DNA of 63,877 nucleotides, counting the filler, from Collodictyon triciliatum (taxonomy: Eukaryota), in NCBI GenBank assembly GCA_043381765.1. It is 12 parts of 12 records of this genome, joined end to end, with 100 filler letters (N's around TTAATTAATTAA, not from the genome) between each part and the next. Parts side by side here need not be neighbours in the genome. Positions count along the whole stretch, not along the records: positions 5,198 to 10,297 come from JBHJMP010005493.1; 11 more parts are not named here. One strand, written 5' to 3'. Within the stretch, counting starts at the first letter, position 1, and each line of letters begins with the position of its first letter. The position numbers and the translations under genes were made by a program. Positions 1 to 63,877 of this stretch are shown in pieces. Under the pieces are notes generated by a model. That model had not been told where the DNA came from. It was given only the letters and a program-made list of their open reading frames with translations, and searched no databases.

Positions 1-53
1 TTTTTTTATTTTTTTTTATTTTTTTTTTTTTTTTTTTTTCTATTTCTTTTTTT

Positions 54-85
<32 letters not shown>

Positions 86-861
86 GGTTGTTGTTGTGAT
101 CGAATTCCTAACTTATTTCTTGGTTGGGTTCACTTCTCTATCAGTAAACAAAAGGTTTATTCCCCTTCTACCTTATTTTCTAAGACGGGAATGGTTTCAT
201 CTCAGAAAATGATATTTCTATTTGTTATGTTTAGTATTGATTTATTTCTGCTGATTCTATTCTCTCAATTTTTCTTATCTTAACCGACATAACTTTACTC
301 GCGCATGATAATTGTATGTCCATAACTCATGTACTTTAAGATTTAGAACAAATGCATATGTTTGACTGTTGTCTATTACAAAAATAATCCAGTAGGCGTA
401 ACAAAGAGCCGTATTGATTTGTTAATGGCGCGAGTGGACTGATTCCGATATGCATAGAGATAAACAGAGTGCTCGTTGGACTCGAAGGGTCTCTGCATGT
501 CTTACTGAATTACATCGAAGTTGTTGAAGCAACCCATTCAACTGTTTGTTTCGATTGCGATTCACAAATGCTCGCACGAAGAACGACACAGCACCATACG
601 CTATATGGATGACATCCTTCATATATTACATTTCATGATTTACACAACACTTTTCATATGCAAAGCCTGCAAACTTATTTTACTTATTATATGCAAGCCC
701 AATTTTCATCATGAATCATTAATTTGAGAATACAGATTATTTCGCTTACTTTCTGTGAGATTATCTGTATCGTGTTTCTGCTTTATTTAGAAACAAATTC
801 CTCCTTTTTTTTAATCATAGGAAAAGGAAAAGATTGTGAAAGGAGCGGCGTAGCGATTCAT

Positions 862-3800
862 TCAAACACTGTCCACATATTTAAAGAACTCTTCAGAATC
901 CACCGAATAGATGCTTCCGATTTCGTTCGTCACATCAACACCAAATTCATCATCTCCAATAAACACCTATGTTTTTTGTTTTGTTTTTTCAAATCGCATC
1001 AAATCAAATCGAATCACATCAGATCACATCAGATCGCACCAAATCACATCAAATCGCATCAAACGATTACCGTATTCCACGACCGACTCCCACCACCTCC
1101 AACCTTCCGATTGAGTGTCGCGTCCACTCCCAAGCGATCTGCCAGAGCCTTAAACATGAAAGCTCGATGCCGCGAGACGCCCTTTCGGATGGACCCAATC
1201 AGAACGGTATTGCTTTGGGCTTCGCTCTTGCACCGTTTGATTTCCGCGTCAATATCCACTGTGTGGTCCGGTGTAAACATCCCAGACGATGGTGCGTCAT
1301 AGCGCCCTCCAAGTGCCTCTGAGACGGCCGACGCAATCAGTGCGACAATGCTGTTTATGTCCTTTGGCATAATTGGATTATGCGATTTATTGGATATGAT
1401 TAGTGGCACATTTAATCCAATTTAATAGGAAATACGTATCCTGGGTGAATGAATATTGGATGATTGGCGTGATGAATCCTACTTTGATCGATTCAGATTT
1501 GTGTTTCAGATCGGTGATGATGCTTTCAAGGTTGGTGTCTGCTGAAAAATCCAAAAGAAGGGTTTCTCTGCGGCTGTTAATGGCCGTTTTTGTAATATTT
1601 TCAAGCGAGATGAATGCAGATTCGCCGATGTCGTAAAATCCTGTTTTTGTGATGTCGCATGCATCAAGTTTGCCCATGTGAAAAAGCTTCGCTGAAAGAT
1701 CTATATGTGAATTCATGGCTTAGTTTACCGAGGAGAGTTGAAATCATACATGGCTTAAATATCGCAACGCAAAATTCAATAAGTTGATGGCATTTGCAAG
1801 AATAACAATTGTAAAATCTATCAAGGATTTTGAATAAATCATGTATTACTGTGACTGTGAATTCTATTTCTAGCTTCCCGAGCATCGTGGTATAGCTCCT
1901 TGGCATTAGAAATAAGAACTTCCAATGTGTAATCCAGGACTCCAAGGCGACAAAATTCCATGGCATGCTCCTCTGTAACATCATCGGTGGAAGGTTAACG
2001 AAAAAAACGTCAATTCCAAAAAAAAAAAAAAAATCGAAGAAAAAAAAGGTGGTTCACCTTCATTAAATAATAATGATAATAATAATAATAAAATAATAGT
2101 TGCCTAGACTGAAAATAAATTTTACCCTCTTTGCAACATATTGAAACAAGTTGTAGCGATCTTTTGGCGATGGCACGATTTGTTGCTTTGGACATTAACG
2201 CAAGTGTCTTTTTTTTTAAAAAAAAAAACATTATTTTTGGTGTAATCTTCATTGTTTATGCTTGTGATATGTATAGAAAGAAATATTATCGATACATGAA
2301 AAAGGGTAAGTCTTTATTATGTAATTTAATCCTTGAAATTTTGTATTGTCTACTCGATGAAGGGTTGCACAAATGTTCGTCAGAAATAAATATTAATTTG
2401 CCATCTTTTCGCACTTACCTGATAACCTCCAAGTTTTCTCAATTGGTCCCGACTTTCAACTTAAGGAAAATACATTATTTTTTTTTATTCAAGATAAAAA
2501 AATCAAGATGGTATTATTTCGTAAGAATTGTGTTGTGTAAAATCGAAAGACTGATCGTTTGAAATGTTCCAAGCACACATTTAGTTTCTCCTTACATGAC
2601 ATGCAACATCGGTAAAGGATTTCCAGAGCGAGGATGGTACAATCAGAATTTTGAAGCAAACCAAGGAGGGTCTGTATTCCATTTTGTCTTGTGAAATATG
2701 AAACTGATTCCTCTAAATTCAATGTTTAAAGTTTTAACATTTCTAAAACCTATTAAACATGTGTACTTCTTTTTTATCTTTGCTATGTTCCAGCATGTAA
2801 GACGGCAAGGTAAAATCTCACGTTCCCATAAAAGTGACCCAACAGCCGAGAGAATAGTGTGAACTTTGACTCCGTGTATTTCACCGCTGAGGATTTCCAA
2901 GAGGTACTTTAATCCTCCACTCTTCTTGAAAGCGATTCTATTTTCTCCTATCATTTAACATTTACTGTAATGTCAATTTTACATACGCACACTAATAACT
3001 GTTGTTGTTCAATAATGTTGGATTTGCGACATCTCTATGTTCGTTGAAAGAAATGTATTTGAAATACCATGTTGGTAAGTGAGTGGTGAAACTGTAGAAA
3101 CAGCGATATGTTGAAGTGTCTTTGATTCCGATGATAATTGGCGGCATATAATTGATATAATTTCCGTTCGTTTGATTGCCTCTCTTACATCAGCTATTGT
3201 TGGGGGTTTTAGTACCATTTTGTTTGCGTTTGCAAATTGTATATCTATGCCTCTCATGCAAGGACATGAGTCAAAATTCATGCAATTCAAACACCGTGGT
3301 ATGTTATATCCCATAATTCAATAGACAATGTTTTACCTTTGGTGCATATCGCCCCGAGTAATTTCATTCCACTCGCCACGAGAATCTCTGAATCCGATGT
3401 TATCATACTGACGCACGCTGAAAATGCTCCGCTGCGTTTCATAATCTCTATTCCGTCTTCTACTTATTCAAATGTTTCAGTAAGCGTATCAAAAGGAGGG
3501 GCATTCAGTTGATTGCTGCAGACGAACACAGCCTCGTCGATCGATATACAAAGGTAAGTTTGATGATAAATCAGACCAATTTTGGCGAGATTCGCAAGGG
3601 TAACGACACTGCTCACTTGTATATCGAGTATAGGTTGGCTGAGGAGCTTTACCAATGGCTCCACACCACCAAATCGTATTATGCGTATCTGGTTTTTAGC
3701 TAAATTCAAAGAGGAAAAAAAAGTCAATTATAGTTCAAACATATTATCAATCCAAGTATATTTTAGTGCTATTGTGACGAATTTGCATTACTGTTTCCAG

Positions 3801-4962
3801 ATAGAGCAGAGAGAGCTAAAACAACGTTCTGCAATAAGTCATTTGGCGGTGCTTCCATCGTCAAGAACTCGACCAAGTACCTCACAGACCCAAATCCTCC
3901 AAATTGTTCGCGTGATTCAGCTGCGGCAATAAACATATTGCTTTGAATTGTTGATTTTCATAAGCAGTGTATACTTGTCTGACTAAAAACAAAAATAGAA
4001 AAATAGAAAGAAAAGGTGTGGGTATATGAGCTCACCATCCAAGGAATGACACGCAATACAATGCGCACCGGCACTCCATAACTCAGGATTATTTTCAGCC
4101 AGTATTAGGTTATGGATATATTTCAACCCTCCCATCTCTCGAATTTTCTTTCTATTAGGGACTGTGATAGTAATAGAAGCGATTAATACTCATTGGATAA
4201 ATTCTATATATTAAACAAATATATCATCGATGTAATAATCATGAAATAAGATATCCCCTGAATGTTATGAGGAAATGTATCAGGCTTGGTTATTGTTATG
4301 TATATATTCCATGATTAAAACAAGAACCTCATAAAGGTAATAAAATTTACATAAAAGACCACATCTTCCAAGAACAAGGGCAGCCGGGGCAGTTGATGAT
4401 GTAAGGCTTTTGATAATCTCTGTATAAACTTGAATACCATCCACACTTGACAACATAGTAGCAAATTCAGCTGATTTTTTTTTTGCATAGTACAGATTAT
4501 TGTGATTGCAATGTAATAGTGTATCTTGGAGTAAATATGAAATAAATATATTAAAGCTGCATATTATAGACGATTCGACTATTAAAATAATGTATTTCAT
4601 AATAGGATGTTAAAATTCAGACGAACCATCAAGAGTGAGAACAGACATCAAAATATTGACCCCACGAAGCAATTCTTCAGGGGCATTTTCTTCCTTTAAC
4701 ATCTGAAGAAGGATTGTGTGCGCATTCAAACTTTTTAATTGAGAAAGTGCAGGTTCTAAAATAAGAAGGCGATATCACATGAATTGAACATCCATGGAAG
4801 AATATTTAAATATCCATACTTATAAAAATTATTTTGTGCGCTATTCAGTTAGCTCAATGTCGTGATTAGATGGCTATTAATATTAAGTAGCTTTAAAACT
4901 TGATTCCCACTTTCTTGTCCGATTCTTTCGAGAAGTGCGGCTGCACGCAATCGTGAAACCAT
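862..4962 (-). CDS. ARMC3: Armadillo-repeat protein with C-terminal EDR1-like domain (ARMC3-like), multi-exon
   Basis: ARM-repeat exons (NQIRIIRFGGVEPLVKLLSQPILDIQVSSVVTLANLA; ENRIAFKKSGGLKYLLEIL), then KLDACDITKTGFYDIG and the EDR1-type motif IGSIRKGVSRHRAFMFKALADRLGV...SWNTV. The last exon (862-966) ends in TGA. The start codon at 4962 is tentative. Confidence 0.75.
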
Positions 4963-5097
4963 TTCGATTTCTGTGGATGAGAAAATAGTCAGGAGCTCGC
5001 CCGCCAGGCCGCTCTGAAAGAGTATTCCACGGCGATGGTCGTTAGTGGAGAAGTCTTGAGAAAGGTATCCGTAGAAGTGACTAAGGGTGATTTGAGA

Positions 5098-5197
5098 NNN
5101 NNNNNNNNNNNNNNNNNNNNNNNNNNNNNNNNNNNNNNNNNTTAATTAATTAANNNNNNNNNNNNNNNNNNNNNNNNNNNNNNNNNNNNNNNNNNNN
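5098..5197. other. Artificial contig linker (N44-TTAATTAATTAA-N44). Identical linkers at 10298-10397, 15492-15591, 25778-25877, 30970-31069, 36160-36259, 41350-41449, 46542-46641, 51727-51826, 56921-57020, 62104-62203
   Basis: Identical 100-nt spacer carrying stops in all six frames, recurring about every 5.2 kb. The gap at 20685-20729 is a plain scaffold gap without the linker. Confidence 0.97.
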
Positions 5198-5297
<100 letters not shown>

Positions 5298-6079
5298 GGG
5301 GAATAAAAGAGGCCTCAAACTCAAGCCACCGACCCACGGGTAGCGAGATAAGTATGAATATAGTGTTCAATATTAGTTGCTCTGATTCATTTTTCCTTTT
5401 TCCTTTTTCTTTTTTCTTTTCCTTTTCATTTTCCTTTTTACTATTACTTTTTTTCCCGGTCTTATTCAGCCTGTAAATGGATATACTCCATAACAAAGGT
5501 TGTGACGAACTTAGTTTTATCCCTTTCAAGGCACTACACTTTTTATACAAGAAAAGGTACCCATATACATAGCAACTTATTGCACAGACAACCATCGAAT
5601 TAAATCTGGATTGACGAAAGCAGGAGCTTTGATGAATCAAAGAAACAACCAGAATAATGTAATAGTATGATTAGTATATAATAAGGTCAAAAATACTTAA
5701 TAATATCATTCTATTCTTGTAATCAATTTATGTTTTATTTTCCATTCATGTAGTATTAAAATTCAAATCCAAAAATTACAAACAAGCCCTTGCCTTGGCC
5801 CAGACAGAACCCACACCATAAACCTACCACCAAACATGGATTTCAAAAAAATAAAATAAAAATACTATCCACATTTGCGGCGATAATCATGTTGTTTGGG
5901 GCCGGTATGTTGACTTTCAATCACAATGGATATACAGCTGTCCTTTCGAACTCGGCAAATCGGCTCTCAGCGTTTTGTCTCAAATTATAAAAAACTTTGT
6001 GTGCTTATTTGCCGCAATGCGCACATTTTGAACGTCTCGGGAGATGCTTAATTTTACATAAATTGATTTTATGCGGTTG

Positions 6080-6179
<100 letters not shown>

Positions 6180-6277
6180 CAATTAATTAATTAATTAAAT
6201 CGACAAATTGAGTGAAGTTTTATTAAATTGAAAACTCGGTTGTTCTCTAGAGGAAAAAGTAAAACAAAGACTTTCAG

Positions 6278-8179
6278 ATGAAGAAAAGAAAACGCCTTGA
6301 GTCTGAGAATCTAATGTCTGTAAAATCACACTATCGAAATGTGAAAACATCTCTAAAGTCGATTGTAAAGAATGGGGATAACTATGACAAAATCAACAAT
6401 ACGGTTTTATTGTGTCATAATTTGATTACCGACACTTATCTATCTGTTTCCAAGATGTTACACATTGAAATACAACTCCCAAAAATCAATGAATTTTTTT
6501 TTAATGCTTTAAAGACGGTCAATATAGTTTCACAAGATAGACCTGCAAGATTACAAAAAATCCAGAAATGAGTAAAGACTTGATGATTTTTATCTCAATG
6601 ATTTTCGATTCTTTTTGTCCCGAGAAGAACGCTCTCGGTTGATTGGACTGTCTCATGCATTACTGCCCTACTTGGCGAAGCAAATGTTAACAGCTTACCA
6701 TAATAACGTTAAGGCACATTTTGTAAAGAGGTTACTGCGCTTTATAAATCAAACAGTTCCTTAAGATGAGAATATGACGGAAGCTATTAAAAAGGCAGAG
6801 TTACGAAAGTTAAAAAAAGCCATCTTCAAGAAACTCGAAATACTGGAACAATATAAAAGATGGACTATAACGCATTTGCATCGTATCATCCCCAGCGATA
6901 TTGTAAAAAGTATCGAATATGATGTCAAAGTCAATCCAAATAAGTACAATACCATGTCTGATTTACACGAATCGCATTTTTGAAGACATTGGAGCCAAAC
7001 TGTTTCAACCAATATCTGTAAAAACTAACAATATACCATGTCATATTACTCTAGAAACTGCATATTTGATAGATCTATTAGTATCAAATGGAAAAACATA
7101 ATTAAAGAAGAATATATCAGGATGCATAGAGACCCTATGAGATAAGTTCTTTGAAATGAAGAAGAGACTCTTTCATCAAAGAGACTGCAATTTCAAATAC
7201 ATGATACAAACAGGCGGCTTGGCAATGTCATTATTGTTTGAAAAGAAAGGGTATTTCAAATTCAAATTCCAAAAATAATAATAAAAACCCAAGAATATGT
7301 TTATATAGATGAACTTTCCGAAAGGCAGCTATCTTTATTAGCGACAAAAAAAAAAAAAAAATAGTTTGAGTGGACACAGGCAAGTTTAATTTTGTTTACA
7401 TGGTGGATGAGACAGGTAAGAAATTACGTTACACGGCACACCAATCAACACATGATAGCAAATCTCCTCAAAATCACAAAATACTATTGCGCCAGAAAAA
7501 GGAAGTACAATGCTTCAGGGATATGCATGGCAACAGATTTACAAAGTGCTATTTCTTTTGGTCTGATGACTTTTGAAGAGAAACAGTGGTTTGAGACATC
7601 AAGAGTATCTTTAATCGATTCAGAGACAGACCTGAGTAAATTTAATTCACGCACAGTCGATTATGAATAGTTTCGAAAATATGTACCTATGAAATCAAGA
7701 TACCAGATAGAACTATCCAGATTTTATGAACACGTAACTTTTCGAAAGATGAGATGGAGACAGTATGTTAATACAAAAAGTGAACAGTTGTTTATGGACG
7801 GAATCGAAAAGACATTTGGCAAGGATGCTGTACTTGCGTATGGAGACTGGAGCAGAAAATGTCACATGAAACATTTCATGCCAACAATCGGAAGGGGATT
7901 ACGAAAAATACTATCCAAACGTTTTGAAACATTTAGTGTGAATGATTTTAGAACCTCCAAGATATGTTGCAACTGCGAAAAAAGAGCTGGAATATATGAT
8001 ACTGAAAGGAAATAGGAAAAAAAAAAGTGTATATATGTCTCATATGTAAAGACTCCAATCGCCCAGAAAGCAAAAAAACAGCATTCTTGACAAGGGACTT
8101 TAAGAGCGCTAAAAATATACTCAAGAAAGTTCTTTTAATCCTAAAAAAAATATGCCTACACCTCGCTCTAAAAAAATAG
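6278..8179 (+). pseudogene. Fanzor1 (TnpB-derived RNA-guided endonuclease), disrupted by multiple frameshifts and stops
   Basis: Collinear motifs across frames: YRNVKTSLKSI; YLAKQMLTAYHNNVKAHFVKRLLRFIN; KLFQPISVKTNNIPCHITLET; YMIQTGGLAMSLLF; RuvC-I IV*VDTGKFNFVYMVD (D at 7373); ETDLSKFNSRTVDY; FYEHVTFRKMRWRQY; AYGDWS...MPTIGRGLRK; VNDFRTSKICCNC; CLICKD; RuvC-III RDFKSAKNI (D at 8096). No clear spliceosomal exon structure, unlike the host genes. Confidence 0.9.
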
Positions 8180-9170
8180 GCTGTTGGGTCTTTCCTGGCA
8201 GTGTTTATTATTACGCAACCTTTGTGAAAAAAGTGGTGAGACCTTGGATGCTAGCACACCACGTTTACCAATCTTTCGATTGACATACTCCTCCTAGTTT
8301 GCACAATAATTCAGCTGTCTGGTGGTGATATTTTGTGGTTTTTTTTTTCACTCGCCCCAATATGGGTACTTTGCTCCAACAAAAGAATTATAGTACGAAC
8401 AAACGAATCGATTGGTTTTTATTTTTATTTATTTATTTGAGATGCATCACCCAGGGTTTATCTTGATCGATCAGGACTAACGCTCTTGTATTCAGCAACA
8501 ATATCTGGGAGCTATTATTCATATTTCATCTCGAAGCTACGTCATTTTCTTCTATCAGGGCACAGCTACGTGCTTATGGTCGAGCTCTCAGCCTTGAGAG
8601 AGAAAAATTTACTACGAGCCCGTTCAATCTCACCTACTTTTATGTAGTACTGTTGAGCGAACATTCTGCTTTTTATGATTTATTATTTAAGTTTAAGCTA
8701 TTTCTGGAGGAAACGAGAATCATTCACTTGGCCATATCGCGGCGACTGGAACCTTCCAAGATGAGTTAGGCTAGAAAACTCACCAATTACTCTTGACAGC
8801 TCGTATACAATCACGTGGAATTCGTTGGTCTGCCGCGTAATCCTGACGAGCAGCATTACTGGCCTAAAAAAACCATGGAAGTAGCCAGATAGGGTCCCAA
8901 AAATAAAATAAAGTAGGATAAAATAAACAGATCGGGAAAGCGAGAGGATGCATTGGTATTTTTTTCTTAGTATTTTATTGTGTGGTCATGGTAGACACGG
9001 CTTTTAGTGCAGGGGACTATGGTGGAAAGGGTGCTACATCCTCCATACTTCTGTTTGTAGTAAATACCTGTGACGTTCCAGATGCCATGAGTGAAGAAGA
9101 GAAGTTATGGGCATAGTATTGCATTCCCCAACAAGGAAGGCAAAGAGAAAGAGAATAAAATAAAATTTAC

Positions 9171-9952
<782 letters not shown>

Positions 9953-10481
9953 CTGAAAAGGAAATAGGGATAAAAAAGAACATTAATCGAATGGCTCAAA
10001 TTAGACAACCAAATAGAAATATTTTTTAAAAAAAAAGGATTGAAAGACACAGAGGACATAATAAGTACACAGTAAATGTATTCCTCGTAGAATAGTATAC
10101 GACTTTCACGCGATAGTGAACTTCAGACATTTTGTTCATAAAATATATATAAAGGGTAAAGAAGAAGAAGAAGAAGAAGAAGAAGAAGAAGAAGAAGAAG
10201 AAGAAGAAGAAGAAGAAGAAGAAGAAGAAGAAGAAGAAGAAGAAGAAGAAGAAGAAGAAGAAGAAAATAGAATATATTTTCAACTCTATTGGAGGTTNNN
10301 NNNNNNNNNNNNNNNNNNNNNNNNNNNNNNNNNNNNNNNNNTTAATTAATTAANNNNNNNNNNNNNNNNNNNNNNNNNNNNNNNNNNNNNNNNNNNNTTT
10401 TTTGTTTTTTTGTTTTTTTTGTTTTTTTGTTTTTTTGTTTTTTTGTTTTTTTGTTTTTTTGTTTTTTTGTTTTTATTTAAG

Positions 10482-13400
10482 AATTTTCGTCATTCGAAAA
10501 AAGCTGTTGTTACACCACAAGCAATTAGTGAATACCAAAGGGGATACATGCAACGTTCTCCTTCATGTATTCCCAAGGTTATCTCAAGATTTCTTTCACT
10601 TAAAAAACTCATTCATCACCTGTATTGTTTTGTAACCCCTCTCGAATTTTCTTCGTCTTGCCTTCCCACATCATACATAGGCCTGTATACAATAAGCTGA
10701 TCGAAATAAAAGGTCATTGTTCCCCTTCTTATTTTTCATGCGACGCTGTTGCCATTGTCGTAAAATTCAAGACAGACCAACTAAATGAATTGGTAATATC
10801 GGAAAACGTCACTCAGATGCTGGAGGATGTATATGCGTGGGTTTCAATTCAAATTAAGTCTGTCTGGATCTCGAAAAATTTGAATGAAAACTTTTTTTTT
10901 CCTTTATAAATTTGAATGAAAATATGATGTGCTTTCGGTTTGGTCCTTTTTAAATAAAAAAAATTTTTCAATACAGACTCGCGTTGAACATCTTCGGCCA
11001 ACACAGCATTCATCGAGTGAAGGCTGGAGGTAATGAACAAACTCAATTTGAGGAGCTCTCATCGCACCTAGTCTCAGAAAAGAAACACTTTATACGCGTT
11101 AATGAGCTTTTCCCCTAAATTGAACCATACGTTTGCTGTATTTTATCATATTGGATGGATATGCTCTCCCAGGGTTTCGACTAATCGTCTGTGTTCAAAA
11201 TAAATTTCGATATTATCATTTCAGATCATCAAAAAGTATTATTCCGTTCTTGGTATCTTTCTTGATCTCATCATTTTTAATATAAATTTTAGGGAGTTCA
11301 GGGAATTTTTGAGGACAAAGCACATCCTTTGGGATGTGTTATGGCTTCACTGGAAATACTGCACAATATCCTTCTTTTATCCTCGAAATACAAAGAAAGA
11401 GTATGCAAAAAAAACCATACATTTGCATAACTATGATATTTTGTATGTAAAAAAAAAAAAAAAGGATGTTTTCTATGAATCGATCTTTATAATTTTCGAC
11501 TCGTTAAAGGTGCATGTTTCTATCGGCATTGGATGTGGAGAGGTTCACGGTGGGATTGTCAACTGCAAGAAAAGGTGCTTCGATATCATAGGAGAAGGTA
11601 AATAAACCATATTTAAAAAAAAAAGGATTTTACAAACCCGTTTTAAATGCGTTGATTTAACAGGTTTGGAATCAGCATTCCTCTCTTTGAGTCTAACAGA
11701 ACCAGGAGAACTTGTAATCGATGAAAAAGTGATGATAGATGCACCGGTAAATGGACCATCATTTTTTACTTAATCATTCAATACATAAAATTTATGCTTT
11801 GTGCGATATTTTATGATTTTTCTCAGAATTATTATGCAGGAATTGCGTGAATTTGCCACTTCTGGGAAAAAACTTCAAGAGAGAAACTTTTTCACTCTAC
11901 AATACTCGCGATATACGGCTTTAAAATCTGGTGTTACCAATGAAATCCCAATTACTCCTGTCTATCAAGATTACTTCAGGCCCGAGATAATGGATGATGT
12001 TTGAATTTTTTAATCCTTTCGAATTATGCTAGATAGAGATATTTATTGTCTCATTGATAGATAGATAGATTGTTGATGATGCGATACTTGTTGAATATTC
12101 ATTCTTTTGTAATATCATGTAATCATACGTAATTAGTACATCCCTCTAATTCTGAAGACATGGGCCCAATTTAAATACATATTTCGCAGATGAACCAAGT
12201 TGAATGCGAAATCAGGAATATGAAAAAAAAACACCCATATTTTAAATTCATCGGAGATCTTCGATTTAATGACAAGGTCACTGAGGTTGAATACAAAACA
12301 TCCCTATCTTCCCACAATAGTTGGCAAACCAATCGGTACGTAAAATTACATCTTGCTGTTCTAAGCATCATAATTTTAATCAATCCAAGCGTAATTTACG
12401 AAGCATTGATACCAAAACATAATCGTGCAGGGTTGTGATTATTGCTTTGAGTCTGTGTTGCTTGCTTGGTGGTGGAATTGATATTGGATTATTTGTCGAT
12501 TCCAATATACATATTACCTTCCAGAACCACTTTTATATTCTGTCGAGGTTTTTTATTGTCACTCCTGTCCTCGCTCTGTCTTGTTTGCTATTTATTTCAA
12601 AAAATGAAGAGTACTCAAAGCTAAAGGGCTACAGGCTGAATGAATGGAATGCTTCATATTGGATTGGTCTTGTTTACCTCATTTATGTCTTGGTCAGAGC
12701 ATATTTTGTTTTTCTGAATGATTCGTTTATGAACCAAAACGATATCTGGAACGCTACATACTTCAATGGAGAAGTATATATTTGGGGGATATTTTCCTTC
12801 TCAGTCATCACCATTCGTCCGTTTTACTTTATTGTTCTTTACATCCTCTGTTCAGTATCCATAGTGGTATATGCACCTTCTTTCTGGACTCATGACATGT
12901 AAGTTGAAACATCAATATTCCCATTTTTCTTGTTTGCTTCATTTTCTCTCATTGTAGATCATGGAGAAGGAGAAGAAAAAAACCATTGTCAAAATGGTTG
13001 CTGATGGATTAAACTCCTATTAGGTTTCCATCAAGAATTGATTTCTTTGTTTATGTCATTTTTGACTTCATCGTCCCTCAAATAATCCTGTGGTATTCTT
13101 TGGTGAGTCAAGATCGGCAAGCTCGTCAGGAGTTTTTATTTCAGGCACTGATGGCCAAGGTATTAAATTGCCATTAAACCCTTTTCATTAATTTTTTATT
13201 CAGGTACAAATAACTTATTTTCCTCATCTTTGATATTTTAATTCATACCGTTTTTGTAATGATAACCGTCCTGTACTCGTATTGTAATTCAAGGTGAAGG
13301 TGATGGTGATTTTTTTTTCCTTTACTCGATTCAAAGATGGTGATGGTGATGGTGATTTTTTTTTCCTTTATTCGATTCAAAGGATGGTGATGGTGATTAT

Positions 13401-14688
13401 AATAATATCAATAACAGCAATAACATGTAGTAAATAAAGGTATCAATAATAGAAAATTCAAGAATGTAACGAGGAAAAAGACGAGGCAGAATCTGTGTTA
13501 TTGTCTGTGGTATCCGGGGAAATATGTGCTGCATTGAAGTCAGATCGACAATCTTTAATTGAAATTATGAAGGATTCTATCATAATTTGTGTGCATGTAT
13601 CTACTGATGAGATAATTAGTCGCTATCAAGATTCTGCAGATATATTTGATGCGATATCTTGTAATTCAACTTCATTTGTTTTCAGTTTGCAAATACTTTT
13701 ATAAGGATATATTCCTTATACGCAGATATTCAACTATAGCATGCAACCTCATCAATTTAATAAATTGTCTTAGCTATATTTCGAGCTATGGAGGACATCT
13801 CCGGTATGTTCGGGATGGAATTGGTTAAAACAAATCAAGGTTCATGTACAGTAAGTTTTTCTATCGTTTATTGTCTAAAACATATGGCAGTTCGTAGGTT
13901 CCTATCGTGACCGATGTATATGTATGTGGCATAGATTGCAAACAGGTTAAGACCAGGTGCTGTTGCTGATAGTGGCTACGTATATGACTCAGTCCTTTGT
14001 TGCTTTCATGTGTGATTTTTTTTTAAAAAAAAAATCTAAAGAGAACTCCTGCAATATGATTCGTCCTGTTAATCAATTTAATTTTTTTTCCATTTATTCG
14101 CTTCTAAAAAATTAAACTTAAATTAATGAAAAGATCGTGGGTACCGTCTCAAGAAGCCTCCGTTCTTATGGTCTTGAAAACGTCTGCGTAAGGGTGGGTA
14201 TGGACATTGGTGATTGTATGAGTGGGTTTATAGGTGAGTGAGTGTATTAAATGGTATTTTATGTCGTGTGATATCCGGCCGAATCAGTGGTGCCTTTTCA
14301 TTATTATTATTATTATTATTTTCCTTTATTCGATTCAAAGTGCGGTGCCTTTTCATTTTGATGTAAATAGATAAAACTAAAGACGCCTTACTTTGGCAAT
14401 TAGGAAGCGCAGGGTTTGTATTCGATATTCTTGGCAAGCCTGGTGGGTTCATCTCCGAGCTACTTTCCCTTTCTTTCGCATTACTTGCACTTACCCATAT
14501 TTCGTCTTAAGTATCTTATAGAAATGCCAAGTAGGAAACAAAGAATGAAAGAATGAAAGAAAGAAACAAGAAAAAAGTGCACATGATTAACTTTGCTCAT
14601 AAATCCAACAGTGCACACCGCAAGCCGGCTCGCCTCCATCGTGCGAGATAGTGGCGTGATTGTATGCATCACACCTCCATCACACTGA
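10482..14688 (+). CDS. Membrane-bound class III nucleotidyl (adenylyl/guanylyl) cyclase-like protein, C1-TM-C2, 5' partial
   Basis: Domain 1: VSIGIGCGEVHGGIVNCKKRCFDIIGEG|LESAF...PGELVIDEK. Hydrophobic multi-TM block at 12431-13100. Domain 2 reconstructed across GT-AG introns: VRVGMDIGDCMSGFIG|SAGFVFDILGKP|VHTASRLAS. Exact 3' end uncertain. Confidence 0.72.
13299..13397 (-). mobile_element. Two tandem copies of the ultra-short stem-loop retroposon, with TSDs, in an intron
   Basis: T8-CCTTTACTCGATTCAAAG (13311-13336) and T8-CCTTTATTCGATTCAAAG (13357-13382), each flanked by (GAT)GGTGATGGTGAT duplications. Confidence 0.65.
14289..14357 (-). mobile_element. Ultra-short stem-loop retroposon with (AAT)n tail and 14-bp TSD
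   Basis: GGTGCCTTTTCATT at 14289-14302 and 14344-14357 flanks (ATT)n-TTCCTTTATTCGATTCAAAG. Confidence 0.72.
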
Positions 14689-15640
14689 TATCTCAGTTGG
14701 TATCTCAGCCATCCAACCCAGAATCACAGAATCCCCCGTCCGCAATGTAGGTTTCCAGCAGCATTCTACCGCGCCTACAAGCCCGACACGGCCTCTTCTT
14801 CCACCCGGTAACTGACAAAGGCTCGACCCTTGGTTTCCTCGTCCACCAGCAACTCGACCCTTGGCGCAACTTCCTCTCGGCTGTTGACTGGGCGCAAACT
14901 TCTCTTGAGGATGAAGAAGGCAGAGAACCCGCCACCCAACAAACAGCTCCTTGTCCTGCATAAACCTCCATCGCGTGAGCCAGCAGAGTTCCTTGTCCGC
15001 ATCCCTTATCTCCTCCACTTGCTTTCTTCCATCTCTCGTATCCAACCCGCCTCGTTTTTTAGCCACGTTGTTCGAGTCACCCCAGAGGCGATCGTGGAGT
15101 TCGACCCGGTGTGCTTTGTCCGCTTAAACCCAGTCTTGGAGGAGGGGCAGGACTCTCCCATTCTCCCCAGCCTCGGCTCCTTGCGCTTTTCTGCTCCGTA
15201 GACATAGACAACTCTCGGTCTGACTCTGTCTGTGGCTGATTTGTTCGCTCAAGGGGAACCGTTTACACAGGAAAAATAACCTTTGGTCTCTGCATGGCGG
15301 AGTGTGGCTGAGCTACACTCGAGCCGTATCCTTTCTTCACTTTTCTTTTGGTTGGTGGTTTTAATCGGTCGTAGGAATCTGGTGCGTGGACGAGAGAACG
15401 CTGTTCATGGCGCGGCGAGCTGCTTGTCTCTTGCTTCTTGGTGGTCTGTGTAAGCGGGAGAATATGCATGGGTGAGTAAGGCGATAGAGCANNNNNNNNN
15501 NNNNNNNNNNNNNNNNNNNNNNNNNNNNNNNNNNNTTAATTAATTAANNNNNNNNNNNNNNNNNNNNNNNNNNNNNNNNNNNNNNNNNNNNAAAAAAAAA
15601 AAAAAAAAAAGAAAAAAAGAAAAAAAGAAAAAAAGAAAAA

Positions 15641-15688
<48 letters not shown>

Positions 15689-16554
15689 AATGAAAGAAAG
15701 AAATGAAAGAAAGAAATGAAAGAAAAAAGAAAAAAGAAAAAAGAAAAAAGAAAAAAGAAAAAAAGAAAGAAAGAAAGAAAGAAAGGAAGGATGAAAAAAA
15801 TAAATAAATGAAAGAAAAAAGAAAAAGAAAAAAGAAAAAAGAAAAAAGAAAAAAGAAAAAAAGAAAGAAAGGGAGGATGAAAAAAATAAATAAATGAAAG
15901 AAAAAAGAAAATAGAAAATACGGAAAATACGGAAAATACAGGAAAAATGGATGAAAATGAAATCGAAAAAGAAAAAAGAGAGAGATAACGCAGCTGTTCA
16001 AGAGAGACAATTATCCCCACAACGGGCGATGGCAACAAACCCACGATCTGACTCACGGATTGTGCTTCGCCCAAACCTTTTGCGCCAGCGAATCCCACCA
16101 ACGGAACACTCCCGACAAGCAGAAGCGCGGGAAGGCAGCCAACCGACAACATAGCTCCAAGCCCAGATAAGGATTTTTCCACAATAAGATAATTCAATTA
16201 TGGAAAATATAATCATATTCATATAAAAATATTGCATTATCATATTAATCCTACTAGCTTATTATAATGAATGAAATATATACTATTAAAATTATATATA
16301 TCACCGGTATTCGGCAACACTATAATTAGAATCTGAGAGAAGCGCATGGCTTCATTCATCCCAAACACACCATCGCAAAGAGCCTGACATCCACAGACCG
16401 CGAGCAAAAAACAGAGGGCTTTGAAAGCCGGGAAAAGAACGGGACGCACAAGAAGCAGGCGCGTTGGGTCAATTGCAGCGGTGACTGACGCAACAGAGTA
16501 GGGAGCAAGAAGCCGGGAAATCTGCTGCGGGCAAAGGCAGGCGCAGAGAAGGCG

Positions 16555-19500
16555 ATGGGGAATCGGGTTTCGCAGACGCGGCTCAGCCGACGAGAGTCGC
16601 GGGTGTCTGTCTTTGGGGACTATGGGGCAGAAGCCTTGTCGCAGTCCTTTGCACAGCGCATCACGCAGCACAGGATTCGGTCTCTGGACGAGTCTTCTCG
16701 AAAGCGTCGCGTCATTCGTGTTGCCCTGTCCAGTAGTTTCAGCCAGCTCCCGCATGAGAAGCGTCATTTCGTGTCTGTTGTGCAACCAAGGTATTTCCTC
16801 CTTTTGTTATCCCTTTTCTTTTTTCTTTTTCTTTTTTTCTTTTTTTCTTTCCCTTTTCTTTTTTTCTTTTTTCTTTTTCTTTTTTTCTTTTTCTTTTTTC
16901 TTTTTCTTTTCTTTTCCTTTCTTTTCTTTTCATTTTCTTTTCATTTTCATTTTCTTTTTCTTTTTTCATTTCTTTTCTTTTCTTTTTCTTTTCTTTTTCT
17001 TTGTATTATTAATATCATTTCTTCCCTTTCTTGTCTCATGAACATTACATTAAGGTTAATCAAATACGCTGAGGATTGCGGATGGTCAATCACATTTATT
17101 GAATTTGATTTGAAGTCTATGATTGAACGTGAATATGCATTGAACGTAATGTTAGCTCGAAGCCATCTTATAACAATATCGTTTAAAATGATACAAGGCT
17201 TAGAATTTCTTATCAAACGTGCTTCTATGCTAGTGTTTGATTACGTGTTTTTTTTTTTTTTTGTTTTGTTGTTGCTAAGATCGAGCTAATCTAGGATATT
17301 CTTGTAGGGTGCTAGTGAAAATACATCGATACTTCTAATATTTGACTATTATATATGCGTGATTGGTGGGAGGTGGAATCTGAAATCTGAAATCTGAAAT
17401 CTGAACCTTTTTCTTATTAAAAACGTATATTTATTCTCATGTAACATCTGTGCTTATGTTGTTAAAATATTTACTTTTCTTTAAAATACAAAGGTGGTCA
17501 GCAGACGAGTTTCGTTTTAACGCATTCGATGAAGCTTTGCTTCAGGGTATATCTTGGATATCAGATTTTAATGGGAGAAGTTATGATGAATTAGAGGTTC
17601 TGTATGCTACATACAGTCACTTTTTTGAATAAGTGTTCCTATAATTACGTTAAAAAAATTACTCATAGATTTCATTTAAATTGTGGATGTCGAATAAAAT
17701 CTTATCATATTCATCCAGATTCGTCTATGCAGTCTCTCAAGTAATCAGTATATATCTAGAGTGTTCTTTTATTTTCAAAGCCCAGACCTCAGCATATTCT
17801 CGACTGATAACAAGTCCATGAGCGAGCAGCAGGTCTTCAAACAACAAATGAACACCTTATGACAAATTTTAGCAACTCTCTGTACTTATCAGTTATCTTC
17901 TTAAAATAAGCGCATCTACTTGAGGAAAGTAAAAGGAGAGATCGAAAAGAACTTCACACCGTATTACTTTGAAAACGCGATCAGTTTAGGAGAGAAAATA
18001 TTCTCAGACATGCAGGAGGAACTTGAATCCGATTTTATACCTGATCAGAACGGAACTGTCAGTTTAATTTTAATCGGAATTATTATTGCTATTTTGGTTT
18101 TTACTATTATTTGCGTATTTAATTTATGTAACAAAATAAAATCTTACAAAGGACTTTAAAGAAATGTGTGAATACCATGAATGGATTGCTCTAAGATTGC
18201 AGACATCTAACGAAGATAGAGGACATGAGATTCGAACATTGATGGAAAAGGTCATTCACTAAAATCTGAAGAAATTTATATATTAGCTTTTAAATTAAGT
18301 GCGACGATGTTGCAAGTAAAACGTCATGATAATATCGTTTTGACATATAGAAGAATATTGCCAATCAATTTAATAGTTGCTTCGTTCTTTTCACCTTTAA
18401 TCGATTCAAATATTTAATGAATTTTTTATATTAGTTAAATTACAATTCGATACGCGAGCATACACCTATAGTCTTGGTCGGTCCATCAGGTTTATTAAAA
18501 TAATAAAATGCCATTTAAAAGATAGTTCGATGTAGGCTATTTTTTGTTTACCATATTTTAACATTATAGCCTATATTCAAAATTTTAAATCTGTACAGGA
18601 GTTGGAAAATCATCCATGATTTCTTGTGCATATAAACGTATGGGCGAGATAGATAATTTTGTATGCGGTGTATTTTTTGTAGGGTACTCGAAAAGAAAAG
18701 ACAACAGACACAGGTTTTTGTTTTATTTTTTGGCTTCAGATATGCTTTCGCTATTGAGTTCATTCTCTGCTAGAATATTCTTATAATTTTTTCCCTTAAT
18801 TTGATTCCAGGGAGAGTATTATTATAATAGTAACTTCAAAAAAAAAACAAATGACAGAAACATAACATATGAATGTTTTAAATAGCGTCATGGAGAGTCT
18901 ATATATTAGTATCTGCAAAAAATTGGATATCCTTAAAAAACGTGCCTCACCACAGCCATTTGGTAAGAACCAACGCGTGATGTGCCCTTCCTGGACCATA
19001 AATACCAACCGAATTTTTCTATTATTTCTTTCAATTATTTGCAAGGTGGTGGGGATGTTGGCTTTTGTTAAATACCAACCGATATATTTTATTTTTAAGC
19101 TCATGTATATAATTAATATAGTGGAGACTGTACAGAGACAAGGATTCAGAGCTTTTTTGAATTTGGCTGCAAGCAAAAGATATAGGTATATACACTTTAT
19201 TTTTGTTTGTGCCAGTGTGTTTAATTTTTTTTAAATTTTAGCCTTTTACATATATTCCTGTTTAGTATAAAGCATTCCATCTATCATTGATCAAATGTAA
19301 TTTTTTCGATTTGAAGATAAAAATGCAAATATTTTGCATTAAATAAACTGCCAATTAGGGGCAAAAATATATGTCTATTCATAGATTCAGCTGACCAGCT
19401 AATCTCGACGACAGACTTGAATTCATACGATAAACTAGACTGGATTAGTGAAACACTGCCAGAAAATTTACATGTCATTTTTTCCATGGAATCATGCACG

Positions 19501-22500
19501 CGTCTGGGGACCCGTGATATACATCTTGCAAAGGTTATTGCCACGAATCGATGAAAGAAACCCCCCTTATTATTTATGTATTGATAAATTCTCCACCATT
19601 TCTTCATTTCAAAGCAACCAGCGAGTCATGAGTGGGACATACTTTCCATTTCCATGCCGGATTCTTCTCTCCAAATGTCTTTGATAAAGAAACAGCTTGA
19701 TGGATGTCGCCCTGCGTGGGAGTTAGTATCAACAACCATGGAGAGGCAAAAACTTAGTGGTATGGAAAACTCTGCATTTTATCATGAACATGATAATCAT
19801 GACTACTCATACTCAATTCTGGAGTTAGCGAAAACACTTATTATACTTTATGTAGCTGGGCCGATAGCTTACCAAGTAATGGCGGGCCATATAAGAAATT
19901 CTATTGAAGTTAATGGAGAATGTAATATATCTGGGATTACAAGCATGCAGAAAACAGCTGAGTTTATGGAGCATACACTTGAGCACTTTTGGATAGTAAA
20001 TTATGGTATGCATTCATTTTATGTCACATTTTATCCCTCAACAGATCGAGCTATAATGCTTTACGTATAATTGAGATGCAATCAAAATCATGTGAACGCA
20101 ATCAAGGAAAATATGTTGTACAAGCTACGTTGTCGTTATTTGCCTTTTCAAGATTTGGAATAAAAGAGTCTGATGTTAAATACATCGTTCTTTCATCCAA
20201 AGTTGGATTATCAAGCAAGGTTGATTGGTATGCCCCTTCTTTTCCTCTTTTTGAATTAATTTTATTTTGATTTTTCCATTATTTGATTCAAAAGAAATAA
20301 ATTTTATTTGCTGCTCTATCGATGATGTAACTAAAATTGAGGAAGATACGATACATAAGAGTTTATTAAAAAATTTTTATTCCATCTCATACTGAAGAAT
20401 GTATTTATCATAGGGAGCATTTCTTCCCTAGATTATGCAACACGTTTCTGGTCTGTGTTTTTGGAAGGTCAGTTGTTTTTTATCTCCTTATTTTATATTT
20501 TTTTTTCGTCTGCCAACTTATATTTCTATTCACCAGTCGCTTGAATGAGTTGAATGATTTCTGCTGTTTTTCTTATTCCTTGTATCTTGTTCCTTGTTCC
20601 TTGTTCCTTGTTCCTTGTTCCTTGTTCCTTGTTCCTTGTTCCTTGTTCCTTGTTCCTTGTTCCTTGTTCCTTGTTCCTTGTTCCNNNNNNNNNNNNNNNN
20701 NNNNNNNNNNNNNNNNNNNNNNNNNNNNNTCTTTGTTCTTTGTTCTTTGTTCTTTGTTCTTTGTTCTTTGTTCTTTGTTCTTTGTTCTTTGTTCTTTGTT
20801 CTTTGTTCTTTGTTCTTTGTTCTTTGTTCCTTGTTCTTTGTTCCTTGTCCCTTATCCCTTATCCCTTATCCCTTATCCCTTATCCCCCATTTTTCCCTAC
20901 CAAAAAAAAGTACGGATTAATTTCGGCCTCATATATAAGGTCTCTATTGTTTTGTGAATAAACTTGGTTGCGTAATTATTCATCTTGTACTCATAACTAG
21001 GTATCGAATTCGTAATCGAGATATCGAGTGCGTCCTTCGACAAATATTTTGGAAGGCGCTATCGAGCAGATCAGAGTTATTTATTTTACATGCAGAATTT
21101 ATGCAAATGTTGCATACACAATCAAACTATGAAGAGGCTTCGGCTGAAGCATGCCATGGCTTTCTCAGATTATTAGCCCATCATGAACTTATTAGTCTTT
21201 TAAGGAATGATGATGTAAGCATCTATTATGTTTGAAATGGAAACAAAAATGATTGCGCTATAGTTTAAGAAAAAATAAACAATTACGGATTTCACTCAAT
21301 TTACTCATTTGGTATCCATATACTCAGGTTATCTTAGATTTATTGTCCAATTTTCGGTGCGATTTTGATTTTTTCTGGGCAGAGCTATCCAAGCATGGAT
21401 ATGACCAGTTGTCTACTTATAGGAATCATATCACTGTTCGTCTTACTTCTTTTTTCTTGTCATGCTTTTCTTTTTACTCATATAATTCAGTTATTATCCT
21501 GAGAAGTTGAAAGCAATTATTGCATGCGGGTTGAGGCTTATTACTAGAAAAATTTTATGCTCCTTAGTCCATATTTTCCAAACATGTGCAGTATGAATAA
21601 ACGTTAAGCTTATTTATATGGGTTTGCTTATTATTCACGAAAAGACGAAGGGCAATGCCTCAGATGAGCTTATAAGTTATTTTCGTGAAATTGGAGAGAT
21701 AGACTGCCTGGGTCATGCATTAGAGGAAAGAATTGCCATCTCGTCCACTGATGGTTAGTGTTCTAAATGATATATTTTCTTTTCCTAATTAGTAACTCTT
21801 CACATATAAACCCAAAACAGTCTGCCCTCGGTGACTTAAATCACTATTTACTAGAGTCAAAGGCTGGAGACTACCATCTCTTAGCCTCTCTTCGGGAAGA
21901 GGCGAGAAGATACGAAGATGCGATAATACTCCTCAAAAAGAATGTCAAATGTTTGAACAAGTCGATGAATTCTACACTCAAAATTATGCGAGTACCGAAC
22001 CCAGAAACCGCAAAAACCTATACTCGTTTGGCAGCTGTCTACCAAAAAATAAAAAAGTGATTTATTTATTTGCTTTGCGTGTACATATGCATCCTTTACA
22101 TTTATGAAATAGTTCTGTATAATGTCGTCCTTTTTTTCAAAAAAAACAAACAGTCATATTCACGCTTCTAAAAAAACCCCATATCCGTTTATAGTTTCGA
22201 AAAAGCTCAAAAATATTATGAAAAATCCATCAAGCTAAAGATTAAGCAGTCCGGAGAAGTGCACCACGAATTGATGGACGATTATGAGGGATTATCATCG
22301 ATTATGGATGCTATGGGAAGGTAGTGTCATTGTGTTTTTTTGTTTAAAAGAGAAAAAACAAAGAAAAATATTTTTCATCATGGGCGGTACTGTTCAAAAA
22401 ATCCACTCAATTCATTTAGAAAATATGAATCTGAACAATATTTGGAGAAAAGCTTGCAAATAGCGCTTCTCACATATGGTGCATCCCACCCTAAAGTGGC

Positions 22501-23149
22501 TAATTATTATGAAAAATTAATACCTTTGTATGCATATCAGAGAAAGTAATGTATTTATTCTTTATTACTTATTCTTTATTACCTATTATCCGATACCTTC
22601 AGTCTTGTGAACTTGCATGGGCATAGAAGGATAAAGCTGAACTCTTGCTTAGATACTTAAAGGCAATCGAATACGGGTCGAAATGGGCTGGGGTTCTAAA
22701 GTCAGAATTCGGAGAATGGCACGAAGAGACAGCGAAATCATACATTCTCCTTGGTACAGTGCATGAAGATAATGGAGGGTAATGCTTCAAGTGTGCATTC
22801 TTTGGTTTTATTTTATTTTTGTAAACTCTCCTTAATACCATTGTATTTTCATACTTCAGTACAAGCACAACAGTAACTTAGAATTTAAAAAACTTCCAAC
22901 CTCGCAATTAGTATCGAAGATGCTTTAATCAAGTTCAACGAAGCTCTTGTTATACAAAAAAGACTTTATGGAGCAAGACACCCAGATATTGGAAGCACAT
23001 ATTATCATCTGGCACACAACTTAGAAAGGCAAAGGCTCGACCGAGATGCACACGTCTATTACGAACTAGCCTATTCGATTCTCTCAGAGTTTAGGTCTAC
23101 ACATCCGCTTACATCTCAGGCACAGAAAGGATGGGAAAGGACAAGATAA
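16555..23149 (+). CDS. NPHP3/TTC41-like STAND NTPase: N-terminal DUF4062-like domain, NACHT-like P-loop, C-terminal TPRs; multi-exon
   Basis: MG start; IRVALSSSFSQLPHEKRHFVSVVQPR|LIKYAEDCG (DUF4062-like); GRSYDELEVLYA; Walker A IVLVGPSG|VGKSS split by intron 18490-18598; Walker B CLFIDSADQL then LDWISETLPENLHVIFS. KLC-type TPRs YGASHPKVA, FGEWHEETAKSY, YGARHPDIGSTY. Stop TAA at 23147-23149. Confidence 0.82.
20586..20886. repeat. Intronic heptamer satellite (CTTGTTC)n > (TTTGTTC)n > (CTTATCC)n, spanning a scaffold gap
   Basis: Direct inspection. Confidence 0.92.
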
Positions 23150-23605
23150 AATAATAAAATAGAATACACCACAATTTCATAATATGTATTCCATGTATCT
23201 GCTTGTCTTTGTTGTCTAAACGCTAATCACGCTTCGACAAAGTTTGGCCTGGCATAAAATTGTACTTGCTTTGCATACACGATTGCGTCATTTCGTCTGT
23301 GGACACTCATTTATTAATACCCTTTAATCAACGAGTAAATAGGGCATCAAGTTATAGAATGACACCAAAAAAAAAAACTCGAGAAAAAAAAGAATTTGCA
23401 GACTTTCTATTTTTCTATCATTCTGAATGATATTATTTTATTCTATATACCTAGAATAAATAAATATCACTGAATGCCATATGCACTCCATTCGACGAAA
23501 CTGATATCCTAGAAAAATTGGAAATTTTAGAATTTTTTTTATAAAAATGAAACCCTTTAACTTCGGGAGTTTGTAAGAAAAGGTATTTCGAGGATTCTTT
23601 TGTCA

Positions 23606-25477
23606 ATGGATGTGAAGAAAAAGGACATAAATGATTGCGTGGGACCCTCCAAAAAATGTGGTAATGAAGGAATCCACCATTTATACGGTTAACTCCGACA
23701 TATTGAATAGTCCTACACTAAACATATAACTTAAGAAAGGTGCACTGTCTAAATAATCAAGCGAGCCTGCCTGCTTTCATCGACACATTGACTGGTTAAC
23801 CCATGATTTTTGAATATCCTAGATAACTCAAAAGGAAATGAAGGGACATCTGAACAGAACATCGATGAGTGCGAACACGAAGATAATCCGATGAAAGTCA
23901 CTCTCCTGGACAAAATCATGTAAATTAAGCAAATCATTCTTGTATCAGGACAAAAAAAAACGGTATAACGCCTCAACTGCAGTTATTAATTATAGCAACA
24001 ATCTTATTCTTATTCTTTTTTATGGGAAAAATCGATATAGATTGCATCAGATTTACTTCAGTCAGGTGAAAGAGGAAGAGATATTGTCCCTCAACTTGGA
24101 AGGTTCCTCTGTACTCCATGTTGCTTGTTATCATGGGTACATTTCCATCTGCCGGTCACTCCTCAACCCTGATAATGCAAACTCCACTGATTTTTATGGT
24201 AGATGTAAAATAAATTTATATAAAAAAAACGAGAGCTGTATGATATCTAGAGTTTAAAATAAATCATCATATGAATGTTTTTTTTCTTTATTCGATTCAA
24301 GGGAAGGAAGGGGTTTTATATTTTTTTTAATCACCGCATGAATGTTATTCCCTTTATTCGATTCCAAGTGAAGAATACTATAAATATAACATATTATGTG
24401 GGATAGTTTGTTATAAAAAGAGAACTAATTTACTGTTGTATTCATTATGTAATCGTAATTAAAATATTCATTGGCACAGGGAACAGCCCTCTCCATTTGG
24501 CGTGCATGAATGGGCATATAGATATTGTCTCTTACATCCTCTCGACATGCCTAGTCAAATTAAATCTCCAGAACAGAGAAGGAAGGACACCAGTCCATTA
24601 TGCATCAGTGCATGAAAATGATTCGATGATTTCGACTCTTTTGCGCGCAGGGTTTAGGTGGTAACCATATTGTATGAATTTCCATGACTATTTTCTTATC
24701 ATAAATTCTCTTCAGCTTATTTGTATCCGACAAACAAGGGGACACGCCCCTTCATATTGCATCGAGATTTAATTCTGTAAGCTTCGATAAGCATATGGCA
24801 ATGCGCTATGTTATTTTTTCTCGAAAAACATGAAAAAAATATGAGTATTACTCATTATATGGGCACTCCTTAAAGAAATCCTGGACAATTTGAACTCACA
24901 GAATCGGGGTTGTATGTATATTTTGTAGGCGTCGGTTGTGAAGGTTATAGGAGCTGCGTATCGTGGTTCATACCATTTGAATTGTAAGAACAATAAGGGA
25001 TTCACTGCACTTCATGAGGCTGTTGATTTGCTGGCAAAAGGGATGGAATCATCCAAAGTGATTACCATGCTTGTTGAATTTGGTTGTGACCCTTATGTTC
25101 TTGGTATGTGAGCTCTTGTTCTGATTGTAGTTTCGATTTATGAAAAGGATGTACTTTACCAAAGATATTTTGATACAACACAGCTATCAAGTTTGAAAAG
25201 AACTTTTAAAAAAGAACTTACAAGGCCCCCAACACAAACGTTATCTTTTCTTTTTTTTAAAAAAAAAGTAATAATCTGGCAATAAAGTTGTGACATTAAA
25301 CAAAATGACCAGATGAATCCAATCAAATAAGCCCATTATCCATGATTGTACATCTTGGGAATGAAACATTGCTATGGGAAATGTTATCTAATAACAATCA
25401 GAAGCACTTTTATCCCAATCATACCAATGGAGAGAAGTGCACATCTCTACTTCATGTTGCTGCTTCGCATGGTCATG
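23606..25477 (+). CDS. Ankyrin-repeat protein, multi-exon, 3' partial
   Basis: GSSVLHVACYHGY; GNSPLHLACMNGHIDIVSYIL; GRTPVHYAS; GDTPLHIASRFN; GFTALHEAV; LLHVAASHGH. Start codon tentative. Confidence 0.88.
24271..24368 (-). mobile_element. Two further copies of the ultra-short stem-loop element, in an ankyrin-gene intron
   Basis: T-run+CTTTATTCGATTCAAG (24286-24301) and CCCTTTATTCGATTCCAAG (24350-24368), each preceded by ATGAATGTT. Confidence 0.5.
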
Positions 25478-25681
25478 GTAAGGAGATGAGCTATATTATA
25501 AACCATAATATGTCTACATATGAGATATTGGCTATATAAACCGCTCTCGACACAGTGTAACGTATTATTTATTTATTTATTATTTATTATTTATTATTTA
25601 TTATTTATTATTATTTATTATTATGATTTATGATTTATGATTTATTATTTATGATTTATTATTTATGATTTATTATTTATG

Positions 25682-25775
<94 letters not shown>

Positions 25776-26673
25776 TTNNNNNNNNNNNNNNNNNNNNNNN
25801 NNNNNNNNNNNNNNNNNNNNNTTAATTAATTAANNNNNNNNNNNNNNNNNNNNNNNNNNNNNNNNNNNNNNNNNNNNCTTTCCCTCAGGAAAACGACGGA
25901 CAGGAAACCAATATCCCGAAAGAAAAACACATAAATCTCACCGCGTAGTGTCCCTAGAAGCCGTCCCCGCGATGCGCATCGCTCGCTGCCAATCATTAAT
26001 ATACTTTTTTTTTTTTTTGAGTATGTCATGATGCCGGGCAGAGTATCTTGATAGCACCATCGTACCAAGGGCGCCACTTACTCGCCTGCTTCACAGCCAG
26101 CCGGGAGAAGCAAAACAGAAGCAGCCTGACTTGCGGCTGAGGATTCACTAGTTTTTACTGCATCTTATGAGCCGACTGCCGTGCGGCTGGAACTTCCAAT
26201 AAGTGTCATGCCGACCAACCACACGAGGACTCGCCCGTATGGCAATGGCTGCGTAATGATACCCAGAGCGTTTGGTGGGTGTTGGGGCATAGAGTTAGGT
26301 TTCGAACCAGCCGTTTTGACATACTCATATTTTTACCTCCGCTTTTGTGAGCTCCCTTCTCTTCTGTTTTTTATTTGTTCTGCCAGTGTGTGTCTATCTT
26401 TAACCCTGTCTGTCTGGTGCGATTGATACAACAACCAAACACAGTTACCTCACAAAGGAAATAGGTTCAGCTACCTGCGGGTATTAAATCATGTGGAAAA
26501 AACATTTATTTATTTACTTGCTCTCTTTCCCCACTGCCTTGTGTTGCTGCCCCCTGTGTGTCTTTGGATCACTCATCTTATGAAAAGAATGCTGCCGTCA
26601 TTAAGGCTAAACTGGCGTAAAGGTAGTCCGATCCAGTTCTTTTACTTAAATCCCAAATATTGCCAGGTTGGAG

Positions 26674-27858
26674 ATGACCCGAGGCTCAAGCTTCTCGGCA
26701 TTAATTGCTGCTGTCTTCCTCGTGACCTTGCCCTTGTGTCTTTGCTTTGTTCAGGTTGGTTTATTAGGCAGATATTGTAAACTTTTGATGCCTCTTGCAC
26801 AAAGAATCTTGTCTAGTTTTTATTTTTATTTTATTTTTTTTATAAAAAAACAAAAAAAATAGAATGAAAATAAAGAGGATATTTCCCCACCTATTCGTGA
26901 TGTGTTCACTATATATGTATGAGTTTTGAGCTCAGCCTTTCACCATTACATACTTCTCGAAACACAGGAGGGCGAAATCATGGGCAGATGCGACCATGAC
27001 GAGGTGATGGCACGAAAGGGAGGCCGCCAGTCATTTGGTCGATACAACCAAACATACGGAGCACTTGGCCGTCGTGGAACTAAGGGAAATCTTCGCATTT
27101 TCATCAGTGCAGATTTCAGTGGCATGGACGATGCAAACAGGTGTTTATCGCATTTTGTATGATCTTTTTATCAATGCATGAAATATGGAAGGTCGTCTTA
27201 TTTTCAAAGTCATAAAGTCTGTCGAATATGTCTATATTTACTGAGATTAAATTTATGTGGGTTTGTCATATAGAGACTTATATACCAATACTATTCTCCC
27301 CATGGCTGTTAACAAGCTTTCTGAGATGCTCTATGTTAATCCAGTCCAAGGAAATCTCTTGTAAACCATTTGAAGCATCTATGAGTCTAGTATTTTAATC
27401 ACTTATTCATCATACCAAATTATGTCAAATGGCGAAGAATACGCTTCGCTTTTTGTTAGTCGCTTATTTATGTAGCTAAGCGTCCGAAACGTGAGGAAAC
27501 AAAAAAGAAGGATGAAACCTCACATATGAATATTTTATATTAAGCAAAAAAAAAAATACACATGTAAAAATAAAAACAAATTGAAATATGGTTAAATATC
27601 CTCTATAGCTTACCAAGGGACTGCATAAGTGTGTACAGCAATGGGGCATGCGCCCAGTATACTACATCCACATGTGGCTTCACTACTATCCCGGAGGAAT
27701 ACCTTGGAGCTGGCGCGGTGCATCTTTTTCTTTTTCCTTTTTTTCTTTTTCCTTTTTTCTTTTTTCTTTTTTCCTTTTTTCTTTTTTCCTTTTTTCTTTT
27801 TTACTTTTTTTCCTTTTTCTTTTTTCTTTTTCTTTTTTTTTTGGGGTGGGTTGTTGGT

Positions 27859-27892
<34 letters not shown>

Positions 27893-30885
27893 TTTTTTTC
27901 TTTGTTGTGTGGGTGTTTGTGGGGGGGAGCTTTCAAACTCACACATTATTGTCTTGTCACTCTTTCTTAATTTCACTCAATTATCTATCTATCACTGCTA
28001 AATTGACGACATTCCCTAGCTTTGCACATCCCCAACTGCATGTACTCCTATTCCAGCAGGCACAGGAATTCCAAATGCAGACATAATTATGTTCTTCACC
28101 TATCGAAGTGATGGGTGTAGTTCTTCTGTTTTAGCATATGCTAGTTACTGCGACCGAGACCAAAACGACCGGTGATATATCCTTTCTACCTAATCATCTA
28201 CCACTTCTACTCTTTTCTACTCTTTTCTACTCTTTTCTACTCTTTTCTACTCTTTTCTACTCTTTTCTACTCTTTTCTACTCTCTTATTTGTTATTATTA
28301 GTATTATTATTTCAACTTTTGAAATATGGTTGAGGCTTCAATTATAATATATTTTCAACTTCGTTTAAGTGCCAATAGTGCATGCTATGAGTATATAAAA
28401 TAAGGGAAACCCGCTAACATTTGCTACGATACCACGTTTTCAGTCCTATTGCGGGATACAGCAACATATGTCCATTATTAGTTAGCAGCACATACAGTAA
28501 CCACGACAAGGTCCTTATCAATTGCGAACAATGTTCATAGTATTTGCTAGGCATTTTATCAAAGTAATGTAAAGCCTAATCACTTAATATCATTTTTAAT
28601 GACGCACCCTTTCACCTTAATCAAGGCGATTGTCCTCATCCATGAAATTTCTCATTCATTGGGAGTATCTTCCGGACACTTTCCTTTTTTTCGATATCCT
28701 GATGGCGCACCACGTTCTCCAAGGACTTATTATGGGTATCCTCCTATAGTGGTAAAATTATTGTTTTGTTTCTGAGACCTGAATTTACACATTGTCTAAC
28801 CTCGCAAACAATTCCTCATATCAACCATTTATCCCTTTTTCGTCCAATTTGTCCAAGAAATGCAGGCACTTAAATAGCTATTGTTACTAGGGCGGGTACT
28901 ATGCAGCAGCATCGAATACAGTCAAACAGTTTAATGAAAGAGGTGGATTCGTCAACAAGATTGTCACGCCGCGTGTCCTCCAGGAATTTTCCATCCACAC
29001 GAAATGCCTCAGTATCAATGGTTTGGATTTTTTGACCCCCTCAACTCCCAGTTTCGATTCATAGAGGGAATTATGATAATACCATAATTTGAGTCATGGG
29101 AGATAAATATATATCATGCCTGTCACCAAACGAAGCAGTACACAACTTAGATCTGTGTATCATTTTATTTTATTTTGAATTGCACAAAGAAAAAATTATA
29201 AATTTATACGAATAAATGAGAAAAAAATCAGCTGCTTGAATTTTGATTTTCGTATAATTTCTTACAAACAGTATCATTTTGCTCCTCATCTCTATTTTTA
29301 GATAATGAAAACTAAAGAAAAGAATAAGATGATAATCACGAAAATATTTAATGATTGTGCAATTGAAAAAAATGAATTTCTTTTAAATGCCTGGATCATA
29401 TAATAGGTGTTGAACTGGAAAATGCTGGGGGTTCTGGGACAGCTGGATCTCATTGGGAAGGTCGATTGTTGATGCAGTATGATTTTCCCTATGTAATAGT
29501 TGCCATTAGATTTGATGGCATTATCCATGTTGTCGATACAGCTTTATGAACAATTTTGATCCATCTAAACGAGAAAAAAAAATCCTATATTCAATATAAA
29601 GTTAAACAAATCAAATTTGAAAAGAAGGGCTGTGTTTGTAAAATGATATATTTATGGTCTTTTCCTCTTGTTTTCGGTTTTTTTTTCATTTTTCTTCTTT
29701 TTCTTCTTTTTCTTCTTTTCTTCTTTTCTTCATTTCTCATTCTGTTTTATTTTTATGCCTATTTATTTATCATTTTTTAGAAATATTTTGAGCTGGTTAG
29801 CGCTCCAAATCAAATATAAATAATCCCAGGGACTACATGACTGGCTCGCTTAAAACCAACGCCGTTATATCTGCCATCACCCTGGCCCTTTTTGAGGACA
29901 GTGGATGGTAACTTCAAACTCATGAACTATACTCAATAATCTATCCTTTGAATTGAATCAAGCAAAACAAATGTCATATAATATAGATTTACCCCTTGCT
30001 ATTCATAATTCATATCATTTTATTGTCATCAACAATATGTATAGCTTGCCAAAAAAAATTATATTACATCTTCTAGGTATTACCCTGATTATTCGAAAGC
30101 ATCAACACTTCAATGGGGACTCAAGAAAGGCTGTGCATCTATCAATCAAGCTTGCATTTCAGGAGGTGTTTCAGCTGAAAGTGCCATGTTCTGCACAGAC
30201 CAGACCGTTTGTATTAAAAAAAAACTTTTCCATATTGCTGTGTTTTTGTTTGTATATATTGTTTCTTTTCCTCTTTTTTATTTTATTTTATTCTTATCTT
30301 CAATTTGTGCAAGATGATGGAGGCCTTCGCTTCGATTCGCTAGCCATCATTTACATGTTTATATAATGTTTATTGAAATATTCTTGATATCAATCGAATA
30401 TAACAAGCTTTTTACTGCAACACCACCACCAGTCAGGGTCAGCTTGTCCGTCAGATTTTATGTCCAAAGGCTATTGTGCCGTCTATACATACTCCTCTGC
30501 ACTGCCAGTTCAAAATCAGTACTTTTCAAATCCCAATATTGGCGGTTCCAGCGAGACTGATTACTGTCCTTATGTCAGAAAATACTCCAATGGATTGTAA
30601 GAACTTATATATACCAACCATGCGGATTGCCTTCGCCATAATATTCACGTGTGCATTCGTAGACAATATCACTTTCGTGTTCATAACCATTTCATGGCGC
30701 CCATCAGATGCACCGATTCTTCTCTTCAACCATCAACAAACTATTACGGCGAAACATATGGAGCAGGAAGCCGTTGTATCATGTCCCAGTTGCTCCTATC
30801 CGGCTACTCGCCTGAACCCACGTCACCGGTCGGCCGATGCCACCAAACGTCATGCGAAATGGTCAGCGGCGTGCCGACTCTTAAG
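26674..30885 (+). CDS. Leishmanolysin/invadolysin-like zinc metalloprotease (peptidase M8), secreted or surface-bound, 3' partial
   Basis: Signal-peptide-like MTRGSSFSALIAAVFLVTLPLCLC; RCDHD pro-peptide; HEISH at 28641-28655; ELENAGGSGTAGSHWE; Met-turn DYMTG...SAITLALFEDSGW|Y; QYFSNPNIGG..TDYCP. Confidence 0.92.
28207..28283. repeat. 10-mer tandem repeat (CTACTCTTTT)n in an intron
   Basis: Direct inspection. Confidence 0.9.
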
Positions 30886-31130
30886 GTTGGACATGAATAC
30901 CCTCTCGTCATAATCTCATTCATCCAACATTATGCATTCTGCATACTTTGACATATTTTGCTTGGTGATNNNNNNNNNNNNNNNNNNNNNNNNNNNNNNN
31001 NNNNNNNNNNNNNTTAATTAATTAANNNNNNNNNNNNNNNNNNNNNNNNNNNNNNNNNNNNNNNNNNNNTTTCAATTCCAGCAACTTAAGTTGTAGAATG
31101 CTTTCATTAAAAGACTACTGATGTGGACAC

Positions 31131-34100
31131 CTTTGGATATATCCAGCATGAAGTTGAGTCGCTGGATGTATGGAATCGCCTTCTCCTGGTGCAACACATC
31201 GTACAGACTGCCTTGGTGCATAAGCTCGCAGACGAGACATGGCTTCTCCGTCTCAAAGCAAGCTCCCATGTACAACACGATGTTTGGATGTCTCAACTCC
31301 CTGCGTTCCATCCATATAAATATTACAAAAATATAGTTCATTTAAAAAACAGAACGACGGATACTTTGACATTATGCTCCAAACAGAAGAAAATCTCCAA
31401 GAAAATATATTCATGCCCTGTTTCAAAAGACATTTTATTTTCTGATAACTTACACCATAATCGAGATTTCTCTCTTGAACGATTCCATCTGCTCCTTTGT
31501 CAGCCTTTTCCCGACAATCACCTTAATAGCTACTTCTGTACCTCTCCATTCGCCCTTGAATACCTGCAAAAAAAAAAGAAGCATGGATGAGTCACTCAAT
31601 CATACAAGAGCCACATGGATTCACAAAAATGCCATAGCAAGCCACATTTACGTGGTTTACATGGTAAATTAGCAATTTTTTTTATATTTCATCAAATGCT
31701 TAAACGCGCCTCTCCGAAGCTTCCCCGTCCAAGAAGCTGACCATATGTGAGTTCGTCAGGATTGATGATTCCCATGTGTTTATTCTCAGCGCCCTTCATC
31801 TGCTCAACCATCTTCTTTCGATATATGTATGCTGACACAGCACCGACGACAACAAGTCCTCCGCACACTCCCCCGATGGCAGCAAACGTGCTGATATCTG
31901 ATGAGCTTGAGTCTATGCCGAAAGTCCATTATGAACACTGGTGCACAACAAACTAGATATGATTCCATCAGAGCATATTATCGTGTTTATGTTATCTGAT
32001 TTACTGTTTAATAATGAATATGTTGATTGAATGGCAATACCTTTTTTGCATTCCCCCTGAAGAAAAAAAGAAAAATTTGTTCAGTCGCCTTATCAGTTTG
32101 TATATCACGGCAAAGCAAACTTTGGAACGATAAAACATTCAGTTGCGCAGAAATAAAATCGCTTACATTCTCCATGTAATATCCTGCGTCACATAAACAC
32201 TCTGATGCTTCTTCATTAAAGCTGGAGTGTTGTGGACAACCTGGTACGAGGTTCCAACGAGCAATAAAAAAAAATGTGTAAATATAGCGTAAATAGCGTA
32301 TATCTCTACTATCCTGCACAAAATTGAAAGGAAGAATAAAAAAAAAAAATAGCATAAATAGCGTATCCACACTCAGTTACAATATTCACAGGCGTTTTTG
32401 TATGAAGAGACAGGTACATACTTGCATGCGTGATTGTGAACCCTTCACAGTTTTCGCATGGACCATTCTTTTCTCCTGGCTTCGCCTCCTCCACCACAAA
32501 CTGAATCGTGAATCCGCTGGACGAAAAATACTCTGCCTTGGTCTCACCGTCTTCGGTGCTTATTTTACTATGTGTGATTGGTTTCCCCTCTTGTGTAGAT
32601 ACCACATCGACTCTGGTATTTGGAAAATTATGACCTTGATATGAAACAAAAGCACCCGGACCTATAAAAGAAGGAAGAAAAAACAAGGAAAATATGCAGT
32701 CTCCATCAAACCTATCTTGTTTTCTGATGCGCTGCGCGATGATGATGTGAGTTGTGTTTGGTAGAATCCATGTGCAGTTTGTTCCCCGCAAATACATCCC
32801 TTCACCGCTCCCATCTCCAAAAGTCCCGCCTTTCACACCACTTCTGATGTATTCGGGTGTGTTGGAGCAGAATCCTACACCAAATCCATGAAATCTTTAG
32901 AAACACGATTATCACAGCATCGTCTAATAAATTGACAAACACAAAGATGACGTAATACCCGGTTTGTAGAAGACCACTTGGTTGCTGATAGAGTATCCAT
33001 TTGCTCCTCCAAAGCTAATCATACCGCCTTGCATACTTCCGCCGCTATGTTTTGTAATGGATTCGTAGCTTGCAATCACGTTGGACTGAAGAAGTTTCGC
33101 TTGCCTCTTGAATCCTGGGAACGTTGATTTTGAATAACACAGGTGTATACTTACTACGAGTATGGTGTTGAAATGAGACACAGACTGTGCTGACTCATGA
33201 CAAGTGCACTTCTCTTTGATGCTTGGTCTAGTCCATGAGCGATGCTGTATCCTCCAAATCCTCCACAGATGTGGTTCGAAAGCGGGACTGGTACAAAGTC
33301 AGAAACATACTCCGTCTTGTTCCAAAGGGCCGATGCTGACAAGAACACATCCATTTAGACATTGAATAAAGAAAAAACATGCGACTAATTTTCATACAAA
33401 AAAATCGCACAATCATGGATACTGAAAACAGAGAGGGAAGCATCTTCAAACAACATATCATCACAACCTGTGTCGTATGTCCATGCGTCATTCAGTACAT
33501 TTCCAGAGAAATCCACTCCTCCATACATAAACAATTTCGACTCGTCGATTGCACTAGCGCAATGATACAGCCGTCGGTTCTAATCCCATTATTTTCGTTG
33601 TAGTTAAAATATCTGGAAATGACTCTAATTGAAAGGCATGTTCTTTATGTTTACATAGGAATGCTGTATTCTCCTTACAGGCGTTGCTCCTGCGATGGAC
33701 ATCGACTCCATACTTCGCCTATTCACGCCCAGTCTCACGGATGCGGAGTAGAACTCTGTTTTCTTTGTGCCCTGAATAATCTGCTTCGTTGAGCAAACAA
33801 ATGCTTAGACAATTGAATATGCTCATCAAAACTAAAAAGCAAAAAACAAACAGCAAAAAGCAAAAAGCAAAAAGCAAAAAAGCTGCATATTAATCAGTGC
33901 ATCGACTTCCCATTGAAGTTGTCAATTAACTCTCATAACCTGCCCTCCCCACATGAGGATATCATTGCCAATCAGCACAGAGACCATCCCAACTCTGCTC
34001 AACGGCCGCTGGAATGCAGAGAGTTTGTTTATGTATTCCATCACACCCCATTTCTTGGTTTCTGTGTATTAGGATATGATAACTCATTAGAAGACAAGCA

Positions 34101-36159
34101 GAACAAACTAGAAAATGCAGCAAAACTGTGTAAATGCACAATCAGTAATATAGTTTGTTGCCAAATTACCTATGTCCAGCTCCCAAATCCTATCATCTAG
34201 AATACCGACTTCCATGCGTCCGCCATATACATACAGCCTCTTCCCCATGAACGACACCAAACCTCGTGCCCTTGGTGGAATAACTCCACTTTCCGATGAC
34301 CCGGAATACACACATGTCCACTTTTGCTTTTCTGAAATAAAAGAGAGCGATTGTATAAAAATCTTTGAACTTCAGATATACTCATTGGTCGACCAACAAT
34401 TACCGATGTCGAAAGTCCACAGGTCGTTCAGTAAGACCTCTTCGATGTACTCTGTAGCTCCTCCAAAGACAGCAAAGATTGAATCGGAGGCCTTGGTGAA
34501 CCCAGACTCTGTTCGGTGTATCGGTGCTCGTGCGATTGAAGTGTCCGACCATGTTCGAAGGTCTGTCGAGATGGGTGTAATTGCATCATGTTTAAGTGAA
34601 AGTGCGATGATGTGTTGAGTATGCTTGAATTTAAATGACATTCCATCGAAACGACAATCCTTTTCATAATAAACAATAAATTACTTGCATCCCATGTCCA
34701 CACGTCGTTGCTTACCATCCCGCTTCTGCTCGCACCTCCAATCACCATCATCATGTGCCCAGCCGTGACATGGACAGCTCCGTATTTCGGAGGCGGGGTC
34801 GAAAGCGGAATATCTGGGCTTGTGAGGCCGTAGTTTTTGCGGAATACCACTTGGTTGGTGGCTACAACAAATAAATAGTTGGTATTGTGCTGATATAAAA
34901 TCGATACATTAATGCATGCAGGGCAGCAGATTCTCACCCAAGTCGATGATATTGATGTCTTCAAGAACTTCGCCTTGCTTCATCCCTCCGAATATGTGCA
35001 GCTGGTTCGCAAAGTGTCCGTATGCAAACCTCTGTCTTGCAAAGTCACACATGCCTCCCTCTTCGTCGCACTCCACACACTTTTGCACAGAGACCGTGAT
35101 GGACCCAACTTGGGTCTTCTTGTCTGAGGGAGGAACCATAGAAAAGAACGGAAATTAATTACAAGGGGTTTGAACATCATAGTTTGCGAACGAGACAGCC
35201 TTTGATTAATCAAGAATCTCGAACCCATATCAAACGCGAAGATTTGATTGCTATCTCGGTGTCCATCGGTTCCTCCAAAGAGAATCATCTTGTTATTGTA
35301 AATCAACATAGACCCGAATGCCAGGTGCACGTCGTTTCCAAAAAAATCAAGCAAGCTCCATTTGTCGATATCTACGTAATTTTAAACCAAAGAACATCAT
35401 TCAGAATGGAAATATAAAGGAAAAATAAAAAGAAAGAAAATAAAAGAAAGAGAAAAGAAAGAGAAAAGAAAGAGAAATCACAGCGACCAGACAGGAAGGG
35501 TTTAAAATTTGTGAGTCAATCCACCTGGTTCGTATTTGTACCCCACACTGCTTGTTTCTCCATTTCTCTATGCAAAAGAAAGGAATTATGTCATGTCATT
35601 ACATTTGTTAATTGCATAAAAATTTTCTATGAATCCAGCAAATTACATTCATTCCCCCATGGATATATACTGCGTTCCCTTTGTTAGCGCATTGTGACCC
35701 AGCCACCTGTATTTCCCTTGGTGCTTTCCCTTTGCGAATCCATCGTTTTGCAGACGGACTCATCAAGTAAGCGTGCTCGTCGGTTTCCTTTGTTTGACCT
35801 CCCACCAAAACACCATACTTTTCCATCCCGATAAGACAAAAGTGTACTCTCGCAGATGGAACATCTCCCTCCATCGATATGCGATTCCATTCAGACTCCA
35901 CTACATGGTTAGTTGATTTCATCCTCATAATTTGATAATCAAACCATATGGCGGTTTCCATTCAATCATATTATAACAACAAGACTAACCTGGACTGCCT
36001 GTAGAGTACACTGTATTCATTTGATGGTACTTGCTAAATTCTCTCACATCTGACGATAAGCTTCCACCTGCAACAAATATGTTCGACCCAATCACGCAGC
36101 CGCCTCCATATATGATTGGTGGTAGTTGCTTCGACAGCTCGACAGATTCGCTTTGTTTC
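31131..36159 (-). CDS. Receptor-like kinase: many Kelch repeats, CUB domain, EGF-like module, TM helix and TKL-type kinase N-lobe; partial at both ends
   Basis: Kelch: GDVPSARVHF...LVGG, VYIHGG, ILFGG, LHIFGG, LYVYGG. CUB: GMYLRGTNCTWIL...GFTI. EGF: CPQHSS...CLCDAGYY. TM: FAAIGGVCGGLVVVGAVSAYIY-RKK. Kinase: LGRGSFGE|VFKGEWRGTEVAIK...FKREISIM|VELRHPNIVLYMGAC. Confidence 0.87.
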
Positions 36160-39100
36160 NNNNNNNNNNNNNNNNNNNNNNNNNNNNNNNNNNNNNNNNN
36201 NNNTTAATTAATTAANNNNNNNNNNNNNNNNNNNNNNNNNNNNNNNNNNNNNNNNNNNNAGATTAATCGACTCATCCTTCTTCTCAATTTGATTTTCATG
36301 ATTACTCTACTAAAAATTCTTATTGATAGGATTTCTCGGAAAGATATAGTTGGCTAATATAATAGTGAGGGTTAAGACTCCACCCTTGATTACAATCTTG
36401 TTTTTTAACCATCGAATGGTATAAAATAATGAATTATTAACTATGTTCACATTTGAAAGTAAGAATAAAGGTAAAATAATGTGTGAATCATGAAAGACGA
36501 CGCTTTTTGATACTAGTGGTTGCTTCTAGATTATGAATCATGTTTTTTTAAAAAAATAAATCAGAGAACATAGAAATAATTAGTTTAGATCATTCCGACC
36601 CATTAGCCAAATCGTGCTTGAATGTTCTTGATAAAAATTATTCTCGTTAATTTGATCAATCATTAATACAAAAATGCACTCAAATAATCCAACAGCTGAT
36701 GCGAAAGCCTTCCATATTCCCTTACTTACATACTTAGCCTCCAAGGAACGGTACCAAAATGTAAATGGAACAGTTTTTTTAGTGATAACCTTTCCGTAAT
36801 TGAGAATTGTAAATAATTGGGAGCCATAGTCTGAGCTGAAAAAAAAAACACATATTTTACAAATGATTATTAATACTTACAGATGAAAATGTCGATTGCA
36901 ATTACTATGAGACTTGGTCAGTCACAGTTCAGTAGATTTTGTAAATGGTTCGACAAGTCTGTACACTTTTTGCATCAATTCAGATTTAGTCAATATGATA
37001 TAGAATACTTGCCTTTTATGAATGTGGTATAAGTAAAAAAAAAAAAAAGTGAAAAATATGAAATTAGCACTTTAAATGTTTAACATATGACAAAGAACAG
37101 GTGGCTTCATGACCCATAGAACAGTCTAACTTTCAAATCAGGCATATTTCGAGAAGATGAATCGTATTGTCAAAGTAAAGAATAGGCGGTGGACGCAGAT
37201 CGCCTTGGCTTCCTGTTATTCAATCTGTCTAAAAAAAAATAAAAAAATTGTTTTGCGTGATATAATCAATTTTGAAACACGAGTCATGCGCGTGTACATA
37301 TAAGAAATACTCACAGAAAAAGGGCGAGATCTTTCTGCAAAAATGGCGTTTCAGTCATCAGTTCCAGATGTGAATATATGCGCTTTAATCTCACATTTTG
37401 AGTGGAGGGGAGGGGTGTGTGGGTTATTTGGAAATCTTCAAAGCTACCAATCCTGCAAAAAAAAGATCTTATTTTAGCATGGGTAGAATGATAATGTAAA
37501 CCCCCACTTCCTTGAATTGAATGGAGAGAAAAATTGCATAAATATGAGTGCAAAGCTCACCATATAATAATTCTCTATATGTTGTCAAGAGGCCTCGAAC
37601 GGTGAGTGTGAATAGGTAGTGCCAGTGCGTTGTTTGTAGTCTCATATGTCCGGGGGAGGGGTGGTGTCTGACGTATCTCTTTTTGGTGCGGGTTCATGAC
37701 ATGAACATTACAGTTAGCCAGCTCTCTTAACAATTACCGCTATTATTCACGTTTATATACATAACTGAATATGATTCCTGATACGAATTCGGACGGCATG
37801 ACGGAGGCCCAAGTTAGGATGTTTCTGGTTTCTATTGATATATCAATACTTTTCATAAAATGTATGAAAATCTAGAAGCGTCGTATGAAGTTGCTTCACT
37901 GCCAAAGGGAAACTCTTAACATAGAAAATTGAGACTGTTTTAAGTAAGATTAATCAACGACAAAAGATATTCGTCTTTATCTATAAAACATTTAGATTAC
38001 TGACTGGCTGCTGTCAACGCGGCATTACAGCGTAGATGCATGTTCCTCCAATCCAAACCAAAGACTTTCACTAGATGATTCTTGAATATGTACAGTAGAG
38101 AAAAATTAATCTGGAAGCTAGGTGCCACTTTTAATATCTTGCGTGAGCATTTAATTTTATATTCGTATGTACCTTGTATTTGAAGGAGCCGCGAGAAAGT
38201 CAAGTCCCAATCTCCTTAGATTTGAAAATTATAGCTTTCTCAATTTGATTTGGTATTTTTTTGGATGATTGGACAAAGACATACTTTCTTCCACACACAA
38301 CACACCCAACACCCCCACCGTACGTTCTTAGACCTTTATTTCAGGCCATTGGAAAGACTAGAAGCCGCCAATCCACCACCCCTCCACCCTCCACCCTTCC
38401 TAAGTAGTAGATCGAAAAAGTTCCCTTTCCTACGGATTTTTGTCTTTTGTGCCTTTCATTTTCAACTGTATCTGAGTTTTTTCCATGACTTTAGTTTGGA
38501 CATTTTCCGATTCAAAATGAATGACTAGTGCTTAGTATGATATATTGAATATAATAATGGGACTTTTCAGTTGGCTCTCGATGTAGCCAGATTGAACCAT
38601 TTATCGACAAAAGACCTTTGACATAGAATGAAGTTTATTTGATAAAAATTTTGCTAATTTTTTTGTTTTAGGTATTTATACATTAAATATGTGCGTATTT
38701 GATTTTCTATTTTTGAATATTAATCATGTGATCAATTTTCTGTCATATAACATTATTATTCTACTCATATTTTCAATTATTAGAAGTAAAACATAACATG
38801 TTCGCTACATAATAAAATTTGACAGAGACCATACTGTTCTACTCTCAGAATACTAATGAAATATGGCCTAAAGGTTGCACTATTCTCTAAGATGTGCGAT
38901 GAATATGTTAATTATGAGTTTTTTTAAATGAATAAAATTTTCAATGTGCTAAGAATTTAATCTATGAAATAAATAAAATAAATATTCTTCAAAATAGGAA
39001 TCGATCAAAACTCACAGTATGGCTTGTATAGACCAAAAAACGCGAGCGCAAAGACCCGTGTGCGATGAGATGGAGGAAAATGAGCGCTTTTTGTTAGTTC

Positions 39101-41663
39101 GTCAGGTACTACTATGAAAAGGTTTTGTTAGAGTCCACCCTGAGAAAGCATTATATTATTCTAGTAGCTAGAATTTTGTATGAATTAAAAAGATATATGT
39201 TTTAATTCTATTAAAATCCTTTTAATGTCGTTGAATCAGCCACTCTTGTTTTACGAACATCGTTTCTTTTAATTCATACATCATCCAATCTCATGTGTGC
39301 GCTATGAAGGGTTAATGTAAAGTTTTACCAAAAAAAAAAACAACCAGACTATCGTTTACTTAGAATCACAAAACCAAAATTCATGAGGATAAAGTCATGT
39401 AAAGTACATCATACTTGAATTTGGCTGATTGGAGCATTATTCTTTTGACTAAAAGTACTAGGTTGAAAGGAGTATTATTTTCGTACCATAAGAAAGAATT
39501 ACCTTTTTTTTATGTTTCCAAAATATTGAATTATAATGTAGTGACTAATTTAATTATAAATAAAGTATATTTCTTCGGAGTCTGCCCAATAAATCAAAAA
39601 CATTATTCTTACCGATTCCATAAATGTTTTTTTGGCAGAATCTATTCAATTTTGTTGGCTGTCTGTTCTAATCTGCTGAATATTAGATGTGAATAAGTCA
39701 ACGAAATCGATTTTTGGAGTCATATAAAGCTAACGAATAAAAAGAATGTAATAGTATATATCAAGAATAGTAAAGAAAAAAATCAGCTTTTGGTCATGCA
39801 GATTTTATCCTCTTCTTCGGCGATAGCGAGCATTCGAGTGAACTATTAATGTTACGAATCAAATCAATTTTATTTTTCATGATTCTACATCATATGCAAA
39901 GTATAAAAAAATTCTAGTTCATCTGATAGAAATAAGTGGATGGTTTCTTTTATTCTTCCATTCAATTTTGTGCAGGATGGTGAGGATGTTAGCTTTAGAT
40001 AAGTGGATGGTTAAATATTCATTTTTACCCATCAATTGTCAAATTTACAGCCTCAGTCACAGGGGATGCAGTCACTGGAGATGAATTTTTCCTTTTTTTA
40101 TTTTTTATTTTTATGGGCCGCATCCTAATCATTTTCTCTATCCTAAAGGCAAATGTGGATCATTTAGGTACTAGTTTGTGTATACGTGAAAAAAATGTAA
40201 ATATAGATATGTTTTAATGTGGCATACGATTGATAAGACTTAATATATAGTAAAAGGCTATCCAACAAGATTGATTATTAGCCCTTACTCATCATAAACC
40301 CCTCAGGTGCACGAAACGATGAGTAGCTTAGTCGATAATACTGATAGTAAACCTCCTGGCATATTATATTCACGGAAATATCAAGAAATAAAAAATAATC
40401 AAGAAATAAATATGAAAATAGCAAGTTTGGGTATAGTATGTGGATGGCGAATTAAAAAAAATTCGCCAATATGTGAGTCTCATGATAAAGGCAGTTTCCA
40501 GAAGAATGAAGATAATAGATTTGAAGAACCGATCTAAAAGCAAAGATCTGACTAAATAAGATGTACTTAAAGCCTGTATCTGTGGAAAATCCATCGAAGT
40601 AAGCGTGATGCGAGCAGCACAGGGACCAGAGACTCAATCGCCACCGCGCCTGTGCGAAGCGTCACAAACTGCATGAGATAGTGTTAGAAACTACTTCCAA
40701 CTATTAATAATCATGTAATGAGAAATTAACTCAAGCACTAATGATGGTAGACTTAAACAAAGAGAAGACATGGGAAGAGGGAAAGATCACATAATATGGG
40801 TGCGTGACCAACAATGCTCTGCAGCAGGAAAGGTTTTGGCGACCCAAACAATCACAGCTCTCATTGACTAGCGAATAGTAATAGTATAACGAACGATGGC
40901 CCAAACAAATTGGCACATAATACTAGAATAGTTTAATTCATAGTTATTTGGGAATGTAAATGTGTTTTCTGGATAGTTTCGAGCTTTTGTTGATAAGTAA
41001 CAACATGACCCAGAGGTTATATAACGCGTGGAGAGGGCCAATCGGAGAGTTTTGCTGAAAGGACTCATTTTCTGCCATTGCTGGTATCTTCAATAGTAAC
41101 TGTTATGCGCCAGCGTTTGATAGACTGTCCCACCCTCGATCGACTCTTGATTTTCTGGCAAATGTAAATGTCGCGCTTAGGTTCCACTTTGTGTTTTGTT
41201 TGATATAAAATAAGGATTTGTTTTCGTGTAAGGTTTTTCAGTTTGTTTGGCCTTGTGACGTTTTTTTCTTTTTTCTTTTTTTCTTTTTTTCTTTTTTTCT
41301 TTTTTTCTTTTTTTTTCTTTTTTTTCTTTTTTTTCTTTTTTTCTTTTTTNNNNNNNNNNNNNNNNNNNNNNNNNNNNNNNNNNNNNNNNNNNNTTAATTA
41401 ATTAANNNNNNNNNNNNNNNNNNNNNNNNNNNNNNNNNNNNNNNNNNNNTTTTTTTTTTTTGTTTTTTTTGTTTTGTTTTTTTTGTTATGTTTTTTTTGT
41501 TATGTTTTTTTTGTTATGTTTTTTTGTTATGTTTTTTGTTATGTTTTTTGTTATGTTTTTTTGTTTGAAGCAAGAATCATATTCATAATATGGTATTTTT
41601 CGGATAAGCCTCTTTTTATCTCGGTAAATTTTGCTTTGTCTCACTTTATATTTAACCCGGCAG

Positions 41664-42243
41664 CTTGCGAATGACAACCACCAAAGCTTTACACGCAGTG
41701 GAATACTTGTTGGGCGGCCAGTCCATGCGGTACCGGACTCACAATACCAGCTGTGGAAAGAAAAGGTCGATTTCCCATCATCTTTGTCGAAATTGTGGTA
41801 CAAACTGGGCATAACACCGATGCACGATAGGTAATTGATTTATAACACGTTCTATCATGTGTAAGTCTTTTGTTTTCTTGGTTATGTATAATTCATCCAA
41901 TTTACTAAGAATCTCTGTCCAGGGGAGAAATAGTGTTATTGATTGATTGGTTGATTGATTGACTGATTGATTGATTGATTGATTGGTTTATTTGTTCTCC
42001 ATATCATGACTGTAATCACATAAACTGAGTTGGCTGCATGTTTGAAGCAATAGAAATTAACAGTATGCAAATTTTGTATGCTTTTAGTCACGTAATGGCC
42101 TTTCTCTCCTTCTTGATAGACTTTGGTTTCAATGGAATCGCTTTCGCTCGCAATCAGAACGGCCTGCCCTCGCCATCAAAGGCACCTTCGGATCAGCAGA
42201 GGATTTGCAGGATACATCGCCAGATCATCGAGCGAGGCTCTAA
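41664..42243 (+). CDS. Last two exons of an unidentified protein ending in a PTS1-like tripeptide (-ARL)
   Basis: Exons 41664-41830 and 42120-42243 joined by a phase-2 GT-AG intron give ...LGITPMHDR|LWFQWNRFRSQSERPALAIKGTFGSAEDLQDTSPDHRARL*. Confidence 0.6.
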
Positions 42244-42369
42244 ATGAAATAGGATACAATAACCTATTGGAATGTTACATATAAAAAGCTCAGATGAATT
42301 GATAATCAAACAAGTTCACCGCACTATTTGTTTCTGTTTCTGATTCTGATTCTGTTTATGTTTCTGTTT

Positions 42370-42584
42370 CTGTTTTTGTTTTTGTTTTTGTTTTTGTTTT
42401 TGTTTTTGTTTTTGTTTTTGTTTTTGTTTTTGTTTTTGTTTTTGTTTTTGTTTTTTGTTTTTGTTTTTGTTTTTGTTTTTGTTTTTGTTTTTGTTTTTGT
42501 TTTTGTTTTTGTTTTTGTTTTTGTTTTTGTTTTTGTTTTTGTTTTTGTTTTTGTTTTTGTTTTTGTTTTTGTTTTTGTTTTTGT
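42370..42584. repeat. (TTTTTG)n hexamer microsatellite; also (GAAA)n ~42886-42938, (CTTT)n ~51637-51726, (TTTTATTATTG)n 57021-57122, (AAAAT)n ~63790-63877
   Basis: Direct inspection. Confidence 0.95.
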
Positions 42585-42882
42585 TAATTCTTACAAGCAT
42601 TCAAAATGAATATAAAAAAAAGTCGCGTTCCCCCAGGCTTCGCCCAGGGGCGGTCTATTCCCTATAAAGAGAAAGAATGGAAGAAATGTAGGAAAAATTC
42701 AAGTAATTTTTATTAATTAAACACTTTTGGCATAAACAAATCCTTTGAAATTATGTATACTCTTCCGTCCATACAGAATGAATTTTATGCCACCCTCGAC
42801 TAGAAATCTGAGCCATCTGGAGGTGATTTTATTTATTTTTATTTTATTTTTGGTTCAAGTGTGATGCAGGAAATGGAAGGGA

Positions 42883-42936
<54 letters not shown>

Positions 42937-43226
42937 AATCCCCAAAGGCTTGTCCATGTGACAAAAGCCTCTTTTATATTTTGGTAGCTATAGCAGATTC
43001 ATACGAGCCGTCCCGTACATCTAATTGAAAGGAGTGGAAGGTAAGGAATACCCAGCGAGTTAATCGTTCATGAAGTAGAGTTGTATGTGTTGAAAACAGG
43101 TCGAGCAACGAAAGAGATTCGTGATGGACAACTCATCAGCACGATACCAAAAAGGACTGAATGAAAGCGAAAAAAGAAAGAAAGAGGAGGAATACCTTTG
43201 TGAAAAGGGCTCATCAGCTTGCCTCT

Positions 43227-45729
43227 TTACTTGGGGCCAGCAGCCTTGATTTCGGCTGATGCTCCGCTCTCAAATCTCTTGAAGTTCTCTGTGAAAAGAC
43301 CAGAGAGCTTCATGAGGGTCTTTGAGTAATCTGAGTGATTGTTCCATGTCTTCATGGGCATGAGCACGTTGGGGTCGACATTGGGGCAGCTGGTGGGGAC
43401 CTTTGCGGAGCAGAGGCATTTAGAACAATACTTCTAATCGAAGGCAGATGACACGCACGAGCTCTTTCATATAATTTGACTACTATTCAATTGCCAGAGC
43501 TCGAGAATAATATATGTCTGGTCTGTACCTGCAGATTGAAGACTGGGAAGGTCTCATACTTGACCTTCTCGAGGCTTCCGTCATGGATGGCATCAAGGAT
43601 GGCACGGGTCACCTTGAGGCTCATGCGCTTTCCGACACCGTAGGCACCTCCGCTCCAGCCAGTGTTGACGAGCCAGACGTTGGCATTGTGCTTGTTGATT
43701 TTTTCAGCGAGAAGCTCAGCATACTTGGCCGGGTGCCAAACCATGAAAGGAGCACCGAAGCACGCAGAGAAGGTGGCTTGGGGCTCCTTCACGCCGACTT
43801 CGGTACCTGCGACCTGATTATAAAGAAAACGAGGTCATACATCGAGGCAACATATTGAAGACCTAAAAGCACTGTTTTTATAGTAATAAAACCAAACAAT
43901 AATGATAGTTATGACAGTGCCGATGATGGTGATGATTTTATTGGTGATGGTGATTGAATCGCATATTATGTTGCAAACTCTTTGTACCTTAGCGGTGTAT
44001 CCAGAGATGAAGTGGTACATGGCTTGAGCTGGAGTGAGCTTGGCGACTGGGGGAAGGACACCAAAGGCATCGCAGGTGAGCATGACAATGTTCTTGGGGT
44101 GTCCGCCGACAGCGGGAATCTTGACGTTGGGAATGTGCTCAAGGGGATACGAGATGCGAGTATTCTCCGTGATGCTAACGTTGTTGTAGTCGACCTGCAC
44201 ACAAAAAAAAAGCATATGAATTCGTCAGCTGACCTTTGGCAAGGAGACAGGGCTGATTGTATCCGCTTGGTATAACATGCACGTAGTTTGGATGGAGAAT
44301 AAAAAGGAAGTCGGGAAGGACTAAAATAAAAATAGAATACGTACAACACCGGTGTGGCGGTCATAGATGACGTTCTCCAGGAGCGCACCAAAGCGAATGG
44401 CATCGTAGATTTCAGGTTCCTTCTCACGAGTGAGACCGATGGCCTTAGCGTAGCAGCCTCCTTCAATGTTAAAGACTCCTTCATCACTCCAGGCGTGCTC
44501 ATCATCTCCAATCAATTTGCGGCCTGTGTCAGCCGAGAGGGTGGTCTTTCCAGTCCCACTAAGTATGGGTTGTGGAGGGAAAGTCAGTTCAAAAATATAA
44601 ACTAAATCTAGGTAACAGCCGCAGCAATTAAATATTTTAAAGAAAAGTGGTAAGGCACAAAACAGTAAAGAATAAAGTATGGTTTACCTGAGACCGAAGA
44701 AGAGAGTCACATCTCCATTCTTTCCTTCATTGGCTGAAGCATGCATGGAGAGGATACCCTTCTTGGGGAGCAGATAATTCATAATAGTGAAGACACCCTT
44801 CTTCATCTCACCAGCATATTGAGTTCCAAGGATGACAAACTCCCTGGTAGCAAAGTTGAGGGAGACAGAGGTGGCTGAGGTCATTCCCTCGCTGAAGCGG
44901 TTGGCTGGGAAGGCACCCCCGTTGTAGATGGTATAGTCGGGATCACCAAAGCTTTCAAGCTCCTCGGGAGTTGGGCGGATAAGCATGTTGTGCATGAAAA
45001 GAGCGTGGTATGCACGGGATGTAATGACGCGGATCTAGAATGAATTCGCCACTTAGTTGAGATTTAACAGTTGGAAAATAGGAGTGCAAGGATGCTATCG
45101 TCCTCAGTACTTGCAACAAAAAAAAAAGAAATAAAGCACATAAATCAGTGAGCGTTTTTTGATTCATCCCGGAGGAAAGCAACCTTGTATCTATTTTTGG
45201 GGTCCCAGTTAGCAAACCCGTCAAAGACATAGAGTCTGCGGTGAGTGTTGAGGTAGTCAATGGCGCGCTCACGATTGATGCGGAAGACTTGCGGGCTTAG
45301 CTTGACATTGACGCTGCCCCACCAAATGTCATTCACAGAAGACGGCTCCTCCACGATGCGCTTGTCAAGAGGCGAGCGGCCGGTCTTTGCACCGGAGAGG
45401 GCAGCCAGGGCGCCGGTGGAGAGGATGGCCGAGCCGCTTTCGTAGTTGAGGGCCTCTTCGTACAGCTTGCCAACACTGGCGTTGCGGAATACAACCTCAG
45501 TGTTGATACCGATGTTGGAAAGGATTTTTGTGTCGGCATCATGCTCCTGGTGGACGGAAGGCGTCTGGGAAGGCGCGTCTGTGCCGGGCTTCGAGCCTTG
45601 CAGTGACTTCTTGACAGATTCAAGGACCTTGTCGGGCGAGTTGGAGTTGGACGAGGACTGGACAAAGCGGGCCAGAGCCGCAGTTGAGGGTGACGGCAGG
45701 ATTCCGCGCAGGCGGGTTACAAGCGACAT
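43227..45729 (-). CDS. pckA: Phosphoenolpyruvate carboxykinase (ATP), complete, 6 exons, 590 aa
   Basis: Exons 45184-45729, 44688-45034, 44345-44558, 43988-44194, 43529-43813 and 43227-43400 join in frame (1773 nt). Motifs [55 protein letters not shown]. Strong C/G third-position bias. Confidence 0.97.
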
Positions 45730-46462
45730 AGTGTGTGCTTGGTCTAGTGTGTCGGGTTTGTAGATTTAGGCTTGGTTGAACTTTACAAAGTATTTTGTCT
45801 ACCGTGCCTTTTTGTGTGTGTCTATGAATTCTCGTAATTAGTCCGATTCAATCAGTTTCATGAGAAGATATTCTAGAATATTAATAGCAATCACCCTTTT
45901 CTACATGTAGACATTCACTCATTATTATAATTGCATATTCTGGCTTCTCTTATTCTTTGGGAATACTGGCAAATCGTGTGTGGATTAGTGCAAAGTTACT
46001 CGAAGAAGACTGCTTTTTTTCAATTGGTTGTTCAGTGTTCTCTTGCACTACCTCGTAATCCGTTCGGTGATGGCTGGAGTCTTTGACCATTTAAGTACTG
46101 GAACGTTATATACCGCTCTCATGACCTGACGCTCGGTGACGCATATTTGCGCACCCTGTGATGTTTTGTGTCGTAGACACAGGAAATGGTCTGACGTGTC
46201 TTTGCGCATTGTAGAACGACAGCATAGCCTTTTCTATCTGTGCGAACACTTCACTACGTTTCTGCGATACACTACCGCTATTATTATCTATTATACAATA
46301 TTTTATTATTGGTTTGCTTTATTAAATACTTTGCATAAATTATTAATATTTAATATTATATATTATAATTTCCATATATAGATGAATTATTTTTGGTATG
46401 TTTTTAGTGTTTTTTGTTTTTTATTTTTTTATTTTTTTTGTTTTTTTGTTTTTTTTTTTTTT

Positions 46463-46541
<79 letters not shown>

Positions 46542-46642
46542 NNNNNNNNNNNNNNNNNNNNNNNNNNNNNNNNNNNNNNNNNNNNTTAATTAATTAANNN
46601 NNNNNNNNNNNNNNNNNNNNNNNNNNNNNNNNNNNNNNNNNA

Positions 46643-49600
46643 ATACCGAATACAATACCGAATACAATACCGAATACAATACCGAATACAATACCGAATA
46701 CAATACCGAATACAATACCGAATACAATACCGAATACAATAACAAATCTAATACCAAATGGAGCATCCAATACAATAGCCAATACGATGCCGAATGGAAA
46801 ACCAAATTCAAAACCAACGATTGAATTAAATCCGATTTTGAGACCTATACCAAGAATCTTGTTGGATGGAAGCACAACCATTTCTCCGATTTCCGTACCG
46901 GGCTCCGGCCCAGAGGTAGCAGCTAATGTTGCAATCAATTCACCGAGATACTCCATTAACGATCCATCGCATCCAAATGTCCTATCAAAAAACACATTTA
47001 ATGCTCCAGCGAGCAAGGAACATCCAACAAATTATGCTTCTCTGGAGCAATCTTCCAGAGACCCTCGGAGTAGTGCTAAGCCTCAATTAGAAAAAGATGG
47101 TGCACCAGATGGTTCTAAGGAGAGAATATCTTCAACTTTGCGTTCAAACCTGAGTAATTTTCTGAAAGTATGTGTTTATGAGCTCGACGAGCCCAGATCT
47201 TTGTCAATTGAAATGAAGGAACCATTAGAAAAGTTGACATCTTCTATTGTTGCATCCCCAAACTGCGATTGCACGTTATATAGAGCTATACATTACCTGA
47301 TTTTTATGTATAACAGGAAACTAGTCGAAATACGTAATTCAAGAAAGGGTCCTGTGGGTCAACAAAACCAAGAAGTTTCGAAACAAGAGAACATCGAAAA
47401 GTTCTTAATTGATTATGAAGTCCAAGTTAAACCTCCAGAAGAAATAGTTCAAAGTGCTTCAACTTCCGACCAAAAAGGCCGACATGTATATGGGTCATCA
47501 TCAACGGAAGAGATACATGAATTAAATAGTCGTTGTCACCAGCAAGTATTTACAAATCCACCCGTCGGTCATATACAAAAGGAGTCAAACAAACCAAATG
47601 CAAAGGAATCCTTAGACAGTTATCTATTATCTATTCTCCACGATAGAAAGGGGATTCATGAGCCCACTGCCCAAGAAACTCATACCAATCCACAGCAAAA
47701 TCAAGCCAATAAAACTCATTTACACTTTCAAAATAACATAAAGGATACAACTATACAAACAAATGCAAAAATTCCTGAGAACCGACCCAGAGTAAACCAC
47801 ACAGACCAAAACTTACACCCTTCTGCTTTTACCATGGAATTAGGGCCCACTTTGGTTGATGAAACAGAGAGAACACCAATTACAGTAAATAACAAAACAG
47901 TAATAGGGGAATTATCATCTGGGAATGAGAATATTGAATCCAGAAATGGTTTGGTCGAAAAACCTAGCCTTGTTAGCGAGAACAGTGCACATCTAGACAA
48001 TGATGATGGAGAAGGTATTTTACGTGTTATATTCTGCTGAAAAATTGATCCAAAGAAAACCTAGACTTAAACTCACACCTAATCCAAAACCAAAACTACA
48101 AAAGACAACAAATTAAATTTTATCAGTGAAATACTATACTGTTAAAGAAACTCAAAATGCTTGTACCTTCAAAGTAACTTGTTATTCTACCTAGAATCCC
48201 CTGCTGAGATGACTTCTAGGTCTACATCTTCAATCTCAAATGAGGTTTGTCTCTTTTATCAGAAATCCAAATACTAGTAGTTCTATTGCTACTAAAAGTG
48301 TTTGCATAGACCCATCACGAGAAAGATGAAAACTCACGGCAAGGTTCAAGGTTATGCGAAGAGGTCAGTCATTTAATACCAGTAATCATGGCGTGATAAT
48401 AGCAAGTTTTGATGATATTGGTCTTTGTGATAAAACTCAATACTTACCGAATATCCCGATGAAAATATTTACAAGAGAAAAATTCTAAATCCTTTTTTTA
48501 TTTTTATTTTTATTTCATTATTGTTTAAATCAGTTACCGATAAATACGGCCATCGACACGTTTGTCATCCTCAATATTTTCCATGTCATCAACGGTGCAC
48601 CAATATATATCAAGACATCAAATTTATATGCTAAATTTAACACAGAAATTATCCATATCTAAACCCAAAATTCATGCATTACGGTTATGAGTAAGTCCAA
48701 GAGGTTTTGTAAATCTCACACAGTTTCAAATTAAAAAATCCATACAACCATATCTCCACGTTTCAATATGATTTTGTTGGTTTAGAGATTCGAATATTTC
48801 TCTATCCAATTCCAATAAGTAATGAAAATTTAACAATCAGAGTACGTGTTACAATATCTGGGCTTAGCAAAGTTATCGAATTGAATAAGGGTCATGTTCC
48901 TGTTTATACAAAACAGGTTGTCATGATGTTCATCAATAGTAATTGCAAGAAGGTCTGTTATATAGATTGATGGTGCATATATATGATATCAACGACTTAC
49001 CACCTATCATGCCTTTCCTGCCATTCTGCGACTTTTACAAAATTTAATTCTATAATAATATTTTTTGAATGATTTCAGGGATATTCACTAGCGGACATTT
49101 ACTCTTCTGATACAATTGAAACTGTGAATACACCAAGCTCGCTTCATTTTACCTTTTTCGTTCGAAGATTAGAGCTCTCTAAAATGAAATTTGTCTCTAT
49201 GATTTACATGTCCGAATCAGGTTTTAATTTTTTAACTATGTACATATTTTTATTGTTATATTTTTATTCTTTTACAATTAATGGTGGTAATAAATACCAA
49301 GAAAATACTGAGTTGTCTGAAATGTTTTTTTTTTCAACCAAAAATATCAGCGGAATTTCATTTAAGCAAATTTGTCGTTCTGGGAGAGATGGAATGTAAC
49401 CCCATAAAAATGATTTCCCACTCGAATGGAACTGAAAATCATGAGATGCAGCTTTTTTCTCTTCACCTTCCTGAGCTCGTTGTTGGCAAATTATCGATGG
49501 TACTTTTTCCTTTCAAGGATATGGCACCAAAGCCAGCTCGCATAGTAAATTAATTTCAAATAAAAGTCTCAATTACGAGAAATATCTATTACAGGCAATC

Positions 49601-49695
49601 ACTGCGGAAACTTCGATTAAAGATATTGTAGCACCCATTATCCAGAGCTTGGGTTCTGATAGAGAGAACCGATTGAAAATGCATACAAACGAAAG
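46643..49695 (+). CDS. Uncharacterised protein with (IPNT)n repeat and long low-complexity region, 5' partial, multi-exon
   Basis: The 12-nt repeat ATACCGAATACA (46642-46740) is in frame with the 417-aa ORF 46787-48040. Downstream GT-AG exon-like blocks (VRVTISGLSKVIELNKG; AITAETSIKDIVAPIIQSLG). No family recognised; 3' end uncertain. Confidence 0.5.
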
Positions 49696-51639
49696 GTTTC
49701 GAAATTTTATCAGATTCAACATCTCTCACTTTATCTTTTCACACAACCATTCAATTTACCTTTATTATTTTCATTCCAACTCCATTTTATAGTCAATATT
49801 TTTTTGTCAAAAAATATAGAAAAATAATTATTATGTCCTCAGATGATATTATATTTATCTATATAGTTAGATAAATATAATATCACTCAGACCTAATTTA
49901 AAATAATACTTTTTATTCACAGAAAAGTTGAAAACGGTTGGAATTTCATCACACACGTACATCCTGAATCAAATACAAAGGTGATCAGTTTTCTTCCCTT
50001 CTTGATTGATGAAATGTTTCCCTCTATATCCAATTCAGATTTAATCAAGAAAGTGCTCTTTTGGGATTCTGGAAAACTGCGAAAATAGCCTTCATGTGTA
50101 GTTTTGAAATTCATTTATATGATGTATAATTTTTATAATAATTTTATAATTTCTTCAGTTACCATCGAAAACTAAGCTATTTTGTCCGTACTGCTCACGC
50201 TTCACTTTTGACCCGCAAAAACATATGATGAAGCACTTTTCAGATGTGAGACTAGAGTCGGTAAGATTTGTCTGTGCGACATAGTAGAGATATAAAAAAT
50301 TAGGGATACTTTTTTTTTTTTTTAAAAAAAGAGATTCCGTGAAAAAAAATCGCATATTAAAACATATGGTCACATCATATACAGACCCTTATTGGTGGTC
50401 TACGTGTGCAGCACATGCGCCTGAAGGATAGAAGAGAGGTTATATATGCACTCATTCTATGTAATTTACTGCATATAAGAATGAGTGTCAACATTTGCAT
50501 AATCCCATATATAGCGAGGAAGCAAGGGAATGGAAGGAGCACACGAAGACCATCAGCCACAACAAATAGAAGATGAGGGCCTTCCAACCGCTAAAAGGCT
50601 AAGACTCACCATATCTGAATAACCTCCATTAAATATAATTGCACCGGAGGATGCAACATTATAGCCAAAAGGCTATTTCCTTGTTTTCCTTTTCCTTTTT
50701 GAAGATATAATGACGCAGTTTACCAAAAGGCAAAGAATGAGTCCACCCTTAATAAAAAAAAGTTTTGACAAAAAATTTTAACGACTCAAAAAGCTGCCCT
50801 GACCGTATAGAAATTCTGAGATTATATTGAATATTTAATTTTCTTACTAATTTAAATTTATTTATTTTGTATCCATCTTAATCACCCTTCATATTTTCAG
50901 AGAGAATAAAAACTTAATACTTACCCATTGTCATGTGCCCCTGTCCAAAATCTTTGGGACATAAAACCGTACGAGATAGACTTCGATTCCTTTTTGCAGG
51001 AACGCTCTGTATCCAAAAAGGTGTTTCACTCCCTTCAAGGCCTTAATCTGAATACCATACGCATAAATAAAAAAAAAATAATAATAATAATTCAAACATA
51101 CTTGCATCAATCTCTGAATTTTGATTGCACATCAACGTAGACTCTCCAGACTCGCATACAAAAAATTTCAGAATGGTTGATGAATCAATACTAAACGAAA
51201 ACTTTGTATTTTGATAGGCAATATCGAGTGCTCATTTGGGTCTTAAAACACGGGAATTCTTCAATTCATGGAACGACTTTATATTGAAAAAGTATGCGTA
51301 TCTAATTTTTCGGATGAAAATTTCATTTACCCCTTTTTCGTTTTATCCAGAACTTAGCAGCACAAGAAAATGTATGTCAAAAATGAATCGATTTGCTTTT
51401 TATATTTGTGAGGATATACCCTCTTCTATACTTTTTTCTTCTTATCTTCACACTTTCCTGTCACACAAGCATGATGTGAATTGTGATAGAATTTCTCGTT
51501 GTTCATTGATTCAGAATATTGCATTTATCAAACTTTACCTCCACCATCTTACACAAATTGAAAAAAAAATAAGAATAAATAAAATATCATAATACATTAA
51601 TCAGCTTTTGTAGTTTAGTTTCATTTTTTTCTTTTCTTT

Positions 51640-51726
<87 letters not shown>

Positions 51727-52568
51727 NNNNNNNNNNNNNNNNNNNNNNNNNNNNNNNNNNNNNNNNNNNNTTAATTAATTAANNNNNNNNNNNNNNNNNN
51801 NNNNNNNNNNNNNNNNNNNNNNNNNNTTTTGTTTTTTTTTTTTTGTTTTTTTTTGTTTTTTTTTTTTTTTTTGTTTTTTGTTTTTTGTTTTTTGTGTTTT
51901 TGTGTTTTTTTTTTGGTGTTACCATAAGATTGATTGAGCGGCGGGCTCAAAAGCTTTCAGGTCATGACAGTTTGCACGGATAAAAAAATAGCCCAATTGC
52001 AGACTTCCATATATGGTTAATTAGTGGTTTATACGATTTATCCCTAATATGTAATTTGTGTCGCGAAGTTTGTTCAACCAGAGCAACGCATCGACTTTTC
52101 CAAGCGGAGACTTTGTGTTTGGCCGACGCGTCGAGAAAACTTGCTTTGGGTTCATCAGTGTGGCTTTCCTTTGCGATGCGAGTTGTGTTCACATAAAGTG
52201 TTATTCTCTCTAGTGATAACCAAAGTAAATGAGCTTTACATAATAGTTAATTTTGCTTCAATTGTCTAACTGGGTGTGTCGAATGGCTGTTTTATCCAAA
52301 GAATGATGTGCATAACGAGGCTGCGCTGTCTGATGCAATCATGCTTTATATCTAACCACTAATGCGCTTGAGGTGGAGCACATATGTGCCCTCTTTTCTG
52401 ATTTGTTCATTTTTAGATACATAGTCCATGTAGCTAAAGGCGTTAAGGAATCCGTGGCATCTTATTCGGTGTGATTCAAACATTAATTTTGTCTTAATTC
52501 TAATCATATTAATCATCACCAGAATAAGAATGATAATAATAATAATGATGATGATGATAATAAGAATG

Positions 52569-52731
<163 letters not shown>

Positions 52732-52747
52732 GAATAAAAATAATAAA

Positions 52748-52778
<31 letters not shown>

Positions 52779-53468
52779 GCGGCTCGGTTGTGGACATGAA
52801 AGAGACTTATTTGTGTCATAATTCTTTTTTTTAAAAAAAAAAAACAACATTGTTTACTGATATCATACCCCTTTCGTTGCGCTTTGACAAAAGCTTACTT
52901 CGCCACACCCAGATTTATTCCTCTTTTTTTTTAATTTTATCTCTATTGATATTATACCAGCATTTTGACTCTGGTTGAGAACTAAGGCCACATTCATAGG
53001 TTATTAGACAGAGTTAAATTACCAATCAAGCATAGGCAGCGCAAACAAAGCAAAGCTGTAGACCGGACAAGAGCCACGAATACACTTGACAAGTAGAAGA
53101 GAAGAAGAAAAGAAGAAAAGAAAAGAAGAAAAGAAAAGAAGAAAAGAAAAAAGAGAAAAAAGAGAAAAAAGAGAAAAAGAGAAAAGAAAAGAGAAAAAAT
53201 AGAAAAGAAAAGAAAAGAAGAAAAGAAGAAAAGAAGAAAAATGAAAAATAAGAAAAGATGAAAAAAAGAAAATGAGGAAGGAAAAGAAAAAAAAGAGAAA
53301 AAAGAGAAAAAAGAGAAAAAAAGAGAAAAAAGAGAAAAAGAGAAAAGAAAAAGAAGAAAAAGAAGAAAAATGAAAAATAAGAAAAGATGAAAAAAAGAAA
53401 ACGAGGAAGGAAAAGAGAAGGAAAAAACACCGTAGGTATTCACACAAAGAATTAAAGGCACCTTCAGC

Positions 53469-56182
53469 ATGTTTGGACAGTCTGTTCTTGGGCGCAACGA
53501 TCACTCGCCCAACACCCGAAGCAACTTCATCCCCATGGATATCCAACCGCCACCCGGCTCAGCCGGCTCCTCACTTCCTGTGCGCTTCCTTTCAACGCTG
53601 GTTTCCCCGCCTTCTCGCGCCGGCCAAAAAGCAGCAACAGACGAGCACGAAAACCGAGACGCTGCGGAGCCGATTCTTTGCGAAGAACATTCGCAGGCGC
53701 CTGAACGCAAGTCACTTGCCCACCCGCTCACCCGCACACGGCCCTCTGCTTATCAAATCGCCGAAGCTGCAGCCATGAAGCAGAGTCAAGTGCGACCGCC
53801 AAGGCCATCCGGATATCCCATGGGCGAGCCTGCCGATGAAGACGCAGCCGACGAGCCCTTTCTTTCTCATGAGAACTACTATCACAATTGGAATCGTGCA
53901 GAACCCGAGACTGAGAACGGATTGAAAGCTGTGCAAACTCATCACCCAAAGTATAGCAACTATGTTGATGGCGATGAGAACGAAGAGAACGACTCTGACA
54001 CAATTCGGCAGCGCATTTCGCCAGTGTCAGGGTTTGAGGACTTTGAATATCATCAGAGTGTTCATCAGAATCAGAATCAGAATCAGAATCAGAATCACAG
54101 TCATAGTCATAGTCATACTCACAATCAACAACACCCAGCTTTCTTTGCCACACATCTGACCATGACTCAACTGGTTCATATGAAGGAGTTTTTTGAAACA
54201 AGGTTTAGAAATCTGCGAGACACTTCGGTTCTTTACACAGTCGCTCCCGTGCGGTCGAGCGCTCTGGAAGCATCAAATCCTAAGTGGAAACTGCTTCACC
54301 GAGTGGGTTTATTTGTTCGAACTCTCCTCATCATGTTTGACATTTTCTTGCATCTATATGCTCTCAAGCTGCTGGCAGACCAGAAGTCATATATATGGTA
54401 TGCCTCTGAAATTCACAAATCAGAATGAAGAAATATATGTTACTTTATATATTTATATGAAAAATATAAATGCTTCGAATCATTTACTGGTGTTCATCAG
54501 ATATTTCGAAATCAACGCTAGGTTATCGATTGGGTGCTCAATTATTGCAATAAGAACGGTCATAAACGCACTTGTGGCTCGTGGTGTGGCTCAGACGTCA
54601 TGGGTTTACCATGTTCTTGTGCTTTTCCAGCTAAACTTTATTTTCGAGTCGTACATATCACTAAAGAATGGGGAGCATACTGCCCTGTACCAGGTTTTTT
54701 TTTATTTATTGTTGTTGTCGGTATATTTTTGTCATCTTTCTAATAATCAGCACACGCAAACATATATATGACACATTCCCCACTAATACGTACCACAATT
54801 CACATGGTATAACATGGTATAGATGGCCAAATTCGTTCAAGCTGCATTAGAAAGCTTGCCTTTCACACTTGTTCTAGCGTCTCAAATACTTTTTGAGGTA
54901 ACATATTTATTTATTTTATCATTTTTGAAAAAAGATAAACAACACTATATCACACGAATATATAGCAAGAAAAATTATAACCAAATGTTGCATATACTTT
55001 GACTTTATCATCGTGTAGCGAGACGCAGAGTACTTCTCTATTGTATCCATGTCGGTATCTATCTTTTCCGGTTCGCTCACAGCGTGGGAAATATCTATTC
55101 GTGATGCTCCTTCTTTTAATCAAGGAATAAGGTTACACACATTTTTTTAAAAAAAAAATCCATCCAAAGATATTATCGTATACCTTTCAATAAATTCTTG
55201 ATTTTAAAGGAATTTCGTTTAGAAATATTTAATGAAGAGCATACATTTGGGTATAGTCCCTTAAATCATTCCATCATTCTCATTCTATTTGATAGGAAAT
55301 GGCTTTCCTTCTTTTATCGATTGTGTGAGATTGTCGCGCATATATCATGTGCGTGTCTCTTTACATACTTTTTTCAGTCGCTGATCATCCTGGTTTTCTT
55401 TTTCAAATGGTTGACCATGAGCTTTGTGTCTTTATCCCGCCACCAAGAAAGGTTTACTACAAACACAGACATTCAATGTACATTTCATGAAAATACTTAC
55501 CTCTCTATTCTTCTTCTGGTTCTACCACTATTTTACTTTCTATTTAAAAAATAAATCAGGAACTCGGAGACGGCCTCATCAGTTATTTATGGCTTAAGTT
55601 TACTCGATGTCGTGATAATCTTTACTTCTGCTATGCTTCCTGGAAGTCGCAGGCCAAGAAAGGTATGTACTTTGTATTTATAATCTTGAAAATAAACAGT
55701 AAACTTTTCACTACGCGATTTAGAAAGCAATAGGAAAGAGGATGTGTCATTTTCTTCTTCTATGCATAAATAAATGGGTTTTCCCAACAGGATAGCGAAT
55801 ACTTTATGGTGGCAGACTCTTCAGTCTTTTCCTTCTGTCAAGCACTTTTAGCCTCTGATTTTGTTGACGGTGTCATGGTTGGTCTTATGTCCATAGCTCC
55901 AGATGTCCCTGTTTATGGTTTGTGATAGTGACTGTGCTTTTCATTCGATAGATGAACGTGTATATTCATCATTTTTTTTTTTAAGAAAATATTCACATTC
56001 AATTTCATGTAATTTTTTTGTTTCTCATTCATCGTCATCACTTTTTTTTGTTTAATACATCTTCAGATTCCCCGACACGAGAAGTGCAATTAACTTTCGC
56101 CATATTTATTGGGGCGCATGTGCTGAGACATATCTTTTTCTTTATCATTGCGATTTTCTCCCAATCAAGAAGTCGTTTGTAG
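53469..56182 (+). CDS. XK-related (Xkr) multi-pass membrane protein, putative phospholipid scramblase family
   Basis: About 270 aa of disordered N-terminus, then TM segments with QAALESLPFTLV (XK-type E-S-x-P motif), VSMSVSIFSGSL and FFYRLCEIVAH. Exons join through GT-AG introns to TAG at 56180-56182. Confidence 0.68.
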
Positions 56183-57131
56183 TAACCTCCATATTACTGT
56201 CTCGTCAATCGCTTGTTCTTGCTTTTGAATTGCACGATGCTAAGTGGCATTAGAGTGTCTGTGTTGGATATTTGAACCAACTACCAATCAAAAAAAAAAC
56301 TGGTATTTCATTCTTGAGAGTAACCGAGGATAACGCTGCTACTTTTTCTCCCACCGCAGATTAAAATAAAATTAATCATCTCGACAGAAGAAAAAAATTA
56401 GGGCAACGAGGTTGTTAGTGATGCAATATGACGAGGTGTATTTGATAAATAATAGTTTCCCTTCCTCGAGTAGGAATATAACGATATTCTGCTTCTTTGT
56501 TTGTTTTCCTAGTGGCATTCAGACAATGTGTTGATGAATCACTACGCATTCGCAACGCCAACGATATCGCCACCCTGAGCGATTAAAGGACAAGTGGGGA
56601 ATAAGAAAAAGTCCAAGAAAAATCCAGTTTTGACATATATTCAAATTGCAACGGAGAAACGCGCGACAAAGCAAATCTGCGAAAAAAAAATTCCAAAATG
56701 GACATGAAAATCAGGCTTTTGTTTTCGGTTTTTGATTTGTTATTTTTGTTTTTGTTTGTTTTTTGTTTGTTTTTTGTTTGTTTTTTGTTTGTTTTTTGTT
56801 TGTTTTTTGTTTGTTTTTTGTTTGTTTTTTTTTTTTTTTTTGTTTTTTTTTTTTTTGTTTTTTTGTTTTTTGTTTTTTTTTTTTTTTTTTTTTGTTTTTT
56901 GTTTTTTTTTTTGTTTTTTTNNNNNNNNNNNNNNNNNNNNNNNNNNNNNNNNNNNNNNNNNNNNTTAATTAATTAANNNNNNNNNNNNNNNNNNNNNNNN
57001 NNNNNNNNNNNNNNNNNNNNTGTTTTATTATTGTTTTATTATTGTTTTATTATTGTTTTATTATTGTTTTATTATTGTTTTATTATTGTTTTATTATTGT
57101 TTTATTATTGTTTTATTATTGTTTTCTTTTG

Positions 57132-60100
57132 CTATATTATTTTGCATATTGTCTTTTGAATAGTCTCCTCTATATTCTGCCCCCGTTCCACTTGAACATG
57201 ACTCAGATTTTCGCGTGCCTGCTTTCGAAGCTGTTCCTCCTGAATCAACGCCGCCTCGTGACGAAGAAGTCTACGTTTGGCCCGCTCAACCCGTTCGTTC
57301 TTCATTAGAAGATTAAAATAAATGAATAAATGAATATGCGAATAAGCAAACGGCGAACAGGAGGATAAGACTTCGACGTAACTGAAAAAAAAAGAAAGGA
57401 AAAGATGAAAAGACAAAAAAAAAATAATAGAATACAGATTCATAGAAGGAAAACATAGAAAAGGGTGTTAAGATAAAAAGAAACACAGACCTCTGCAGGC
57501 GTCTCCATCTGCTGGTTTTTGCGGTAGACTGTTCTTTCTCTTTCTCCTTTTTCCTCTACCGGCTTTGCTGGAGACTGGAGTGGGCTTTGCTTTTGGAGAC
57601 TGAAAAGGGTTGCAGGGCCAGGAAAATGGAGTAAGAGATGAGTGTTTTTTTAACTGTTTTTTTTTGACTCATTTTTTCAATGTCTTTGTTTTTTATTTTG
57701 CAATGCCACTCGTTGCTTTGCTCTTGCTTCATGCCTTTGTGAATCTCACAAGCCACGCGGTCTGTAGCGCAGGCGTGCTCGATCGTTTAAGTTGTTTTCT
57801 GATACGATTGCGTGATGATCAAATTAACGGAATCCTGATATGGTATGAAGAAGCAGTTCTATTTTATACCTTTCAACATCTCTTCCCATTTCCCTTCTTT
57901 TCTGCTGAGGTGTTGGCTGTTCATATCGAAGCGATGACATTGGTCAGAAAGGAGAAATATTGTTGCAAAAGCTTGAGGTTTCATGCGTTCTCATCAAAAA
58001 AAAGTGTTGACGATGCCAAGTATCATAATTCTGGTTTCGTTTACCGCTGCTTTTACTGTATGTTTTCGCTGTTTAACCTGCTACCTTTTTTTTTTCTTAT
58101 TTTGTTTTATCGGTTTCCCACTTTCATCAGCTACTTTTTTTAATGCTTTTACTTTTCTCTCTTTTTTTTTTTTTTTTGGTACATTCATTCATGCTTTGGA
58201 CATAACACTCCTGTAGCCTACAGAAACCAACTGAGAAATGGAGTGTACTCTAATCACTCTCGATGCGTGGTATTGATGCGAGATGAATATTGTGTCGCGG
58301 TGGTGTGACTTGGGGCGTGGAGGAAAAACTCTTTTCCAGCAAAACGTGTGGTGGGTTTGGAAGTCTGGAATTGCGGTCGCGAGACTCCAACACTTTGTCC
58401 CAGTACTCAAGAAGCTTTCTGAATTCCTCTGTATCTTGGCGCATGCCATCCAACTTTTCGCGCGATGACTTCAAGTGGCCTAGGTAGGGAATGAGAAGAA
58501 AAAAGAAGAAAAAGAAATGAATGATTATTAGCAACGTTTTTGTTTCTTTCAATTTTAAGATGTTAGTGTGATGAAAGACTCTTTGTCCCCAATATCACAA
58601 TTACTAGGATATTTCATTCCGTCACTTGATTAATGTATTGCTATTATTATTACATTATTTTGTGGGTGATTTTGATGAAGATAAAATTAAAATAGGAATA
58701 CTGTGGAAATATCTCAGTTCTGGGTGCTTTGGTGGACTTTGGTTGCTTTGAATCAAACTGGAGAAATTCACACTACTCGCTTGGGTCTGAGTTTGATTCA
58801 TTCTGACTCTTGATGACGATTCTGGGATGTGTGATGTCCTTGATTGCAATCCGCTCCTGTCGACAGGCTCAGAGTTGAATGAGAGAGCCGAGGATACACG
58901 TGAGCCTCCATCCCCTCGAGAATGCCTGATTCAGGGAAAGCACTTGAATATATGATGCTATATGCCCCAGAACAAAACATATATATCACCCATATTCTTC
59001 GACAACATGGTGCAATCCGTTTTAATATATATGTTATCAGCGTACTTGGAATCGGGACGTGTTGAGTGGCTAGACTCGCTCTTGTATCCAGAGGGCTTCG
59101 TTGTTTAATATTACATGCGTTAATGTTTGGGTAAATGTGATGAGCAATGATAAAAGCAGTACCTTTCCTTCGCGTCCTTGTTGAGTTTGAGCGAGAGCTA
59201 AACCTATTTTGTCAATAATATAAATAAAAAAAATTAAAAAAAACTGACAAGGACTGAAGTTTCTAATGTAAATGAAAGAGTTGTAGATGCACCGACCAAT
59301 AACTACATGCCAGTTGGAGAGTGTCTTTAAAAGAAAAAAACACTTTGAGGAAATATACTAGAATTTGGCCGTGTGACTGGTCCGTCTGAGGTTTGAATGT
59401 TTGCAAAGTAATCTGACATGAATCGATGATAGCGCTCTCTATTAATCGGTCGGGTTCTAATCCCAAACTTTGGTTCCCCAAAAAGTCCACCTCGCTTACA
59501 TCGATTAGCAAAAAAAAAAAAAAAGTGTTTACTCTTTGACATGTTACAAATGGGCTCCAAAATAATGTCCTACGTTTGATGCAGAGCTTCCAGGTCGAGT
59601 CGGAATATAATCATCTAGTATGTAAAAGTGTCGTTAAAAATATTGGCGAATTAGATGGGCAATTTTTTCTAAGATAAATAAAAGCATATGCTTCACAAAA
59701 TAAATAAAAACAAAAATCAATATTACCAAAAGCTAGACCCCGCATTTGACGAGCACGAAATGGGTCGATGGTAGGTGGCAAATAAGGGGCTGTTCGAATC
59801 TTCCCTTTCTTTTCATCCTCTAGGTACATATTGGGTTGTAAGGGAAATTGAAAGTATCTTTCGGGATGATTATATCATGGAAGAGATTAATTATAAAATA
59901 AGTTTATAGGAATCACCAAAAAGTTGGTGCCCGTCGGGACTGCTGTAAACTCTGTGAACACCTTTTTGCCCTAAATACTCTCTCTCCTAGAATAAGATAT
60001 ATTTTACGCAACAATTGGTGATGTTACTTGAAGTATCAATTGCGTGTGCAGATAATCAAATAAAAATAAAAAAATATCCACATGTATAAACCAACTCTTT

Positions 60101-61945
60101 TTTGCTCGATTTCCCTCATTATGTTTTCGATTTCGAGTTTATTCTGGTGGGTTCTTCGCTCATGGTAATCGGGTGATACAAAGTATTCCTATGTTATTGA
60201 TTATGTACTAATTTACTCTCGCGTAGATTGATTAGTAATATTTTGAAGTGCAATTGAATAGATTGGAAATGTAAATTATTTTTTCTAATCGTACACTCCT
60301 CGAAGCTGTTTGATGAGGTCGAGCCGTTATCGGTTTTTTATACATTTGCCGGGATGATGAAAATACAGAAAATTTTAGAAATGGAATAAAAGAGATATGT
60401 GGGATACTTTAAAAAAAAAACCAAAATGAAAACCTTCGGCTGTGGAACGAGAGGCGACGAGTTTCGTTTCTTCATGAATTCGCTCGATAAACATCAAATA
60501 CCTAATGCACACATCAACTGGTCTCATCTTATGAATATCTCAAACACAAGCAAACAACTCGAGAGCAATATATTATGGTTGTTTTGTTGGGATAACCCCG
60601 AATCATGAAATCATCGCGATAATGTAGAATTACTCCTGTGGATTTGTCGATTCAGTCCAAATATCTGTGATTTCATATAATGATTCAAAGAACATGTCAA
60701 ACGACATTGCTGGCATTCCCTTGGAATCAGATACCCAGTCCTCCTGTCAATCAGAATATCAACACCATGGTATGAACAAAAATAAACTATTCAAATTTTG
60801 TGATGGTGTACCCCTAAACCCATCAATACGGATAAATAAGTAAATAAAAAAATAAAAAAAAGAGGATTGTTTCTTCTCTATGAATCATGGTGTGCAGAGA
60901 AAAAGATAAAGTATTGTTGGCACAAACCTCTGCACTTTGTACCCACTCTGCCTCATAAGAGGGACCTACCAATAGTCTACAATAAAGCGGGTAGTCATTG
61001 ATTATTCTTCTTTTCTAGAGAGAAAGCAAGAAATACGAACCGGAATAACATTCTATGGAATTCGAGGTAATCGGCTTTTTCAAGGTTTCCCTCCTTATTT
61101 ATCTTTAGATATTTCCATATCTACCATTGGTTTTATTCCACACGGCATGTGTGTTTCATTTATTAAAATTGGGTACCATGTGGTATGTTTAATTTGAAAA
61201 CAAAACGTGTTTGTTGTGCATCATATCGGATTCTTATCAGAAAATAAGAGCAAATAACCATCAACCTTGTTAGAATTTGAGTTTACCTTTTTGACCGTCT
61301 TGACAAATTTCAGATTATATCGGATTTGAAGTCTCTTCTCCACCTTCTCTGGCAACACCTGCGGCAGAATGCAATAAGAAAAATTAATACAAGGGGAGAA
61401 ACTTTGTCGGAGTTAGAATGCAAACATATAAATGTAGTCAAAATTCTATCAAATATGAAGAATAGAACAGCAATCAGAAAGATTTGAGTATGAAAACCAT
61501 GTTCGGATCTGCTTGTTTAAAGTAATCGGCTTCGTATCTCCTGGATGGCTCTGCATCGATTTCGTTTGCCTCTAAAAGTTTTTCCAATTTCGTTTGCTCC
61601 TCCTTGCTCTTTTCTGAGATGACAAATAGAGGTACTTAAAGTCAGAATATATTGATTTGAAGTGCAATTTTTCTATTTATTTTAAAATAGGGAAGAGTCC
61701 TTTTTTTCTTTCAAAACTGTATATTAGAATCAATTTTTATATATTGCAACAATATTCTCAAGCAAATATATAATTTCAGCGCTCAAGCATGGAAATTAGA
61801 ATGGAAATTAGCATGAAACTGACCTTTCGCCTTCTGGGATACTTTAGCCTTCTTATCATCTACTTTTTTCTTGACTACTTTTGTGCCTCTCTCGCTATCA
61901 GAATCAAGTTCGGCATTGTTATGGGCATATTTTTCTATCATCCTA
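57132..61945 (-). CDS. Uncharacterised multi-exon protein(s) with an EF-hand-like region and coiled-coil C-terminal part
   Basis: Exons INKEGNLEKADYLEFHRMLF and EDWVSDSKGMPAMSFDMFFESLYEITDIWTEST (60634-60743), and coiled-coil ERVERAKRRLLRHEAALIQEEQLRKQ. May be more than one gene. Confidence 0.45.
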
Positions 61946-62031
61946 GGGTAAAAGTTTCATAGTAAGAAATAAGCCATAAATTGAAAAGTATGAAAAATCA
62001 GTTTTGTGGGTTTATGAACCTTTTGGAAAAA

Positions 62032-62103
<72 letters not shown>

Positions 62104-62292
62104 NNNNNNNNNNNNNNNNNNNNNNNNNNNNNNNNNNNNNNNNNNNNTTAATTAATTAANNNNNNNNNNNNNNNNNNNNNNNNNNNNNNNNNNNNNNNNN
62201 NNNTAAAATAATTCAACATACTATACTTTTTTTTTTATCCTTTTCCTTTTTATTTTTTTTTTTTTTTCTTCGTTTGGTTCCTTTAATTATTC

Positions 62293-62326
<34 letters not shown>

Positions 62327-62363
62327 ATTTGATTTATTTCAGTCAATTTTTCTTTTCTTTTCC

Positions 62364-62421
62364 CTCCTTTTCAAAAGAATTTTTTTCCTTTATTCGATTC
62401 AAAGCTCCTTTTCAAAAGAAT
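62364..62421 (-). mobile_element. Ultra-short stem-loop retroposon with perfect 17-bp TSD
   Basis: CTCCTTTTCAAAAGAAT (62364-62380 and 62405-62421) flanks T6-CCTTTATTCGATTCAAAG (62381-62404). Confidence 0.78.
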
Positions 62422-62506
62422 ATTACCATGTAATTCCAAGTGATGATTGTGAATTTAATTACTTTCTCCCTTTTATTAAAAACAACAACTATCTTTCTAC
62501 TTCTAG

Positions 62507-63020
62507 ATTTGAGGAGGCTCTTGATAATTACAGAAAATGTTTAGCACTGAAAGAAAAGACTCTAGGCTCCAGACATCCAGATGTCGCAACTATATATGGC
62601 AACATCGCCTCTGTGTGTGAACAACAGGAAAAGTAAGTTACTCTTCCTCACCTCCTTTTTTTTCATGTTTTTTTATTATATCGGATTATATCACAGCTAA
62701 AATGACTCTTTTATAAAATAGCCTCATCAAATCTCTGTTTCTTTTCTACGTAAAGGCTAGATGAGGCATATGACCTGTGGAAAAAGTGCTTGGATATTCG
62801 CATGGGGATATTGGGACCCAATCACCCGTTCACCCAAGAAGCTCAATCCCAGTTCGATTCGGTAGAGGAGAGGCTTCAGAAACGACCAGCATCAGCGCCC
62901 CCTAGTGACGGGCATTCCAGTGACGGAGAAGCTTCTCATCAAATCATGGAGCCTGCGGAATCTGAGGATGATGCCTTATCTACTGCCGATGAAAAAATCA
63001 ACGAGGTAGATGAAGCATAG
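62507..63020 (+). CDS. C-terminal exons of a kinesin-light-chain/NPHP3-type TPR protein, 5' partial
   Basis: FEEALDNYRKCLALKEKTLGSRHPDVATIYGNIA|LDEAYDLWKKCLDIRMGILGPNHPFT..., with an acidic tail and TAG stop. Confidence 0.85.
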
Positions 63021-63230
63021 AATTTTGAATAAGCACACCTTGATTCTCTATTAACGAGGGAATTAAAGGATGAAATAAAACCATCTGGTCCTCCGATAAA
63101 CAAACAGTGTCTCATTCTATTTTATGTTTGTTGTTAAATGATAATCATTTCCCGAAAAATGAATTGACAGAGCATTGAGGGTATATCCCTAGGTCACATA
63201 AAGAAAGTATCAACCTTCAATCTTCGATTC

Positions 63231-63267
63231 CTTTGAATCGAATAAAGGAAGAAGAAGAAGAAGAAAA
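63231..63267 (+). mobile_element. Ultra-short stem-loop retroposon, plus-strand copy with (AAG)n tail
   Basis: CTTTGAATCGAATAAAGG followed by AAGAAGAAGAAGAAGAAAA. Degenerate flanking duplication ACCTTCAATCTTCG / ACATTCAATCTCG. Confidence 0.62.
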
Positions 63268-63877
63268 CATTCAATCTCGGTCGCTTGGCACAAAAGCTCA
63301 CAGCAAAACCTAATCAACCCGTGGGGAAAGTTTGCCACTGCATCCTCTACGAGAAAATAAAAAAGAAGCTAATTATGATATTATCACACTAATCAGTCAG
63401 ACACCACACGCCCATAAAGACCGGTAACCAAACAAAATCCCAGATGAAAACAAGACAATAGTAGAGAAAAGAAACGAAAAGAAAAGAAAAAGCCACAAGA
63501 GCTGAGCGTCCTTGAAATGCCCACCGCGACATAACCCGCGGAAATGGTTTGTGTTTGGCTTGGAAATATGTATGTGCCTTGAATTTTTCCGAACAAAAGG
63601 AGGCTTTGTCTCTTGGCTGGTGCAATACAACCGAAGCAGAAGGAATCCCCACAAAGAGCAGAGCGAACACAGACGTCTGTTCAACACAACGAAGCAGCTC
63701 CACGATCAATGGTGGTCACTGTGGATTCCCTTCGTGCACTCAAACACTTTTGAGCTAATTCGATGGGGCAGACAAACAGAGACAGATAATAAAATAAAAT
63801 AAAATAAAATAAAATAAAATAAAATAAAATAAAATAAAATAAAATAAAATAAAATAAAATAAAATAAAATAAAATAA

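What the first reader, a model, noticed from the sequence alone, without database searches (positions are those of the whole stretch)
6278..8179. Full-length fossil Fanzor1 RNA-guided nuclease in a protist genome
Seen: an essentially intronless ~1.9-kb (~600-codon) reading frame broken into six or more pieces. It carries in order the Fanzor1 N-terminal block (VKTSLKSI; QMLTAYHNNVKAHF), RuvC-I (VDTGK, preceded by a TGA where Gly is expected), GDWS, the VN[D]FRTSKxCxxC segment, a second Cys knuckle and RuvC-III RDxxSAKNI. Known: Fanzors are eukaryotic TnpB relatives guided by an omega-RNA, and they use a relocated RuvC-II Glu just before the TSK-CxxC segment. Here that residue is Asp (GAT, 7944). 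Inference: this copy is dead, but it implies an active or recently active Fanzor-carrying element family in this lineage. No transposase is visible on the contig, so it may be non-autonomous or virus-derived. The basic N-terminus MKKRKR looks like an NLS.
Basis: partly seen in the sequence, partly recalled or inferred. Interest (0 to 1): 0.85.

Follow-up and report, generated by a model that had tools for sequence, protein, structure and literature searches.

The report
Dead Fanzor1 nuclease gene copy
This is a decayed, non-functional copy of a Fanzor1 RNA-guided nuclease gene, one member of a repeated mobile-element family whose closest relatives sit in giant viruses; it is a correct but fairly ordinary find.

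Summary
Window 6278-8233 (+) is a full-length, intronless Fanzor1 gene relic. Its pieces hit the three solved Fanzor1 proteins (best E 1.4e-10). They align end to end with an intact 648-aa metagenomic protein, P0001 (383 of 641 codons identical), through 8 frameshifts and 7 in-frame stops. It keeps 93 of 110 family-invariant residues, against 103-108 in 154 intact relatives. The losses include the DPG proline, the relocated RuvC-II Glu (Asp, GAT 7944-46) and a zinc-finger Cys.

New here:
- Laid contigs from 4 runs of 3 studies show many diverged copies (85-99% alike) of a roughly 2-kb unit that ends near 8273-8307. Some copies lack this copy's lesions.
- The clade is abundant in giant-virus contigs. 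327 of 510 IMG/VR stretches encode relatives, and window+P0001 nests among them.
- Those viral copies are 2.0-2.4 kb single-gene elements with 34-36-nt inverted ends and a structured 3' region.

No inverted ends, omega-RNA-like region or transposase could be shown in the window. Fanzor1 in protists and giant viruses, and multi-copy solo elements with decayed copies, are already in print. This is a new member of a known kind, of modest interest.

The parts
6278..8233 (+). Fanzor1 pseudogene: full-length and intronless, 8 frameshifts and 7 in-frame stops relative to P0001
   Evidence: Frameshift-aware alignment with 641 codons aligned and 383 identical. tblastn HSPs in three frames. PDB Fanzor1 hits.
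6278..6295 (+). Basic N-terminus MKKRKR, a putative nuclear localisation signal (inferred)
   Evidence: Sequence. All 8 fetched homologues have a Lys/Arg-rich N-terminus; most carry a run of 3 or more K/R within the first dozen residues, and P0005 has scattered lysines only. N-terminal NLSs of Fanzors were validated by Jiang et al. 2023 (passages). Not tested here.
6341..6722 (+). N-terminal/REC blocks, VKTSLKSI to QMLTAYHNNVKAHF
   Evidence: Piece 6576-6764 matches GtFz1 (E 6.6e-4) and PpFz1 (E 0.17) at the ...TAY.NN.xAHF block.
7367..7384 (+). RuvC-I region: TGA in place of invariant Gly, then V-D-T-G-K (Asp kept; the Pro of the DPG signature is replaced by Thr)
   Evidence: G362->stop, P365->T. 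DPG is invariant in 9 of 9 homologues.
7842..7853 (+). GDWS block
   Evidence: G521, W523 and S524 are invariant in A1.
7944..7976 (+). Relocated RuvC-II position (GAT, Asp instead of Glu) followed by FRTSKI and CCNC (first zinc knuckle)
   Evidence: The Asp aligns to the E of ...DEFRTSS.C/...DEYKTSSVC in PpFz1 and SpuFz1. E555 is invariant in A1. Pattern test.
8036..8056 (+). Second zinc knuckle: CLIC is kept, but the family-invariant Cys590 is replaced by Ser
   Evidence: C590->S at 8054, R583->I at 8033.
8093..8116 (+). RuvC-III block RDFKSAKN (Arg-Asp kept; invariant Asn606 replaced by Lys)
6225..8307 (+). Approximate extent of the repeated unit shared with other copies in public runs. The left edge is uncertain because the stretch laid began at 6200. 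The right edge lies between 8273 and 8307.
   Evidence: In one search the summed depth falls to 0 after bin 8184-8307 in all 4 runs. Loose ends lie at 6225 and 6254 (before) and at 8273 (behind).
6085..6179 (.). (ATT)n microsatellite directly upstream (flank, not shown to belong to the element)
8960..10122 (-). Neighbouring cellular gene (alpha-SNAP-like) lying tail to tail with the pseudogene, spliced
   Evidence: Pfam SNAP, E 1.1e-19. Contigs of runs X5 and X6 join 9064>9168 and 9316>9472 with CT..AC ends, which is GT..AG on the minus strand.

Best explanation
Window 6278-8233 is a neutrally decaying copy of a solo (single-gene, non-autonomous) Fanzor1 element of about 2 kb. It sits in intergenic DNA of a eukaryotic chromosome. 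When intact, such a gene encodes a nuclear RNA-guided DNA endonuclease of about 640 aa. Its RuvC site is made of Asp (DPG), a Glu shifted to six residues before the zinc finger, and Asp (RD). The guide is an omega-RNA transcribed from the 3' end of the element. By analogy with TnpB, cleavage of element-free target sites helps the element persist or spread, with transposition supplied in trans. That last step is inferred from the literature and is not shown here. This copy can no longer make the protein. It belongs to a multi-copy family in this lineage, and that family's protein clade is nested among Fanzor1 genes of giant viruses (Nucleocytoviricota).
For: Shown:
- Fanzor1 homology. The PDB hits are Fanzor1 only: 9cf0 at 1.4e-10, 8gkh at 1.5e-6 and 9cer at 1.1e-4, with GtFz1 at 6.6e-4 for an N-terminal piece.
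- Collinear full-length alignment to intact P0001 with 59.8% identity, 8 frameshifts, 7 stops and no insert longer than 3 codons, so no introns.
- Relaxed constraint. The window keeps 93 of 110 invariant columns; 154 intact control ORFs keep 103-108.
- The published Fanzor1 pattern DPG..E-x6-[CH]xxC..C..RDx5N is met by 9 of 9 close homologues and 152 of 154 locus ORFs. The window fails it and fits only if P/T and E/D are allowed, at the same coordinates as P0001.
- The standard code is used nearby. PEPCK_ATP profile positions 3-457 are covered by 5 stop-free exons, and all three stop codons occur among the lesions.
- Multi-copy family. 320, 275, 152 and 8 contigs of runs X5, X6, X2 and X1 (3 studies) were laid on 6200-9900 at 85% identity or more, with up to 26 contigs at one position. 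Depth over the gene is high and falls to zero after about 8307.
- Other copies carry A at 7668 (TAG>AAG, which is Lys as in P0001), one base fewer at 6951, a C added behind 6586 and AA added behind 7502. These are the intact states at 4 of this copy's lesions.
- Chromosomal context. The neighbours are spliced cellular genes, and none of the 82 other window ORFs scanned against Pfam gave a transposase or a giant-virus hallmark.
- Clade. 327 of 510 IMG/VR stretches and 377 of 595 metagenome stretches encode relatives. The nearest Atlas clusters are 92-100% Viruses, with Nucleocytoviricota the commonest phylum. Window+P0001 (support 100) lies inside a starred clade that holds all 10 IMG/VR rows once 12 more distant representatives are added.
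- Relatives are solo elements.
Against: - No terminal inverted repeats above chance flank the window copy. The best score was 11, against a mean of 9.5 and a maximum of 12 in 30 shuffles.
- Neither an nhmmer profile nor a covariance model of the viral 3' (omega-RNA-like) region matches at 8100-8300.
- The element ends, target-site duplication and guide RNA are therefore undefined for this copy.
- The left boundary is poorly set, because the laid stretch began at 6200.
- Runs X5 and X6 are only guessed to be RNA, so transcription of the family is likely but not shown.
- The trees are 'quick' searches rooted at the midpoint. The origin of the non-IMG/VR sequences, P0001 included, is unknown, so the direction of any virus-host transfer is open.
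- No whole genome is held, so copy number in this assembly is unknown.
Confidence: 0.9

Rival explanations
1. The gene is alive. On this reading the breaks are assembly or homopolymer errors, introns, or recoding (stop-codon reassignment or programmed frameshifting).
For: Two of the 8 frameshifts lie in or beside long A runs, at 7347-48 in A15 and at 8014. Fanzor genes are known to carry introns (Jiang et al. 2023, abstract and passages).
Against: - There are seven substitution-type stops of all three kinds.
- No extra DNA lies at any break, so introns are excluded.
- PEPCK exons in the same window read without internal stops under the standard code.
- 17 of 110 invariant residues are lost, including catalytic and zinc ligands.
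- A 258-nt contig of run X1 is identical over 7939-8196. That stretch includes two frameshift sites and the 8177 stop. It may, however, come from the source sample.
Confidence: 0.02
2. The pseudogene is part of a larger integrated giant-virus segment (an endogenous viral region), not a free-standing transposon copy.
For: The protein clade is dominated by Nucleocytoviricota contigs.
Against: - Similarity to other copies is confined to about 2 kb and stops at about 8273-8307.
- The next gene, 0.7 kb away, is a spliced cellular SNAP gene.
- None of the 82 other window ORFs (each >=95 aa) scanned against Pfam gave a giant-virus hallmark family.
- G+C content is like the rest of the window.
Confidence: 0.05
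3. The protein gene is dead, but the locus still works as an omega-RNA donor (a 'ghost'-like guide locus) for intact family members acting in trans.
For: Ghost loci with IRs and omega-RNA but no ORF are described for Spizellomyces (Saito et al. 2023, passages). The family seems to be present in runs that hold spliced cDNA.
Against: No omega-RNA-like region could be recognised at the 3' end, and no IRs were found. The model used comes from a viral sub-clade whose proteins are only about 37-46% identical to this copy by blastx, so the negative result is weak.
Confidence: 0.05

Closest known systems
Fanzor1 (eukaryotic/viral TnpB-like RNA-guided endonuclease): SpuFz1, PpFz1 and GtFz1 (PDB 8gkh, 9cf0, 9cer)
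   Same: Same block order: N-terminal REC blocks, RuvC-I, GDWS, Glu-x6-CxxC, second zinc knuckle and RD-x5-N. Direct sequence matches to all three solved proteins. Length of about 640 codons.
   Different: The window copy is a pseudogene. The DPG Pro, the shifted Glu and one zinc Cys are substituted, and there are 15 frame lesions. Only local regions are similar to the solved fungal and cryptophyte proteins.
Spu-1 elements of Spizellomyces punctatus (about 2.1-kb single-ORF Fz1 loci with 30-nt IRs; 42 loci, 19 of them full-length; no transposase). Source: Saito et al. 2023, PMC10432273, passages read.
   Same: A solo Fanzor1 unit of about 2 kb, multi-copy, with full and decayed copies and no transposase inside.
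   Different: IRs and omega-RNA are defined there and could not be shown here. The protein clade is different, being giant-virus associated.
Giant-virus Fanzor1 clade carrying Pfam DUF8286 (PF26935); loci L001-L160 fetched here
   Same: Closest protein relatives after P0001: 37-46% identical to the window by blastx, and 38-47% identical to P0001. Solo 2.0-2.4-kb elements. Basic N-terminus.
   Different: Viral copies are intact: 154 of 160 loci have an ORF of >=450 aa. They have 34-36-nt TIRs, found in 3 of the 12 loci examined. A conserved right-end motif occurs in 94 of 154. The window has neither. Window+P0001 forms its own long branch.
SfAV (ascovirus) Fanzor1 element. Source: Yoon et al. 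2023, bioRxiv 10.1101/2023.08.09.552727, passages read.
   Same: A simple non-autonomous element that encodes only Fanzor1. Its reRNA comes from the right end, with a stem next to the guide formed partly by the TIR. This is the same layout as seen in the viral loci here.
   Different: It belongs to a different, more compact (550-600 aa) early-branching Fanzor1 group in insect viruses.

Membership tests
Fanzor1 (by descent) | Significant sequence similarity to experimentally characterised Fanzor1 proteins, better than to any other family | tested here: met
   The only hits with E below 0.001 in the PDB are the Fanzor1 chains 9cf0, 8gkh and 9cer and 9cer. Full-length collinearity with 620-660-aa homologues.
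Fanzor1 (by descent) | Fanzor1-type N-terminal/REC extension upstream of RuvC-I, giving a protein of about 600+ aa rather than the roughly 400 aa of TnpB | tested here: met
   Codons 1-360 align to P0001. The TAYxNNxxAHF block matches GtFz1 and PpFz1.
Fanzor1 (functional enzyme) | DPG motif in RuvC-I (Yoon et al. 2023) | tested here: not met
   The window has D-T-G preceded by a TGA stop. DPG is invariant in 9 of 9 homologues.
Fanzor1 (functional enzyme) | C-terminally shifted RuvC-II Glu six residues before [CH]xxC (Yoon et al. 2023, Jiang et al. 2023; E541 in SpuFz1, Saito et al. 2023) | tested here: not met
   Asp (GAT 7944-46) stands at that position and the spacing is kept. Whether Asp could substitute was not tested.
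Fanzor1 (functional enzyme) | RuvC-III RD-x5-N and a two-knuckle zinc finger | tested here: inconclusive
   RD and the x5-N spacing are kept, and CxxC is kept. The family-invariant Cys590 is changed to Ser and Asn606 to Lys.
Fanzor1 (functional enzyme) | Uninterrupted reading frame | tested here: not met
   8 frameshifts and 7 stops.
OMEGA-type element (nuclease plus omega-RNA at the right end) | Structured non-coding RNA overlapping the 3' end of the ORF and ending at the element's right end | tested here: inconclusive
   Present in viral relatives: with 23 pairs, 98.2% of cells are paired against at most 63.7% when the partners are slid, and 2 pairs show compensatory changes. Not detected in the window by nhmmer or by the covariance model.
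Transposon with terminal inverted repeats | TIRs and a target-site duplication at the ends of the unit | tested here: not met
   No inverted pair above the shuffled controls in the window. TIRs of 34-36 nt were found in viral loci L031, L033 and L052 only, of the 12 loci examined.
Prokaryotic TnpB (IS200/IS605, IS607) | Compact protein with the canonical RuvC-II Glu about 50 residues upstream, and TnpA nearby | tested here: not met
   The architecture and best hits are Fanzor1. Among the homologues only a weak, sub-threshold PF07282 hit appears, in 2 of the 4 scanned. No TnpA-like ORF in the window.

The most novel reading that the evidence does not exclude
The dead copy marks a high-copy, still transcribed Fanzor1 transposon family that has crossed between giant viruses and a freshwater eukaryote. 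If so, intact and active nucleases with their own omega-RNA exist elsewhere in this genome. That would be a natural case of virus-host exchange of an RNA-guided nuclease and a source of new compact editors.
Probability: 0.3. Interest if true: 0.5.

Novelty: new member of a known kind. Interest (0 to 1): 0.27.

Why it matters
On its own a dead Fanzor1 copy adds little. Fanzor1 in protists, fungi, arthropods, plants and giant viruses is in print (Saito et al. 2023, Jiang et al. 2023, Yoon et al. 2023; passages read). So are multi-copy solo elements with decayed members.

Its value is as a pointer. It flags a eukaryotic lineage whose genome, and probably transcriptome, holds many copies of a Fanzor1 family that sits inside the giant-virus clade. 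That gives a concrete place to look for intact nucleases, their guide RNA and their ends. It also gives a case for testing virus-host traffic of RNA-guided nucleases.

Tried and rejected
- **Pfam on the ten ORF pieces.** No family was found. This is uninformative. The local Pfam copy also fails on intact homologues, with only sub-threshold PF07282 in 2 of 4, and it seems to lack PF26935, which the databases list for them.
- **Whole genome.** None is held, so copies in the assembly could not be counted.
- **Rfam and tRNA scans of the window.** Nothing found.
- **Metagenome scan with the 114-aa window piece.** 71 stretches matched a pattern and 0 were relatives. Close copies' DNA therefore could not be fetched, and P0001's own contig was not among the 160 loci.
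- **Sequencing runs.** No RNA holder is listed. 9 rows hold a share of 0.12 or less.
- **Laying reads.** The stretch 6200-9900 was laid instead.
- **TIR search in the window.** Not above chance.
- **Viral right-end motifs in the window.** Only scattered matches with 2-4 mismatches, none at the element's end.
- **Profile and covariance model of the viral 3' region.** nhmmer and covariance model R1 gave no match at 8100-8300. The best covariance-model hit in the searched stretch (5200-10290) had E 0.38 and lay elsewhere, on the minus strand.
- **RNAalifold on the mixed alignment A2.** It gave only one 8-pair stem, because the alignment is not structure-aware.
- **Mimivirus-type early promoter octamer (AAAATTGA, recalled from memory) upstream of the ATG.** It was present in 1 of 113 distinct viral upstream stretches, against 6 in shuffles. 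The looser forms were also not enriched. The idea was dropped.
- **Host lineage from a PEPCK exon in the Atlas.** Mixed taxa, uninformative.
- **The N runs every ~5.19 kb** are read here as masks, because of their regular spacing, not as scaffold gaps.
Full report
**What is there.** All ten pieces were blank against the local Pfam. That library also misses the intact relatives, so the blank says nothing.

Sequence searches against solved structures settle the identity.
- Piece 7671-8015 hits Parasitella Fanzor1 (9cf0, E 1.4e-10), Spizellomyces Fanzor1 (8gkh, 1.5e-6) and Guillardia Fanzor1 (9cer, 1.1e-4). No other chain scores below E 0.1.
- The N-terminal piece 6576-6764 hits GtFz1 (6.6e-4) at the ...TAY.NN..AHF block.

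A database search with the 114-aa piece found 12 proteins among 31 candidates, mostly 620-660 aa long. The closest is P0001 (648 aa, from metagenomes). It begins MKKRKR... like the window and carries every motif intact. tblastn of these proteins finds exactly one locus in the window.

**How broken it is.** A frameshift-aware protein-to-DNA alignment to P0001 covers 6278-8233 with 641 aligned codons, 383 of them identical (59.8%). It needs 8 frame-shifting indels and passes 7 in-frame stops: TAA twice, TGA three times and TAG twice.
- No break holds extra DNA, since the largest insert is 3 codons. Introns therefore do not explain the breaks.
- Stop reassignment does not explain them either. All three stop codons occur among the lesions. 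A PEPCK_ATP gene in the same window is covered over profile positions 3-457 by five stop-free exons under the standard code.
- Of 110 columns invariant in nine homologues (alignment A1), the window keeps 93. By contrast, 154 intact ORFs from fetched loci keep 103-108, with a median of 105.
- The 17 losses include Gly362>stop (the TGA before VDTGK), Pro365>Thr (the DPG signature), Glu555>Asp (GAT 7944-46), Cys590>Ser in the zinc finger and Asn606>Lys in the RuvC-III block.
- The published Fanzor1 pattern DPG-x(120,280)-E-x6-[CH]xxC-...-RD-x5-N (Yoon et al. 2023, passages) is met by 9 of 9 A1 members and 152 of 154 locus ORFs. The window does not meet it. It fits only when P/T and E/D are allowed, at the same coordinates as P0001.
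In the PDB alignments the window's Asp stands under the E of ...DEFRTSS.C (PpFz1) and ...DEYKTSSVC (SpuFz1). Yoon et al. place the shifted RuvC-II Glu six residues before the zinc finger. Jiang et al. showed that the alternative Glu is essential in ApmFz. Saito et al. list E541 with D383 and D606 as metal ligands of SpuFz1.

**Context.** The window is eukaryotic chromosomal DNA with about 31-48% G+C.
- Pfam on 82 other ORFs of at least 95 aa found an EDR1/ARMC3-like domain, alpha-SNAP, Kelch, a five-exon PEPCK_ATP, TPR and weak ankyrin and XK-related hits. It found no transposase and no giant-virus hallmark.
- The SNAP gene lies tail to tail with the pseudogene, 0.7 kb downstream on the minus strand.
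- The N runs that recur every ~5.19 kb are read here as masks, because of their regular spacing, not as assembly gaps.
- The host lineage was not determined. An Atlas look-up of a PEPCK exon gave mixed taxa, and no whole genome is held. 'Protist' is therefore unverified.

**A family, not a singleton.** No run holds more than 12% of the stretch's sampled words. Contigs of four runs from three studies were laid on 6200-9900 at 85% identity or more, giving 320 (X5), 275 (X6), 152 (X2) and 8 (X1) contigs.
- Most are 85-95% alike, and up to 26 distinct contigs cover one position.
- Summed depth is high across the gene and falls to zero after the 8184-8307 bin in all four runs.
- Loose ends lie at 6225 and 6254 (left) and at 8273 (right). 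The repeated unit is therefore about 2 kb, little more than the gene. The left edge is weak because the laid stretch began at 6200.
- X5 and X6 are probably cDNA. Each holds a ~1-kb contig that joins 9064>9168 and 9316>9472 with GT..AG ends on the minus strand, which is the spliced SNAP message. Both have no depth over the intergenic 8308-8927. Transcription of the Fanzor family is thus likely but not proven, since a high-copy DNA trace cannot be excluded.
- Other copies carry the intact state at four of this copy's lesions: A at 7668 (TAG>AAG, Lys as in P0001), one base fewer at 6951, a C added behind 6586 and AA added behind 7502.
- Several single contigs skip 42-281 nt without intron-like ends. 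These are read as internal deletions in other copies or as assembly joins.
- One 258-nt X1 contig is identical over 7939-8196, lesions included. It may come from the source sample.

**Relatives.**
- The A1 profile finds 6,490 cluster representatives at E<=1e-3 among 1.84 billion, 3,755 at 1e-10 and 1,343 at 1e-30. None is closer to the window than P0001 and P0014.
- In IMG/VR, 327 of 510 pattern matches encode relatives. Many lie on giant-virus MAG contigs of up to 289 kb. In JGI metagenomes 377 of 595 do.
- The Atlas's nearest clusters to P0001 are 92-100% 'Viruses', with Nucleocytoviricota the commonest phylum, and carry DUF8286.
- In a 19-row tree, window+P0001 form a clade (support 100) on a long branch. 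The window's terminal branch is three times that of P0001.
- With 17 more representatives added, 12 of which fall outside, window+P0001 sits inside a starred clade (100) that holds all 10 IMG/VR rows. Within it, it joins a starred set (96) with the viral loci L001-L003.
- These are quick searches with midpoint rooting and unlabelled metagenomic rows. Nesting among viral sequences is supported, but the direction of transfer is not.

**How the family works, seen in the viral copies.**
- Pairs of copies from one viral contig or genome bin share only 1,994-2,434 bp around the ORF, at 81-89% identity.
- 154 of 160 loci have an intact ORF.
- Three of the 12 loci examined (L031, L033, L052) show 34-36-nt terminal inverted repeats. 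The left one lies about 430-440 nt before the ATG and the right one about 84 nt after the stop.
- 94 of 154 loci carry the conserved right-end motif, and it is shared even by sub-clades that differ elsewhere.
- Over 57 distinct 3' ends (A3), a hand-drawn structure of two hairpins plus a long stem closing on the right end has 98.2% of 1,291 cells paired, against at most 63.7% when partners are slid. Two pairs show compensatory changes, in 36 cells, and 0 of 500 shuffles reach the covariation score.
- This matches the layout that Yoon et al. describe for viral Fanzor1 reRNA, with a stem next to the guide formed by the TIR.

**None of this could be shown in the window copy.** No inverted repeat is above chance. 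There is no nhmmer or covariance-model match at 8100-8300. The model comes from a sub-clade whose proteins are only about 37-46% identical to the window by blastx, so the negative result is weak.

**Verdict.** This is a dead, full-length Fanzor1 copy from a multi-copy solo-element family of giant-virus affinity. Two things are already described: Fanzor1 in protists and giant viruses, and ~2.1-kb single-ORF multi-copy elements with decayed members and no transposase (Saito et al. 2023, Jiang et al. 2023, Yoon et al. 2023; passages only, supplements closed). It is therefore a new member of a known kind. Its worth is as a lead to intact copies in this lineage.

Noticed in passing
L031:5512-7914, L033:5521-7914, L052:5513-7910 (and 3' ends of 94 of 154 loci): Giant-virus Fanzor1 elements of this clade have 34-36-nt terminal inverted repeats (left end TTTACACC..., right end ...GGTGTAAA). 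They also have a strongly conserved right-end block and a 3' region with covarying hairpins. Part of that conserved RNA-like sequence lies inside the C-terminal coding region, which may explain the conserved ...SVDFT... peptide tail.
   Followed up: partly
L110, L117, L139, L151 (3' ends in alignment A3): Four of the 57 viral 3' ends lack the second, otherwise nearly invariant hairpin (GTAGG-TGAAATT-CCTAC) altogether. L141 (in alignment A2) has a longer hairpin there, with compensatory stem changes.
   Followed up: no
window 5098-5197, 10298-10397 and every ~5190 bases onward: Paired runs of 44 N recur at a regular spacing through the window. From their regularity they look like masks, not scaffold gaps. 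They produce a spurious 101-nt perfect 'inverted repeat' around the locus in the repeat finder.
   Followed up: yes
window 8960-10122 (-): An alpha-SNAP-like gene with at least two short introns (103 and 155 nt, GT..AG). ~1-kb spliced contigs in two runs of related organisms confirm the splicing.
   Followed up: partly
window 43490-45765 (-): An ATP-dependent PEPCK gene in five exons with very short introns. The ATP type argues (from general knowledge, recalled) against an animal host.
   Followed up: partly
window 6231-6260 versus L001/L002/L083 about 45 nt upstream of the ATG: By eye, the 5' leader of the window copy (GAAAACT...TTCTCT) resembles the conserved leader of the nearest viral loci (AAAAACTACTTAAGAATTATTTTCTC). 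This was not tested statistically.
   Followed up: no
window 6085-6179 and 5198-5297: Long (ATT)n and (AAT)n microsatellites flank the region upstream of the pseudogene and form a ~99-nt inverted pair 0.8 kb apart.
   Followed up: no

Follow-up and report, generated by a model that had tools for sequence, protein, structure and literature searches.

Non-LTR retrotransposons (L1, CR1, I and others) leave behind copies that lack their 5′ part and show target-site duplications (TSDs) of variable length, an A-rich or simple-repeat 3′ tail and AT-rich targets; in many LINE families the loss is commonly extreme. Template jumping during reverse transcription gives rise to chimeric retrocopies such as the U6–L1 chimeras. 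Among short elements, the suffix of Drosophila measures a few hundred bp. It is described as a short retroelement with the same sequence as the 3′ terminus of a LINE, the F element (PMC1868783, PMC3136478), and Platy-1, of about 100 bp, has been called the shortest primate SINE (PMC4864456). A tripartite pseudogene from Magnaporthe is reported as a chimeric, template-jump retrocopy (PMC2104539). For collodictyonids, the portion of the published account available to us, which reports deposited drafts of Collodictyon and Diphylleia, gives bulk repeat percentages only (10.64898/2026.06.11.730069), and the titles and abstract openings of the transposable-element literature on these organisms hold nothing on elements of the kind analysed here. 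The present study concerns a window, that is, the whole stretch of DNA analysed (63,877 nt, filler included), from a eukaryote whose proteins have their closest named relatives in Diphylleia rotans. Two families of very short inserts, A and B, are dispersed in it, each set between flanking duplications and followed by an A-rich tail.

Results

Dispersal of an 18-nt core

The window consists of 13 pieces joined by linkers of the form N44-TTAATTAATTAA-N44. The core of family A, CTTTGAATCGAATAAAGG (18 nt), which contains an AATAAA, matches at 8 sites with up to 2 mismatches, 4 of them exact, against 0.01 expected, and none of 100 shuffles attained 8 matches. An earlier note on this DNA had reported one core recurring on unrelated contigs, which is borne out; a motif count no higher than in a shuffled AT-rich background had been among its refuting conditions, and within this window the shuffles show nothing of the kind. 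Together with three decayed or truncated copies that have flanking duplications, family A comprises 11 copies spread over different pieces, or about one per 5.7 kb for this family alone, a small sample as are the 5–6 copies of family B. Apart from low-complexity sequence, comparison of the pieces by blastn returned as repeats only the tailed A core and one pair of B copies. Perfect and decayed copies are both present, which indicates activity over time.

The core sites listed earlier are real, two of them (24286-24301 and 24350-24368) being misplaced by 1–2 bases; so are the degenerate copies noted at 18394-18410, which matches as 18394-18411(−) with 2 substitutions, and at 20276-20294, which is 20275-20293 with a flanking repeat of 13/14. 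Copies absent from that list were seen at 18793-18810(−), at 10891-10907(−), where a 7-nt truncated form lies, and possibly at 14090-14108(−). Searching the window with an nhmmer profile of family A added to the known copies only weak matches at 7608-7625 (E 0.0095, without tail) and 29946-29966 (E 0.25), which were not counted.

Flanking duplications and tails

Flanking repeats were scored in a constrained test, which allowed at most 8 nt between the end of the upstream repeat and the core and at most 25 nt between the core and the beginning of the downstream repeat; 4000 random positions served as control and gave a 95th percentile of 8. The copies of family A are as follows.

13319-13336, minus strand: A1, core with one substitution, A8-9 tail
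13365-13382, minus strand: A2, core, A8-9 tail, exact 16-bp duplication
13292..13398, minus strand: doublet of A2 and A1 in the order TSD, A2 core, A8-9, TSD, A1 core, A8-9, TSD, in an (ATCACC)n-like target; TSD scores 16 and 22
14289..14357, minus strand: A3, core 14323-14340, exact 14-bp TSD AATGAAAAGGCACC, 3 extra nt GCA, tail AAAA(TAA)n
24262..24368, minus strand: doublet of A4 (core 24285-24302) and A5 (core 24351-24368)
62364..62421, minus strand: A6, the cleanest copy, core 62387-62404, A6 tail 62381-62386, exact 17-bp TSD ATTCTTTTGAAAAGGAG (62405-62421 and 62364-62380) with 24 nt between its two copies; score 17
63212..63277, plus strand: A7, core 63231-63248, TSD AACCTTCAATCT / AACATTCAATCT (11/12), tail (AAG)5AA
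18394..18411, minus strand: A8, core with 2 substitutions, degenerate purine-rich tail, flanking repeat of only 7 nt; score 7 (control P 0.08)
20253..20310, minus strand: A9, decayed core TTTTGAATCAAATAATGG, tail A5, 14-nt TSD (13/14); score 11
18771..18827, minus strand: A10, decayed core CTGGAATCAAATTAAGG, tail GA6, 16-nt TSD with 2 mismatches, extra CC; score 10
10876..10922, minus strand: A11, truncated at the 5′ side to a core remnant of 7 nt (ATAAAGG) with A9G, between exact 15-bp TSDs TTTTCATTCAAATTT; score 15

Flanking repeats of 12–17 bp adjoin the core and the A-rich tail in 8 of the 11 copies, with scores of 9–22 that exceed the control 95th percentile; among the 8 core copies the scores are 9–22 in five, 7 in one and 2–3 in two. 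Exact duplications are found in A2, A3, A6 and A11 (16, 14, 17 and 15 bp, respectively), and exact repeats of 12–14 bp also flank three of the five copies of family B. The duplications reported previously are all exact, with 17 bp at 62364/62405, 14 bp at 14289/14344 and 15–16 bp at about 13341/13383. For the A4/A5 doublet no adjacent TSD passed the test (scores 2 and 3), and a search there for a three-way repeat gave an alignment only for a 17-nt repeat that follows each tail, ACATTCAT..GATT (14/17), with 26 nt from the first repeat to the A4 core.

Tails consist of A5-A12, (AAT)n or (AAG)n and stand always after ..AAAGG or ..AATAAA, hence on one fixed side of the core; the A-rich tail of the original description was thus recovered, in the forms A6-9, (AAT)n and (AAG)n. 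The targets are AT-rich. In nine that could be reconstructed, T precedes the duplication in 5/9 and the duplication begins with A in 6/9.

The inverted repeat of 4–5 bp at both ends of the core could be taken to mean that the copies are excision footprints, or miniature versions, of a cut-and-paste DNA transposon with ends CCTTT..AAAGG. Transposase-made duplications have a fixed length, and those observed do not (12, 14, 14, 15, 16 and 17 bp). The tail, moreover, is A-rich, variable in length and restricted to one side, and flanks and tails of the same kind are found in family B without inverted ends, so that we consider a transposon origin very improbable. Hardly more credible is a host regulatory motif that is not mobile but kept in position by conservation, for instance a poly(A) signal or terminator cassette: it would account for the AATAAA within the core, but the flanks are duplications of otherwise unrelated local sequence, decayed copies are present without conservation, and A4 and A5 both lie antisense within an intron (GT..AG, about 24199-24479) of an ankyrin-repeat gene on the plus strand. 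The latter is the one locus at which the earlier statement that copies are always intronic or intergenic was checked, and there it applies.

We also considered whether the copies might have arisen artificially, during amplification, library construction or assembly. The pieces are short, with low-complexity sequence at their ends, and published collodictyonid drafts, according to the available part of the source, derive from single cells whose DNA was amplified, material that is prone to chimeras (10.64898/2026.06.11.730069). Chimeras join distant sequences, however, and would not leave one 18-mer and its tail flanked by duplicated sequence of the local target. Substitutions occur in both core and duplication, as in old insertions, and the same architecture recurs in two related families. 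An artefact is accordingly the least probable of the explanations weighed here.

A sharp 5′ boundary

Agreement among the 8 core copies is 6–8/8 within the core and 3–5/8 at each of 20 upstream positions. In all eight the homology ends at the same base, the first of the core, 18 nt from the tail; the 5′ ends are non-random, as the earlier note had maintained. Between duplication and core there are 0–7 extra bases not shared among copies. Such bases at a 5′ junction fit a reverse transcriptase (RT) that runs off the end of its template better than one that pauses internally. The 7 extra nt of A7, TCGATTC (63224-63230), are the inverted complement of core bases 5–11; on the minus strand this junction reads GAATCGAA (63223-63230). 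Because the duplications adjoin core and tail and the homology stops at the first core base, the A copies bear what reads as the signature of target-primed reverse transcription, in agreement with the interpretation offered before us; the duplications vary between 12 and 17 bp, the tail is one-sided and the targets are AT-rich.

A second family and the shared 3′ motif

Family B comprises five copies of about 38–56 nt with duplications of 12–14 bp, and one further copy combines features of both families.

18999..19082, minus strand: B1, 56-nt insert, exact 14-bp TSDs TCGGTTGGTATTTA; nhmmer E 1.5e-12
39932..40012, minus strand: B2, 53-nt insert, exact 14-bp TSDs AACCATCCACTTAT; nhmmer E 5.6e-15
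32290..32366, plus strand: B3, insert of about 45-53 nt, A12 tail, exact 12-bp TSDs (longer with mismatches); E 9.8e-12
30251..30371, minus strand: B4, B body and A-rich tail, weak 12/14 TSD; E 1.9e-13
51529..51593, plus strand: B5, decayed, homologous with B4 only from CCTCC onward, no clear TSD; E 3.8e-4
36448..36478, plus strand: intermediate copy, CACATTTGAAAGTAAGAATAAAGG followed by TAAAATA, B-like in its 5′ part and A-like in its terminal ..AATAAAGG; TSD unconvincing (constrained score 5)

Family A corresponds by homology to the final ~20 nt of B, and the two have in common the 3′ motif TTGAA-N-GAATAAA, or TTGAA-N(2-5)-GAATAAA(GG), which matches 11 times in the window against 2.5 expected (maximum of 8 in 200 simulations). 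Family A is therefore placed within a larger family, recognized by a common 3′ end, of which it forms the shortest branch. The 5′ ends of B fall into two clusters, B1 and B2 lying within 1–2 nt of each other and B3, B4 and B5 11–13 nt further in, where B4 belongs only if its 93-nt reading is wrong; that reading follows if the weak 12/14 TSD is real, and the 5′ part of the insert (30265-30357) would then contain the A-core-like CTAGCGAATCGAAGCGAAGG, as an A-like module in a predicted hairpin loop upstream of the B-like end. Copy lengths across the complex are 7, 18, about 24, about 38, about 47, up to about 56 and possibly 93 nt, in a distribution censored at the short end since the motif search misses copies below ~14 nt. 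The proposal of a lone unit of ~20 nt needs revision to this extent: the 18-nt core with its sharp end stands, but it is the shortest member of a complex (7 to about 56 nt) and not an isolated element.

The main alternative to the retroposon reading given in the Discussion is an account in which the copies are dead-on-arrival LINE insertions. The template would be a full-length LINE RNA, and reverse transcription or the joining of the cDNA would stop 18 nt (A) or about 38–47 nt (B) from the tail at a site-specific block, such as a bound protein or stable 3′ UTR structure. The match of A to the last part of B implies, on this account, that A once had a longer body. The several lengths observed, including a possible 93 nt, suit truncation, which is widespread among LINE families, and the duplications, tails and targets apply equally to truncated LINE copies. 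The B4 interval may furthermore run on into hairpin-forming element sequence, although the hairpin predicted there is not significant (z −1.61; 12/200 shuffles fold equally well). Against a LINE template stand the sequence 5′ of the core, shared by 0/8 core copies; a stop of an efficiency unlike known LINE truncation profiles; and the unshared junction bases, with their better fit to template run-off. We regard truncated LINE tails as a serious possibility, if short of an even chance.

Stem-loop and SINE character

The 3′ stem-loop attributed to the core found little support. Its hairpin is predicted at −3.1 kcal/mol (z −1.26), with 24/200 shuffles folding equally well; the stem substitutions in A4, A5 and A8 each break a pair; and the stem is absent from family B. 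Dead copies are free of selection, so the broken pairs weaken the stem-loop claim without excluding it. What A and B have in common, judged from their sequences, is the string TTGAA..GAATAAA and not a structure. The designation as SINE-like is likewise withdrawn for a unit of 18 nt without a promoter-bearing head: ARAGORN found 0 tRNA genes in the window, and Rfam returned 0 matches both at gathering threshold and at E ≤ 1. Consequently, neither a hammerhead nor an HDV-like ribozyme nor a small-RNA parent can be proposed from the evidence.

Search for a parent element

Pfam detected no RT, endonuclease, integrase or transposase in 144 of the 167 stop-to-stop ORFs of at least 85 aa in the 62.9 kb, the other 23 overlapping N linkers or a heptamer microsatellite near 20.5-20.9 kb. 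No LINE body, no RT or endonuclease fragment and no candidate LINE was found in these 62.9 kb despite about 17 tail copies, which speaks against the LINE-tail account. A 22-mer of core and AAAA has 2 matches in bacterial and archaeal genome contigs, both on Bacteroidota MAG contigs and in an open frame (read by eye) that encodes SFESNKGKLPWPV; they were dismissed as coding coincidence. A spliced-leader origin was ruled out because A and B share their 3′ and not their 5′ ends. The core 14-mer or its complement occurs in no paper of the literature searched.

Discussion

Based on the evidence obtained in this study, families A and B may be understood as tail-only, non-autonomous retroposons, that is, as DNA copies of RNAs that are short and A-tailed, have defined 5′ ends and carry the motif TTGAA-N(2-5)-GAATAAA(GG), a reading to which we assign a probability of roughly one half. 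To proceed, the reaction would require the endonuclease and RT of a non-LTR retrotransposon, encoded outside the window, to nick an AT-rich target. The RT would prime on the short A tail that immediately follows ..AATAAAGG and would copy the RNA to its 5′ end, 18 nt away in A and about 38–47 nt away in two subtypes of B, sometimes adding a few extra bases or jumping template. A second nick 12–17 bp away would create the duplication, and tails could later expand into (AAT)n or (AAG)n microsatellites. The DNA itself shows the dispersal, the duplications, the tails, the sharp boundary at the 5′ side and the 3′ motif common to A and B, whereas we infer an RNA intermediate, a partner enzyme and a 5′ boundary that represents the true RNA end. 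That end would most likely arise by processing of a longer precursor, since 18 nt are too short to hold a promoter. The need for a longer precursor also makes the tail-only retroposon hard to tell from truncated LINE tails.

Certain observations count against tail-only retroposons. Truncation does occur, as seen in the one 7-nt copy and the several lengths of B; the B4 interval may be an A-like module inside a longer master; and the 26 further bases 5′ of the A4 core may belong to that copy. The 62.9 kb, moreover, yielded no RT or endonuclease gene among the 144 ORFs scanned, and the copies are few. The strictest version of the proposal holds that a retroposon family has as its complete template an RNA of only ~18 nt with a short oligo(A), that the sisters of about 38 and 47 nt are alike in this respect, that precursor processing sets their 5′ ends, perhaps by freeing a hairpin loop, a route at which the B4 interval hints, and that TTGAA..GAATAAAGG is enough for capture by the RT. 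It is put forward tentatively, as less likely than not.

The tiny, uniform size of the A unit is unusual. Were the 18-nt unit a complete template, it would set a new lower bound for what target-primed reverse transcription recognizes and mobilizes, with bearing on the RNA choice of LINE enzymes and, for RT-based insertion tools, on how minimal 3′ tags could be designed. It would be the shortest retroposon described, a minimal recognition tag found in a deep-branching eukaryotic lineage, and these would be the first mobile elements characterized in collodictyonid-like eukaryotes. Inserts of this size are probably too small for standard repeat finders to report, yet they give rise to A-rich microsatellites and distribute AATAAA signals among introns. 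Should the copies prove to be LINE tails that end at a site-specific stop, an unusual truncation profile is all that would remain of interest.

Regarding known systems, the two families resemble 5′-truncated copies of L1, CR1 and I in variable TSDs, one-sided tail and AT-rich targets, and they depart from such copies in that all eight A cores end at one base, 18 nt from the tail, with one shorter A copy, and that the ends of B form two clusters. The LINE/SINE pairs of the L2 clade rely on stringent, stem-loop-dependent 3′ recognition, whereas no support for a stable, conserved stem-loop was obtained for A. Introner-type elements bring with them the splice sites of a new intron; at the A4/A5 locus, the only one examined, the elements lie 85–110 nt inside the intron, with GT and AG outside them. 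The inverted junction bases of A7 and the possible composite of A-like and B modules in B4 recall the template jumps of chimeric retrocopies, as far as the available descriptions of these allow the comparison, yet most A and B copies are simple single-module inserts. With SINEs that carry a LINE 3′ tail, A and B have in common a non-autonomous nature, presumed mobilization in trans, duplications and a 3′ recognition end common to subfamilies; SINEs, however, possess a pol III head derived from tRNA, 7SL or 5S RNA, which A and B do not (no ARAGORN or Rfam hit, as above), and the A unit is 5-fold shorter than Platy-1. As presented in the accessible parts of its reports, suffix is transcribed on its own and has the F element as partner, whereas the A/B unit, of 18–50 nt, is known here from DNA alone; being a discrete short unit that is also the 3′ terminus of a LINE, suffix provides the closest precedent for an element that consists of a tail only.

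Results

A short dispersed unit flanked by duplications

The 18-nt core of family A, CTTTGAATCGAATAAAGG, matches the window 8 times at no more than 2 mismatches (4 exact) against 0.01 expected, with none of 100 shuffles reaching 8; by strand the matches divide into seven minus and one plus, and they are distributed over four pieces. Comparison of piece with piece by blastn returned nothing beyond the tailed core, a single pair belonging to a second short insert family (family B) and one low-complexity pair, and the A core is thus the main dispersed repeat within the window. Relaxed and profile searches brought in two decayed copies (20275-20293 and 18793-18810) and one doubtful copy (14090-14108); weaker profile matches at 7608 and 29946 were left out of the counts. 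One truncated copy, A11, retains only the final 7 core bases, with a 15-bp repeat pair (10876/10908) around ATAAAGG, A9 and G.

Table. Copies of family A, with scores in the duplication test (95th percentile of control, 8)
13319-13336, minus: A1, score 22
13365-13382, minus: A2, score 16
14323-14340, minus: A3, score 14
24285-24302, minus: A4, score 2
24351-24368, minus: A5, score 3
62387-62404, minus: A6, score 17
63231-63248, plus: A7, score 9
18394-18411, minus: A8, score 7
20275-20293, minus: A9, score 11
18793-18810, minus: A10, score 10
10891-10907, minus: A11, score 15

Scores (match +1, mismatch -2) refer to an upstream repeat ending at most 8 nt from the core and a downstream repeat starting at most 25 nt past it; the control comprised 4000 random positions, its upper tail being due to microsatellites. 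Judged by the control percentile, 8 of the 11 copies in the window carry duplications, 12-17 bp long. A separate scan for exact direct repeats (at least 11 bp, spacing 19-450 bp) recovered two target-site duplications described in the earlier note, one at 62364/62405 (17 bp) and one at 14289/14344 (14 bp), and turned up the 15-bp pair around A11. The tails, always directly past ..AAAGG, are homopolymers of A5-A9, A4(TAA)n or (AAG)5AA, and two copies have microsatellite tails, (AAT)n at 14303-14322 and (AAG)n at 63249-63265. Among nine reconstructed targets, T precedes the duplication in five and A is its first base in six; since leading A's are indistinguishable from tail A's, the target preference is soft. 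Duplications of variable length, together with an A tail on one side only, characterise target-primed reverse transcription, and the earlier note's case for that process is supported in the window, where the flanking repeats are present and the copies outnumber those of a shuffled background.

The mechanism we favour is target-primed reverse transcription by a non-LTR element, not seen in the window, that would act on RNA templates of the form TTGAA..GAATAAA(GG) plus a short A tail. The youngest copies, with perfect duplications and tails of 6-9 A, suggest priming near the motif, not on a long poly(A). Three other explanations, namely footprints of DNA transposons, a stationary regulatory motif and artefact, sit poorly with duplications of variable length, tails on one side only and copies in decay.

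Older copies at 18793-18810 and 20275-20293 read TCAA where young copies have TCGA, possibly by CpG decay. Two doublets occur (2 pairs at most 70 bp apart, against 0.12 expected), a pattern consistent with re-insertion into A tails already present or with unequal exchange between the duplications. At the one locus placed relative to genes, A4 and A5 lie antisense to an ankyrin-repeat gene, inside one of its introns (GT..AG).

The 5' boundary and the stem-loop

When the 8 core copies (A1-A8) are aligned, 6-8 of the 8 agree at every one of the 18 core positions, against 3-5 at every position of the 20 nt upstream, and none of them shares sequence 5' of the first core base. The fixed starting point proposed previously, as opposed to random 5' truncation, is supported. 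Between duplication and core stand 0 to 7 bases not shared among copies: none in A2 and A6, and GCA, CC, TC, CAT or TCGATTC elsewhere, the last of these, in A7, repeating core bases 5-11 as their inverted complement. In A4 another 26 bases may precede the core if the 17-nt repeat ACATTCAT..GATT (14/17) is its duplication. Copies shorter than ~14 nt escape the motif search, so the length distribution is censored at the short end; no longer copies were found in the window, though nothing in the search would hide them. A fixed start with nothing longer is not what random truncation of a long RNA predicts.

The 3' stem-loop of the earlier note finds no support as the recognised feature. Core plus tail fold at -3.1 kcal/mol (z -1.26), 24 of 200 shuffles fold equally well, and every stem-position substitution in A4, A5 and A8 disrupts a pair, which is weak evidence because dead copies are not under selection.

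A second family sharing the 3' end

The direct-repeat scan also yielded three family B inserts, 53-56 nt long and bounded by exact duplications of 12-14 bp, from which a profile was built.

Table. Family B and the intermediate copy
18999-19082: B1, exact duplication, direct-repeat scan
39932-40012: B2, exact duplication, direct-repeat scan
32290-32366: B3, exact duplication, direct-repeat scan
30251-30371: B4, profile match 30263-30336
51529-51593: B5, profile match, E 3.8e-4
36448-36478: intermediate copy, profile match 36448-36471

Family B inserts span ~38-56 nt, possibly 93 nt, have A-rich tails and read ..AAAGCYAACATCCYCACCAYCYTGCACAAAATTGAAWGRAAGAATAAAA(A)n in tail orientation, their final ~20 nt aligning with the core of family A. 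The pattern T[TG]GAA-N(1-8)-[GT]AATAAA has 11 matches against 2.5 expected (maximum 8 in 200 first-order simulations), and the intermediate copy fuses a B-like CACA to an A-like ..GAATAAAGG. Given this shared 3' end and the intermediate copy, the two families belong to one complex that is defined at the 3' end, and family A is its shortest branch. In antisense (39944-39999 and 19013-19068, plus strand), family B presents a T-rich tract and TTTTGTGCAG|GATGGTGAGG, resembling a splice acceptor followed by a close donor; the resemblance may be fortuitous, arising from the complement of the tail.

In family B, too, the 5' ends cluster, B1 and B2 starting 1-2 nt apart past 2-3 unshared bases and B3 and B5 starting 11-13 nt further in, as does B4 unless a weak 12/14 duplication is real and its span is 93 nt. 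Just 5' of the B4 body, within its extra 5' part in the 93-nt reading, lies an A-core-like CTAGCGAATCGAAGCGAAGG (within the interval 30265-30357, minus), which in our own alignment agrees with the A core over 14 of the 20 columns, including the 8-mer GAATCGAA, which occurs 14 times in the window (3.8 expected), 8 of them inside family A or B elements. Flanked by the inverted 7-mers ATGATGG and CCATCAT, it sits in the loop of a predicted, non-significant hairpin, and could either belong to a master element as an internal A-like module or represent an older A insertion into whose tail B4 landed.

Genomic setting and search for a parent element

The window of 63,877 bases comprises 13 pieces, twelve of ~5.1 kb and one of 1.7 kb, with linkers N44-TTAATTAATTAA-N44 and a GC content of 0.30-0.48. 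Many pieces terminate in a homopolymer or microsatellite, and simple repeats thus appear to interrupt the assembly. Intron-split eukaryotic genes are present (ATP-dependent PEPCK, alpha-SNAP, Kelch, ankyrin, a leishmanolysin-like fragment and others), the nearest named relative of alpha-SNAP being a Diphylleia rotans transcriptome protein at 78% identity. Since PEPCK also has its nearest named relative in D. rotans, these two genes point to a collodictyonid-like (CRuMs) host.

Table. Other features of the window
20586-20840: heptamer microsatellite, (CTTGTTC)n passing into (CTTTGTT)n, across a 45-N gap (20685-20729)
43487-45765, minus: ATP-dependent PEPCK gene, at least 5 exons; nearest named relative Diphylleia rotans (transcriptome protein, 70%), then dinoflagellates (54-60%); one further record matches at 92%
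46598-48040, plus: 480-aa ORF without a Pfam match
46642-46760: 12-nt tandem repeat AATACCGAATAC, in-frame (IPNT)n, at the start of that ORF

Scanning of 144 of the 167 window ORFs of at least 85 aa revealed no domain of a reverse transcriptase, endonuclease or transposase, no tRNA was found in the window, and no Rfam family matched it even at E <= 1. A contig scan covering bacteria and archaea only placed the 22-mer of core plus AAAA in two Bacteroidota MAG contigs (L001 2001-2022, L002 2001-2022), inside an open frame encoding, by eye, SFESNKGKLPWPV; we regard this as an unrelated coding coincidence. The motif has no occurrence in the literature searched, and for collodictyonids the search yielded only bulk repeat percentages, 17.2% and 8.8%, in one preprint (10.64898/2026.06.11.730069).

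Discussion

The sharp 5' end is best understood, at roughly even odds (about 0.5), as the true end of an RNA. The 8/8 boundary, the unshared extra bases, the inverted snap-back in A7 and the clustered B ends all favour this, extra unshared 5' bases being what reverse transcriptases leave on running off a template. A tenable, less probable reading is a site-specific stop on a full LINE RNA, which is retained because 18 nt leave no room for a promoter, because truncated copies demonstrably exist and because B4 may reveal a longer master. If processing of the LINE's own 3' UTR yields the short RNAs, the two readings amount to the same thing. That the A core by itself constitutes a complete 18-nt retroposon is less likely than not.

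The mode of spread is the same as that of known LINEs and SINEs. Lacking a pol III head, family A falls outside the definition of a SINE, and the earlier label of "SINE-like" is not upheld; nor does it fit the usual picture of truncated LINEs, since its 5' ends are not scattered. The nearest precedent is the Drosophila suffix, itself an order of magnitude longer. Suffix is described as a short, discrete element which doubles as the 3' terminus of the F LINE (PMC1868783, PMC3136478), and Platy-1, at ~100 bp, is termed the shortest primate SINE (PMC4864456).
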